Assembly: GCA_036172245.1 (NCBI GenBank)
Contig: JAYWIR010000005.1
Span: 3,658,001-3,722,000, forward strand
From: Raillietiella orientalis
Lineage: Eukaryota
Length of the DNA: 64,000 nt
Reading direction: 5' to 3'
Position numbers and translations under genes: made by a program. The number at the start of each line of letters is the position of its first letter. Positions within the stretch are counted from its first letter, which is position 1. A model generated the notes under the pieces. The model was not told the origin of the DNA and did not search any database. It was given only the letters and a program-made list of their open reading frames with translations. Shown piece after piece: positions 1-64,000 of this stretch.

Positions 1-1853
1 GAAGTTACAAAAGAGTAATCTGGATTGCTTAAACGTTCAGTGGTGTAGGACAGCTTCGAATTCATGTACCTGGGTTTCTTTTGGGGAATCACGGATATAG
101 GGATGGAAGCAGACGCTGCACTCATTACATAAACAGGTTGTTAGGTAAAGGGTTTATTCAAAAATTTCATTTCAAGGGAATTGTGATTTTTTTTTCTTTT
201 TTTTCAAGGTCTAGGAGTAAATCGAGTTGTCAACTGCATATGAGTAATTTTGAGATTTTTGTCGCCGATCCCGAAACCACTTCGTATGATGGGTTCATTA
301 CGAAATTCTGGACGATTATCGGTTTCAATTCGACTGTTTTTAAGGCCCATCTTCACGTGAGGGAATCGAACTGCAGGCGTGAGCCGACGGACCGTCATCA
401 CGGGCAAGTCAGTGTGTTCAACCGACATCCGGTGTCGACGCCGGACACGGAAGTGGGGATGAAAGGTGGACCTCCAGGAAAGATGTATCCCGCCGTTTGT
501 GAAAAATTGTGCAGATTCACGGGTGACCATTTGAAAAAAAAAAAAAGAAAAAGAAAACGGCTACTTATGCATAGCCGAACAGCTTTAAAACTGCGAACCA
601 AGAAATCGCCAGAAATTTTGCAAGACAAAAAAAAAAAAATCTGCTCTGAAGTGGATGCATGGGATTTTCCTTGGGTCTTATAAATGGAACGACGTGCTAT
701 TCGATTAAAGTAACGAGGCACGAATTAGCGGTCATCGAATTATGCATTTATTCAGGGAGATTTTTTGGAAGCAGACGAAATGGCCAAGGTGTAAAAAAGC
801 AGCGAGCATCATGGAAATGCCTGCTGAGGACCGGAGAATCGCGTGAAAAGTAGGAGGAAGCAAGATTGGGGAGGCTGCTGATAATGCAGGTCCAGAGTGG
901 GAAGAAGGTGCCTGGTGGAAATCATTTACATTAATTGTGTCAGGTGAGGGTGCCACTTTTGATGTAGTGTGTAGAGTCGATGGTTTTGTGTAAGTCACAA
1001 CTTGCTTGTATCGAGTTCCTGCCCTACCGTTTCACAGCTTGTGTGAATGTGAAGCCAAAAAAGAATTTTGCATTCCGTGCAAAGATTCATTAAGGAACTT
1101 GATTTAACATATAAAGCTTTAGTGAGTGTTCTTCATGGGAACGTGTTGGCTGCCTTTTTATCCTATAATTTGAAACCATGACTGTCAGTCGAAGTTCCTG
1201 TTTATTTTTTTTTTTCAAATTTCTAATTGTTTTTTCTGGGAACTAGTGGAGGATTCGACCGTCGGGTGATTATTCGAGATTAAACTATTAAGTTTTGTCT
1301 TGCATTACAATTATTGCAAATGGAAATTGTCAATTAATTATTTAATGTTATTATCTTGAAGGTACCCAACAGATGAAATTGCATTTGCTTTTCATGCAGT
1401 GACTTGTTTGTTAGTTCTGTTAATAATTTTAGAATATACGTTTAATTCGATGATATTTAGGTAAATGAGATTAACGAAGTTTAATAATTTGCACATTTAC
1501 AGTTACTGTGCATACAAGTAAAAATGGCGTTTTTCAAATTTCAAAAATAAGTATTGTTTGATATGAAACATACGTGGGTACCATATTGTTAGAAATTCTT
1601 TCATTTATTCATGCAGCTGAATTGTATATATTGTACGAGATGTGGAATAAATAATTTAATCGTTCATTAAAAGTTTAGAAAATTACTTTGGAAATGTTGA
1701 AAATCTTTTAAACATATAATTACATAATAAGCCGTAACTGAAAGGTTTTTATTCCACATTTTAGATAATGAAACAAGCAAGTAAATTTTTGAAATGCAAC
1801 TGCATCGTGTTTATGAGGAGCATTACTTTTATCATAATCAATAGTTAAGAAAG

Positions 1854-4603
1854 ATGTTACAAGAAGAAAGTAATTTGGAGCATAAAGAAGTCTTGCATGC
1901 ATGCATATGCGACCATTCTGTTTCACCAGTTAATAGCCAAGAATTATCAACAAACAATTTGCAACCTTCAAAACAGTCAAATTCTTTGTTTTGCTCCAAG
2001 CAGACAGAAGTAAATGATCATAAAAGCAAGGGAATTATTCAAGTCCTTGCAGAAAGATTTATCAGAAATTCCAAAAAACACATCAAAAGGAACATGTCAA
2101 AAATGAAAAATAGGAAACGCAATTCTTTTCAAGATTCAGAAATTCGGAAAAACTACCGAGCAACATCCAAAAAAGGAAGTAAGAGGTTGAAACTCAAGCA
2201 GCAGCAATCATCAGCCAAAGGTTGTGGACGAAGAAGCATATTCAAAAATGATGTAGGTATATCCCAAATTCCAACAAAATTCTGAATAATAATTTTTTGT
2301 CAGCCCCATAAATCTCTTACAGGAAGAGCATTCCCAATCACATCTCAACATGTATTTTACAAGGTTAGCATTTTCATTTGATAAGAAAAGAAATACTCTT
2401 TTGGAGTAGACTATAATCACTTTAATATTGGGAATCTGATCCAATCAATTCCCAGCACTGATTTCTTTGTGTAAAGTACAAATGGGGTTCTTGAACTGAT
2501 TTTTTTTTAATGGGAATCTGCAATTTCTTTTGAGAACACTGAGGCTTTACAACACATGGTTTTGTAGCATTCAGAATCCTACAGATTAGAATTTTAAGGA
2601 GCTTATTTGCTTTGCTCACATAGTGTGAATTTTGATGTTATGATTTTTAATTATTTTTCTTTGTTTATTTTGGGAAATGTGCAGGTTTTTTCTAGTTTAT
2701 CAAGCAGATCTTTACATATCAATTACTAATTTTGAAATGTCTGGTCAAGCAATTATTTGGATTAATTTAATTATGAAATATCATGTAACAAAAATAGTAA
2801 TGTGCAAATGTAAAAAAAAAAAAAAAAAGAAAAAAAAGAAAAAAACAATAATTCAGTGCATCCAATCCTTGACCAAGAAATCAACATTCAATTGGAGAGC
2901 CTTTTTATTATTATTATTATTATTATTATTGTTGTCGTTGTTGTTGATTTTGAATTAAGGGACCTTCAATATATCAACTTCATATCAGTTTGTTTTGTTA
3001 TTCATGTGAATGAATGAATAAAGAAACAAATTACCCAATAACTCATTTAAATCAATTAAATTTTATAAACAAGCCATTTCTATGATAATATCGAACTTTT
3101 TTGATAACAATCAGCCTTTTATTGTGCAGCATCTTTTAGTTTTAGAATCAGTAAAGTACCCTGCAATAGTAATTATAATGAGAAATAATACTATACTGTG
3201 AATAAGTTCATGCTTGAAGAAGTGTTAAAAAATCGGACCTCAGTTTTTTCAAACATACTTATAATAATGATTATCATGCACCTTGAAATTGTATTTTGAA
3301 ACAAAATACCACAGAATGAAATAAAAGTGATTCTACACAGTCAGGGAAAATAGATGCAGACTATAGATGTTCAGAACCTGCTTGAAATTAGAATGGAAGT
3401 AATCAGGAATCCAAGTACATGTGCAATTTGTAAGATCATATCACTATTCTGGTCTTGACAGCTTTTGATCATCACAGTTTCCATCTTTGAAGATAACTTT
3501 TCCTACCAGCACCCCTTCATGCATGATCACTGACTTGTCTGCCCAGTGTTATCAGAATTCGTTGTAGATCGTGATGTTTCCAACTTTTCTGTTCGTATCA
3601 CCAATAAATGAGGAGATGCTTGCCTTTTAAAATACGTCTTTGTGCACAGTGGGCCTTGCATTTCAAGATGACATTATTGCCTTTAAAGCCTTAGAAAATT
3701 CCCTACCTCTGTGTGTATTTAAACTATGTTTTATCATTGTGGCTTTGCGTGTTTTCATTTTCTGAATTCTCGAGTTCTCCAAAATAAAGGAAAATCTACG
3801 AAGGTTCCGTCTTCCAACTCCACTTGGCCAGTTGGAAGTATGTTTTTGTATCTTTAAAACCCCACCATGTATTAATGTTTGGGTTAAATGCAAAAATGCA
3901 ACGTTTAATTTGCATCATTCACTGCTATAAGGATGAGATGCTGTTTTGTGTGAAAGCTTCATAAGAGACGTAAAATGGAAACATGAAAATTAAATTAGTG
4001 CATGTGAGTGAGTGAATGTAGAAACTTTGGGGATTCTTGAAAAATGTACCTAAAAAGTGCATTAAAGGGTGCATTGTAGGTACAGAAAATTAATTGATTC
4101 ATTTCACTGGCATGCAGTTAATGAACAAAATATTTCAGCAAGCGTATTATCAGATTGGAGACATAGTGTCAATGGTTGATTATGATGGAGGAATATATTA
4201 TGCTCAGCTCAAGGGATTTCTGCAAGATGAGTACTGTGAGAAAAGTGCCACAGTGACCTGGCTTATTCCTACACATGCCAGCCCATCACCAGAGAAGGGT
4301 TTTGACCCAGCTACTTATCTTTTAGGTGTGATATATAAAAGTTGCTGCATCTCGTTCACCTTTTCTTTAGGACCAGAAGAAGACATTCCCCGTAAACTTG
4401 AATTTATGAGGTTTGTGTGCCATGCTCCATCAGAATATTTTATGCTTAAGAAGTCACCTTATCCAGTGAGGACTTTTTTAAACCAGACTAATTTTGTGTG
4501 GTCTAGATTGGGACCAGAATACTTTGTGCGAAGTAATGTAAGCATGCATTTTCCTTATTTTTTTATGCATTCAAGTGCCAGGAATGATAATGCTATAGTC
4601 TGA
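1854..4603 (+). CDS. GATAD1: GATA zinc finger domain-containing protein 1 (GATAD1/ODAG)-like, spliced
   Basis: Exons ~1854-2252, 2304-2363, 4139-4325 and 4371-4603 with GT-AG introns (51, 1775, 45 nt) splice in frame to KGCGRRSIFKND-PHKSLTGRAFPITSQHVFYK-QAYYQIGDIVSMVDYDGGIYYAQLKGFLQDEYCEKSATVTWLIPT...GFDPATYLLGPEEDIPRKLEFMRFVCHAPSEYF, the conserved C-terminal region of GATAD1. The true start and last exon are uncertain (acceptor at ~1844; possible donor at 4538). Confidence 0.88.
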
Positions 4604-5199
4604 AATTTCATATTCTGGATTTCCTGTTGCCGAATTTCTGTAGGGGTAGTCATGTAGTTTGAGACTTTCTGTAAAGCTTGCTTTTACCTTAATTTTTCAT
4701 TTAGTAGTGTGCTTGCATCCACAGACTTCAACTGAATTTAAGAAACGTTTTTTGTTTGCAGCAATTAAATCAGTGAACGAGCATGGTCTCTTGAGAAGGG
4801 TACTGATAATGCTGAAACCAAGCAGAAGCTGCTCATTTAACTTTGCGCCTAATGGGTGGTTGGTCAGTGCAACCCCTGTTTGTATTTGTTTGCAGACTCA
4901 ATAAAGATAAAGATAATTCTCAGCATTCATTCCAAAAAGCTGCAAAGATGTAAAAGTTGAATCTGTCTTGCGCATCTTTACTATATAAAATTAATGTTAA
5001 GGTACTTTTGTTCACTTACTTTTATTCCCTCGCAGTTTGTTGGTGTGATAACAACGGCAGTGGTGGCGATATCAGCAATCGGTGGTGCAGTGTTTTTGCG
5101 TTATAACACTGCATCAGCAGTAGCAAATGAGTTGCAATGAATGAATAATTATCTCTTCCAGTTGTTTTGCGTTAATGGTAGACGGAAGTAGTTTCCGAT

Positions 5200-6850
5200 C
5201 ACACGGCAAAATTTGTTGACATGGTGGCAAAATGACTTGGGTCTGATGAATTTCTGAAAATTTCGCACTTCTTGGTGAACGGAAACATTCTGTTCTTTTC
5301 TCGTGATATCCACCGCATCGTTCCTTGGAATCTTCATAGAACGTTTGATAGCTTGTAAAAAAAAAAAAAAAAAAGAAAAAGAAAAAAAATGCGCAGAGGT
5401 CTTCTTGAGAACTGGAGAGCCCACAGAAAGATCTCGTTTTACTCTTATCTTCGCTCCTGTCATTTGTTTATCAAATGCATAGTGTGCTCTCCAAATCTTG
5501 CTGCACTCAGCTTTCTAATTCACCCATTCATAAGCTCAGCACCGCATGCTTGCATAGCAGGAGGTGTCGAGGCCATCGCATTCCGAGTACTCTCTTGCAA
5601 AACAGCTCGCACCCAAATTGCAGTGGCAAGTGAATAGGAACGACTCTTTCGTGTATTGATGGAAGCAATGATTGTTATTATGTGGAAAGATGAAGTGGTT
5701 GATGCTATTTTGAGATGAAAGTGGCACAAAGTATTCGAACTTGGCATGCCCCTTAGTCAGCTCATATATGGAAGAAAGGGTACTCTTCATATCTTTTCCC
5801 TTCTTCACAGTGAACGAACTGCTATGCTGAGATTTTCTCAGGGCACGCATCTACCGTTCTGCGAGCTGTGCAAAATTCAGCATCAGAGCATGAACTGAGC
5901 AATGTTCAAAATACTTTCTTTCGCATCATCATGCAGGAACTCATTCCAGGCCGTTGGTGACATGAACTGTGTAAATCTGAAGTTTGTTAAGAGTGAGCAA
6001 CATGGGCAGTTCGGCTATTATCAGTAGTGACTGTGCGTGTGTCACTCTCGCGCCGGTTCGGTTTTTTGTGTTTTGTGTTCATTTGCTGCATCATGATCTG
6101 GCTTCCCGAAAAAGATTCGCGGTGCCACAAAAGAACACAACAGGCGATGCATGTTCTTGTTTCTAATCAGAACTTTATGAGAAACTGTTAGTCGTTCTTT
6201 GGACGTGACAGAATTGGAACCCCAAGTTGCCTTAGAGAAGACAAACACAACCGCATCAAGATCTCATCGGAAGTTTACTCCGGCTCGTGACGAGAATTGC
6301 ATACGAATATCCTTTGTATTTGCATTACAAGGACGTCATCGTTTTTACAAGAGGTAGAGGTCGAGTGTTTCACGACTTTATGAGAAACAGTTGAGTGCTA
6401 CAACTGCGCGACAGCCGCCCTGATGTGCAGTGTTAGCTCCATAGCACGTGCGGCACTCACCGATGTCACTTGTGGTCCATGATGAGCACGTGTTCAGCGG
6501 TGCTTGTCGCTCCATTGCGTGATGCAGGAGACGTGTGTCTGTATGTTGATGTGGGATCAAGGAAATCTTTCCTAGTTGCCCATTTTCATTGCAAGGAATT
6601 TTTTCCCCATGTCCCCACGCTGGTGGACATTAGGCAAATCTTAAATTTGCTGTAAATTAGGTCTTCCAGTTTTGGAAATTCGAGATCCCAATTATCGGAA
6701 ATTGGTTCTCGGATTGCCCTGTCGATGCTGCGCTGGGATGTGTTCGTAATGAAGCCACGAGTAAATTACTGGCTTCCGGAGTGTGTAGTGGTTGTTTTTG
6801 GTGTGTTTTCCCTGTCATCTTCTCACTTCTCAGAGGAAGCATTCTTCATG
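5200..6850 (-). mobile_element. Heavily decayed L1/Tx1-like ORF2 3' half (relic A)
   Basis: Degenerate motifs in the expected order: TGQSENQFPI (NG..S..F.i.RG), HQHTDT (YADD position), KATWGSNSVTSKERLTVSHKVL (W...LS..GR) and ECSK..EHTMHL (CCHC remnant, ~5480). Many stops and frameshifts; boundaries approximate. Confidence 0.5.
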
Positions 6851-7499
6851 TTACCAGAACGGTGATTCAATTAATTGTTCGTGCGTTTTATATTTGCGTT
6901 TTCCTGTACCGGGGAACTGTGGCGGGTGTACTTTCTACACTGTTTACACAGTTTTTTACTTTGAGCAGGTAAAACCTGGATCTGTTTTTTAAGTCCTGTT
7001 GACTCGTAAACCCAAGCTTGAAAGCTTAGCTAGCCTTAGCTATGTCGGAACAAAAAAATGGTTTCTTCTGAAAGGTTCGTTGAGAATTGGTAATAACCGG
7101 TTTTAGAACTTTGCAAGTCCACCAAAGGGATTCGTGAATCGACCTTTCAAAGGGAACAAATGTTCCCACCAAACCTACAGCTTTCAAGATACCACAACAG
7201 CGTGGGACGAACCTCAGCGTATAGGAAACGCCTCATCTAATCCAGAAAACGACAGTGGTCAAGTTCACTGATTCCACGTGCATGTGGAGCGAGTAAGGCT
7301 CACAGTGGTAGGAAACAGTGGTAGTGTCGAGGTAGAAAAGTCAGTTACGGAAGATAGGCATGCTAAATGTAGTGACGAACTGTCGATGTGCTTGTTGCTG
7401 ATCTCTTCCACAATGTTGCTTCTGGGTAGAAGTCTTGTTCCTCGAACGGAAGGAAGCGTTCATGGTGCAGAAGCGCAGCTGAAGGGCGAGTGAGATGAT

Positions 7500-8105
7500 T
7501 GGGATGCCTTTCACGACGAAGAGTACGCGACGTCATTACTAGCATCGATTGATGTATGGAAAAATCACGTGCTTAATGTCCTATCCATGCGTGCGAAGGG
7601 GAGGGAGTCTGTTGTACTGAATGATGTAGCCTTTTTTATCACTTTTGGGAAGGGTGCAATGTTAGTTTACGAATGGAAATTCTGTTAGTGGAGAGGAATA
7701 TAACTCCTGAGTCTTAATAGGTGCCTTGGAAATGAGCTGACGGCGTGTTGATGTGCAAGCTGCATAGAGGGAGCATTGAAATACAATTCGCAAGCCCACT
7801 CGTACGCTTCAAACCGAAAGAATCGCTGTGACTGCTTCTTCATTCACTTATGGCATGCGAGCTCTGGAATCGAAACCAAAGAGTGCATGCGGCTGCATGG
7901 TCAGGTGTTCCCAGCTGCTTAGTCGATGAAACCTTGCCCTTGAACTGCTCCATGAGCATGCTTGGCCAGAGCGGCCGCGAGTGCTTGTTTGGAGAGGAGG
8001 AGTTGAGGTCGGCAGTCAGGCAGTATTTTGTAGAGGTATTGAGGTTTTGCAGATTGAAGTATCCATGGAAAACGTTCAGAATGGTTTCCCTGTGCGACAG
8101 AAGGT
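7500..8105 (+). mobile_element. Decayed APE-type endonuclease fragment of an L1-like element (relic B)
   Basis: GVLMCKL..YASN...FFIHL followed by WSGVPSCLVD (GDFNC.lD position) and EELRSAVRQYFVEVLRFCRLKYPWKTF. Weak resemblance seen by eye. Confidence 0.35.
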
Positions 8106-10650
8106 GACGTGACCCAAGTCGCTAGCCTCTCGAGCGCACATGCGCAACGCCTCCTGAGGAGCTTTTCAGAGTCGATTATCAAGTTTACCAATCCGTAGCA
8201 GCTCCGTTGTGCCATCGCATTTAGAGACGCGACTGCGAACGAGATGTGAGTTGCAGTTTCTCACGCTCCTTGGAGTGAGGGTGTGCGAGCGAACGACAAT
8301 TTTTTCCCGCGCTGCGCAAAAATTCAACCAGATTTCGAAAGGCGAAGAGGACATTCGAGAAAAATCCTTCTCGAGATGTGTATTTGATTCTCAGCATTTG
8401 AGAACTCTTGGTCCGACCCGTCACAGCAAGATTTCTACACTTGCTCACCGCCCGCAGGCAAGTGGACCGAACGCTGCGAAGACTACAGGGAACGCCCAAG
8501 CTACCGCGCGTCCGCAAACCCCCGCCTTCGAGCAATCGTCACAAGGGCATGGGCAAGGTCGGTGAATTTGGACTGCTCTGCAGGATCTTTTGTGGTCCGT
8601 TCTCAATATCGAAGACCACCTAAGACTTGCCCTCCCTCTTTCTAACGTCAAAGGCTTGCCTCCTCTTCATCTACTGGTGAAATCTTGAGCATGTCATGCA
8701 GGAAAACCTCAGAAGAAGATTCCACGAGGTGACATGTAAAAGACCGTAGGTACAGGATTCTGAGAAAACAGAAATGATGCATTTTCATGACACACTCCAT
8801 TCTCATGCACTGACTCCTCGTGCTGGCCTCCTTGAAATAAATGAGCTCCATAAATGCAAGGATCGTGGATCTAACTGTTCTCCAAAGAAAGCTCTTCGAA
8901 TGTTCGGGAGCGCCCTTTCACCCTTTCTTGGGGCTCAGAAACCTTCGGCTTCATGTGTCGATTCTCTCCTTCCGTGCTTCTGCAAACTTCTGCGGAAGTT
9001 TGCAGAAGTAGAATCTTCCTGAAACTTGGAAGGTGGGGTACAGCGCGGGAAGCGGATCTCGAATTGCGGGTATGGAAGAAAATGCGTGCCTTTCTGTTGG
9101 AAAAAAAAAAAGGAATGCTTCGACTCGCCAGTTCGATCTTTTCCGCAAGGGACTGATTTTCTCCTGGGTCCGAACACCTCTATATTCCGAACCACCCTTC
9201 CCAGCTTCCATCTTCCGTCCTGGATCATGGGCTAGCGGGAGAAGAGCGCAAACGAAGCCAAAGCTCACCATCATAACGCAGTTTACACCTGGAGGTTCTG
9301 CAGCTCCTCTGGAAGTTGCAAACTCTCCCTAAAGGGCCAGCGGTATCTGGAGGTCCGGTTCGTAAGTTCAGTGTTGCTGAAGGAATAAATCTCCGACCAG
9401 TAAGGAGTCATGAGCTCTTCTTAACGTGGCCTACCCTCACCGCCGTATAGTCCCCCGTGAAATGGGAAAAGGTGCACTCCCATGCCCAGCCTCCATAGAA
9501 TTTCCTTTCGCGGCGCCCAGAAATCCCCTCATAGAGCGAATTTGTTCAGTAGCTTCGTCGGGATCTGTAGCTCCCCCTCTCACGTTTCGGAAAATTCCAG
9601 TCATGTTCCTAGCCTTTCCCTGGTTTTGGTACCGGAGAGCCGGGAGCAAAGCCACGGCACTGTTAACCACTCGGTTGAATTCTCCAGGGACACCAAGTCG
9701 TATCTGACGTCGAGGATGCGGTCGTTGTCAAGATCCGTACGCTTCTACACGGACCAGACTGTGCGGTATGGAAACAGTGAGAAGGACAGCAGCGGAAAAG
9801 AGGGATGTATGCCTGGCGATTTATAAAAGAGATGCTGATTTCATGGAAAGCTCTTCCTCTGTACGTTTGAAAGAGGAATGGAAAGCACTTTCGGAAAGTG
9901 TCAGTAAATACGGTACGTCAGGGACACCCACAATACATGTGGAGAGGACCTTTGCACATGTATTGTCCAAAAAAGAACAATCTGGCAAGCGTGAAGAAAA
10001 TGAGAGGAGCCGTGGTGGAAAATGGATGCGTTCTTTCATAGTATTTAATTTTTCTCTAAAAGTGCCGTATAACTTCAATCCATTTTATCATTTATTGCAT
10101 GTTGGTAAATGCGTTTATGCAACACCTGGCATCGGCGCCATGATTGCAGTTGCATCCTCTTAGCAGGAGCATTGTCAAGTTCACACAGTTAGTACATTTG
10201 AAATCCACGAAGAGGGGATTCCTATCCGAGTCCCCGCACTTCTTCCTGCTCCTCACACACAGGCAAAAGCTTATCGATTTCTCTATGCCTGCGCTCCGCA
10301 CACCATGCAGTAGAAATTTTCGCAGTTTCCGCTGAAACGCCGGAACGTCCTCCATCTGATGCACCTTAAGCGGTGACCATCAGGTTGCCAATCCTTCTGT
10401 TGTAAACCGGATAATCTCGTTTTGAGGCCCGCAAGCCCTGCCCTCGGCTTGTGTTGCAACCTCATCGCTTCTCATCACTTCCTTCTGCCTTGGTACAAAT
10501 TTTAGTCCTGGCAACATTTTTGATGTATCTTGAAAACATCTGTTGAACTTGCCAACACACTAAAACACAGGGTAACGGAAGGAGGGCATTTCATCTGCCA
10601 TCACGCAGGTTGGGTCACCGTTATTTTCTCGGATCAGTTGCTGCCGTAGC
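8105..10650 (-). mobile_element. Decayed L1/Tx1-like ORF2, endonuclease to RT (relic C)
   Basis: Colinear remnants: FQDT (LQET), LFVDFKC (GDFNC), ATDPDEA, LMTPYWSEI, PPDTAG (PGPDG), RSNWRV (NWRP), YFKEASTRS (DF.KAFD), AFDVRK, PCDD (YADD position) and SDLG (GGLG). Confidence 0.6.
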
Positions 10651-11449
10651 CATTCTGCCAATTTTCTTTCATCAGTTCTTATAGGGAAACGAGACTTTCC
10701 AGAGATCCCTGATCTTATAGCATGTTGCTTCGTAGAAGGAGCACCTGAACATCAGCAGCTTCCACCCGCGCACCGAGCTGTGGTTTCAAACGAGCAACTT
10801 CCAAGTTTGGGTCCATTTCTTGCAAGTGCTGTGGAATACCTTGTGTACTTAAGAAATTGAATGGCCAATCTTGAAATCAGGAAATTTAATGGGAGAATGA
10901 AGAGAGGTTGCAACAGTTTGAATTTGAATAAAAACATAAGATGAAAGTACATTTATCATTTTGTAAGTCGAACCGAATTGTTCAGTGAGACGATGGCACA
11001 GAAGCCCTGGAAAATTCAATCAAGCAAGAGGCATGCATCAGACGAAACGAGAGCCCACGACAGCGTAGGGCTTTCTTCCTCAAGAGAGGAAGGCACAGAA
11101 GACACTTCTCACTGAACCAGTCCCCCCCTAACATGGAGTCGATCAGAGGTGCAGTTGTATCCCCCCTCCTCCATATCAAGAGAACAAACTGCGCAAAAGA
11201 TTATCTGTCCATCTCGTTCCATGGGATAAATGCTTGCACGCAGCCCAGGAGCAATTGAGGAAGATGCACTAGCTTCCATCCTCCCGAATAGCTCTCCATA
11301 AAAGTTAGAATAGCCTCATTTTCACGGTCATTAATGCTCCAAATAAAAGATATAAAAGCTCTCTTCTGCTCATCCCAGTATTTTCCGACAAAAATAAAAT
11401 AAAATAAAATGGAATGAATAATTACGGCACACTTCCGCTTCATGAAGGA

Positions 11450-13400
11450 AGCAATGAAACTTCAAATGCATCTGATCTCTGGGGCATTTGCCTAACATCG
11501 CGTTGTGCGACAGTGAGCAGATGTCATCCAGGCATTTGCCAAGGGCAAGGCTTTAGCTGGTTCCGGAAATATAAATCCCAATTTCAACGTTTAACGCGTA
11601 ATCTCTTTATTGTTGGTCCGCATGCTGCCCTCTGAACTGGCAAACAAGACCAAAATCCCCCTCGAGTGCGGCGCGCAAGATTTTTGACACGCACGTCTTC
11701 GGTGGGATTCCTCCTTGGTTCCTCAAGCACGCTGGTGCCCCGGGATCCCTTCGTGTTTCGGCGCATCTTCGAGTGCCACTTTATCCACTTCTGGTTCTCG
11801 ACCACCATATCGGTCCACAGTTTGCAGTCCTGTTCTTTTTCCTCGAAGTCAACTTTCCTAGCGAAAGCGAATGGTTTGACCCGAAAGGAACGTTGGGTCT
11901 CCAAGTGAAGCGCTGCGTTGGAACACGGCCCCTTCCTTGCCTGCAACCATTTCAGATACCTTCACACAAGCCGATTGACTGTTCGCCCAATTAAGACAAC
12001 CGGGAACCACACAGATCCAAGAAAAGAAATCTGATTGATTGCTAAGTGTGTCACGTAAGTCTTGAGGGACCTGGGGTTGTACGGACGTGGAAAACGCTTC
12101 TCCAAGGAAAGTTCAAAGGACTTTTCCGGTGTCTGGAATATACTTTGTTAAGGCAGAGCGGTAGGCAAGGATGCTGAGGTTGCTGAGAAAGCAAAAGTGG
12201 AGTTTAAGAAAGGATAAACCGCCTTCGGAAACTTGCATGTTGTCTGTCAACAGGTTGGGACAACTGGAGGCATGGCCACCGAAAACCCACCGCGTCACTT
12301 GCGCTTCAGATCAAAGCAGCTGTGCACGAGAAGTGGCACAAGGTTGGGGGGTGGCTAACACTTCGGAGATCGGTTCGTAGCAACTTCAAGGAATGCTTGC
12401 TACGTGTGCATTCCTTGAAGGTGTTACGAATGGATGAAATGTGTGACGCACACGTACCGTGCGTTTCCTGTAGTTACAACGAATGAATAGCCTGGTAAGG
12501 CGCGTATCAGTTTCTCACTTCCGCAGGAAAGGTTCATTTCGTTTTCATGGAGTGCCCTTGCTTCACAGGCGCCAGCTCATCTCTTGTGACAGCAGACCTC
12601 CAGCATTCACGGCAGCGTATTTGTTTTTTGTTTTTTCAATTTGAGCACGCATTTTCGGTGTTTCCGGCCGGCAGTGGTCGACTCCGTGCAATGAGATTAT
12701 ATTTTGCGGATTTTCCAGCTTATAAATTACAAAAAAACCTGAAGGAAAAAAGAACCTGAATTTCATGAATCGTCACCACGTCAAGAAAGCTTACTACACT
12801 GCGCTTCAAGAGCTTTCCAGCCAACGACGCACTGAATACACACGAATGACCCGCAAACACGCGCTGTTGCAGCAACGGTCACCTGTGTCATGCATCTCCC
12901 CACCTCATCCAGCATGGGATTCTACGAACCCCTGCATGCTTCTACGATGCCACCAAGAGCTTTTCACTCGCGTGTGCACCCTACGAATGCTACCTCGAAC
13001 CGCGCGCTGAACCCGGAAACCCGCGTTTGCCATCGTCCAACCAGTCGAAGGTGCATCTTCAAGGAAAAGCTTCTCAGCATCAGGGTTCTGCAACCTAAAA
13101 ACGCAGACCGAATAACAACCTCATGCAGGTTCGATGCTTGGCACGTTCGCAAATGCATGATGGCGTTTCCGGTGAAGCTTCGGACGCCTTGCTACGCTGG
13201 ACGCAGCGGCAGTCCGGGCTGACCCCGTGAAGACTTGAAACGGAGACCTCGGGCCAAGCTCGGGGAAGTCTGGGAGCGGGGTCTGTGGTCCAACGAGAAA
13301 TGTACCATTTCGATGGAGATGGAACTGCATTTCGTAGCATCTCGGGGTCGACCGCGTCTCTCACGGTGTGCACCTTTGGTGTGTATCCTGAAACGCAAGC
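11450..13400 (-). mobile_element. Decayed L1/Tx1-like ORF2 (relic D)
   Basis: AAVNAGGLLSQEMSWRL (LLN.D.K...K.LA.RL), FKECTRSKH (KAFD.V.H), KTYVTHL (YADD position) and RVKNLARRTRGGF (GGLG block), in the correct order. Confidence 0.5.
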
Positions 13401-13849
13401 ACCTTCGGTTCTAGCCCGTGCTGTGATAAGACATGCCTATCACAGGCGTGTCAGCAGTTTAATTTCACGGTGGTTTTCTGTAAGAATCAAAGCCAAAACA
13501 CTTCGAGCTCGGAATAAAACATGAAATTACCATATCTGAATTTAACCTTGAAGAACGAGCGCTGGATCTCTCGAAGACATCCGAAAGATAACCCGTCGAT
13601 CATCAAAAAACATGCATAAGCAAAAAGACTGCATCCGATCCAGAACATCAACGGTTTGTAACACACAAAAAAGGTCCACCTGCTTCTCAGACGACCAGTA
13701 CTTTTAACATTGCCATTTCAAAGGCAATCGGCGCGTAGAAAAAAACTCATATAAAACGAAAACAAAATGGTTGTTCTGCATGCAACTACACGACAATCTG
13801 AAAGAACAAGTTGGCTGCCTTCTTGACTGTATCCCTTTCGATTCTTACT

Positions 13850-14560
13850 CTTAACTTTCAGACTTCCTCTTATCATGGACCCACGCGGAAGTGAAAACTT
13901 GTATTTGTGTATCTTCAGTCAAGGACACTTTCAGCACCATTAAATGAAGAAATGCTAACAGCTATTGGCCTTAAAAGGGCAGCGAAATCTTGCCGATTCT
14001 ACGACTTGGTCATCAAACGACTCTTGGATCGGAGGGCCACGGGCATGCAGGCAGTACCAAGAACAGGCAGGTCTTCAATTCGAGGATGTGAAGCAACTCG
14101 TATCCGAGAGAGCTGCATCTTCAGCACGGTCCCTTCACGTCCTCGTCTGTGCCCTGCAAGCAGAAGGTCCCCTCCGCACTCTCACAAAGTGCAAACAGGA
14201 GCAGGGTCAAGTTGCCCTACAGGTAGATGCGCCTCCTCGTCTGAGGAAAAGTCAGCAGTGTTCCCACTAACGTGTGAGCCGTTTCCGCTGACGAAATGCC
14301 CGTTGATGAGTTTTCAAGCCTTGTTAGGGGAATTTTTGTGCAGAAAGCACCGTCCGGCGTCCACAACAGCGTGGATTTGGAGGAAAATTCAGCTTTTAAT
14401 TGACTGGGCACGATCACATGTTTTGCAAACTGAAATAAAAGAACGGAAGAATCCCAACACCAGGGTCCGAGAAATCTACCAGCAAGTCCCACCACATTCG
14501 GCAGTGGTTTCCGATTCAACAGGCAAGCAAGCAAAACTGCATCTTCGAACTTGAGAAGAC
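13850..14560 (+). mobile_element. Decayed L1-like RT fragment (relic E)
   Basis: SAPLNEEMLTAI (P.T.EE...AI) followed by KGQRNLADSTTW (KKGDL....NW) and VKQLVSE (li..eQ). Confidence 0.4.
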
Positions 14561-15181
14561 TTAGGAGGGGATGGGGAGGAAGGGGTAGGGAGCTGAAACG
14601 ATACTGATAAACCTGCCTGAATCCCAAATCTGTTTGAAATGTCAATGAACGAACGTGACTCCATATGAAAAACCAAGAACTATTAAACAGTAAATTTATA
14701 TTCAGGGTGCTGGCTTAAGATTATCCACCTCCCCAACGACTGAACACTCCAAAATTGCAGCGAATTAATTCGGATGAATAATTTTTATACGGCCATTTCG
14801 CTTCTGGATCTCACGCTCCAAGTACCCTGCCGTGCCGACACGCTAGCGCCATCCACAAGGTGTAATTTAAGCATAGCCAACGCCACACAACAATTGCAGG
14901 GCTTCCGCCCTCAGCAACTCCAAACGTGGAAATATTCCGACGGAAAGTCGTAAAGTATTGAGATCTTGTTTAAATTTAAAAAAAGTAGGAAATCGGCTTT
15001 ACGAAAAAAATAAAATAAAATACTCTGCTTTAAAAGGTTTTTTTAAAAACCATTATTCTTCACAGATATAAAAAAGCAACAACAACAACATTGTTAAAAA
15101 CGAATAAAACCCAAATACACACTTAAGCTATCAGCAAAACAGAAAAGTGAGTCACACTTAAATAATCCGTACTGTCCAAGT

Positions 15182-15231
15182 AACAAGACAAACAAACTAG
15201 CTAGTAAACAAGACAAATAAATTAGCTAGCA
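15182..15231. repeat. Two-copy 25-bp direct repeat
   Basis: aacaagacaaacaaactagctagta followed by aacaagacaaataaattagctagca (3 mismatches). Confidence 0.7.
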
Positions 15232-18200
15232 AGGGGAGGAGATCACTTCGATTTCGGAAACACTCACAAGCAGGGATACTTAAGTTTAATTCATAAGCTC
15301 TCAGGTCATGTCTTTATGAATTGGAATATTTATCTGATTTTCATTCATTTATTTATGATGTGAGATGCTGACGGCGAGGGAGACTGGGTTCCTATCAACG
15401 TCACCCACTGACTACCACATACATCAGAAAGAGTCACGATTTTTTACTGCATGTCATCCTGACACTTTGAGAGAAGGTCGTCGCTCAGTTCGTTAAGGGC
15501 AGCCATGTATCAAGAATGCCTGCAATGCTTCGTGCCACTTTGCCCTTCTGAAAAGACGACACATACGACAGCATAAAAAGTGCTTTACCTTGCCCCATGT
15601 CCGCTTCTTCCATTCAGCTTACCGCGTGTGGCGGCTCCGAATGCACTTCATGGAACCTCGAACGTCGCGTCTGCTGCTTTTCGCTGCATATTGCTTTCCT
15701 TTTGCGGACACGACAGGGGCGTGAGGAGGGAACTGCAATTGAGTGAAACACACAGAAAACTCCCTCTTTCGTCTTGCACGGAGCACGCCATCATGGATAA
15801 AAAAACATGATCTGACGACCCCAAAGCGATGACTTTCGGACGGCGCTTTCTTGGAGTTCCCTTAGAGCCATCGCGAATCCAGAAAACTGGAGTCCAGGCT
15901 TCCAGTCTGGCAGCTGAGATCTCGACGGGACTCGTATCTTTCGCTCAAACACGAGCGCGTGCGCGCAATGATGCGCGCATCCGAAGGGAGCTCGAAGGTA
16001 GCCTTGCACGTGCAGCACCCTGTGACGCGTGATGTGTGAAGGATTTCCTCCTTCCTCTCGCGGAGCGTGAAGGCGACGTCTCTTCCTTTCTGCTTTTGGC
16101 CCCACTGTGTGAGGGAGGGCCCCTATTTGATCGGATGCTGCGTCACTTCCCGAGACACAGGGAGCGCCGCATCTTTACGGCCTGTCCGCCGCCTCCTATC
16201 AAGACGACAGAACTTTTCCGAGACGCTGGCCGGACCGGACTGCGGTCGAGGGGAGAGCGGGAAGACCGAAGCAGCACCCCTGCTCTCTAGGAGAGATCCC
16301 AAAGCCCCATTAATCCAAGGGGGAGCCGGCCGAAAGGACTCCCTTCTTTTTTATTTTGATGGGAGGGCAGAGTAGGATGAAAATTTAATGGTGTCTCCAC
16401 CTGCCCATTAAAAATGCAAGATCCGCCTCGGTAGTGGTCCCTGGCGACGGTTGCTGCTTTTGCACATCGAGAATTAATTGGGTCGATGGGTACCGACCGT
16501 GCCAAATTGGCCTGCCACGGTGGAGCCCGCGTGTCTCCTCGCCCCTCACGAGGCCGTCCACATGGTCGGAAGGGAAGAGAAAGAAACGCACACCAGCCCC
16601 TTGCCCTCTGGAAGCTGCAAGAGACACGCAATGATTGCCACCCCTGAGCGCGGGCACGCCGCATGCTTCTCGCCGCCGTCCACGAAGCCCATCTGCTGTT
16701 ACTGCTGCTGGTGGTGGTAGCGGTGATCGTGCCTCCGCGTTGCGGGTTGAGGGAGGAAAGGAAAGCGAGTATGAGAGAGGACCACTTACAGTATGCTCAG
16801 GCCTGGTCTGTGCCTCCAGGAGGCGACCCATGTTTTCTCTTCCAGCGCGAGTTTGCAGATGGATGCGGCCTTCTTATTCCTCCTCCTCTTCTTTCCCCTC
16901 TTCTTCTTCCTCCCTTCCTCCTACTCCTCCTCTTCTTCTTCCTCTTCCCCCTTTTCTTTTCTTTCGGACGCGACGCGCCGCAATGCGTTCCTCGCGCTCG
17001 CGGAAGGAAAAGCAGCGGCTTCCAGCGCACTCCTGAGAGATGGGACTCTTCCTTTCCAGCCCCGGGACCGAACGCTCCTCGGAAGCCGTTCCCTCTTTTC
17101 CTGGATCAGTCCGGAAATATATGGTCCTGGACGTTGTGCGCGGCTTCCTTTACTTTGCTCGACCAGGCCCGCGGTGGTTGGACGCGTTCCCCGATCACCC
17201 CGCCGCCGGGGTTCCCCAGGGATCTCCTCCGTCCCCCAGAGAGGATCCCTCCTCTCGCATCTGCTCTCTCCGTTCCCGAAGGATCTGACCCCGCAGTCGG
17301 CGTCGGCGCCGGCTGTCGCCTAGGTCCTCTCTGACGACCGCGCCGCCACTGCCATCCCCCAGGATCGGGAGAAGGCAGGGCGAGGAGGAGGAGAGGTGTG
17401 GGGGGAAGAAGGGGCAGTCGCTGCCATCCTCGCACCCTCCCGGTCCCGGCCGCCGGGGATACCAGAACCCCGTCCCTCGTGCTGCCTCTGCCGCTAACCT
17501 GCCACCCCCCACTCCCCGAGCACGCTGCCCCGGAGGGGTTCCTGTTTGGTCAGCGCCGCAGGGATTCAGGAAGAGGGATCCAGCAAGGGAAGGGATTCTC
17601 CCCTTCCCTTGCTCTTCGGGAGCTGTCCGCGCGCGGAGGATCGGCAGCTTCCGCCAGGTGCCGGGAGATGGGCTCCACTTCCGGTTCGCCATTTCGGCTT
17701 CCGGGAGTGGCCCAAGCGTGCGCGCGGTCCTCCGGGCGCGGCTTCGTGCGCTTCCCGCAGGACCTCGCCTAGGAGTCATCCGGGTTCGTCACGCGCAGTT
17801 TCTCCGCCAGCACCGCCCGTTCCCAGAAAGACAGTGGTGGGGAGCGACTCCCACCGAGGCCTTCCCCTTCTCTCTCCCACCCCCCCTTCCTTCCGAGCGT
17901 CCGTCCTGCGAACTGAACTCTCCTCCTCCCTCGGTTCACCTTAGGACCAGGAGGAATCTCCTCTCGCTGGGCTGCGGTCCGTCTTCCGCTCCGAGAGAGG
18001 GGAAAAGGAAAACATCATCCATGTAAGCTCCCTCCTCCTACCCCCCGCGTGTGCGCCCTCGCGGAAGGCCGGAGGGCTTTGCTTAGGAAACCGCAACGTC
18101 AGCGCCGCTCTGGCAACCGGAGGCGGCGCAACGCGAGGGCAAAAGCTCCTGGCGTTTTCCTCCCCTCGGAGTGATTTTGGCGACGGGCCTTCCTCCCGTG

Positions 18201-20599
18201 TGCCTCCTTCCCCCTCCCCTCCCGCTCGATGATGAGCTCGACGGGGATCCGCCGCGCCGCGCCCTGCGCCACCCGCTACGTTCCGCGCACACGAGCGACC
18301 CCGGAGAAGCGACGCGCGCGCGCAAGGGCGCTCGGAATGCGGGAGAGCACGTGACCGCGGCGGTGGCGACACGCTCGCGCCTCAAGGCCAGCATCGCGCC
18401 GCTGGTACGAAACGACAGCATGCCGCCTCCAACCGCTCACCCACGCCTCTTCCGTCGCCTCCGCCGCACGCGATGCAAGGGAGAGAAGGGAGAGGAGATC
18501 CGGAGGGTCCTCCCCAAATGCGACGGAGGGATGGGCGAGAGAGAGGGGCGTGCACGCCAGGTGTCCGTCCATCCGCGGCGCGGGACCAGAACGCCGGGAG
18601 CAGCGAGCGCTGCGGCGGAGGCTCAGCCTCATGAACCCCATCTGCCACGCGCTCCTTTCCTTCCGAAAAAACGAAAAAGGCCAAAGGGAACCGAAACGAG
18701 AGCAGCACCATGGCAACAACAACGAAGCGCACCGGAACAACGGTGCTGTTAGTCACAGACTCGTCGTCCGCGGGAGCCACCTCCCCCCCGAGGTCTTCCA
18801 CTGTCTGCGCAACGTCCTCCCGCCTTCTTGCTGCTGCCTTCCCCGTTGCCGCCGCCGTCTTAGACAGAGCCGGAACCCTTCGGAGGGGGAGGAACAGGGC
18901 GGTGGCGGCGGGAGGGCAATCTTCCCGACCCCCGTGACCCCAATCAGTCTTGAACCCGCGGCCTTCCCGCCCACCTCTCTGGCAGGGTCTCCCCGCCGGC
19001 TGCAGCCACCATCACCCAACCCTTCCGACCCTCCGATCTGGCGTGGCGCCCCTTTCCCCGGAGATCCCCTTCTAGTCCGGCCCGCGTCCGAGGAGTTGCC
19101 AGACGGACGGAGTGCGCTCTGAGACCCCCCCGAGGTCTCCTCCGTGGCGGTGGTCCACGAAGGGGAGGCGCACACTTCGGCTTCCGGTTTGCGCGGAGTC
19201 GAGGCGAGAAGTTCGCCTTTCCCGCATCTGCGACCTCCCTCAGACGTGGCCGTCGACTCCTGGAGTTCCTGTGCCTCGCTTCCTTCGAGCTCGCGGAGAA
19301 CGTCAGATGCTCCTGCAGCCCTTTCCTCTCCTCTCCCGGCAACCGCCCACCACCTCTACCCAAGGCGACACATCGGTCTTCTTTCTTCGCTAGCGCTCTC
19401 CAAGGAGCCTCTTCTTTTCCTCCTCCTCCTCCCCACCACCATCATCATCAGGTACGGCGGCAGGACCTCCCGTCCCATTTTCGGTTCTCTCCGTTCGGTC
19501 CATGCGGGGAGGTGAGGGAGGAGAGAGGATTCCCGGAACAGCCTCCCTCCTAGCCCAATTTGGCTGCATCTGCTTCACCACCTCCGCCGCAGCAGCACCC
19601 TTGGAGTTTCGCTCCCCAAAACTGGACACCTCGGAGGTTTCCTCCCCCCTCCCCCTCTTTCCCCTTACTCTCGGGCGCTCCCTCCCATTCCTTGGGCGCC
19701 AGCCGCCGCAGGCGCGGAAGTTCTTCCTCCAGCCTTCCCGGGATATAACCCCAGTCTGGGACTGTGCCCACCTCTCTCTCTCCCGCGTCTTCCCTCGATT
19801 TCGATCGCGGTGGCTCCCGGTCGGGAACGAGGAAAAGGAGGAGGGTGATGGGAGGAAGCAGAAGGACCGACCGGGCTTCCTTTCTCAGAAAGTCTGCAGG
19901 GTGGGTGGCTTCTGGAACCCCAAGGGTGGCTCGCAACTGACTCGCAGATCCGGGAGACTGGCACGCATCCCGCATCTCCGGAGATTCTTCGCAGTCGCCT
20001 CTTACTCAGAGCGTTCCCACTATCCCTTCTGGAAACAAGGCACGCCCTTCCTTGGCCTTCGCGGATGGCAGGGAACGCCGGCATTTCCGCACAGGCGCGC
20101 CGACTAGCCAACCCCTGCGCAGCGCCCCCCAGCACCCCGCGCCCATCGTCACGGTCGCGGCAGTCTCCGGAACGTGACATCACCGCGCCTCTCATCATCA
20201 CTCCGCCTCAGGGAGCGTCCCGGTGCGGGCATCCGTCCCACCATCCCCCTCCTCCACCCACGGAGGCAGCGGACGTGAGCTTCTTAAGTCTCCGCATGGG
20301 GCGCTTTTCGCATCGTCGTGGACCGCGGCTTCCGATGATGCGCGCGCGCGGCAGGAAGCCGCGTCTGGAAACCCTTGGCCACCTCGTGAAGTCGCCTGGG
20401 CAGAGGGGAGTGGAAGCGCCACCTCGGCTGCTGCTTCGCGAGCGACGTTCTGGTTGTCGCCGCCCTCCGACAGGCTCTGCCGGAGGTCTGCCGCGCGCGC
20501 GAAGGAAGCGACGCCTCACGGCGTTGCTTTCCGCAAGCCGACGACCCACCACTCGATTCCTCCGTTCTTGCGGACGATGGAGTGCCCCGTCCTCCCTGG

Positions 20600-23300
20600 A
20601 GCGCGCGTAAGGCTGGTGGCGGCTCCACTGGGTGGGGTGGGGGTGGGGGTGGAGTAATTCCGAGCCACCGACAAACAGGCGAGCCCTCACAGCTCTCTTC
20701 AAGCATCACGACGCGGCGTCTCGAACCTCCCGCAGTGTTCCCCGTGGCTCCAGAAAAGCCAAAAAAAGGGGGGGATAGGCCGATTTTGTTTTATGGGTTC
20801 CCCGGGGTCTCCTCCTCCCTCCTTCTTCCAGCGGAATTCCTCCGGCACCACTCTACTTGCATCTGCTATCCCCACTTCCAGGATCGTCTCCGAGGGATCC
20901 GGCCCCGCCGTGGGGCGTCGGTGTCGGTGGTATCGTGCCCCCGACGAGACACGCCGGCGCTGCGTCTCTGGCCGCCGCTGCGTCATCGCCCCGGGATATT
21001 CAAGGGCTCTAAGAGGAAGAGAATGGAAGGCTCCAGGACGGGAGGTAGGAAAAGAAGCTGCCGCTGCCCTCCCCCCGTTGCTGCGCAAGTGCCGATCCAT
21101 TCCTTGTCGGGGGAAGAGGCAGCTCTCCGTAGATCCTGGATTTCCTCCTCCTCCTCCGCGGAGTGCCCTTACTCCTCGGCGTGACGCGGGGGAGGAGCTC
21201 CCCGTCCCGAGCCAAAGCATTCCTACGAGCGGGAGAGCCTCGGCGGACCGTTCGTAGAGAAGATGCTTCTCCCGCTCGTGGAGATGCTCAGAGATGACGG
21301 GAGCTGTTCCCCAGCGTCGCACCAAGGCGCAGACGGAGCGCGCGCGACTGGTCCGTGAGGCGATCGAGAGAGAGATGGGCGAGTCAAGAAGAGCGGCGAG
21401 TGCCTTTCTGATCCCGCAGGGAAGAGCACGCAGAGCGTTCCAGCGAGGTCCAGCCTCCCAGATGAAGCCGTCCGTCGAGGCACCCGGCTCTTCTGGCGCC
21501 AACGGAATGCCTTCGCGAGCGCTCGCGAGTTCTCGCTGGGATCGATCGGCAGTCGGACAGAGGACCCTGGTGGAAGTTATCCGAAACATTCGGTGCAATA
21601 ATGGCCGAGCCAGCGGTGATTGATGGAAGCAGTCTCTCTGGAATTCGGAACGCCGCATGTGAAAAGGCTGCGCCTGTTCGGACAGAATGGGCACCTGAGC
21701 GTGCCTCCGGAGTGCCCTGAATCGGAGGCCCCCGAGCTCGGCTCTTCGGCTGCTCCGCCGTTCTTCCGAGAGCCTCTGACTGCCTCTGAGACCTGAAGTG
21801 ACCTTCCTTGAGTGATGCTGCAAGCGTCCGAGCGAGGCATCCTAGAAGTTTCCGAGCGCGTGCAACCGTCAAGGCGAAGGAAAGCAGGAGCGGACGAGGG
21901 TAGCCAGCCCGCTGGTGCAGCTTCTCCCCCCTCTGTCGCGGTCCAACCGAAACCTGCGCCGTGCTTTCCATCCGTAAACCTGCCGATCATTCGGAATGGT
22001 CCCAGGGTGGTCAGTCGCAGAGCCGGATGATTCCTGGAGCTGTCCGGAAGCTGTCCGAACCCGCATCTCTGGCTGATGAAGATCACTGGTGCCGATGGCG
22101 AAACAGCTGACGAAAAAGATCGGGGTCCCCTTCTCGTGAGATGCAAAAAGGGGACAGCCCTGAAGAATGAGTTGTCACTCAGAGCATCTCTCCGTTGAAG
22201 AAGACCTCCGGCGCTATTCGTGGCCGGCAGCGGCCCGACCGCGGACATCTGCGAACCCAGATGGGGGGAAGAGGGGGAGCCGCTTCAGGGGTGCATCCGC
22301 ACGCACCACTTCGTCCGCGCCTCGAGCGAGCAGCAGCCGCGCGTGGAGACCAAATGCTCTGCCCAGTCGCCACCCGTTCCTTCAGGTGTAGAGGCACCGG
22401 AGAGTGGCTCAGAGATGTGGTCTGGCGCATCCGTTGCCTTACTACTGCCCTCTGCTCTCCTTCCCCCTCCCCCTCCTCCTTCCCTTCTCGTGCTCCTTCG
22501 CCAGATTTTTCGCATCTCCCGCGCGGTGGCTCTCCCAAGTCATTCCATCCTTTTTGCCTCCCGGGGTTGGAGATCGATGTCTGGAAAAGATGCGCCGGGT
22601 GGATCTCCAAAGGCTGCTCCCGATGAAGGCACGGTGCACGAGGACACGCGCCGGATCTGTCCGGCTCATGCCGGGAGTTGCTCCGGAGAGCGGCGTCCTG
22701 CACACTTCCAGAATCTCAAGGAAGATGCCACTGCTGCTCCCTTCGTAAAACCACCTCGCTCTCCTCGAGTGAGCCTGCCGCCTCCTCCGTGACAGACATC
22801 CCGCCTCCCGTCCATTTTGGCAGTCGCAGGAGCTCTCCTCAGGCGGTCCTCAGCAGTCGATCTCAAACTATGGCTCCGCCGACGGCCGTGCGGGTGGACT
22901 GGGCATGGCGCCTGGAGCGGGAGAGAGCGAGCAGATCGCGCCGCAGGAGCTCGGTGGCTGAGCGGAATCGCGCCTAGGCGGCTCGTAGAGGAGGGAGCGC
23001 TGGTGACGGCGGGTCCACAGGCAGAAGTCGGAGGTCGGTGCCGTTGCCTAGCGACCCGTGGTGGGGATGCAGGGAAGCGCGTTCCGAGCGGCAGCCAGAC
23101 GCAGCGCGAGACGAATGTGTGGAGAGGGTCGTGGCCTACTTCATCCGTTCACACACCCCGTTCCACCACCCTTTCCGCGACCCACCCTCTCGCCATTCCC
23201 TCGCCTTCAGTCGGCTTCTCGACTGTTTGTCCACCGTGCGCAGGTGTTCAGTCGAGAGGTCGCAGCCGACCCCTAGACGGAGTCTTTCTAGCTGATTGCT
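20600..23300 (-). mobile_element. Decayed, GC-rich L1/Tx1-like ORF2 (relic F)
   Basis: ORF 20699-21823 contains QPFHMRRSEFQRDC..SP (F.v.RGVRQG.PLSP), EHLHEREK and GMLWLG...VRALRGGGGGNP (FLW...GGLG.P). Upstream frames give GWNDLGE..RGRC and TIPNDRQVYG. Confidence 0.6.
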
Positions 23301-25799
23301 TCGCAGGGACTCTGATGAGGTCCACTCCGTGGCGACCTAACCGAGCGTTTCGGCAGAACCCGGGGCGATCGCGGATTCCTCCTCGGCGGTCCAGACCACC
23401 GGATCCGGCTCAGCCCCCGCGTCGAACGCCCGGTGCCAGGGAAGCCCCGTCGGAAGGGGAGAGGCGTGGTTGCGTCACGCTTCGGGATTTTCTCGTGACT
23501 CGGGAGAAGTGTAGGAGGGGGGCGGACGTGGCTTTCCTCCGAGCAGGGAAGCGAGGAACGGCCGACTCTCCGGTGGGGGCGGTCGGCAGGGTCCGTTGGC
23601 CCGGCGGGCGCAGCGGAAATGAGGGGGAGCCGCGACTTTGCGAACTTCCGCTGCCTCCCCTTATCCTTCTGATCCGCAGCATCCCATTAAGCAGATTACA
23701 GAGGGCCGCAAGGTCGCAACCCCCTCCTCCCTTTCCCACCCTCACGTGATCTTTATCTCCGCCTCGTTGAGGAGGAAATCGAAACGACCGCCGCTCGCGG
23801 GAATCCGGTCGTAGGGGAACCTTCTGGAGCTTTCGAACCCGGGGGGGAGGAGAACGGGAACGGGGTGGAGGCGACGCATCGCCCCCGGGTGACCTCCCCG
23901 CTGCAACCGGGAAGCCTTTCCGAGGCCAAACCCCAGCGGGGCTGCCTCCAGGTCGCGTGCTCGCTCTGATGGCAGATGGTCGCAAAGCAACGAGAAGGTG
24001 CGCGCTCTCCGAGGGAAGAAAGGGGGAGAAGGGATCCTGGAATCTCATGGGGGTCGAAGCACGCGCGGATCCCAGGGCTCCACGGCGTCCTACACCGCAT
24101 TCAGACAGGGTCCCTGCCCTCCTTCCGGACGGATGTCTCTGGGCGCAACCGCCGGCTCTTGGGCAGCTGTGGAGCATCCTCTTCCCGCTCGGAAAAGGTG
24201 AAGTGGGAGGACCCCTTCCTCTTTCCTCCTGTGAAGAATCCCGAATTCATTTGATTCACGACGAGGGAAGCTGTGGAGCGCGCAGTCCCGCGGGCGCGCC
24301 TTCGCTCCCTGCTTCTCCCAGCAGCACCAGCTCAAAGCGAGACGCCGTTCGGCGAGGGGTCTCGCTCAAGATGACGCGAGGTCCCCTCTTTTTTTTTCCT
24401 TTTCCTTCCCTCTTCTCCCCTTTCCCATACTGCTGCAGGGTGGATGGTTTCGATCTTCCAGCGGTCCACCGCTCCGCGTCCATCGGAGAGAGAGGCCGAC
24501 CGGACGGCGCGCCCTTCGTCCGCTTCCCATCTGCGCGTCTGGGGCGCGCGGTGGGGTAGGGATGCAGTGGGAGACAAAAGAAGGCCCGGAACCCGACGCG
24601 CGCCGGATGCGCAGGTAAACAAATTGAGCAATCGCGCTGCTCTCCGCCGAGGTTCGTCGGAGACCAGTTGCCATGGCATCGTCGGTGCGGGCACAGCGGT
24701 TGCGAACTGCTCGCGTCGTCGTCAATGGAAGGGTAGTCGTTTCACGCCCTGCGTCCCTAGCTTCCAGAGAAAAAGAGGCGTCCCGGGTTCCTTCGCGGCC
24801 GTCCTGGAGGAAGGCACGTGGGTCGGGAGCGTTGTGAACCGCAGGGAGGAAGAGGAAGGTTCCCGGTTCCTTGAGGGGAGGGGAGAGCGCACCCGTCGCC
24901 GTGACTGTCGCTCTGCTCCTCTCCGAACGGTGGGCTACCTGCGGCAAGATGTCTGCAGAGAGAGTCCGCTAGAGGCGCTGCCGTCCTCCCGCTATCGAGA
25001 GGCCACCGTGGGGCCGGAGGCGCTCAGGGAGGCAGCAGATGCGGTGTTCTAGGCAGACGAACAATTACGTGGGGAGACCTCCCCCTCCCCCCTCACCTCC
25101 TCATTCCACCACTGCCCCGTGCTGCGTTCCAGCCTCTCCAGTCTTGGCCCCACGGCTGGGTACCAGAGTTGAAGAGGGGACCTCACGCACCCCCAGAGGG
25201 GCGGCTTTTGTCTCGCGTTTCTCGCTTTCCTTCGAAACGGAGATCGGAGGTGGGGAGAGGAGCGGAGGCTCTTGTCGCCTGGCGTGCGTCGCTGAGAGCT
25301 CACGCCCCCGGGGCATGAGACTTCGGTGTCGCCCTCGCGTTCTTCTAGAAGAGCCCTGCTCATCGCTGCCCTCTCAGGGGATTCACCCCCTTTAGTGTTG
25401 TTGAACCTGCCCGCGACGAAAGGGAAAACAAGAAAGGGACTTTGACGTCTTCCTTTCTCTTCTCCTCCTTGCTGATGGACGTCGCTTCCTGTTCGCCCTG
25501 CGCTCTCGGAGGAGCTCCTATCGTCAACGCCACGCTCAAACAGCTCCCTCTCAGACGATCTGTTGAAGAATCACCCCTATACTGGGGATCGAGGCCTCCC
25601 ATCGGCTGTGGAGAGGCCGGCATGGGAATTGGGGGGGGGGGCCTCCAATTCTCGGTAACCTGCGCAGGTGAAGGAAGTGTTCGATCCCATCTGGATCCCT
25701 TCCCCTTCTCTTCCTCCTCCTCCTTCTCCCCACTTTCCTTCTCCCTACTGCCTCCCGACTGCTCCGGAGACCGGTCAGTGCGCCCCGCAACTCCTCTTT

Positions 25800-28700
25800 C
25801 CTCCTTCGTGAAGGTCTCTGTCGCCACCTCCGCACTCCCTTGCGGCGCTCGCCCCACGCGACTGCACAGCGTGCCATCTCTTCCTCCCCTCCTCACAACC
25901 CCACCTTGGTGAGGCAAGCTTTCCGCCTCCGGAGGCAACAGCTGGTTGCGTTTGGGCAGCTCCACGGGTCTCGGACCAGGCGGATCGCTGCAGGGCCGAC
26001 CGTGTGGCGTGGGAAACAGCGGCTAGGGCTACACGGACTTCCCGCTCGGTTCCGGCAGGGAAAGCACGCGCCTGCGCAGAACAAGCCGAGCCCCTCCCAC
26101 CCTGGAGCGGATCCCGAGTTTCCTGACGCTTCCGGCTGCAGGCGCAGCCACGCCGCCCGCGAGGCTGCCAGCTGGTTCCTAACAATGCCGGAGCACCTCC
26201 GCACGCGGTTGGAGCTGAAGAGAAAGATGGCGGCGGGAGGGAGGGGTGCCATCGTTCCCGACGAGCCCTGGGAGTGCGCTCTGAGCTACCCCCCGATTCC
26301 GGAAGCTTCAGGTCGGCCCTCCGCGAACTGTGTTCCTCTTTCCCCTCTGAGGAGTCCTGACCTTTCGTGCTGACCAGCTCACCGCACCGATGGCTCTTGG
26401 AACGAAAGGGTGGAAATCAGCGCGCAGGCAGACACCTGGGTCTTCGAATCCTCCTGCGGAAAAGGACGAGCTCAGGACGAGGCAGGCTCATGGCCGTTCA
26501 GAACCTTCTGGCGCCAGGGAATCTGCCTGTCCCCTCTGGATGTGGACTCGACGTCAACGTCCAGCACTTCAGCAGCCACCGTGTCGGAGACCTGGACGCT
26601 GCACACTGAACCATCCTCAGCGTCTGGAAGGATGCCCTCTGAACGGATTCTCTCGCCCTCTGGACGGAGGGGTGGGAGTCGGAAGCGCCAAAGAGATTCT
26701 GCGAAACCAGCGGATGAGGGTGGGTGGCCTGGAGACGCAGCTCCTCGGCAACCGGCGGCTTCCGGAGCACCTTCGTGAAGCGGGGCAGCCGCGAACGAGC
26801 GGACAGGCTCCTAGAGACACCACAGGGCGGAGGTCTCACGGCCTCGGGGGTCATCCGCGGTCACGAGGAGATCCAGGAAGAGCTCACGGGAACAGATGGA
26901 AGGGTAGGTGCGGGGAGCATGGAGAAGAAGAACCGTCTTAAAGACCTCCAGTGTCCGGCCATAGCTGCTCCCCGCATCCGTCCATTCTCTCGAGCGTCGG
27001 CAAATCAGGAAGACGTCGCTCGTTCCGAAGGCGAGCTCCCGGGAGGGAGCCTGATCAGGAGCCGCTGGAGACCGCCTGATCAGGCAGCCGCAAGCATCTC
27101 GACAAGCGCTCCCGTGGTTTTGGCTCCTTCTCTTCTCTGGAAGAAGGCGACCTTTGCGGCTGGGAGCTCTTCGAGGTACCTGTGGCGCGAGAAGCGGACC
27201 CTCAGCTGGTAAACCAGTGACGGCAACAGCAAGGAGGGTCCATATTCCGAGGAAGTCCGCCGCCTGCGGCCATGTTCCAGTCGCAAGGAGGCGGGGAGGA
27301 AGGTGCGACCGGTCGGCGCTGGAAGCCTGAGTGCTCCCACAACGAGGAAGAAAGGCGGAAGAATGTCAGGTCAAGTGAAGCAGAAAATGGCCCCGGGCAC
27401 TCGCCCGATTTTCGCGTGCGCGACTGGTCGCCGGTGACGGAGGTCGTGGTGATCTCCCGCAAGATCCGCAGGCATGCGAATCTGGACGGCACTTGGACAT
27501 GCATCTCCAGATGAAGTTCGTCCGTCGAAGTCGCTCCCTGCAGGGACAGACGGTTCGACGGATGCCCTCGGGGGTTCTGGAGGATCTTCCTCGATGCTCT
27601 CGCAAGATCGAGCCACTGGATCCTCGCAGATGAGCCACTGCGCTCCCTGATCCTCTGTCTGACTTCCGAGGAAAGAAAATTCCCTTGGAGGCATTTTCTC
27701 CCGGTCACGCCGGAGTGCTCGTTGACACCGATGAACACGCATGCGTGGGAGTCTGGTTCTCACCAAAGAGAGTCTGGGATTTGCGGAAAAGGGGGAGGGG
27801 AGGGAAGCCACCGACCTGCATGTCGGCCTCAACAACGACCGAGGTTGTGCAATAAAAACGGACAGGAAGAGAGCGTACTATGCCCTGTGCTGCGGTCGCT
27901 TTCCCTTGCTGGGAACTGGTCCGACCAAACTCCCCTATCCCCTGCCCCCCACATCCAGACGAAACCGAAGAGTCACTCTTCTCGGTAAGAAGAAATGGGC
28001 AGCTTCCCGGGGCTGCTGGAGCAACCTCGCTCTTCGGCAAGCCGACTCCACAGAGGTGGCAGCGCTGCGCCAGGAGGGAGTTGGTCGTGCCCGAGGTCAT
28101 GAGGGGGCGTTCCCTAAGATGCAGCAAGAGCGTTGTCAACTGCGTCGGTGGAAGACATAGTCCTGTTCTCAGCAGCTTCGGAAATGGTTCGCTCCCCCTT
28201 CCCCATCCTAGGACATCGCTCTTTGGGAGATGAGCACTACCGCGTGCTGCCAGCCGCCCCTGAACACGCCCTCTGCCGGAGTCCCTCGGATCTGCTGCCT
28301 CCTGGGAGTATGGCCGCTCCCGCAATGGGGCGCAGGAAGAACTCCCACTCCGCCAGGGAGGGGAAGGGGGAGGGAGGAATTGCCGCTTCTTTCTCCCGCA
28401 GAACTGCGGTTTCGGGCGTGACGGAGTCTCGAGGCCGCTTCTTCGGTTCCCTGCCGGAACTTCCTCCAGGGAGGAGCTATTGGAATGGAGAGACTCCAGG
28501 GCAGGGAGCCCGAGATTTGCGCCCAGATTCCCGCCACCTCCTGCCATCGCCGCGCGCGAAAGCTGAAGAGGCGGCTGGAGAGACCGCTGGGGCACTTGCC
28601 AGGGGTGAGGTGACTTTCGGGAAGCCCCGACGCGAAGCCCAAGTGGGGTCGCTCCGGTCCTGTCGCCGCTGCGAAGCTGCAGAGGCTGCGACGAGCCTTC

Positions 28701-29260
28701 GCAGGCAACCGCGCGCGGAAAACCACCACCGGCGCCGTGCTCTGGTGAGGATCTTCAGAAATGGCGCTGCAGCGCGCCATCCCTGCGAGGTCAGGACGCA
28801 GAGTCCCCACGCAGCAGTTTTTTGAGGCGAACCTTTCGATCTCACAGCTCCAGGGGATGAGGGCCGAATCCTGCGCTCAGGGGCGGGTGGCGTGCCCTTT
28901 CGAGATGAGAGAGGCTGCAGCAGCGGCTCTCTCCTCAAGACCCGCAGCTCGACTGCCTCATCTGAGGCCTGCTGTTGGAGTATCGATGGAGACAATCCCT
29001 GGGAAGGAAAAAAAAAGAAAAACACACACACACACGCAAATGAGTTTCTAAGATGCGACCTCTGAGCGGATCTTCCTGGAGAAAGCGTGATGTCCAGTGG
29101 CATACCCTCAAGGTCGGGACCTCTTCCTTCGAGGAATCCACCGGCCCTCGTAACTACTAGGAAGTGGTCGTCCGCGATCCTGTGCAAGCCGCGGACAAAA
29201 CCTCGATGTTTCTCAACTGCCTCGGTCCAAAGGAGCGTCCCGAGGGAAGGAGCTGGAGCG
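25800..29260 (+). mobile_element. Decayed, GC-rich L1/Tx1-like ORF2 (relic G)
   Basis: GKHAPAQN (NVYAP), CGLDVN (W.LN), GGLTASGVIRGHEEIQ, RRWKPECSHNEE (NWRPI...N.D), GKGEGGIA (GGL block) and SMFLNC (CCHC remnant, ~29210), colinear. Confidence 0.55.
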
Positions 29261-32200
29261 TTTTAAGGGACGAAGATCTCCGCAGAGCACATCGGTTTTT
29301 CCTGATGAGGTCCTGGACCGCTTGAGGTGTGGAACAATGTGCCGAGTGGACGAATCGATCCTGCTTCTTGATACGGTGTGAGAGTCTACAAGCACTTGGA
29401 ATCAGGGAGAGGTGTTACCGTCTCCAGTAGCAACCTCGGCTGCAGCATCCTCGCTCGCCGTCGGGGAATCTGCCTCCTGCCTCCTCCCCATCCCCCAAGG
29501 AGCAGGCGTTGCGACGTCCCGTATGAAAGTCAGTGGCTCAGTGGAATCTGTGGTCTGCGGATGAGGGAGAGCCGGAAGAGCAGTCACATGGTCTCTGAGG
29601 GTGGAGGGCTGCGTCCCCGGTCGGCGGGAGGCTGCTGCAGCGAAGGGGACAGGACGAAATTTTCCAGGTGTGTCAGGGCATGGGGGGGACGCTTCGGTCA
29701 GATGCACGGCTGCTTGGTACGGCACCTGCTGAGGGCTCGGGAGAGAGCGGAATCCCTCGCTTTCGGAGAGGAGAATCTGGACCCAAGGGTGGAAGGGTGG
29801 GAGCCTGTGTGGAGGGAGGAGAGAGGCAAAGGTGTGGCTGCGGAGACATTTCCAAGCATCTCGGCACTGCCCTAGGGAGGAAGGCTGGGGGTCGTTTCGA
29901 GCTTTCTTCTGGGAGAATAGCAGCGGCTGTTGCCAAGGCTCCCGAGGGAGCCCGACTGCATGCTGCTTCACACGAGAGGGTAGGGGAGTGGAAGAAGCAC
30001 CTGAAGGTGGTCGCGGCGGGAGCTGAACCCCAGGCGTTGGCATTCCAGGGTCCGGCATCACGCCGTGCCTGAAGAGAGGAGCCCAGCAACGCGTTGCCAG
30101 GGAGTACGATCGGCTGAGGGACCTCGCTCCGTCCAAGGGGAAGAGAGGAAAGGAGGAAAGGGGGGGCGCGGACGACGGACATCCCTACCGTAGAAGAGAA
30201 GGTGCCTTTTTCTCTCAGGGTGAGGGCGGAGACTCAGCATCCGGACAGGGAGGCGGTGCTTCGAGGGTGCGACCCCGCGATGGCAGAGTGCTGGGGTTCA
30301 TCCGCACGCCGCTCCCGAAGGAGTCCGATGGTCTTCCGGAGGAGCTCCGGTGGAAAGGAGCGGAGGGAGCGCGTCGTCCCTGCCCGGAGCTCCCGGAGTT
30401 CGATCTGCCCGGAGATCGGTGTCTCCCCTGACGTGCCCCAGTCCGGACGCGGGCGCGGCCACCGATCCCTGCGGAGGGAGTCTCCCCCTGGAGTCTTTTT
30501 CGGGAAGCAGCAGCAGATCTTTCGCTGAACCTTCCGCCTCCCCCCCCCCCCTTCTTCCCTCCCCGTTCCTCCGGCACGGAGCGTTTCCGAGCAGGACCCA
30601 CCCTTTTTCCTGGGAGCCATCTCCCCGCAGGGAGAGCGGGGACAGCGTCTCTATGGGAACGGCGGAAGATTGTTCCGTGGAGTGCCCAATACCTGCCGAC
30701 CTCGGTGGCGGCAGAGCGTCTCCTTGGAAACCGCTCCCCGACGGGCATGCTAACTCGGCGGGCGCGCGCGCGCAAACGAGAGTCAATGCCGCGGCAGTGG
30801 ACCTCGGGAGAGTGCGGCGCCAGCCGGTGGCGTTCCGGAGAAACATGCGCTGGTACTGACCTCCATATGACCCGGATCGGTTCGAAGCGGAGTACAACTA
30901 AGAAAAAGGGGGGGGGGGAGAGGTCGCTCCCATTTCCCGAGCAGAAAAGGAAGGATTGTGATCCGTCCTTCGCTCCTCCTTCCCGGAAACGCATTTTCCT
31001 CCTCCCCTGCTTCCCTGGAAAGGAGCTCGGGAACGGGACCTGAGGTCCTGAGTTCCCTCCAGAATTGCTGCCGGAGGAAAGGAGTGAAAGGAGGGACCGT
31101 ATGTTCCCGACACGGTCGTATTCCCGTCATAGTCCGAGGAAGGATCCTAAAAAGGTGTTCCCTCCTCCTCCTCCCTTCCTCCTCTTCGGACTTTCCCGTT
31201 CCTTTCTCCCGCTGGAAGCTGCGCGACCCTGTCGTCCTTTCCTGCCACCAGGAGTCGGACGCTCGGCAAGGAGACCACGGAGCTCTCTCCTCCCGAGGGA
31301 GAGTTTCGTGAGAGTCACACTCTATCAAAGATCCTGATGAAGTATGAGGGAGAGACGCGGGTGGGATGCCCTGATCTCGAGGCGAGGAAACCCCGAGGCA
31401 TTCTCTCTCGGAGGGACCGGTGGAGCCTGGAACTAGCGGCTGCGCGCGCAGCCCTCCTATTAAGCCGGAGGAAGCGGTCTGCTCCGTGGAGAGCGAGGCC
31501 GTCCGTAGGTCGACGGAGGATTGCCTGCTACCAGCACCATCATCCATTCCCGCCGCCGAGGGGTCCAAGGTGCGGCAAGAAGGAGGGGGAAGGGAGGAGG
31601 AGGAAGCCGGAATGTCCTTTCTTCGGCGGAAAACACCCTGGGATATGGGGTATCACGGAGGAGGGGTGGGGATGGGGCGTGGCAGGTAGGTCCTCTCCGC
31701 CATCCGTGTTTGTCCGGAGGAGCTCTTTTTCCCCCTCCAGGAAGAGGGCAGCGCAGGCGATTTCGCCCGCCAGGCGGCGGCTGCGGGGCACGTCCGTTCC
31801 TCACTCCTCCCATCATCCTGGGGATCGTTCCGATCCGCGGGATTCCTCCCTCCGTCGCTCCCCTCAGCGGCCGCGAGTCTGGACGTATTTTTAGTCCCTC
31901 TGGGAGGGGCTAGGGAGGAGGCCGACCTGACGTCAACGAGCTCGTTCTCCGCTTCCGGGGCCCTTGCGTTCCTCGCGACAGTCGCGTGCCGCGCCCCACG
32001 AGGGAGGCTATAAATAGCCGAGCGCCTCTCGCAGGACTCCGAGGTCAACCCGTACGTGCGAAGGACGCGCGCGCGGGAGGGCCAACGAAGCGCCTCCTCC
32101 TCGATCTCTCTTCCCTTTTCTACTCCTTCTCTCATCTCCCCCTGCTCTTCGTCTCCTTTTCTTTGCCTTCTCCCCGTCGCCGTCCCACATACTGGGTCAA

Positions 32201-33600
32201 TCCGGAGGGCAAGCATCAACGACTCCGACCTGCATTGCAATACGGCCCCTCACGTCGCACTTCGGTTCCTACCCTCTGCTGCAAGATGCAAAGACCTGAA
32301 TGAGCCGCATCCGCCACCCCTTCCCCACGCCACCATCTCTTGAGGGTCCAAGCAAAGCACGACGACGTCCGGCACACTTGCGAACCGAAATCCTCCTTGA
32401 CCTCTCGAGGGTCTTCCCTCAGGCATAGTTCCCTCACCGGTATTCTGCGCTTCTTTCCTAAACTGATGGAGCAGCCTCCGCCCCTCCCTCTTCCTTCTTG
32501 GACTCAGAGCCACCGTCCGACCCGCTGCCCTGCCTCACCGCATTTCTTTCAGATCTTCTGGCTCAAATCACGGTACTGGGGCGAAGCGCACCACGTACGG
32601 AAAGCATCCCCGAGACAAAGACCGGGCGTTGGCTCGCTCCTCCATACGCGATTCCAACAACGGACATTGTCACCTACATACGCGAATTTAGAAACGGCTG
32701 CTGACTCCTGAAAGCGCGGTTCCAAGAGCGGAAGTTTCCTCCTTCACACGCGACTCCAACAACGGGCATTGGCATCTCCATACGCGACTCTAAAACGGCC
32801 ACTGGCTCCACTACAGGCGGCTTTAACAACGGGCATTCGCTCGTTCATACATGGCTCTCCAAGCACGGCTTTAGGAACGGCTGCTGACTCCTGGAAACGC
32901 AGCTCTGAGAGGGGGAGTTCCCTCTTCTAGACACGGCTCTAAGGACGACCATTGGCTCCTCCATACGCAGCTCCAGCAACGGCGTCGGCTTCTCGAAACA
33001 CGGTTCGTTTGCAGCGCGGCGTCCCGGTCCATTTGCGCAGGAGCGCCCCAGAGGAATTCCAGCTCAGCAGGATTCCTGCGGATAATCGGCTGCGGGTCGC
33101 AGCCGTCTAACTGCTCCTGCGGGCGCACCCGTGAGTGGAGGGGAGGAAGGAGGGTCAGGGGAGGAAACCCAAGGAGCTTTCTCGTGCCCCACTGGCTCTC
33201 CCGAAGAGCATTTCCTGGAACGACCAGGTCGGAGGATCCTCGGAGGGGCTGCTGGATGGACGCCGAGGTCCTCTGGTGTCGGAATCCGCGAGCAGAAGAC
33301 GCCAGAAGACATCCTCAGGGACGAGCTGGCCCCCTTCAGGAATGGCTGAGTTCGGGAGCCAATCTGCGTGTGGCCTCCCGTTGCGCATCTCTCGCCTCCG
33401 CGCGCAGCCTCCCATGGTGCATTCCTTGCCCCCTTCTCGTTCCTCTGTGCCTGCTTCCCGCGCGTCCTCCATCTGGCGTTAGGTTCCCGGGACAGGCGTT
33501 GACATTCCGCCCTCCCCCTCCCCTTCCCTCCGCCCGAAAAGCCGCTCGCGGCGGTCGAGGGTAAGGCGGACGGGCTCGCTGGCATGTTTGTTCCGGAAGG
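29260..33600 (-). mobile_element. Near full-length, decayed, GC-rich L1/Tx1-like element with ORF1 and ORF2 remnants (relic H)
   Basis: ORF1-like knuckle remnant KCSSGEPVGHEKAPW (~33200), endonuclease remnant MVLVAGNP (~31520), and RT remnants VRTGARQGRHRSP (RGVRQG.PLSP, ~30430) and LFYGRDV (YADD position, ~30190). Confidence 0.6.
32640..33010. repeat. Degenerate 34-bp minisatellite, about 11 units
   Basis: Unit starts at 32646, 32680, 32714, 32748, 32782, 32815, (short unit 32849), 32863, 32897, 32931 and 32965. Example unit: acgcgactccaacaacgggcattggcatctccat. Confidence 0.85.
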
Positions 33601-35369
33601 TCACGGCCGTGACTGCCGGGTCTGCCCGGAGGCGGGGCCCAAGCATCCCACTGGAACGGCTCTCGGATGCTAAGGAACCCAGAGCAACCCTCCCATTTTG
33701 TACTCCCGTGGGGAGCACGAAATCCCTCCTTCCGAGGATGGCCGCTCCTTCCCAGCATCCACCTTCTCCCCACCGTTCTCCCCGAGCGCTTTCGGACTCT
33801 CACAGAGGGGAATCGGCCCTTTCCGTGTCTTTTCCTCACGTGCTTCTACCCCTCTCTTCCTGCCCGACTTCCCGAAACGCCGATTCCTCACGTCGACTGG
33901 GTACCGAAGGGCCGTCGAAGGGCCACCCGGTGTGGGAGGCATGGGGTGCCAGACAGACCTTTTTTGACCACTGCGGTTCTCCGATGGCTCCTTGGGAGTT
34001 TGCCGGCAGCTTCCTGCCCCGGAGCTATCGTGCCTATTTTCCCCGAAAAGGATGGGGTCGGCCATCTCCGTGAGGCGGGAAGAGGGGAGGCGAGGAGGTG
34101 TCTTCTGGAGACGGGAGCGAGACCGACGGCACGTGTCTTCGAGAAGATGCCCTGGTGTTGGGAAGGGTTGACAGGAGTCGCTCCGGGAGCCTCCGGCAAA
34201 GTGGGAACAACGATCTCCCCTTCGTGGTTCCGCGCCAAGGACCGGATGAGGGCGAGGCGGAGGGATGGAGGGTGGGAGAGATGGGAGGTCACGCGCATGC
34301 CGCGTGGCATCCGAGAGCACGCGGGAGCCGGAAGGGGAGGGACGGAAGGGTTTCCATGGTGACTGAGGGCGCGTCGCGCGGATCGCGAGCGCGAGCCGCT
34401 GTCGTCTCGGAGAGCTGGGACGGTGACCCCCCCCCCCCCCCAGTGACCCAGAGGGTCCAGCCCAACGCGTTTGTCTTTGTCGGATGGGATGGGAGTTCCT
34501 ACCCTTTTCCTCCCACCTCTCTTCTCCACGAAAAGCTGTCCCGGAGAAAGCACCCGCCTGATCCTCAGCGCCATAGGGTGGGATGGGAAGCCCGGCCCCA
34601 TCTCTCTCTCTCTCCTACCCATCTCCTAGCGCCGAGGCTCCAGCGGCTGGCCTGTCCCCTTCGCCGAGCCACGGACGGACGGATGCCCTCCGGGGAGTGA
34701 GGACCGCGGGGAAAGAGAGGCACAAAGACCCCACTTTTCTTTCCTGAAGGATCCTTCCGGCCCTAGGCGTTTCCTGCCCGGCCGCCTTCCTCCCGAGGGG
34801 GAAGAGGAAGGGTGATCCCTCCTCTCTTCCTCCCCTCCTCCCCCCTTTGGGCTCCGCACCTCGGGGAAGCAGGAAGAGCTCCAGGGGCTCGCGAGTGTTC
34901 TCTCCTCCTCCCCCCTTCCTTGCCGCCGCCGGCGGTGGTGGTCACAGGTCAACGCGCGTTTCTTCTTAGCTACCCCTCCGGAAAAAACAACCTTCCCAGG
35001 GGCATCCCGGCGTCTCTCCCGCCGCCGCTTTCTCCACCCCCTTCTCCCCCTTTTCCCTCCCCCTGAGTCATGAGCAGCGGCGGCGGCGGCGGACAGAGGG
35101 AGGAAGGGCTGGGTTGGGTTGGATTGTCGGATGGGATGGAATGGGGACACCTCCCCCCCTCCTCTCCCTTTCCCCTCTTGCTCCCGCGAGGCGCCTCCGC
35201 GCCGAGAGCTCCGTCCAGTCGGAGGCGACCGCGGCGCGGCGCTCGTGCGGGTGCTCTCGCGAGCGCGCAGGTGCCGCCGCCGGCCGGCCGGAGCGTTCGG
35301 CGCGCGCCCGCCGGCGGGGAGAGCGCGCTGCCGTCGCCGCCGCCGCCTCAATCGGCGGCGGGGATCGTC

Positions 35370-38300
35370 ATGGCGAAGTGCCGGCTGGAAGCTGCGGCCG
35401 TCGCGACGATGTGCCTCCTGCTGGCCCCCGGGCCGGGCGCGGCGCTGAACCTGCGGGAGCTCGTCGAGGGGGACCCTGAGCTGAAGGAGGTGAGCAAGAG
35501 GGGTCCAACAATGGGGGAGGGCAGGGGAAAGGGAGGGAGGGGATGAAGAGGAAGAGCACGAGAGGGTCGAAAGCGGGGAAGGAGGAAGACCATCCCCCTC
35601 CCCGGGGGGGAAGAAAGGAAAGCGCCTCCCTGAGATCGCCGGAAAACCCACCACATCCTGCTTTCCCCCCCCGGTCTCCTCCTCCCTCTCCTGAGGCTAT
35701 CGGCCGCTTCCTTCTGCCCATTCCGACTGCCTCGGGAGACGCTCCGAAGGAGGGGCGGCCCCGGATCCTTTGGGGGGGGGGGGTAGGGGGATCCGTTTAG
35801 CGACCGGAGGACATCCACCCTCTCCAACAAAACGCACGAGCGGTTGCTGGGGATCGACCGCCCGTATTGAGCCCCTCCCCCGGGACGGACACCCCGTGGG
35901 AGCCCTTCTCTCCTCCCCTCCCCCTTCCTCCTCTCTGCCACCGTCCGTCCAAGAGCGAGCGCAGAGGACGTCTCCATGACGCCTGCGGCTCCTCGGACAC
36001 GCCCGCGCCGCACCCCGTCCCCACCTTGCGCGTTCTCGGCCGGCGGAGGGCGGGAGTCTCTGAGCGCCCGACCGTCTCCCGAAGACGGAAAAAGGGAGGG
36101 GGTGGAGAGCACGCCGCCGACCAGGATGTGCGTTTCCTATGCGCCCGCCGGTCGCCCGGGAGACCAAGAACATGCATTTCGTTACCCGCCGGATGGTCGC
36201 GAGCGCTCGCGCCCGGCCTCTATCCGTGGGCGCAACAGAAGAAAGGCACGGAGGACGCCAGAACGAGGGAGGCTGAGCAGAGGGAGGAGGGGAGGAAGGT
36301 TGGAAGAGGGGAGGGAGGAGGGGAGGAAGGTTGGAAGAGGGGAGGGAGGAGGACGAGGAAAGGTGGAAGAGAAAGAGGGGCGGCCTACGTTCCCGCGACC
36401 CGGCGCTGTGCTCCTCCTCGTGCCCTCCTCACGGAGTGCGGGAAGGAGGGAGCGCTCTCCCTCCTCCTCCTCCTCCTCGCGTGGCCGCTTCGAGGCGGAA
36501 CTGATGCCCCCTGAGCGTCGCGTAAACCGGGAGGGCAACTTCCAAACCGGCGGGCGCGTGCACGCCACCTGTTCCCTCGCCGTCGTCGTCGCCGCCGCCG
36601 CCGCCGTCGCCTGGATACCGCCCCGCCGACCGGACAGCGCCGTCACCGCCGCTCGGAGCGATCGATCCGCCCGCTAGGCCGGCGCCGCTCTCGAGGGCGC
36701 CCGCCCGTCCACCTTCCCTGCCCCGCCCCTGAGGTTCGCCCGGGAGGAGATCCCAAGGGTCCACCTCGCCGCAGGGGGCAGACCCTCCCTTGGTCGAGGG
36801 GATGGCAGAGATTGGGCGAAGCGGAGGTTCTGCGAAGTCGCCCGAGCAGCGAAGGGGCACTCGTCGACTCGCGTTGCGTAACGCGCCGGAGGGCTTCGCG
36901 CGAGCGCGCGCGCGCAGAGAAGGGGGGAAGGGCTGGGAGAGTCCAGCGATGGCGTAATTGCGGGAGGGAAGCGCGCGGTGACTGGCGTTTCCGCGCCGGG
37001 GGCACCTCGACGCGCACGCGCGCGCGACCAAGCGCAGGGTGTGCGACCGAGGCAGCGCCTCCGGCGGCGGCGGCCGCTCGGCGCGCAGCCCGTCCGCGTC
37101 TCCGGGGGAGGGGAGATCTCTTCCCCGAGAGTTCCTTCCCAGCCGCCTTCAGGAGGAGGAGGTGCTTTCCCCCTCGGCACCCGCACCCTCGGCCCCGCGG
37201 CAGGTGCCAGGAGGAGGGCGCCTGCCGGCCCCGCCCATCTACCCTGCGCGAGCTGCTCGCGCGCAAACCCGCCGCCTTCGGCTCGCGCTCCCCGTCTCCC
37301 GCCTCGACGTCCCCTTTGTTTTCCCTCCCACCGCCTTCCGACTCAGCAGGTGGCAGAGGCGACCCGCATCGCAACCTCCCCTCCCGCGGGAAGGCGCTAG
37401 CGGCGGCGACAGGAAGCTCCTACTTCTTCCATTCCTGTCCCGGAAGAGCATGCAGGTCTTCACCGCCGCTCTGCGACCCAGGAGCGACTCCCCTGACGGC
37501 GGAAGGATGGAGGTGCTCCCGGTCTGACGTCCCGGGAGGCATCCGTCGGCTAGGCACCGGGAGGGGGAACCGTCCTCCGAGTCTGGGCAGAGATACGGCG
37601 GCCTGTGGAAGGGCCCTCCTTCCCTGACTCGTATTTTGCGCGCTGGTTCCCGGGCCCGTCTACTCCCCGGCCCACTCGGGTCGCCCTCCGTGACTCCTCG
37701 CTCTCCTTTTACAGCTCCACAAGTCGTAAAACGGGGGGGGGGGAGGGGAGAAAGAGGACATGCACGCACGCATGCATGCACTCACGCACGCACGCATGCG
37801 ATTCGGGCCAACGAGAGGCGGCGCTCACGCAACGGGCGCACCTCCTCGGTTGCGTGCGGTTCCCTCGGAAACGGAACTGGCTAAAGCCGAAAACGAGGGA
37901 AGGGGGAAAAGAGGGGAAACCGAGAAAAAAAAGGAGGGGAGGAAGGGTGGGGAGGATAGGGGGGAAAACATGATGCCTCGTTCTGGGGATGCTCCGTCAA
38001 GCACAACGTCAGCGGTCGGACGCTCCTCGTGCTTCCCTATGCGTGTGGTAGGAGGGTGACGGCGAAGAGGGCGAGTGAGAGGGAAGGGGGAGGGGGAAGG
38101 TCACCTGGCTGACTTCCTTTCGAAATACCACCGGTCCCTTTCTCGGAGCTCCTCTCCCGCCCTTTCCTTGCTTGGAGAGCGCTCCTTTCCGTGCTACGAG
38201 GTGGCACGTGCTTCCCGCCGGGTCTCTTCTCGCGGTGTGCGCATCCCCTTCCGTGGGAAGAGTCGAATGACTGCCCTCCCCATCCTCCACCCCCCATCCC

Positions 38301-41300
38301 CTCTGCGAGATAGGTCCTCCCGATGGACGGACGAGACCCCCGCAGGGAAGCTTTAGTCCCCACAAAGCGCCGAGCTGCGCCCAGGCGCGCAGGGAGGCGG
38401 CCGGCCGCTTTGCGGGGCGACGTCTCCGCCATACGCCTCCACGCGCCGCAACAAGTCGGCCGCTCGTGCGCGCGCGGGCCAGGGCGGAACGGCTGTCCGT
38501 CGCACCCTCCTGGAGCGCCCTGCGCCTGGCAAGGGTCCGCGCCGCCTCCACCTTCCCCCTACTTTTCTCCGTTTCCTTCCCAGTTCGGCGACGTCATCCG
38601 CCAGTCCTCGTACGTGCTGAGCCTCCTGGCGGAGCGGTCCGGGACGCTGTTTGCCGCCACCAACGAGGCCATGAGGAGCTACCAGGGTCCCAGGAACAAG
38701 AACCTCCTCTTCTACCACCTGTGTGAGTCCCCCCCTCTTCCCCCTTCCTTCCCGGGACACCGCGGGACGCTCTTCTAGCAAACGTCCCCCTGACGACCGA
38801 TGAGCTCGGGATCAGCGTCAGTACGGACTACCCCGGCAACAAGCTCCTGTGGGTGACGGTGGTGGAGGGCGAGGGCGGAGTCAAGAGCTTCTATGTCAAC
38901 GACGCCAAGATCGTGAGGAGGGACATCCGAGGGTCGACTGCCGACGGCGAACTCCAGGTTCGGGCCCGCGGGAGCATCCCCCGCTCCCCGGGGAGGGAGG
39001 GAGGGGTGGGGGGAGAGAGCCACGACTCGCCCCATTCCCTCCCCCCTTCCAGACTCCCCTTCCTCGCTTGATCTTGCCTTTCCCTCTCCTCCTCTCTCTC
39101 TCTCTCTCCCCGAGGTCCTCCACGTCATCGACCGCGTCCTGGAGCTCGTCCTGCCCATGAGCAACGTCCAGACTGACCTGCTGAACCCACTGGCCTCCAA
39201 GCTGCTGCAGTCGTCGATCGCCTACCACCTGCAGGCCTCCGTGACGTAAGAGGGCAGGGAAGGGGTGGGGGAGCGAGCCTTGGCGGCGTCCTTCCCCATC
39301 TCGTGCACCCTCCCTCCCTCGGACGAGTCGGAGAGGGATCGCTCCCTTCTCTGAGACCATCCTTCCGGACTCGGCATCCCAATCCCATCCTTCTGCCCTC
39401 TCCTTCTTCTCCCTTTGTTCTCTCCCTCCTCCCGATGCCTTCTACGGAACGCTGGCAGATGGCTCCCCCGAAGCCGCTCCCTGGAGAAGGATGAAGGAAG
39501 CACGCGCCGGGAGGAGGCGAGTAAGGAGGGTGGGACCGCCTAGGGAGAGAATCCCCCTTCTCCCATCCCAGGATGCTCACTCCCAGGAGCTCCCGTCCTC
39601 CGGCACGGACGCCTCTAGCCGTCCCTCCTCTGCTCCGGCGCCAACCGATCCCCACGTCTCCCTCACCCCCCTTTCGCTCCCCGCCCCTACCACGAAGGGT
39701 TCCTTGCCCCGAGAGGAGTGGATCTCCACCGCCTCCTGAAATCCTCCCGTATTCCTCCAGGAACTTCGACCAGAGCCTGAGGGATCTCGCCAAGTACCCC
39801 AGCTTCGAGAGGACGCAAGAGTCCACGTTCTTCATCCCCGTGGATGACCCGGAAGCCCCGGCTATCCGCCTGGACGACCGGATTGTGGACAGTCACGTGA
39901 TCCCGGGAAAGGTGCTCTTCGTGCGCTCGGCCAACGCGTCCCTATTCCCTACTCTCACCTTCGGGAAGGACATCAAGGTGGTAGGCGGCATCTACCGCGT
40001 GTTCGACACCGACAGGGGCGTTTACACAGGTGAGCGGGACAGTCCACTCCCTGTGGGGCTCCTGGGCTCCTCCACGCCGAGGGAGAGTTCCTCTCGCCAT
40101 AGGGAGGGGAGGGAGGGGGGAGTGATGAGCGGGATTTCCTGAGCCGGAGCTCCTCCTGCGCACGCGTTAGGGCGTGGGAACGATGGGGTGGGATGAAAAT
40201 TGGAAGAGGAGGGAAGGCTGAGGCGAGGAGGACGCCTCTCTCACGGCAGGGTCTCTCCCTGGAACGCGCTGCGCCCGGGAGCTCGGGAGCAGCGTTGCTG
40301 GGCAACCGCCGCTGCAGTTTCCTCGGCGCTTGTCCGCCCCCTTCTGCTTTCCGCATTGATCTTTCCCCTCCTTTTCTCTTCCCCCCTCCTCCTCCCCCTA
40401 TCCCTGTCTGAGGCGGGGGAGAGATAAATCGGGGGGAGGGGAGAGCCTTTGAGTCCTGTGCGCGCCCACCCCCTTGCAGCGGTCTCGTCGTAACGCACCG
40501 CGAGGCGCAGATAAAAGGCGGAGTCGTCGTCGTCGTCTCTCAGGGCATCCCCCGCCTCGGCGTCCTTGGCGCAACCTCCGAGTGCGCGCGCGCCCGGCGT
40601 CTCCCCTCTCCCATCTCTTCCCACTTGCCCTCTAGCGGAGGTGACGGCGACGGCGGTAGCGGACGGCCGACTTCCTCCTGGAGGAAGGAAAAGCCGCAGG
40701 TCGTTTCCCACGCACTTCGCGATCGCCACCGGTCATTGCCACGGCAACGGGAGGAGAAGAAACCTCCGCCGTCACCGCCAGCAGGCTGACCCCCTTCTCC
40801 CGGCCGGCCGTGTTGCAAGAGAGGGAGGGTCACCCCTCGAATCCCGACCCTTTGGCTGGCTGGTTGGTTCGCCGGCGGACAGTTCCGGGTGCGCGCGCAC
40901 CTCCCCGGCGCCGAAAGCGATCCCCACAGAGACCAGTTTGCAGTTTTCCCCTCCTCTTTCTCTGCTCCCCCCCCGTCTTCCGGGGTGGACTTCTTCCGGC
41001 TTCGACTTCCCCTCTGAGGCTGGAAAGATTTCGCCCTCCGCGCTGACCTTCCTTCTAGCCTTCCAGACCTGTAGGAACACACCTGCCGTACCTGAGGCGT
41101 GCGGTGCGGTTCCTGGAAGTCCAGGGAAGAGAGAGGCGAAGGGGGGGGGACTCGGATCCCCGACTGCTGGGACCCACCTCTCTCTCCCCGTGGGAAAGGA
41201 AGTACCCGTCCCACCTCCTTCGGCCGCTCTTCGTTTTCGGAACGACCACCTTTTCCTCCCTTCCTCCTTCGACAACACGGTGGAGGGGGGGGAGGAGAAC

Positions 41301-44300
41301 AAGGATTTTTTCGTCTTCTCCTCCAATGGGAGGCGTCCCCGGTTTCTGCAGAGACTTCAGAAGGGAGAGGAAGATAGGGAACGACGCGCTCTCAAGCGGA
41401 TGCGGGCCGCTCCCCCTCCCCCTTGCGGCGGAGGCGGCACTCCAGAGACGTCCTGGTTCCTTCCGACTCTCTCTCGGATCCTTTGTCTTACCCACAGTGG
41501 CGCCGGCAGTCTCACTGCGGCTCCAGACTCGTAGACCCTCTGGAGCCACCGTGGCTGCCAGTGACCAGACGTGGGGACATGCGCGAAAAGGGGGGGGAGC
41601 ACGGAAACGGGTCCTCCTCCCCCCAGGAGACCGTAGCTCTCCTCTGTGGGCACACGCTCCTTTCCAGTGTTTTTCCGAGGGAGAGAGGGGGCGTCAGGCT
41701 CTTCCCTCAGGCCTTCGTCTCGCCCGGGCTCTCCGCCTCTGGAGGGGCGCTCGCTGTGCCATCTAGCGAGGAATCCTCAAAGCTCTCGCCGACCTTCGTA
41801 CGCTCCCAGAGACTCCTGTTGCTTGCGGAACTGAAGCCGAAGAAGGGAGAAGGAAGGAGACACCCACTGAGTCCTTACCTCTTCCCCCCCTCCCCCTAGC
41901 AGGATGGTGGTGGTACTGATGGTCATTCCCTGACCCGTCTGGGGTCTCGTTTCGAGCCAATGGCTGCAAAACTGGGGGAGGGGATTAGCGAGGGAAGAAG
42001 GAAGAGCAAGACGAAACTCCCCCCACGCTACAAAGGGAACCTTAGGTAGGCGTATCCTATGCTCATCCGAGCGAGGCGGAGGGAAGGGGAAGGTGGGCAG
42101 CGAGCAGCCCCTTGTGAAGTTGGAGACCGAGCGAGCCATCTGCCGGCGTGTCTGCGGAAGTGCTCTTGGGGATTGGATCGATTGGCCGGGAGGAGGGCGC
42201 GACGGAGGGGGGCGAGAGTGAGGGGGGATGCTATACCCGGACGCTCACCTCTTTCTTCGTACCTTGTTCCCTCATTTCCTTTCCCTCTCTCCACTCTCTT
42301 CTTCGCCTGCCCCCTCTCCCTCTTCCCTTTTGAAAGACACGTCCCACTTCGCTCCCCTCCCGGACCACGCACCCTTGCTTCCCTCTTGCATGGCCCGCAA
42401 AGGGGAGAGACGCGCGGGAAGGGAGGCGAAAGGATGCAGAGCACGCCTCAGCGAGCCGTTATGCATCGCTCTGCGCGTAGAGAGCTGGTATGGCACGTAG
42501 CCTTAGCAACGGGCAGTTCCGGAGAGCCCGCGAGACAGCATGCTCCCTCGGGTGGCTGCCCCCCCCCCCCTCGGTGAGGACGAAGCACTCGTGAACTTAG
42601 GACAGGAGCGGGCCTTCTCTCCGGGAACGAAGATCACCCGCTCGCCTCCTCTCCTCGCCACTCCGGAGCGTCGCACGCGGGTGCTCCCCGGAAGCCAGGG
42701 AGCACCTCAGGGTGAGAGCGCGGAGCAGCAGCGTCTAGTCGAGTCAAGGAAGCGCGACGGGCCCCCTGACCCTCATAGTTCCTCGAGAGAGCGGGTTGCT
42801 CCACCTGCCTTCAGAAGGCTCCCCACGCTCCACGGAACCTTTCGTCTTCCCAGATTACGCCATGAGCCGAACCATTCTGGGGGACGCCTTCCATCCCGAG
42901 GGCATCGTCGTGTCCCGGATCGTCCTCGCAAACATTCCCGTGAGAAACGGGGTGGTGCACCTCATCGAGCGGCCACTGATGGTCGTCCAGGACACTGTCA
43001 CGCAGCTCCTCAAGGTAAGTCCGAGGGCTCCCTTCGGGAATCCCTGAACTCCGGGAAGACGAAGGAAGGTGGCAGGAGGGATGCAGTTCGTTTGCGAAGC
43101 GCCAGGAAGAAGCAGCAGCTTCTCGGCGGAGCCCAGGAAGTTAGGGGAGGCGCGCCGATCTCCTGAGTGAGAGCGGAGAGGATGGGGGAAGGGAAGACAC
43201 AGGGCCGTCGGAAGTTCGCTGGTCGTTACTGCGCGCATCTCGGGGATGGCGCTCGCTCGCTGATGGGAGCGCAGGGATGAGCGAACGGGATCCTTTTTCT
43301 CATCCTCCCTTCCGGAAGTAGTATTTAGGCAGGCCTTCTACACCTGTCCCCATGGCAACGGGAGGCAACGATCTCTCCTCTCTCTTGACCGCATCTTCCA
43401 CAAAGCCCGCGGCATCCTCTTCCGGGAATCGTCTCTTCCTGGGAGACGCTCCTGAAACCCCGCGACTTCCAGGCGACCAGCATCCGGAGGCGTTGCGGAG
43501 AGCTCGGACGCCTCCTCCGGACCCCCCCCCCCCCTCCCCTCAGAAAAAAGGGGAGAGAGGAGGGTGAAGCAGCAAACGTCCCTATGCCACGTCCCGAAGG
43601 CGATCGAAGACGGGAGGATGCCTCGAGGTAGCGCGGAGGTTCCCCTCTGCTTCTGCCTGGGGCGAGTGTGATGGAGGAAAGGAAAAGGGGGGCATTGCTA
43701 CCGTCCGCAACTGGACTTCGCTCGTCCCCTTTGCATGCAGGAGGACGGAGTACAGATCGAGCCCGCCTGCCCCGTCTTCCCGGAGCTCCAACCCCCCTCC
43801 CCCTTCCTGCCATCTTCCTCTCTCATTCGCCTTCCAGCAAGAGTCCAAAGGACAGTTCAGGAGATTCTTCGAAACCATCCAGGATTACAGCCAGCCGTTC
43901 CTGCAGGAGCTGGAGAGTTTGACGGAGGCCACTCTGTTCGTCCCATCGAACGACGCTTTCGACGGCGTGGGGAAGTCCCGACTGGACAACCTCCTGGCAG
44001 ACAGGAGAAAGCTGCGCAGCCTGCTGAGGATCCACCTGGTCCCGGACGCAAGGATCATGTTCGCCGACGTGCTGGACGGGTCCAGACGGGAGGTGAGTTC
44101 TCAGATCCCGCCGAGGTCCCCGCGTGCTCTTCTGAGAGCCGGCGTCCCGCGAGCCCGTCCGTCGGCAGCAGTCCCTGCCAGACCTTGACGGTAGCGAGAA
44201 TGGGGATTCCGGCTTGCTGCCGACGGAGGCGCCCTCCCCTTCGCCAGAGACAGGAGGGTCACTGCCCCCGTTGCAGGCGACCACCGCCGAAGGGACCCAG

Positions 44301-45244
44301 AAGCTGCTCCTGTCCTTCGCCGTCGACGAGTCCGGGCGCCAGCGCCTGACCGTCGAGGGGAGAGGCTCCAATGCCACCGTGCTGGTTCCCGACGTCCTGG
44401 CCGCCAACGGGGTCATCCACATCGTGGACAGGATCATGGGGATCCCGTACCAGAGCGTGCGGGAGAAGCTAGCTGGAGACCCCGTCCTCAGGTGAGGGTC
44501 CCCCTCTCCTTCCTTCCTCTCCTCCTCCTCTCCCAGCGACTCGTTCCACCTGGGAGAGCGGAGCGGCTTCAACCAGCAGCTGGACGACGACGGGAGCGGC
44601 ACCCGGAAGTTCACCTTCTTCGTCCCGGAGAACAGGGCCTGGAGAGACGCCAAGCGCCAGGGGGGGCGCCAAGACAACGCCGAATCGTTGCTGCTCACCG
44701 ACAGGAATCCCCACCTGGTGAGACGAACTCCACCGGGCGCGGGCGATGTCCGGCGGAGGAAAGGGGACACTGGGGACAAGGATTTCTCCTCCTTCCTTCA
44801 CTCAGTCCGCCCTCTCCCCCGTAGGTCCAGGAGATCCTGAGCAGGCACCTGGTCGTCGGGGAGCAGCTGTCCGGCGAGGACCTGCGGAACGTGAGCCTAC
44901 GGAACGGGACGCTGCTCCCGGTCGAGGGAAGGAGCATCTCCCTGAGGAGCATGGGATCCGGAGGTGAGGGAAACTCCACCCCGTCGCCGTCTCTCCCTCT
45001 CACGCGCACCTCCTCCTGCTGTGCAGATCTGCTAGTCGAGAGAGACGGCGTCAGAGCAAGGATCGTGAGGTCAGACGTGGAGTGCACGAACGGTGTCATC
45101 CACGTCGTGGACAAGGTCTTCGTGGGCGACGGCGACTTCTTCTTCGCCTGGAGCGGGGCGGCCGCCGCGAGGGCGTCCTGCGCGGCGGCCGCCGGCCTCG
45201 TCTTCCTCAGCAGCCGCTACGCCAGGAAACTCACCTCCTCGTGA
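35370..45244 (+). CDS. Fas1: Fasciclin-1 cell adhesion molecule (signal peptide, four FAS1 domains, probable GPI signal), 11 exons, 668 aa
   Basis: Exons 35370-35489, 38584-38722, 38779-38957, 39115-39245, 39761-40029, 42854-43014, 43838-44092, 44277-44491, 44537-44717, 44825-44963 and 45027-45244 sum to 2007 nt, all GT-AG and phase-compatible. Four H1/H2 motif pairs: TLFAATNEA/VLHVIDRVL, TFFIPVD/NGVVHLIERPL, TLFVPSNDAF/NGVIHIVDRIM, TFFVPENRAW/NGVIHVVDKVF. Hydrophobic N-terminus and a small-residue plus hydrophobic C-terminus. Confidence 0.95.
36282..36352. repeat. Purine-rich 31-bp tandem repeat, about 2.2 copies, in Fas1 intron 1
   Basis: ggaggaggggaggaaggttggaagaggggag repeated head to tail. 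Confidence 0.75.
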
Positions 45245-46125
45245 TGATGCCCGCCGGGTACTCCCTCCTTTGCGAGGGGGGCGTCCGCCCGCGCGACGGT
45301 CGGACCCGGAAGCGCCCGCCCGTCCTCCTGTCCGCGCGGTGGGACGAGACGCGCGGAAATACACTGCTGCCGACGTGCACCCCCGACCACCCGTGTTCCG
45401 GCGTTAAGGAGACGAATGGGACGAGGGGCGCAACCATGCCATCACCCGAGTCATGGGCGAGGATGACTTTTTCTTCTCGGTCCCCACGCGGAGAGCCAGG
45501 CTGCGTCTTTCTCCCTCTGGGCACTCGTTCCCCCCTTTCGCGGAGGAGTAAAGCGGGATGAGAGGGGGGAAGGTAGGAGGATGCCCTGGGGATCTCCTGC
45601 TTTTTCCGCTCGCCCTGTGCGAGCGCCGGACGGGACGTTCGCAGAAGAGGATCAGCGAAAGATGGACCCTGGAGTAGGGGAGGGACCCGTGGAAGGGAGA
45701 AGGTGCGGGAGGAGAAACCTCCGACTTGGCACAGCAGGCAGGTTCCTTGCCCTCTGGGCGTCCGCCAGTCGGGTCTCGAGGCGTCTCTCGGAATGCGAAG
45801 GTTCGAGTCGGGAGGGGGAACGCCAACCGCGCGCCGTTCCCTCCCACTCCCTCTCCCGATAGCAGGGAGTCCTTCTCCAGGGACCTCATCTTCTAGAAGC
45901 TACCCGCGTCACCTCTGGATCCCGTTGGCGACGGCGACCGTGCTCGCTGGCTCGGCCGTCCCCCGCATGGACGCGCGCGCGCACGTGCGTACCGCTCTCA
46001 GGGCGGGTGTCTCCGTAGCGACTGCTGCACTCTTGAGTGGAAGGGACACCGGGATTGGTGGAGGTGCGTCCCCGCGCGCTCTGCGGGGAGCTTTCCATGG
46101 CGGGAAGACGAAGCGAAACCTCTCG

Positions 46126-46350
46126 ATTTTCACCCGGTTTTCGCCGGGTGAAAATATTATTATAAATGAATAATATTTATATTAATAATATTTATATTTA
46201 ATAATATTTATATTTTCATATAATAATATTATTATAAATATTATTATATGAAAATATTAATATTATTATAAATATTATTATATGAAAATATTGATATTAT
46301 TATAAATATTATTATATGAAAATATTGATATTATTATAAATATTATTTTA
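46126..46350. repeat. 12-bp perfect hairpin followed by an almost pure A/T island of 34-bp tandem and inverted units
   Basis: attttcacccgg-ttttcg-ccgggtgaaaat at 46126-46155. Units atattattataaatattattatatgaaaatatt(a/g) start at 46226, 46260, 46294 and 46328 (partial). 46211-46230 is the reverse complement of part of the unit. Confidence 0.9.
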
Positions 46351-46369
46351 AAAACAAACTTTAAAAACG

Positions 46370-49300
46370 TGCTGTGGCTGGACCAGTGCCCCAGCCACGC
46401 ACGAAGAAACAGAGCCTGCCGGGTCACCGGTTCGCAGACCGGTATGGTCCACCACGGCAGCAGGGGGAAGGGGGATAAACAAAAAAACTAAAAAAGAAAA
46501 GAAAACGTGGGAAGGTACGGGAAGGGATCACTGTTGCTGCTGGGGCCGTTGCATCCTTTGCAGGATGCCAGCAAGCTCTCTCTGCATTCGTGGATCCAGA
46601 TGGAGCCATCGCGATGCCCTCTTCAAAAATTCGTCGGCACCCTTATCGCGAGGTCCTCTCTCAGCCTTGCTCCAAGCAGCGACGATCTTGCGAAGGCAAC
46701 ACATGGCTGCTAACGAGGCAGCAGGCCGAAGGGCGTCAGCAACGGAAAGGGCTTTCAAAGCGTCCCTAGGGCTGCCGCAGGGGATTACGATGGCTGCGGC
46801 AAAGAGTAGCCAAAGGTTCCGAAGGGCAACACAATCCACAAGGAGGTGAGGGAGAGACTCCCGTTCCTCATACCTAACACAGTTGGGGTTCACCGCTCCC
46901 CAAGTCCAATGGTGTCGGCGGGCGATGCAGGGGAGTCCCCAGTGCAGCAACAGGAGCGCCGACTCCTGCCATTTTAAGGGGAGGGTGGAGGTGTTCATTA
47001 GCACTGGGGGCCACTTCAGATGTTCAATCGGAACCTCGAGCAGCGCACCCCAGCGCAGAAGTCCATGGGGTGGTGTACTCGGGGTCTGAGCGTCTGTTAG
47101 TTGGCCGTCTTACACTCTCCTATTTTCTTCTCCCTTCCGGAGATTTCGACTACAACCTCCCACTTCGCTGCAACATCGCTGTCCAGATCTGAAGGAGGCC
47201 AGCGCAGCAGGAGGGGGGTTCTTCCTGACCACGCTTTCTTCTTAGGATCCTCCAGGATCTCCTGGAGCGTGCAACTTCTGTAGCGCCCGAACAGGAACCG
47301 TCGTTCCTGTAGGGCGCGTTGCATGCCGCTCTGTGTCCACGTGCGAACGGTTTCCTGCAACCAGGCACTACCGTTCGTGAGGCGACAGGTGATCCATCCT
47401 TGGTTTTTCCGAACCAAGGCTGCCACCCTCCGTAGCTGGAGCCCACATCGGTTGATGCGGCGGCGATAGAATGCAAGAAAGGACACGAGTCCCGTCTTGC
47501 CTGTGGCTTGCTGGAGAAGGAGACGTGCAGGGACGCACCAACAGGTGCACCACAACTCTGGAACAAGTGCCAGCATTCGGAACTGGAGCTGAAGCTCCAG
47601 CCGCTCCAATGTCAGGATGCCTAGACCGCCATCCCGACGCAGAGCGCACAAGTCCCTCAAGCGGACTTGGGCCCTCCCGTTGCCCCAAAGGGCGATACGG
47701 AGGAGGTCCTTTGTCCGCTTTTTAATTCTCTCTGTGGGGGGGCAAACAAAAAGCAGGGGGCGGAGGAGAGGAGGCGCGAACGTGTTCCAAACCGCGGCCC
47801 GTTCAGGAAGGAAAAACCTGCCACCTCGGAACGGGCCGATCGCCGTCTCTACTTTTTGGAGGCAGCCGGACCACGCTTCCGCAGGGGAGTAGTCCCCCAA
47901 CGGCACACCAAGGTACTTGAAGTACCTCACCGTGGGGATCCCCAAAGGGACCCAGTCCTGCTGCCCTGCCCACGCCGCACCAACTGGTATCACGGACGAC
48001 TTCGCCCTGTTCACTGTTATGCCTGTTCCCCGACGGAGCAGGTCGAAGAACTCGACCGCCGAAGCCTGGGTGGACACAGGGAGCAGCAGCAGAAGGTCGT
48101 CCGCGTACGCTGAAACCGCAGGCGTACCGGCACAATCGTGCGGCAGGCGCGCCAGAGTTTCCCTGTACGCTCTCAGTACCAACTCGAAGTAGGTACTGAA
48201 GAGCAAGGGGCTCAGGCTGTCTCCTTGCCGTATCCCACGCCGCACCGGCACGCCGTGCACGGTCTGCCCGCTGAAAGAAACGTTGATGAGAGCGTCGCGC
48301 CATCTGGAGCTCAGACAGGCCAATAATGAGGCCGGGAAGCCCAAGCGTTCCAGAAGCTCCAGCAGGAGTTTATGGTCGATGCTGTCGAATGCTTTGTGCA
48401 AGCCGACTGCGACCTCTAGGGCTCCCTCCTTCACCCGACCATCCGTCCCCTTGCCGACGAACTCACAGGAATTCAGGCTGCGCACCAAGCCCCTTTCATG
48501 CTGGAGCTCCAGCCAGGTGGAAGCGTGGAACAGGTTCGCCTCCATGCTTCGCCCGGGAACAGCATATGTCTGCTCCGGGCTGATGAAGGCGTTAGCAACC
48601 CGTCCCAGACGCTCTGCCCACAACTTTGCTAGCAACTTGGCATCCGCATTCACTATTGTGATGGGACGCCAGTTGTTCATGCTCCTCAGATCTCCTCCCT
48701 TAGGGAGGAGCCGCACCTTTGCCGAGCGAAACGAGGCGGGAACGTCACCTGTCTCGCGGATCAGCAAGGTGAGCTGATGTACCAGGGAGTAAGCTCTGCC
48801 GCGAAAGTTTGATAAAACTCCGCGGGCAGGCCGTCCTCCCCTGGAGCCTTGCGCCTCTTGAGCTTTCCGATGGCCGAGAGGATCTCGTCCATCGTGAAAG
48901 GCTCGTCGAGGGTCTTTCTCTGCTCCTCCCCGATCGCTGGAGTGCCTTCCGGAAGCAGGAGTCGTGAGACATCTTGCTCGGGAGGCGTTCTTGCGTGCAG
49001 AGAGGTATAAAAACATTTCAGAAGACCGCGAATCTGGGTGGGTGCCGAGTGCTCCCGGCCCTGATCGGCCAGCAAGCTGGCCGATCCGGACTGCCAGGCT
49101 TGCCTCTTGGCTCTCGCTCTGTATTCTGCTAGCCTGAGGATGTCGGGGGTCCTTGCGTAACGTCGGGTCTGCAGGTAGCAACTTTCGTTACGGACCCCGT
49201 CCCCAAATCCCGCAGGTAGGCGGTGCATAGGGAACTGGTCGCAGAACTCCTGGACCGACCACTTGAAGCGGTCCCAGTCCTGGAGCGTCTTCATCCCCAA

Positions 49301-50200
49301 GGTAATGGAAAGCCGTTGCCGCCGTCTCTAGGGAAGAAAAGGACCGAGGAAGAGAGATAAAGGTCGAAAGTCGGCCGGAACAGTCGAAACCTCTCGACTG
49401 CTCCGGCCGAGTTTCCGAAGAGGCGGGAGGATCCTTCCCCGTTTCCCAAAGGCGTTCTTCCCGTAGGAACGGCACGGCGGAGCAAGGCGACCTTTCCCTC
49501 TCTTCCTCGGTCCTTTTCTTCCCTAGAGACGGCGGCGATGGCTTTCCATTATCTTGGGGATGCGGGCGCATGCGGACGAGGAGACGTGGCAGGCAGGCAG
49601 TGGTTTCATCGGAAAGTCTCCACACTCTGGATGGGGTTGTCGTCTTGGCAGGTGGAAGGAATCAGTGAAGGCTCGCAAAGGAGGAAGGGAGGAGGCAGTG
49701 TTCGTCTTTCCGGACATTCTGGGATCTCTCCGGTGCAGCATCTTACCATCTTCAGCAGGGGGGGCATGACGTAAGCGAAGAGGAGCGTCGTCGTCGTCCA
49801 CGACAACGGAGGCTGCCTCCCTCTCGGTGCCGCGCGCGCGGCCGCGGCAAGCGGAAACGATGGCGCTCTTGAGGCAGAGAAAATGTCGCCAGGTGGACCA
49901 TGCCCCAGGCTCAGAGGACAGCACGCTCACTAAGGGCAGTACCGGCAGCCGTTCGTAGCCATCGCCTTTCCCGTCAGCGAGCCACAGTCTTCTGCACCGC
50001 CTCTGAGCAACGTTTGCAGAGGCCTCGTTAAAGACCACCGTCGCTTACACGACTTCCTCAGCTCGCGGTCGTTCAGATGCTTCTGTGTCTCTCCCTGCGA
50101 AGGTGAAGATCCCGGGCGCTCTGCGGTGAAATCCAAGTAATGTCATCGTATTTTTTCGGTAGCAAGTGGAACTGAAGAAGCAACTCTGGGAAGAAGGGAG
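46370..50200 (-). mobile_element. L1/Tx1-like non-LTR retrotransposon ORF2 with 3' UTR, inactivated (copy I)
   Basis: WDRFK, LDEPFTMDEILSAIGKLKRRKAPGEDGLPAEFY (frameshift ~48785), LLPKGGDLRSMNNWRPITIVNADAK, Q.YAVPGRS, KAFDSIDH, RGIRQGDSLSPLLF, YADD, VNRAKS, KYLG, GGLG, then a stop at 47097 and a CCHC remnant CVRYEERESLPHLLVDC with final stop at 46528. The first catalytic Asp position reads G (VGLHKAFD). The endonuclease part above 49560 is far more decayed. Confidence 0.95.
49292..49562. mobile_element. 271-bp foldback/MITE-like segment with 65-bp terminal inverted repeats, inside copy I
   Basis: 49292-49356 and the reverse complement of 49498-49562 match at 62/65 positions (catccccaag.taatggaaagcc.t.gccgccgtctctagggaagaaaaggaccgaggaagagag), with a 141-bp spacer. 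Confidence 0.75.
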
Positions 50201-50949
50201 GGAAGGACGAGTGACCTAGCCGCTCTCTCTGGAAGGATAGAGGGAATGCGATGGACAAGACTGCCGAAAGAACAGGGTTTAGCCTTTCTTTTTCCTCCTT
50301 CCCTCCCGCCACCCCTGTGCACGCAATAGTCCTTCCAGTTCATCCGAAAGGCGGTTTAAAAGGAACAAAGAAAGAGGGAAGAGATAAAGCATCAGTGGCT
50401 GCAAAGAGATGCAGCCGCCCTGATGCATCCACCCATTCGGCCTCCTAAATCCCCGATGCACGAGGGAAGCCCAGCGACGAATTCCTCTGGCGATCGGATC
50501 GGAAGAAGCGGCAGCGGCCGGGTCTCCTGACTTCCAGCGTTGAGCCATTGGCTCCTGGAGGGTCCCTTGGTCCGTCACGGCGTTTTCGCGGCTGCTGACC
50601 GCAAGTGGGCAGTTCCGGCGCACCAACGGCGGACATGCGAGAGCTCATGCTTTCCCTTCCGATGCTCGGAGATCTCCTCCTCCTCCTGCTTCCCAAAACC
50701 TCTGACGTCTCTCCTTTCCTCGCGCTCTTCTCTACTCTCCTATTGGCCACGCCCTACAACTGCTATGAAGCCCAGCTTCTCGATCTCAGATGCAGAAAAA
50801 GGTTACCTGCGTAAAGATCCCTTTCCTCCGCGGGCCAGGGTTTCGGACACCTAAGAGCGAACTCCTGTTCCCTCATAAGCAGAAAGGGAACACGGAGGTG
50901 ATCTTGTTGGCTAACACCCGGTAGCGTCGGGGCGTTCATTATGAAAGAA

Positions 50950-53400
50950 ACATACAGGTGTAGGGTTATCGGGTCCTAAAACATCTGAAAATGTTCGGAA
51001 CCTGCCGAGTAACCGGTACGCAGACCGGCGAGCTTCACCCCGGCAGCGGAGGAGGAAAGGGCAAACAAAATTAAAAACAATAAAATATATACAAAAAAAT
51101 TGGGAGGGTTGGGGAATGGATCACTGATCGCAGGAGGACGTCTTCTGCATCCTTTCCAGGAGGCCGGCAAGTTCCATCCGAGTATGTCGCAGGTGGGACC
51201 ATTTTGCTGCCTTCCACAGGAAGCGTAGGGAGAAGCTAATGGCAACCCTATTGTGACGTTCTCCTCTCACGTAGCTCCAGACCGGCACAATCCCGCTTAG
51301 GCAGCAAAGAGCTGCTGGGGATGCGGTAGGCGACTGGGCATCACGCGCGAAAAGGAGCTTCATCACGTCCCAGGGATTGTCCATCGGTGCAAGGACAGTT
51401 AAGTAACGCAGAAACAGGGGCCGGAGGGAAACAGTCTACAAGCAGGTGCAGGAGGGATTCTCGTTCTCCACACCTGCAGCAGTTTGGGTCCACAGCCCCC
51501 TATTTTCAGTGAGATCGGCGGGCGTTGCTGGAGAGGCTCCAGTGCAACACCAGAAATGCCGATTCCTACCGCTTCAGGGGGAGAGTCCGGTTGTTCTTCG
51601 GCTCTGGAGGCCACTCGAGGTCTCCCTGTGGGATTCCCGGCAGCTCACCTCAGAGCAATAGTCCTTTCGGTGGGATACTTGGGATCGCAGCGTCCGTGAG
51701 CAGGTCCGTGGTCCAACCGCCTAGTTCCCTCGTCTTCTGACTGATTTCGCAACTGACCTCCTATTTGGCAGACTGGTTACTGTCAAGGTGCTCAGGAGGG
51801 GATCTATTTGGCTGAGGGAGGGTACTGCCGCAGGTAGAGAGGGCCTGGAGAAGAGTTCCGCCCATGCACACGTGGTGGGCTGCACGATGACGTCCTGCAG
51901 CGAGCGGTTATTGTAGGAGTGCATCAGCCACTGCCGCATATGTGGGCTTGTTTCATTGTTCTTGGTCCAGACATCACCGTTTGCGGAACGGCAGAAGATC
52001 CAGTTGTTGGTCCTAATCAGCTTGACCACTCTACAAAGCTTCAGTCCGCAGCTGGACACGTTGATCCTGCGTTGCTGCTCTAGGAACGAAATCCCGCGTT
52101 GCCGGTGGCTCGCTTGACCAAGTATCGTGCGGGCTCGCACCAGTTCGTGCTCCGAAGCTTCGCCACTAGGACAAGTATGTTCCACTGAAGCTGCCGCTCC
52201 AGGCGCTCCAGGTCATCAGGAGGTCGAGACCGCCGTCGCGACGCGGAGCGATAAAGTCCTTCAGGCGGACTTGGTGCCTCCCTGTGGCCCTGATAGCAAT
52301 TCTGAGGAAGTCCTTCGTCCACATTTTAATGCTATTCGGTGGAAACACACAAAAATCAAAGGACGGAGAAGCAAGTTTCTCTTGCCGTGCCAGCAAGAGA
52401 AACTTGCCATCCTCTGCTTTCTGGGACTGGAACGAGCCGATCGCCAACTCTGCTTTCTGGAGGCAGCTAGACCCGCCTCCGACGGGGAATATGATCTTGT
52501 TGATGAGCACCTTTGACAGCGTAGGGAGTGATCATTCGATGCAGCATCCACTCGTTCTGATTTGAGTATGTGTTCATCTTGATCTCAAGGATCCACAATC
52601 CGAGACGGAGATTGCGCGGTGTCAGTAGTAACGCTGCGATGCGCACGTCGGCAGCATGTTTGTGAACCATTTCTCAAGTAATACTCATAAAGAGAAAGAT
52701 ACGAGTAATAATGCCTCCAGCCATGGTTCTTTCAAGTGGCGAAACCATACAAACAGAGGACCTAGCGGAAGAAGAATTATTCTCTCAAACAAGGTAATCA
52801 AAGGAGGCAATGCAGCCGTACTCCCAAGACTTGGAAACGAAAAGAATCCAAGCGGTCAGTAGTTACGATGGGATCCCGTTTTATTCAGGAAGGAGTTGTC
52901 CTGAGAACTCCCGAGCACTGAAAATGGGGAAATGGTGTACAGCATGGCAAGCGACCGATTCGTGTTGCCAAGCACACCGACTTGAAAGGTAGCAGTTTGA
53001 ATTTTCATTCATCCCTCGACTCCTCGAAAAAGAAAAGAAAGACCCGCCAAAAGGGGTGAGCAGAAGAGAATTCTGTGCAGCGAAATTGAGTGAGTTCGCT
53101 TTCAACTGATATTCAAGCGAATGACCTCAATTCCTCATGGATTTGCATCTCTTGATAGAAATCCCGAGTCAGGAGAAATGGAAAGCAGTGAAGACGGAAA
53201 ACCTTGGTAAGAGAAGATACAAGGATGAAAGAACTAAGAAGAAGTGTAGGAGGCCTTCATTTACCTTAGAAGACTGAAAGAATTAATGATTGACATTACT
53301 AGAAAATAAACCATTATCCAATGTCATCCGTAAAAGAATTCTCTACTTCGTCTATTCAAGATGGTCTCATAACAAAATGATTCCAACTGCATCATGAGAT
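50950..53400 (-). mobile_element. Second, more decayed member of the same L1/Tx1-like family (copy J)
   Basis: Direct homology to copy I: SCLQKAELAIGSF vs GCLQKVETAIGPF; TKDFLRIAIRATGRHQVRLKDFIAPRRDGGL vs TKDLLRIALWGNGRAQVRLRDLCALRRDGGL; ELAGLLERMQ vs ELAGILQRMQ. Equivalent stop (51121-51123) and a similar 3' UTR. KSMRN and EVENSFTDDI remnants extend to ~53360. Confidence 0.9.
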
Positions 53401-56400
53401 ATTCATTTCTATCCGTGAATCAGTTTTCAAACCAGATTGGCGAGGGACTTTGTTCCTAACAACCGAAACTTCCATTTCGAATCTCAGAAACGGAAGTGCA
53501 CCAAATTGAGAAACGAAACAAACAAAAGTGAAGATTGTACGTTCTGAAAGTACCTTTTCTTCGGGGTCCCAAAGCTCTCAGCCGTTAGAACTGGTAGGAA
53601 GATTTAAGGAGAGATTGAAAGATTCCAGCTGGAGATGATAGTGACAATAACATTAAGCACGTGACTACTAAGCAGCATGACCAACGCATTTCTTCTGATC
53701 TCGCCATGAAATGGATGATAATGTAGATAGCGACAGTTTCTACATAAGCAATCTATAGTGCAATGGCCTTGCAGGCATGAGCACGGGTAAAAAACGATTC
53801 TGGTACTTTTCTAATGGCTTAAGAAGAAATATCAATAATCAGTTCTGCAAATAAAGTTCACGAAGACACTGTTTTTAGAGAATTATTGATCCATATAACT
53901 AGCTATTTTTCTTTAAATGGCATTTCCTGGGATTTCAGTGCTTACCTTCGATTACTATAATGCACACATACATGTATACAAAATCATGTTACTTATCTAA
54001 TTAAAGTTCTTCTGTGGGGCATACCGAAACGATGAACATGAACATTTTGTTTTATGGGACAAAACGTCTTGCTCATTCAAGGACATCTTGTGTAGTGTAA
54101 ATATATGTTTCTGAAATTTGTTTAAAAAATCTCTCAATTTTAGCTGTAAACGAAATATTTTGCATATTAATAATAACATTACATGTTTTTCATCTAGGAA
54201 ATGTGATCTGGTGAAGAGTTTCTACCATTATTTGGAACCAGCTTTCCATTAAACCCAGTATGAGAGAGGACAATCAAGCATACTCAAGCACAAAAAAGAA
54301 AAAATCTTTGAAAGAAAATTCCGATGTTAGCAAAATCTTTAGTTACAGAATAACTCAATGTTACTTTATATGGAGCATGATATTTAAGCACATACTTTTT
54401 ACCTCCATGATGATCACTCTAAATCGATGTTATCATTGGTTTTATTTTTATTCAGTCTGATATCTTTTTCTTTCATAGAAAAAGTCGGGAACTCCAACTT
54501 CAGTTTTGCTGTCTTCTGTTTAGAGTATTGGACGACTTTTAATATTTTATTTCTTAAAGTATTTGCGTGGATTGTTCTTTTAGTTTTTTTTTTCTTTTTG
54601 GACGAAAACTAGAACGATTGATGTGCCGTTTTTTTTTCCTACCCTAGATTCCTCTAGCAATAAGTCAAATAGAATAGATAAGTAATAGTAGGATACATTC
54701 ATGAACACAACCGAGTCAGCCATCTTCCTACACCTTAATCCACTGATTAAAGTTGTTTGGAAACAAGGATCGGATTAGGTATGGGTAGGGGTCTTCAAGT
54801 AGGGGTCTTCGATATGGGTCTTCAAGCTCTTTTTAGTACTGAGGCATATTAGGATGAAACACCAGCCAAACTGATGTGATCTGCAGTGATGAAGCGGTGA
54901 AGGTCTTCTAGCACACAGACTATTCTGAACAGTCCACTGACTTTTGAAGATCATATCTGGCTATTAATAATTAGTATTCGAGGAAACTATAGTAAATGCA
55001 CGAAATGATTACTGCATTTCGTTTCATGAAACACTAATCGCATATTGCTTTCTAGCAAACGCTCATTCCAAATGTCTTATCTAAATAATGGACAATTTTC
55101 CATGCTTCAGTTGTTTTGAAGCATGGAAATGGCATCTTCCATGTTCTACAAGAAACAGCTTGCTTTTAACGAGATCTGTTTGCAGTTGAATGAATGAAAT
55201 TGAATGAAATTACTCAGTAGTATGCTGTTGCTATAGCATTGAATGAACTCTAGTGTTTTCCAGTGAATTGAATAATGACACAGAGTGCCAAATTCTTTAT
55301 CATCACTTTCCAGACCGCACATAACATGGTTAGGGCTGCTCGGAATTTTTTTGCTTAGAAAATGCTTCTGATAATAGCACCTTTCATGGATATTGAATGT
55401 GTGAACTGCATCGGATATTTGGCCGCTCTTTTACGAAAGTGATTTTGTGCAGCGACCGAGAAGTACTTTAGACGGTTTCCTTCACAGAGGGAGGGGAGGG
55501 GGGGAGGGGGAGAAAATGGAAATTTGACAGTAAAATCGATCAACTCCACAAACCGAATGTACACGCAGCTTAATTTACCATTGCTCTCTTCACCCCCAGC
55601 CAACGGAAGGAATCCAAGTTTAGATGTTCCCCGAAGGCTTGTCTTGGCTATGCGTTCCGTCACGAAGCGGTGCGCATTTTCGGTTGTTTATGATTGGCAA
55701 GCCTTTTGTACATAGCACAAAGTGCTCAAAGACTATAATACAAGTTTTATGCATTATTTCATATGGAGAATGAATTAATGCATGCATAAGAATTATTATA
55801 TCTTTGTACATACATTTTTATATCCTTGTCAAATGACTTATTCATATTCTTAAATTTGTAATTATTATCTGTAATACCTTTTGTTTTATACTGAATGATT
55901 TTATATTCCCGAGTTGTAGGAGATGACCTTAAAAAATGACCTTAAAAAAGTACTATGCAAGGAGTGAACCAAGACACGCATGATATTGAGCCCGCGATTA
56001 AACGAAATTAATACACAGCCATTTCTCGTTTGTATGTTAAAGCTTATTTGTTATAGATATGTGCTATGTGTTTGCTTCAATGGCTATTCATACTGTAAAA
56101 TTGGTTTCCTAGGATTTTGTTTTTGAGCATTCAGGTGAATTACCGTTGATATGTACATGCAATTAACACATTCATCTAAACGTTTCCTGCAAGAATGATC
56201 GTTAAAGTAACCTACTTAGAAAACCAAAGTGAAATGTTCTCGCAGAAACGTTACGAAATACATACACACGCACAAGCGAATCCATCAAAACTAAAAATTG
56301 TAAATACTGCATGAAAGCCATGAGACTACAACTTTCCTTTTATGTTTCATTCAAGTACTGCTGCTTTCTTCACTCCTGCTTCTTATGCACACATTCTATG

Positions 56401-56702
56401 CGTACGTACAAAATGTTTGCTTAAATTATTGTATACGTGATGAAAATCTTTAAACTTAACCTGAATCATAACAATTTTTCTTAGATAAGGAACTAAAATA
56501 AATGTTCTTCTTGCCAGTGCATTGATTTAGCTTAAGCAAACATGTTTACTGATATTTCAAACTGTAAAAACTGGTATTTGGATTTGTTTTAGTTATGCAT
56601 GTTCACTGAAGCCACATATCACTTCCTCTCAACAGAGGCTTGATAAGCGTTCAGAATGCAAGGATTGATTTAAACATATGAACAATTTCTTGTAATGGAA
56701 TA

Positions 56703-58377
56703 ATGGGACCCGTATTATCCAGACTTAGGGTAGATAAGTATAATAAATCATAATCAGGAATAGAATTATGCACTTGAACTTTTGATATGCTTTAAGGGGA
56801 ATAATATTTACAAGTAAATACAATGAAAACATATTGTGTAATGTATTTCTCCACTTGTAGATACCCCTCTTTCATGAAAAATAATTATTTTCCATTCCTG
56901 TTTTTTCTCTTTTCCTCTCATTCACATACTACGGAGTTTTAAAATCAGTATAAATAAATTCAGTTTCCTTTCATTTTAGAAAAAAATTTCTATAGAAGAC
57001 AAATTGGAGGAAATTGAAAATGTAAGGAAGGGTGGGAAAGAAAATGGAATTTTTTTCAGGAAGTTCAACGAATTTGGGAACTTCGTTACATTGCACAAGA
57101 AGATGAAAGATCTGCAGCCTTGAAATTAACAGGTCTTTTTGTTTTAATATCAGTCTCTGTTGGGGCAGCAGCTTATTATCATTACTTTCCTATTCAATCC
57201 TTTCAACAAATAATATGGATATTTTATTTTACCCTCAGTCTCATTTTGTAAGTTGCTCTGTATTTGAATCCATTTTGATAGAATGCTTATTCCTAGATTG
57301 TGGTTGTTACGAATGGCCTTGTCTTTTTATTATCGTTGGTCAATGCAGAGTACTGACAACAAACTTAGACGTTTGCTAGCAGAGAAACGGCGTCTTTTGG
57401 AACAGGTGAAGGATACCCAAACATATAAGAAAGCACATGCTATTCTGGAAAGATTTGCTCCTGAGCAACTTGAGCCTATTTCCAAAGTAAATAGGTTATC
57501 TTCTCACTTATACCAACTGGAGTCAAAATTGAAACCAATACCTTCAAACGTTCCTGTTCTTCCTTCAACTCCAACCAATGTATCTGATGTGAAAGCTAAT
57601 AAGCCTTTGTTTTCATCTTCTCATAAAACATTATCTTCTGTATGTAATCCAGAAATTCAACCTTTATTATTAAAACGGCCATTGCTACCTCGGCCCATTT
57701 TACCATGTAAACGAAGCTCCCTAGATAGAATAGTGGAATACATTGTAGGTGATGGACCCAATAACAGATATGCACTTATCTGTTCCCGGTGTTGTTCCCA
57801 TAATGGAATGGCTCTGAAAGAGGAATACGAATTTTTGTCATATCGATGCTGTTACTGTGGCTATTTCAATCCTGCAAAAAAAGAACGCCCTCAAGCTCAA
57901 CTAGCCTTGTCTTACACAGTTTCCGAAAATACACAGTCAGAATATAGGACTTTAGCACCTAAAATCACTGAGCATTCAGTGTATACAAGTGAATCCAACA
58001 TGGAAATACCTGTACCTTTGGCTACGCAGACTGTGATTTCTGATCAGTTAAGCATTGAGGAAATTAATGTAGATGAACATATTCAATCTTCTGAAATATC
58101 ACAACAGGATAGTTCAATAGATATAAAACAAGTGCCTAAAGTAGAGGGTAATGACTATTCACCTTCAGAAAATGTGACAGAAGGTTCTGTGCACAATAGC
58201 TGTGAAGTGCCTTTCAGAAAAGTATCTTGTGATGAAGTGGATTTACTGCAGAGTAGCATGAATTCAAATGCTTTATTGGAAGAGACAGGTGAGGAACTGG
58301 AAATTCATGACAGTGAGTCACCTCCAATAGAAGATGTAGTTGCAAATAATAAGTCTGAAGATCAAGCAGATAATTAA
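56703..58377 (+). CDS. LNPK: Endoplasmic reticulum junction formation protein lunapark, about 445-450 aa
   Basis: Exons 56703-56729 (MGPVLSRLR), 56980-57021, 57060-57247 (two hydrophobic segments) and 57282 or 57297 to 58377. Contains the coiled coil LLEQVKDTQTYKKAHAILERF, then PRPILP, LDRIVEYIVGDGPNNRYALICSRCCSHNGMALKEE and YRCCYCGYFNPAKK (zinc finger plus LNPARK-type motif). Confidence 0.95.
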
Positions 58378-59049
58378 ATGAACAGGATGAAACTCCTATA
58401 TTTTGATTTGGCCTTATATCCGGGGATTTCTAGATTATTACATATAAATTGTTGCAACATATTTTGAATTTGCATCTGTCCAGTTCAGAAATAACTATGT
58501 TTTGAAATAAATGGTTTCTTGTTACATATTGTTGAATTCATGGTTTATGCAATTAATGACCTTATAAGTATGGTAGAATGTTTTTTATAAACAGTAAAAC
58601 GAGAGATGCTTTTTGGACTTTAAAAAAAGCCATTCCCGTTGCTAAAAAAGACAAAACACGGTATAGATCTCCGTCTTCAAGTTTTAAAACATAGCATATC
58701 TATTTTTGGCCTTGGCTGCGTGTGTGCCTAGGCATGATCGAAACATACTATTTTGGTACATATCTGTTCAACATTATTCAAATTAAATAGTAGAGCGAAC
58801 GCAATTCAAGACCAAAGGATGCTTTAACTCTGAAAGCGAAATTAAGTTCAAAATAAGAAATATTAACAAACTTACTACGAAAACAAAGAAAAGAATACTC
58901 GTGGACGTTTAAATATAATTAATCATTCGACCATCGACTTGAATGAAGCAAGACAAAAAAAAATACTGCTGTCTACCAGACTAAATTGTTTCCATAATCT
59001 GTAAAAGATTACGTGTTTGTCTGAAAACATGAGTCCATGAATACCGAAG

Positions 59050-62000
59050 AACTTTATTTTTACAAGTGCATCACAATTTACAATTTATTGACTGTTTCCT
59101 TTGTAATGATTTTCTTCCTGGCATAACATTTTCTCAATAGAGTTCTCGGAAAGATCCACTTAGACTTAAGCAACAAAAGAGTACGCTTTTATTGCTGCTA
59201 AACGATCTTTACAAAAAGTGCTTTCCTCCACTTCATTTTAAACTTGAAAAAATATTCATTTTTTCTTTAAAATGAACGGATGAAAAGTTTCCACTGTTGT
59301 TCCACACTACGGTCCTCTTTTAGGGCAAACAGAAAAATGAGGAGCAGAAATTCCTGTTGCAAAAAACTACCATGGTTCCAGATAATCTTGTGGATCGCCC
59401 CTTTTTCAGGAGAAATGTATCATGAAATACGAATCTTCGCAGAATTTCCATTTCCTCTTCCTCTGAATAGATATTTTAAAAAAATCTGTCTTGCTTGGAA
59501 GATTCCTTCTGAGCAAACGTTTAAATAGCTTGATGTCTTCCTTCATACAAAAGAATTCAACATATTCATAGAAATAGTTTTCACTGTTACAACTATCATT
59601 ATATACTGTTTCCTAGATTTTCTTCACGAAGTTAAAGATTATTGATTCGAATTTATCCACGTTTAACGACTTAAGGTTGATTTTCCAAAAAACAAATATT
59701 AATGATAATTTCTCGACTAGGAGGAAGAGAAAACAAAGTATGACAAATTATTCCTAAACTTCGGATTAGAATTAAATTTTTTCTCTAGGAGGAATTATGA
59801 AAGACTACTGCTTGTTGTAAAGAAGTAATTCTGATGTTAAAAGAAGGAAATGAAATCACCACCGAGCTTTCCTCTGGGAATTTACCTTATTCGATGTCAG
59901 CAATCAGCCAAAAGTTGCAATTTAACTTATTTTTTCATATTACGAATGCATCAAAGGAAAAGAATCGCAAGATTCTGGAGTGTTTGTCGTAGAAAGGCGT
60001 GCACACTGCTTGTTAGAAAGCATCAGTAAAGTTGCTTCCCACTGGGATTTGAAGAGCTCAAAAGACGGGAAAAAAAACAGCAAGAAGGTAAGTTTTGCAT
60101 CTGCAGTCGTGACTTGAAAGATGTACTTTAAGCAGTCTCTGGATAACCGGATAGACGAAAAACAAACGCTGTTTTCATGAGGATGAAAGTGGTTTCCTGA
60201 AATTTCCGAAGAAAAGCACTATTCTAAAAAAATATTTGAGGACAAAGAACATATAATACATTTAACAAATTAAAGAGAATCTCTGCATATTCTCATCTTG
60301 AGGGATGAAAACAAGACACATTTTTATGGCTGCGAAAAATCTGTATGGGTGAAGCATTCCATTCCATCTATTTGCGACAATCGATGAAATGAAATCCCGT
60401 AGAAAAACATTGCAAAAGAAACGTGGATTGGATTTTATTTCCTTTTTAACAATTCTCCTATTGAAAAAAGAAAGGGAAGAAACAATAGAAGAACAGAAGG
60501 AAATACTCAAAGAAAAAAACAAAGGAAAGCAATAGAACTAAGAAGAGATGGAATGAAAAGTAATTGGAGGAGAGATACTCGTATTCAACAGCTTGGGCTT
60601 TCAGATCGGTAATAAATGAGGAGGTCAGAAATATTAAGGCATTCTTCCTTTCTACAATACAGAAATTAAGAAAAGCATTCATAAAATGAAACCACTCTTT
60701 TATGAATCTGCAGAAGTAAACATAGTTTAAGTTTTCTGGAGTTTTGATATAAAAAACGCTCATGCTCCAATCAAAATGGGAAGATTGAGTTATAATAATT
60801 TTGTGATCCTGGGCAAAACTGAAATCTGTCCTTGGTCAATGAGAAATTAGATAAACGCATTCAGGCTCATCCTGGGAAGATGTAAACCCCAAGCTGATAG
60901 CTCTGAAGGGGCATAATGTGTTGAGGAAAGAATTAAATCAGACCCATCAGAAACGAAATCTAGAAGAAATTCAACAAAATAACTGAAATTGCTTCATCTT
61001 GTATCAAAAGCAGAGGAATACGAACCAGAATGTTTATATGTTTTTGAGAAACAAAAATCTTCAGCCTCAATTTCAAATAGACACCAGCACACTGTCTTTA
61101 GATCTACCTATGGCTTCTCATCATTGAACAACTAGAGATTAAATATCGAGTAATGGATTTGTAGCACTTCTTAAGTAGAAAGAAAGAGCTGCAAGGAGAC
61201 GAACAAGAAACATTTAAGAGGAATCCTGCTTTCACCATTCCGATTATTATTTACAGACAAGTAACATCCGGAATGACAAAAGTAGGATTGCTGAGGGCAT
61301 ACTCCAGAAAAGAGAGAATGATGAATGCACCCACAATGAATCAAATATGCTGAATGTTTGCGTCTCCAACCTTTTTATCGTGTGCTGATCCTAGAACCAT
61401 CCGCAAAGTGAACAGAATCAATAGCATTTCATCATTACTCAGCAGCGTTCTTTTATTCGGATGTATATTTTAGTACGGATTTCCTTGTAATCAATGATTA
61501 ATGAGGAACGAATCTGAAAAAGAACTAAGCGCCCTCAAGTAAGAATCTAAGAATCACGTTTTGGATTCCGATCTTCCATTCTGGCTCCGGTAATTAAGGT
61601 AAAGGAGTAAAGTTCAAAAGTTTAGATGCCGTTTTCTGAACAGTTTTCCATCGAGACATGCTCCGCCACTTTTGTTCTTGGGAATGTAATAAGGAACATT
61701 GGAAATATTGCATTTCTTGAAGATTATTTCCATTTTGGTTTCTTCTGTTATGGCTATGAGCCGGGTTTTCCTCACTCAAGAGGTATTGTGATATGGTTAC
61801 TCAACTTACAGATATTTTATTTTAGAGTAGTTGTGATCCTCATTCTCAGTTGAAATCACTTTTGTTCTTCCTTCAAAGGGAAACAAAAACCTGCATCTTG
61901 GATTAATCTGCACCTTGACTTGATCGAATTGAATAGCTATATTGGAGTATCAATAATTTAATAATTTTGTCTCTTTGCATGCTTCGAGTTGCTGCTTTTT
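59050..62000 (-). mobile_element. Heavily decayed, AT-rich L1/Tx1-like element with ORF1, endonuclease and RT remnants (relic K)
   Basis: Cys remnants GVCPQQSYFCHSGC..KCFLF (~61200-61320), NVFLRDFIS (GDFN), SRDCLKYIF, KESSKQDRFF (K.PG.DG), FLLKKGDPQD (LLPKKGD), and VDLSENSI (D..KAFD position), colinear and full of stops. Confidence 0.55.
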
Positions 62001-64000
62001 AAAGAAGAAACATTAAGCGCCATACCAAGAAAAGACTTATACACTAAAAGCATTACATAATCAATGGTCTTAAAGTTACTCGGCAAGCACAGTGCTCCAA
62101 AAGGCTTTGGTGAAAGCGGTTTTTCTGTCATGAAAATGCCTATCTTACGTGACTTTTTTGCACTGTGCTCTTCCTTGAATTGTACACTGAGGGAAGAGCT
62201 AAGCGCAGGGCTGCCACTTTTGTGCTTGCACACTTCCTTTATTCTTGCATTGCAATGCAGCATGATGTGATTACCATTGTATCTTTTATTGATTCACTTT
62301 TATTCTGGCTATGTTTTATTGGCATTTATTTTCATGTAAATCTCTTCAAGGTCACAATGGGAAAGGAACAAATTACTGAAAATTAGAAATAGAAAATTAG
62401 ACAATAGTTCACCATACTATCTACCATGATCTCTTTGAATGGAGTTATGGTGAAAACACGGAGATCTGTCTGCTCCCTATTTTAGTATTTAAAATTATTA
62501 AAATTCTTCCCATTGGTTGAAAAACACGAATAGGACTTTTTAAAATCTTACACACATGCGTATATGGAAAGACTAAAAGGAACTTTTTAAAAGGACTCTT
62601 AAAAAGTTCAGCTCAGCCTGGTGTCGAAAAATTGAAGGCTGACCATAGGCTAAATTTTGTGGCATGACATTTTGATAACTTGACGATGCATTTGAAATTT
62701 CCTATGAAAGTTTAGAGGAAAGTTTCAAATATTGTCTGCACAATAAATTGAAACAATTCCTTTTTTTGATATATGTAGCATGATACACAGTTACTGGATA
62801 CCTCAAAATGCTTCGGATGTTTGCTTTGTTTTCTCATATAATCATAGCTTTAGAGCTTTGAAATTCTTTTTTTCGTAACTTTGTAAGCTGATAAGTAAAT
62901 ATTGCTGTTGACTTTGATTCATCTAAACCATAAGAGGGATGACGATACAATCAACCATAAATAAGATAATAAAATTCATACTTATCTTTCTGTTTTTTTT
63001 CCCCTTCATGCTTGCTGTTAAAAATACATAGTTCTGTAAAAGAAAAAAAGAAATACTTTATGTAATCAGTTCCCAATATGATCTTTGATTTCACTGGAGA
63101 CTTTTGACTAAGTATGTAAAACGAAAAATTTTTGCTATAATACGTATTCTACCATTTGAATAATAGTTTGTTCTAAACTTATTAAAACCGTGCACTAACT
63201 CTGCTAACTTTTCAATTTTTCTTTACATTCAAATGAACTTGGATCTTTCTGATTTTCGTTCCCTTCCTAGATATGCATTCATCGGCAACCGCCATCATGC
63301 GTTGAAATGCACAACAGCAAGCTTTTTGACCATTTTTGACCATTCGTTTATCGAATTCGATGGATGCAGGGATTATCTGTGAAGGATTATTCATCCACTT
63401 GATTAGGAGCTATCCTGAGTTCATTTGTTTCGTCGTTTCTCTTGGGAACAGTGTCAGACCGTTATTTTCCACAGTTTCAAATAACCAAGGCGCCTAGATG
63501 AAATTTGTAATTACATGTTCGTATGAACTGTGCTAAGTGCATGCTTTACTTTGCAGAATTGGAACAGTTTCTAATTCATTGGAAATTGCATGCACTCAAA
63601 TGCTGACACAAAATCGCAGTTTGAGTCGTAATCCTGTTATCTATCAAACAAATGTTCGGCACACTACATATCTTGTTTACTTGGGAAGACTGGAATCTTT
63701 TTTTCTTTTTTTTCCTATTTAAGTACTTCAGAAACCAAGAGTATTACATTCTCTCGATATGAAACACCACATGTTTCCGCTTCAGAGTGGGTTCTACTTC
63801 CTGTGACAGCACCCAGATACGATTGTAGTTTGAACAGGACTGCAGAAATCCGCTGAATTTATGACACATCGCAGTGTAATGAGACTTATCTGAATAGAAT
63901 CGTGTTCACTTTTGCAAAAGAAGCCTTCTCTTTGGCAGCAGAACAGTACAGCGCAAGTGTAGGCGTGATATAATTTTCAGGTTTCCTTTAGAAATGCTGA

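Follow-up and report, generated by a model that had tools for sequence, protein, structure and literature searches.

In the honeybee, low-CpG housekeeping genes are set against high-CpG developmental and tissue-specific genes, GC content covaries between coding, intronic and intergenic DNA, mutation is AT-biased and gene bodies are methylated, according to two studies (Zeng and Yi, 2010, PMC2975444; Wallberg et al., 2015, PMC4406589). In the later study low-CpG housekeeping genes recombine 2.3-3.4-fold less and B averages 5.71 (Wallberg et al., 2015), while in the earlier one recombination was not found to differ between genes of low and high CpG (Zeng and Yi, 2010). The runaway GC regions of gerbils, which show extreme local GC over host genes, with GC-biased gene conversion (gBGC) given as the cause, are clustered over megabases in a mammal with global methylation and were recognized through substitution rates against relatives (PMC7403616). 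In the fig wasp Pegoscapus two gene compartments differ in GC3, attributed to the presence or absence of gBGC, the low-GC3 compartment residing in huge TE-rich pericentric blocks (PMC12405890). Hypomethylated valleys and CpG-island domains are broad, CpG-retaining and cover developmental-type genes with their upstream DNA (PMC10936051); recombination takes place at CpG islands in species without PRDM9 (PMC12047536), and purine/pyrimidine tracts go with recombination hot spots in yeast and human (PMC1543642).

The pattern described here for a stretch of 64 kb from Raillietiella orientalis (the window) and for further loci of the genome is an extreme form of the developmental versus housekeeping GC split of the honeybee. 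It shares with the latter the two gene classes, the covariation of coding, intronic and intergenic GC, the AT-biased mutation and, judged from CpG observed/expected ratios (o/e), gene-body methylation. The GC-rich class, however, reaches 0.64-0.71 GC compared with 0.50-0.55 in the top honeybee bin (0.34 for the whole genome), CpG o/e lies near 0.9 instead of 1.67, the edges are about 1 kb wide and a strong GGA-tract signature is present. The extreme GC over host genes recalls the gerbils, although the domains extend over 10-30 kb, are sorted by gene class and were studied in the sequence of one genome only. Like methylation valleys, a broad CpG-retaining domain covers a developmental-type gene plus upstream DNA and is shared by homeobox loci; the background is mosaic instead of globally methylated and, as in the comparison with the honeybee, the domain is recognized by its sequence signature alone. 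As opposed to Pegoscapus, the AT-rich compartment consists of housekeeping genes in compact islands, and TE nests owe their high GC to inheritance. A literature search, with subscription papers mostly outside its coverage, retrieved no report of such domains in non-insect arthropods.

Base composition and genes of the window

Segmentation resolves the window into steps of 0.35, 0.47, 0.64, 0.58 and 0.35 GC (Table 1). The contrast seen in the earlier note is real, with a standard deviation of GC in 1-kb bins of 0.126 versus at most 0.020 among 200 shuffles, and its hand counts of GC per 60 nucleotides (46, 32 and 15) were exact on recount, but the gradual dome that it described is a terraced structure, in which the main rise, from about 0.3 to about 0.6 GC, falls at 15.0-16.2 kb and is completed within about 1 kb. 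The plateau, about 30 kb in all, comprises the fasciclin gene together with about 19.5 kb of DNA upstream of it, and 13-18% of its bases lie in purine or pyrimidine tracts of at least 10 nt. CpG is retained in this core, which had been called CpG-rich, but an o/e of 0.89 makes it undepleted rather than enriched. On the shelf, where neither a gene nor a significant repeat was detected, CpG is equally undepleted yet GC is only 0.47, so that absence of methylation is insufficient for high GC. Vertebrate isochores are long homogeneous segments, classically above 300 kb; the plateau measures 30 kb and the GC class switches every 10-40 kb across 264 kb, so the domain is not an isochore in the vertebrate sense.

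Table 1. Segments, genes and repeats of the window
Feature	Position	Strand	Properties
Left AT-rich compartment	1-5475		GC 0.351, CpG o/e 0.65 (0.42 over 1.0-4.9 kb)
GATAD1-like gene, two 3' coding exons	4118-4325, 4371-4603	+	45-nt intron between the exons
Intermediate shelf	5476-15825		GC 0.469, CpG o/e 0.87; purine/pyrimidine tracts sparse (3%)
GC-rich plateau	15826-46100		GC 0.641, CpG o/e 0.89, TpA o/e 0.35
Host U3 snoRNA 5' fragment	31301-31347	-	About 47 nt between 9-nt direct repeats
Fasciclin (FAS1-domain) gene	35370-45244	+	11 GT-AG exons, 668 aa, no internal stops
AT-minisatellite segment	46101-46900		GC 0.43
AT-rich minisatellite	46149-46347		Lies where the LINE copy has its 3' end
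L1/Tx1-like LINE copy	46343-49301	-	5'-truncated, frameshifted; GC 0.59 (family median 0.595)
Right shoulder	46901-52650		GC 0.577
Older broken LINE 3' fragment	50915-52491	-	GC 0.55; best identity to compared copies 67%
Right AT-rich compartment	52651-64000		GC 0.353, CpG o/e 0.66
Lunapark main coding exon	57268-58377	+	PF10058; GC3 0.28, CpG o/e 0.39

The fasciclin protein, hydrophobic at both termini, matched PF02469 in five of the nine exons scanned; a close orthologue was not found, the best homologue being about 25% identical over its length. The predominance of G/C-ending codons and the GC-rich introns noted previously were borne out (GC3 0.88; four-fold GC 0.89, n=360; ten introns with GC 0.66 and CpG o/e 0.84), and C and G are used nearly equally at four-fold sites (166 versus 153), as expected of a strong-over-weak bias. 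Equally accurate was the description of the flanking genes as AT-rich and CpG-poor, with GC3 of 0.33 and CpG o/e of 0.18 for the exons at the left, which had no Pfam match and which we take to be GATAD1-like in keeping with the name given by the earlier reader, and with comparable values for lunapark (Table 1). The single measured GATAD1-like intron has a GC of 0.36; an intron of 45 nt is common to the fasciclin and GATAD1-like genes. The best matches of lunapark are about 44% identical and those of DDX41 81-85%, flat over insects, an ostracod and molluscs. Amino-acid bias was uninformative, with fasciclin homologues only about 25% identical and lunapark and DDX41 moved in opposite directions.

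Recurrence across the genome

The GC split is repeated over a distance of 264 kb and, on other contigs, at 55 gene loci. With overlapping loci dropped (two homeobox, three DEAD-box), 28 homeobox loci have a median GC of 0.60 and CpG o/e of 0.89 versus 0.36 and 0.51 for 27 DEAD-box loci (p about 1e-9 for GC and 1e-8 for CpG o/e). GC3 is 0.83 for homeobox genes, a set with one locus (L087) read in the wrong frame, versus 0.32 for DEAD-box helicases (26 loci), and correlates with flank GC in both classes (rho 0.76 for homeobox, n=28; 0.63 for DEAD-box). Homeobox genes with GC-rich surroundings include arthropod-type Hox genes and are found on many contigs. Because silent sites, introns and intergenic DNA are shifted together, homeobox GC3 tracks the flanks and the pattern recurs on other contigs, the regional bias on host DNA that the earlier note had proposed is supported.

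The plateau also shares its oligonucleotide signature with 14 GC-rich homeobox loci, with o/e of 8.3 versus 8.0 for GGAGGA, 3.7 versus 3.1 for GAGAG and 0.35 versus 0.39 for TpA. LINEs of equal GC are without this GGA-tract signature, and the plateau exceeds LINEs in GC as well as, by 3-4-fold, in tract content. Neighbour-dependent point substitution was considered as a source of the tracts and rejected, as four-fold sites show no effect (p=0.58).

The genome contains a Spo11-type domain and a gene presumed from its motifs to be DNMT1-like, the body of which has itself a CpG o/e of 0.37-0.39. Together with the CpG-depleted housekeeping gene bodies, the latter gene agrees with a mosaic of gene-body methylation. 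A search for the DNMT3 ADD domain gave no match, which does not establish its absence.

LINE copies and mutational equilibrium

The earlier note had described dead L1-like relics from the core, from the left slope and from outside the domain, with a GC content that follows position. Significant LINE copies were found in the window only at the two locations of Table 1, by blast searches (tblastn, blastn) with two LINE families, an iterated HMM and frameshift-tolerant profile alignment against reversed and shuffled controls; the right AT-rich flank was covered by the profile searches and, on two frames, by Pfam. Pfam reverse transcriptase and endonuclease models matched none of 140 of the 202 frames (at least 40 aa) at 4.7-16.5 kb and none of 145 of the 297 such frames at 16.4-35.3 kb; on these 285 frames 17 Pfam matches were obtained, all below curated cut-offs and at about chance level (E 0.0075-0.049). 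A genome self-search with 4.8-16.5 and 16.5-35.3 kb returned simple repeats and a run of poly-A, along with the U3 fragment and one other locus (C44) that was matched twice over a short length, and an Rfam scan at gathering thresholds of the window and three loci gave no match. The U3 fragment is one member of a dispersed family which, with nine changes in 21 copies, is uninformative as a neutral marker. Weak leads are five core profile scores of 25.5-29.4 (best reversed control 23.9), two of them overlapping fasciclin exons, and a match at 12244-12438 (E=0.011, reversed control empty) with a frameshift-aware score of 24.7 versus 26.0 for the best control.

Recognizable LINE copies stay at about 0.5-0.6 GC in flanks of 0.32-0.62, and a LINE nest 57-100 kb upstream has a GC of 0.51-0.62. 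For such recognizable copies relic GC is explained by family GC, even in AT-rich flanks, the outcome that the earlier note itself had named as refuting its view. The right shoulder is filled mostly by LINEs, and with a native GC of 0.54-0.60 in both families much of its GC is inherited from them. The minisatellite at 46149-46347 is probably the tail of the adjacent LINE copy. In this copy, 18 private W>S changes stand against 43 S>W changes, 20 of the latter at CpG, which is lost 2.6-fold faster than other G/C sites (p=0.002); the region is therefore not uniformly unmethylated, which hints at some methylation over the copy.

Private changes in young LINE copies (67 alignments), even across codon positions and with a CpG rate ratio of 1.0, yield an equilibrium GC of about 0.30, an estimate obtained mostly outside plateau domains. 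By set, with rows excluded whose nearest relative is less than 94% identical (5 of 41 and 12 of 43), it is 0.299 (36 rows) and 0.325 (31 rows). New changes are AT-biased, and the plateau at 0.64 lies above mutational equilibrium; the AT-rich flanks probably sit near it. Restoration of missing CpGs would close no more than 0.7-1.8 GC points of the gap, which is about 29. The plateau requires a GC-favouring force, equivalent to a B of about 1.4-1.5 in non-coding DNA (GC 0.63-0.66) and 2.9 at four-fold sites (0.89). Methylation-driven decay, to which the AT-rich flanks had been ascribed, is a minor contributor, and the changes in young copies point to about 0.30 even without CpG excess.

Where LINE copies are flanked by GC-rich DNA (4 rows, 46 W>S, 84 S>W) the equilibrium is 0.45 (0.35-0.53), below local GC, and for those in AT-rich flanks (10 rows, 84 W>S, 171 S>W) 0.38 (0.32-0.44); in these few and young rows, with an estimate confounded by the distance to the nearest relative (rho -0.30), no difference was detected (Fisher p=0.65). 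The comparison covers copies with flanks unique relative to a partial repeat library; L196 was excluded, as were L217, L219 and L234, whose unique flank is short or missing. The GC-rich flanks, with 6.5-9.7% tracts, stay below the plateau. Copies in unique flanks lost G/C preferentially at CpG (129 of 355 S>W changes, p=1e-7), compared with a ratio of 0.95 in the other 56 rows.

Origin of the GC-rich domains

In developmental-gene domains, in the window the fasciclin gene with its upstream DNA, something has favoured G/C. We consider gBGC in unmethylated developmental-gene domains the best reading, and a somewhat probable one. Compact housekeeping-gene islands would rest near mutational equilibrium (0.33-0.36), with gene-body methylation by DNMT1 further stripping their CpGs. 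The force, which may be partly historical, is read as gBGC because recombination would be focused on regulatory domains free of methylation and reduced where gene bodies are methylated. GGA-type tracts would then have expanded by slippage in non-coding DNA; gBGC alone does not predict their enrichment.

A rival reading is selection for a chromatin signal, whereby a CpG-island-like or Polycomb-type domain of GC-, CpG-, GGA- and GAGA-rich sequence is kept as a mark of developmental loci. In flies, Polycomb is recruited by GAGA motifs. The domain coincides with one gene and its upstream DNA and has an edge about 1 kb wide, its k-mer signature is that of GC-rich homeobox loci and not of LINEs of equal GC, and the tracts have no mirror at four-fold sites (p=0.58). 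We nevertheless judge this explanation rather unlikely, as four-fold GC (0.89) exceeds that of introns (0.66), CpG o/e is just 0.89, neutral slippage can yield tracts and some 30,000 selected sites per locus would amount to a heavy load. Still less probable is a mutation or repair spectrum that is less AT-biased in GC-rich domains, with no fixation bias involved: spectra do differ by region, as seen in the CpG loss of copies in unique flanks versus other copies, but this difference, more CpG loss, is in the wrong direction, and even with GC-rich DNA around them copies are drifting toward AT (0.45).

The idea that old GC-rich LINEs, heaped up and incompletely decayed, make up the plateau draws on the native GC of the families, the upstream nest, the LINE-filled shoulder and the few weak scores. 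It is very improbable, with no significant relic at 16-46 kb, a GC content surpassing that of LINEs, tracts at 3-4 times their level and a host gene with a four-fold GC of 0.89 left unexplained; DNA too old to be recognized, moreover, should by now have drifted toward 0.30. Translational selection for G/C-ending codons, which could account for fasciclin four-fold GC above intron GC, is more doubtful yet, as a housekeeping helicase class has a GC3 of only 0.32 (26 loci), introns and intergenic DNA are shifted as well and GC3 tracks flank GC in both gene sets. Sharp edges and the lack of a close fasciclin orthologue (best about 25%) might suggest horizontal acquisition or a chimeric assembly; the earlier note had already thought horizontal acquisition less likely, and the presence of the same signature on many contigs around homeobox genes, those of arthropod-type Hox included, a fragment of the host U3 lying with its target-site duplication inside the plateau, a host-family LINE at the plateau edge and the 45-nt introns in both fasciclin and GATAD1-like genes leave these two origins with hardly any probability.

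Implications

Such GC islands may be mistaken for contamination or horizontal transfer. If gBGC is causal, the connection of methylation with recombination and GC content known from the honeybee would exist here with a larger amplitude, on a finer scale and divided by gene class, and tests of methylation-suppressed recombination in invertebrates and of gBGC load at developmental loci would become feasible. If chromatin selection is causal, invertebrates would have in these domains an equivalent of CpG-island domains. As a tentative extension, which we think doubtful, developmental genes may lie in sequence-encoded, sharply bounded domains resembling vertebrate CpG-island and methylation-valley domains, in which recombination directed to unmethylated Polycomb-type chromatin would have driven GC to 65-70% and given rise to GGA tracts, and these would mark or stabilize the domain in their turn, with borders readable from composition alone.

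Composition of the window

The GC contrast described in the earlier note is real, and its three hand counts of GC were exact on recount, but likelihood segmentation of window GC resolves terraces (see table) and not a gradual dome. The large steps lie at 15.8 kb, where the transition is about 1 kb wide, and at 52.65 kb. With a standard deviation of 1-kb GC of 0.126 versus at most 0.020 in 200 shuffles, the heterogeneity is far above chance. The plateau, described there as CpG-rich, is undepleted in CpG but not enriched. The plateau approximately comprises the fasciclin gene and 19.5 kb upstream of it, and stops 0.9 kb past the stop codon.

The fasciclin gene possesses 11 exons encoding 668 aa, no internal stops and GT-AG borders in 10 of 10 introns; Pfam Fasciclin was matched in five of the nine scanned exons, and exon 7 resembles periostin, TGFBI and Fasciclin I chains. 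Its GC3 is 0.88, four-fold GC 0.89 and intron GC 0.66, while GC3 amounts to 0.28 in lunapark, identified by Pfam, and to 0.33 in the 3' exons of the gene which, following the earlier note, we take to be GATAD1-like.

Features of the window and of neighbouring regions on the same contig (G000:C5, contig coordinates); L-numbers denote loci of the assembly outside the window
Feature	Position	GC	CpG o/e	Remarks
Left AT-rich terrace	1-5475	0.351	0.65-0.66 (both flanks)	
GATAD1-like 3' exons (+)	4118-4603		0.18	
Shelf	5476-15825	0.469	0.87	
Homeodomain match (-)	8874-9179			weak, E=0.0075, under cut-off, crosses poly-A/T run; probably chance
tblastn LINE match	12244-12438			E=0.011, reversed control without any; lead only
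Plateau's left edge	15590-16200			by eye, CG-rich promoter-like words, two minus-strand donor-like sites; leftward transcript into shelf possible
Plateau	15826-46100	0.641	0.89	
U3 fragment	31301-31347			47 nt, bounded by 9-nt direct repeats
Degenerate internal repeat	32600-33000			32687-32799 vs 32870-32983, 75%; two short matches on another contig (C44)
Fasciclin gene (+)	35370-45244			
AT dip between plateau and right shoulder				800 nt
L1/Tx1-like copy	46343-49301			significant
Right shoulder	46901-52650	0.577		
L1/Tx1-like copy	50915-52491			significant
Right AT-rich terrace	52651-64000	0.353	0.65-0.66 (both flanks)	
Lunapark main exon (+)	57268-58377		0.39	
LINE nest (L001-L005)	G000:C5:3558001-3601000	0.51-0.62		several subfamilies, both orientations, few purine tracts
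Repeat copies (L005-L009)	G000:C5:3602000-3641000			five or six, 0.85-1.3 kb, 89-95% identity; also 5.5-kb duplication at 99.2%
Inverted duplication (L015-L018)	G000:C5:3768474-3794983	0.61		9.3 kb, 99.5% identity, 46-73 kb past window

Tract signature and gene classes

The share of sequence lying in purine or pyrimidine runs of at least 10 nt (tracts) is 13% in the upstream plateau and 18% across the gene span; it is 3% in the shelf and 2-5% in the flanks, and shuffled sequence has about 1%. Elsewhere, the share is 10.6% at homeobox loci, 3.4% at DEAD-box loci and 4% in LINEs. In GGAGGA o/e (8.3 and 8.0), GpA (1.42 and 1.34) and TpA (0.35 and 0.39) the plateau is close to 14 homeobox loci of GC at least 0.6 and unlike LINEs of equal GC (3.9, 1.12 and 0.52). 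Judged by this sequence signature, GC-rich DNA here is of two kinds, inherited LINE and host-type domain, with the plateau assigned to the latter. As a neighbour effect is absent at four-fold sites (p=0.58), the tracts are put down to changes in length or to selection acting on the non-coding DNA.

The assembly comprises 210 Mb in 491 contigs. Along 264 kb of the same contig, GC of 2-kb windows spans 0.29-0.69 and correlates with CpG o/e (rho 0.58). On other contigs, 28 non-overlapping homeodomain loci, from the best 30 of 90 matches, have a median GC of 0.60 (0.38-0.71) and CpG o/e of 0.89, versus 0.36 (0.29-0.49) and 0.51 for 27 DEAD-box loci from the best 30 of 43 (p=9e-10 for GC, p=1e-8 for CpG o/e). 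GC3 is 0.83 versus 0.32, and tracks flank GC inside each class (rho 0.76 and 0.63). The genome also contains a Spo11-type domain and two genes presumed, by their motifs, to be DNMT1-like and DNMT2-like; a search for the ADD domain of DNMT3 gave no match, which does not speak for its absence.

LINE copies and inherited GC

The key evidence of the earlier note, relics in core, slope and outside with a GC content following position, fails: only the two tabulated copies are significant, and family GC accounts for every testable copy. Native median GC is 0.595 in family 1 of the LINEs, with 6939 candidates genome-wide, and 0.54 in family 2. Recognisable pieces retain 0.52-0.62 within flanks of 0.36-0.40, and young copies about 0.5-0.56 within 0.32-0.40, so that family GC explains the relic GC of the tested copies. 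Inherited LINE sequence makes up most of the right shoulder.

An iterated HMM search over the window gave zero further LINE relics, and Pfam reverse transcriptase and endonuclease were absent from the frames scanned (140 of 202 at 4.7-16.5 kb, 145 of 297 at 16.4-35.3 kb). Frameshift-tolerant alignment reached 25.7 for family 2, with control maxima of 23.9-26.0; for family 1, five core scores (25.5-29.4) exceeded the reversed control (23.9), two of them falling on fasciclin exons and thus marking the noise level of the method. Very old relics may lie below detection level. Near-intact ORF2 frames (L055-L061, L186-L215) have a GC3 of about 0.65-0.72 while dead copies drift toward 0.30, which suggests that active source elements evolve under a GC-favouring regime.

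A 47-nt U3 snoRNA 5' fragment lies within the plateau, and its best genomic matches include the 5' ends of both top Rfam U3 hits. The U3 match was confirmed in 40 of 40 scored among 99 candidates, at least 38 copies beyond the two U3 genes; such dispersed 5' fragments of about 47-60 nt (L153-L181), with flank GC of 0.31-0.62 and several visible target-site duplications, were probably made by LINE machinery. The two best U3 genes (L182-L183) directly adjoin LINE sequence.

Direction of substitution

In LINE copies with unique flanks CpG is lost faster (129 of 355 G/C to A/T, or S>W, changes; p=1e-7), including the window copy 46343-49301 (20 of 43, p=0.002). This copy and 19 other unique-flank rows (L225-L235 and others) lose CpG at 1.6-2.5 times the rate of other G/C sites; in the remaining copies, many of them nested, the ratio is 0.95 and the excess absent. 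From this unexpected pattern, solitary LINEs seem to carry methylation even next to the plateau, and nested copies may go without it.

Strictly private differences of each LINE copy versus its nearest relatives gave 224 W>S and 822 S>W changes in family 1 (36 of 41 rows; equilibrium GC 0.299) and 143 and 367 in family 2 (31 of 43 rows; 0.325). They are even over codon positions (432/403/465 and 253/236/211), with a ratio of CpG to other G/C change rates of 1.0, in a sample with many copies from nests and with insertion and assembly errors counted in. A young-copy equilibrium of about 0.30 would place AT-rich islands close to mutational equilibrium; restored missing CpGs would raise their GC by just 0.7-1.8 points. 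Under GC* = 1/(1+lambda e^-B), as given in PMC4406589, the strength B of gene conversion biased towards GC (gBGC) needed from a base of 0.30 is 1.4-1.5 for the plateau, 2.9 for four-fold sites, 0.7 for the shelf and 0.2 for the flanks.

Among 20 LINE copies with retrieved flanks, equilibrium GC is 0.45 in GC-rich (0.35-0.53; 4 rows) versus 0.38 in AT-rich flanks (0.32-0.44; 10 rows; p=0.65), and 0.35 in intermediate flanks (6 rows), the other 56 rows giving 0.29; with a nearest relative of at least 94%, it is 0.48 (GC-rich, 2 rows) versus 0.43 (AT-rich, 5 rows). Present-day positional bias is unsupported by these 20 copies, a weak refutation because they are young, maybe unfixed or hemizygous, and outside any plateau of equal tract content.

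Possible mechanisms and known systems

What the data show is the landscape, the split between gene classes and the distance from equilibrium. The best reading, to which we give somewhat better than even chances, is that mutation would be AT-biased throughout the genome, with methylated housekeeping islands near mutational equilibrium, while gBGC, present or past, would raise the GC of unmethylated developmental domains and slippage would create the purine/pyrimidine tracts. Recombination and a fixation bias as the agents are inferred from analogy with known systems.

Selection on a chromatin signal is the strongest competitor, at about one chance in five; regional mutation spectra are rather less probable. 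An old LINE pile is improbable given the plateau's host-type signature, and translational selection, with GC high at four-fold sites and also in introns, is still more so. Least credible of all is foreign DNA or a chimera, against which the U3 fragment, the signature shared with Hox loci and the 45-nt intron common to the fasciclin and GATAD1-like genes speak, in agreement with the earlier doubt about horizontal acquisition.

The plateau falls short of the length usually asked of a classical isochore. It resembles the runaway GC of gerbils (PMC7403616) and hypomethylated developmental domains (PMC10936051, PMC12047536), and the plateau/flank split resembles fig-wasp GC3 compartments (PMC12405890). 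Other literature considered includes PMC1543642, which links purine/pyrimidine tracts with hot spots in yeast and human, and PMC10978632. The honeybee GC landscape (PMC4406589; PMC2975444) works alike, and the present case is a candidate member of that type; in PMC2975444, honeybee CpG classes did not differ in recombination. No description of such GC domains in a non-insect arthropod was found in the literature searched, of which coverage was partial. In R. orientalis the domain pattern is real and genome-wide and, compared with the honeybee, more extreme and sharper, with a distinct tract signature.
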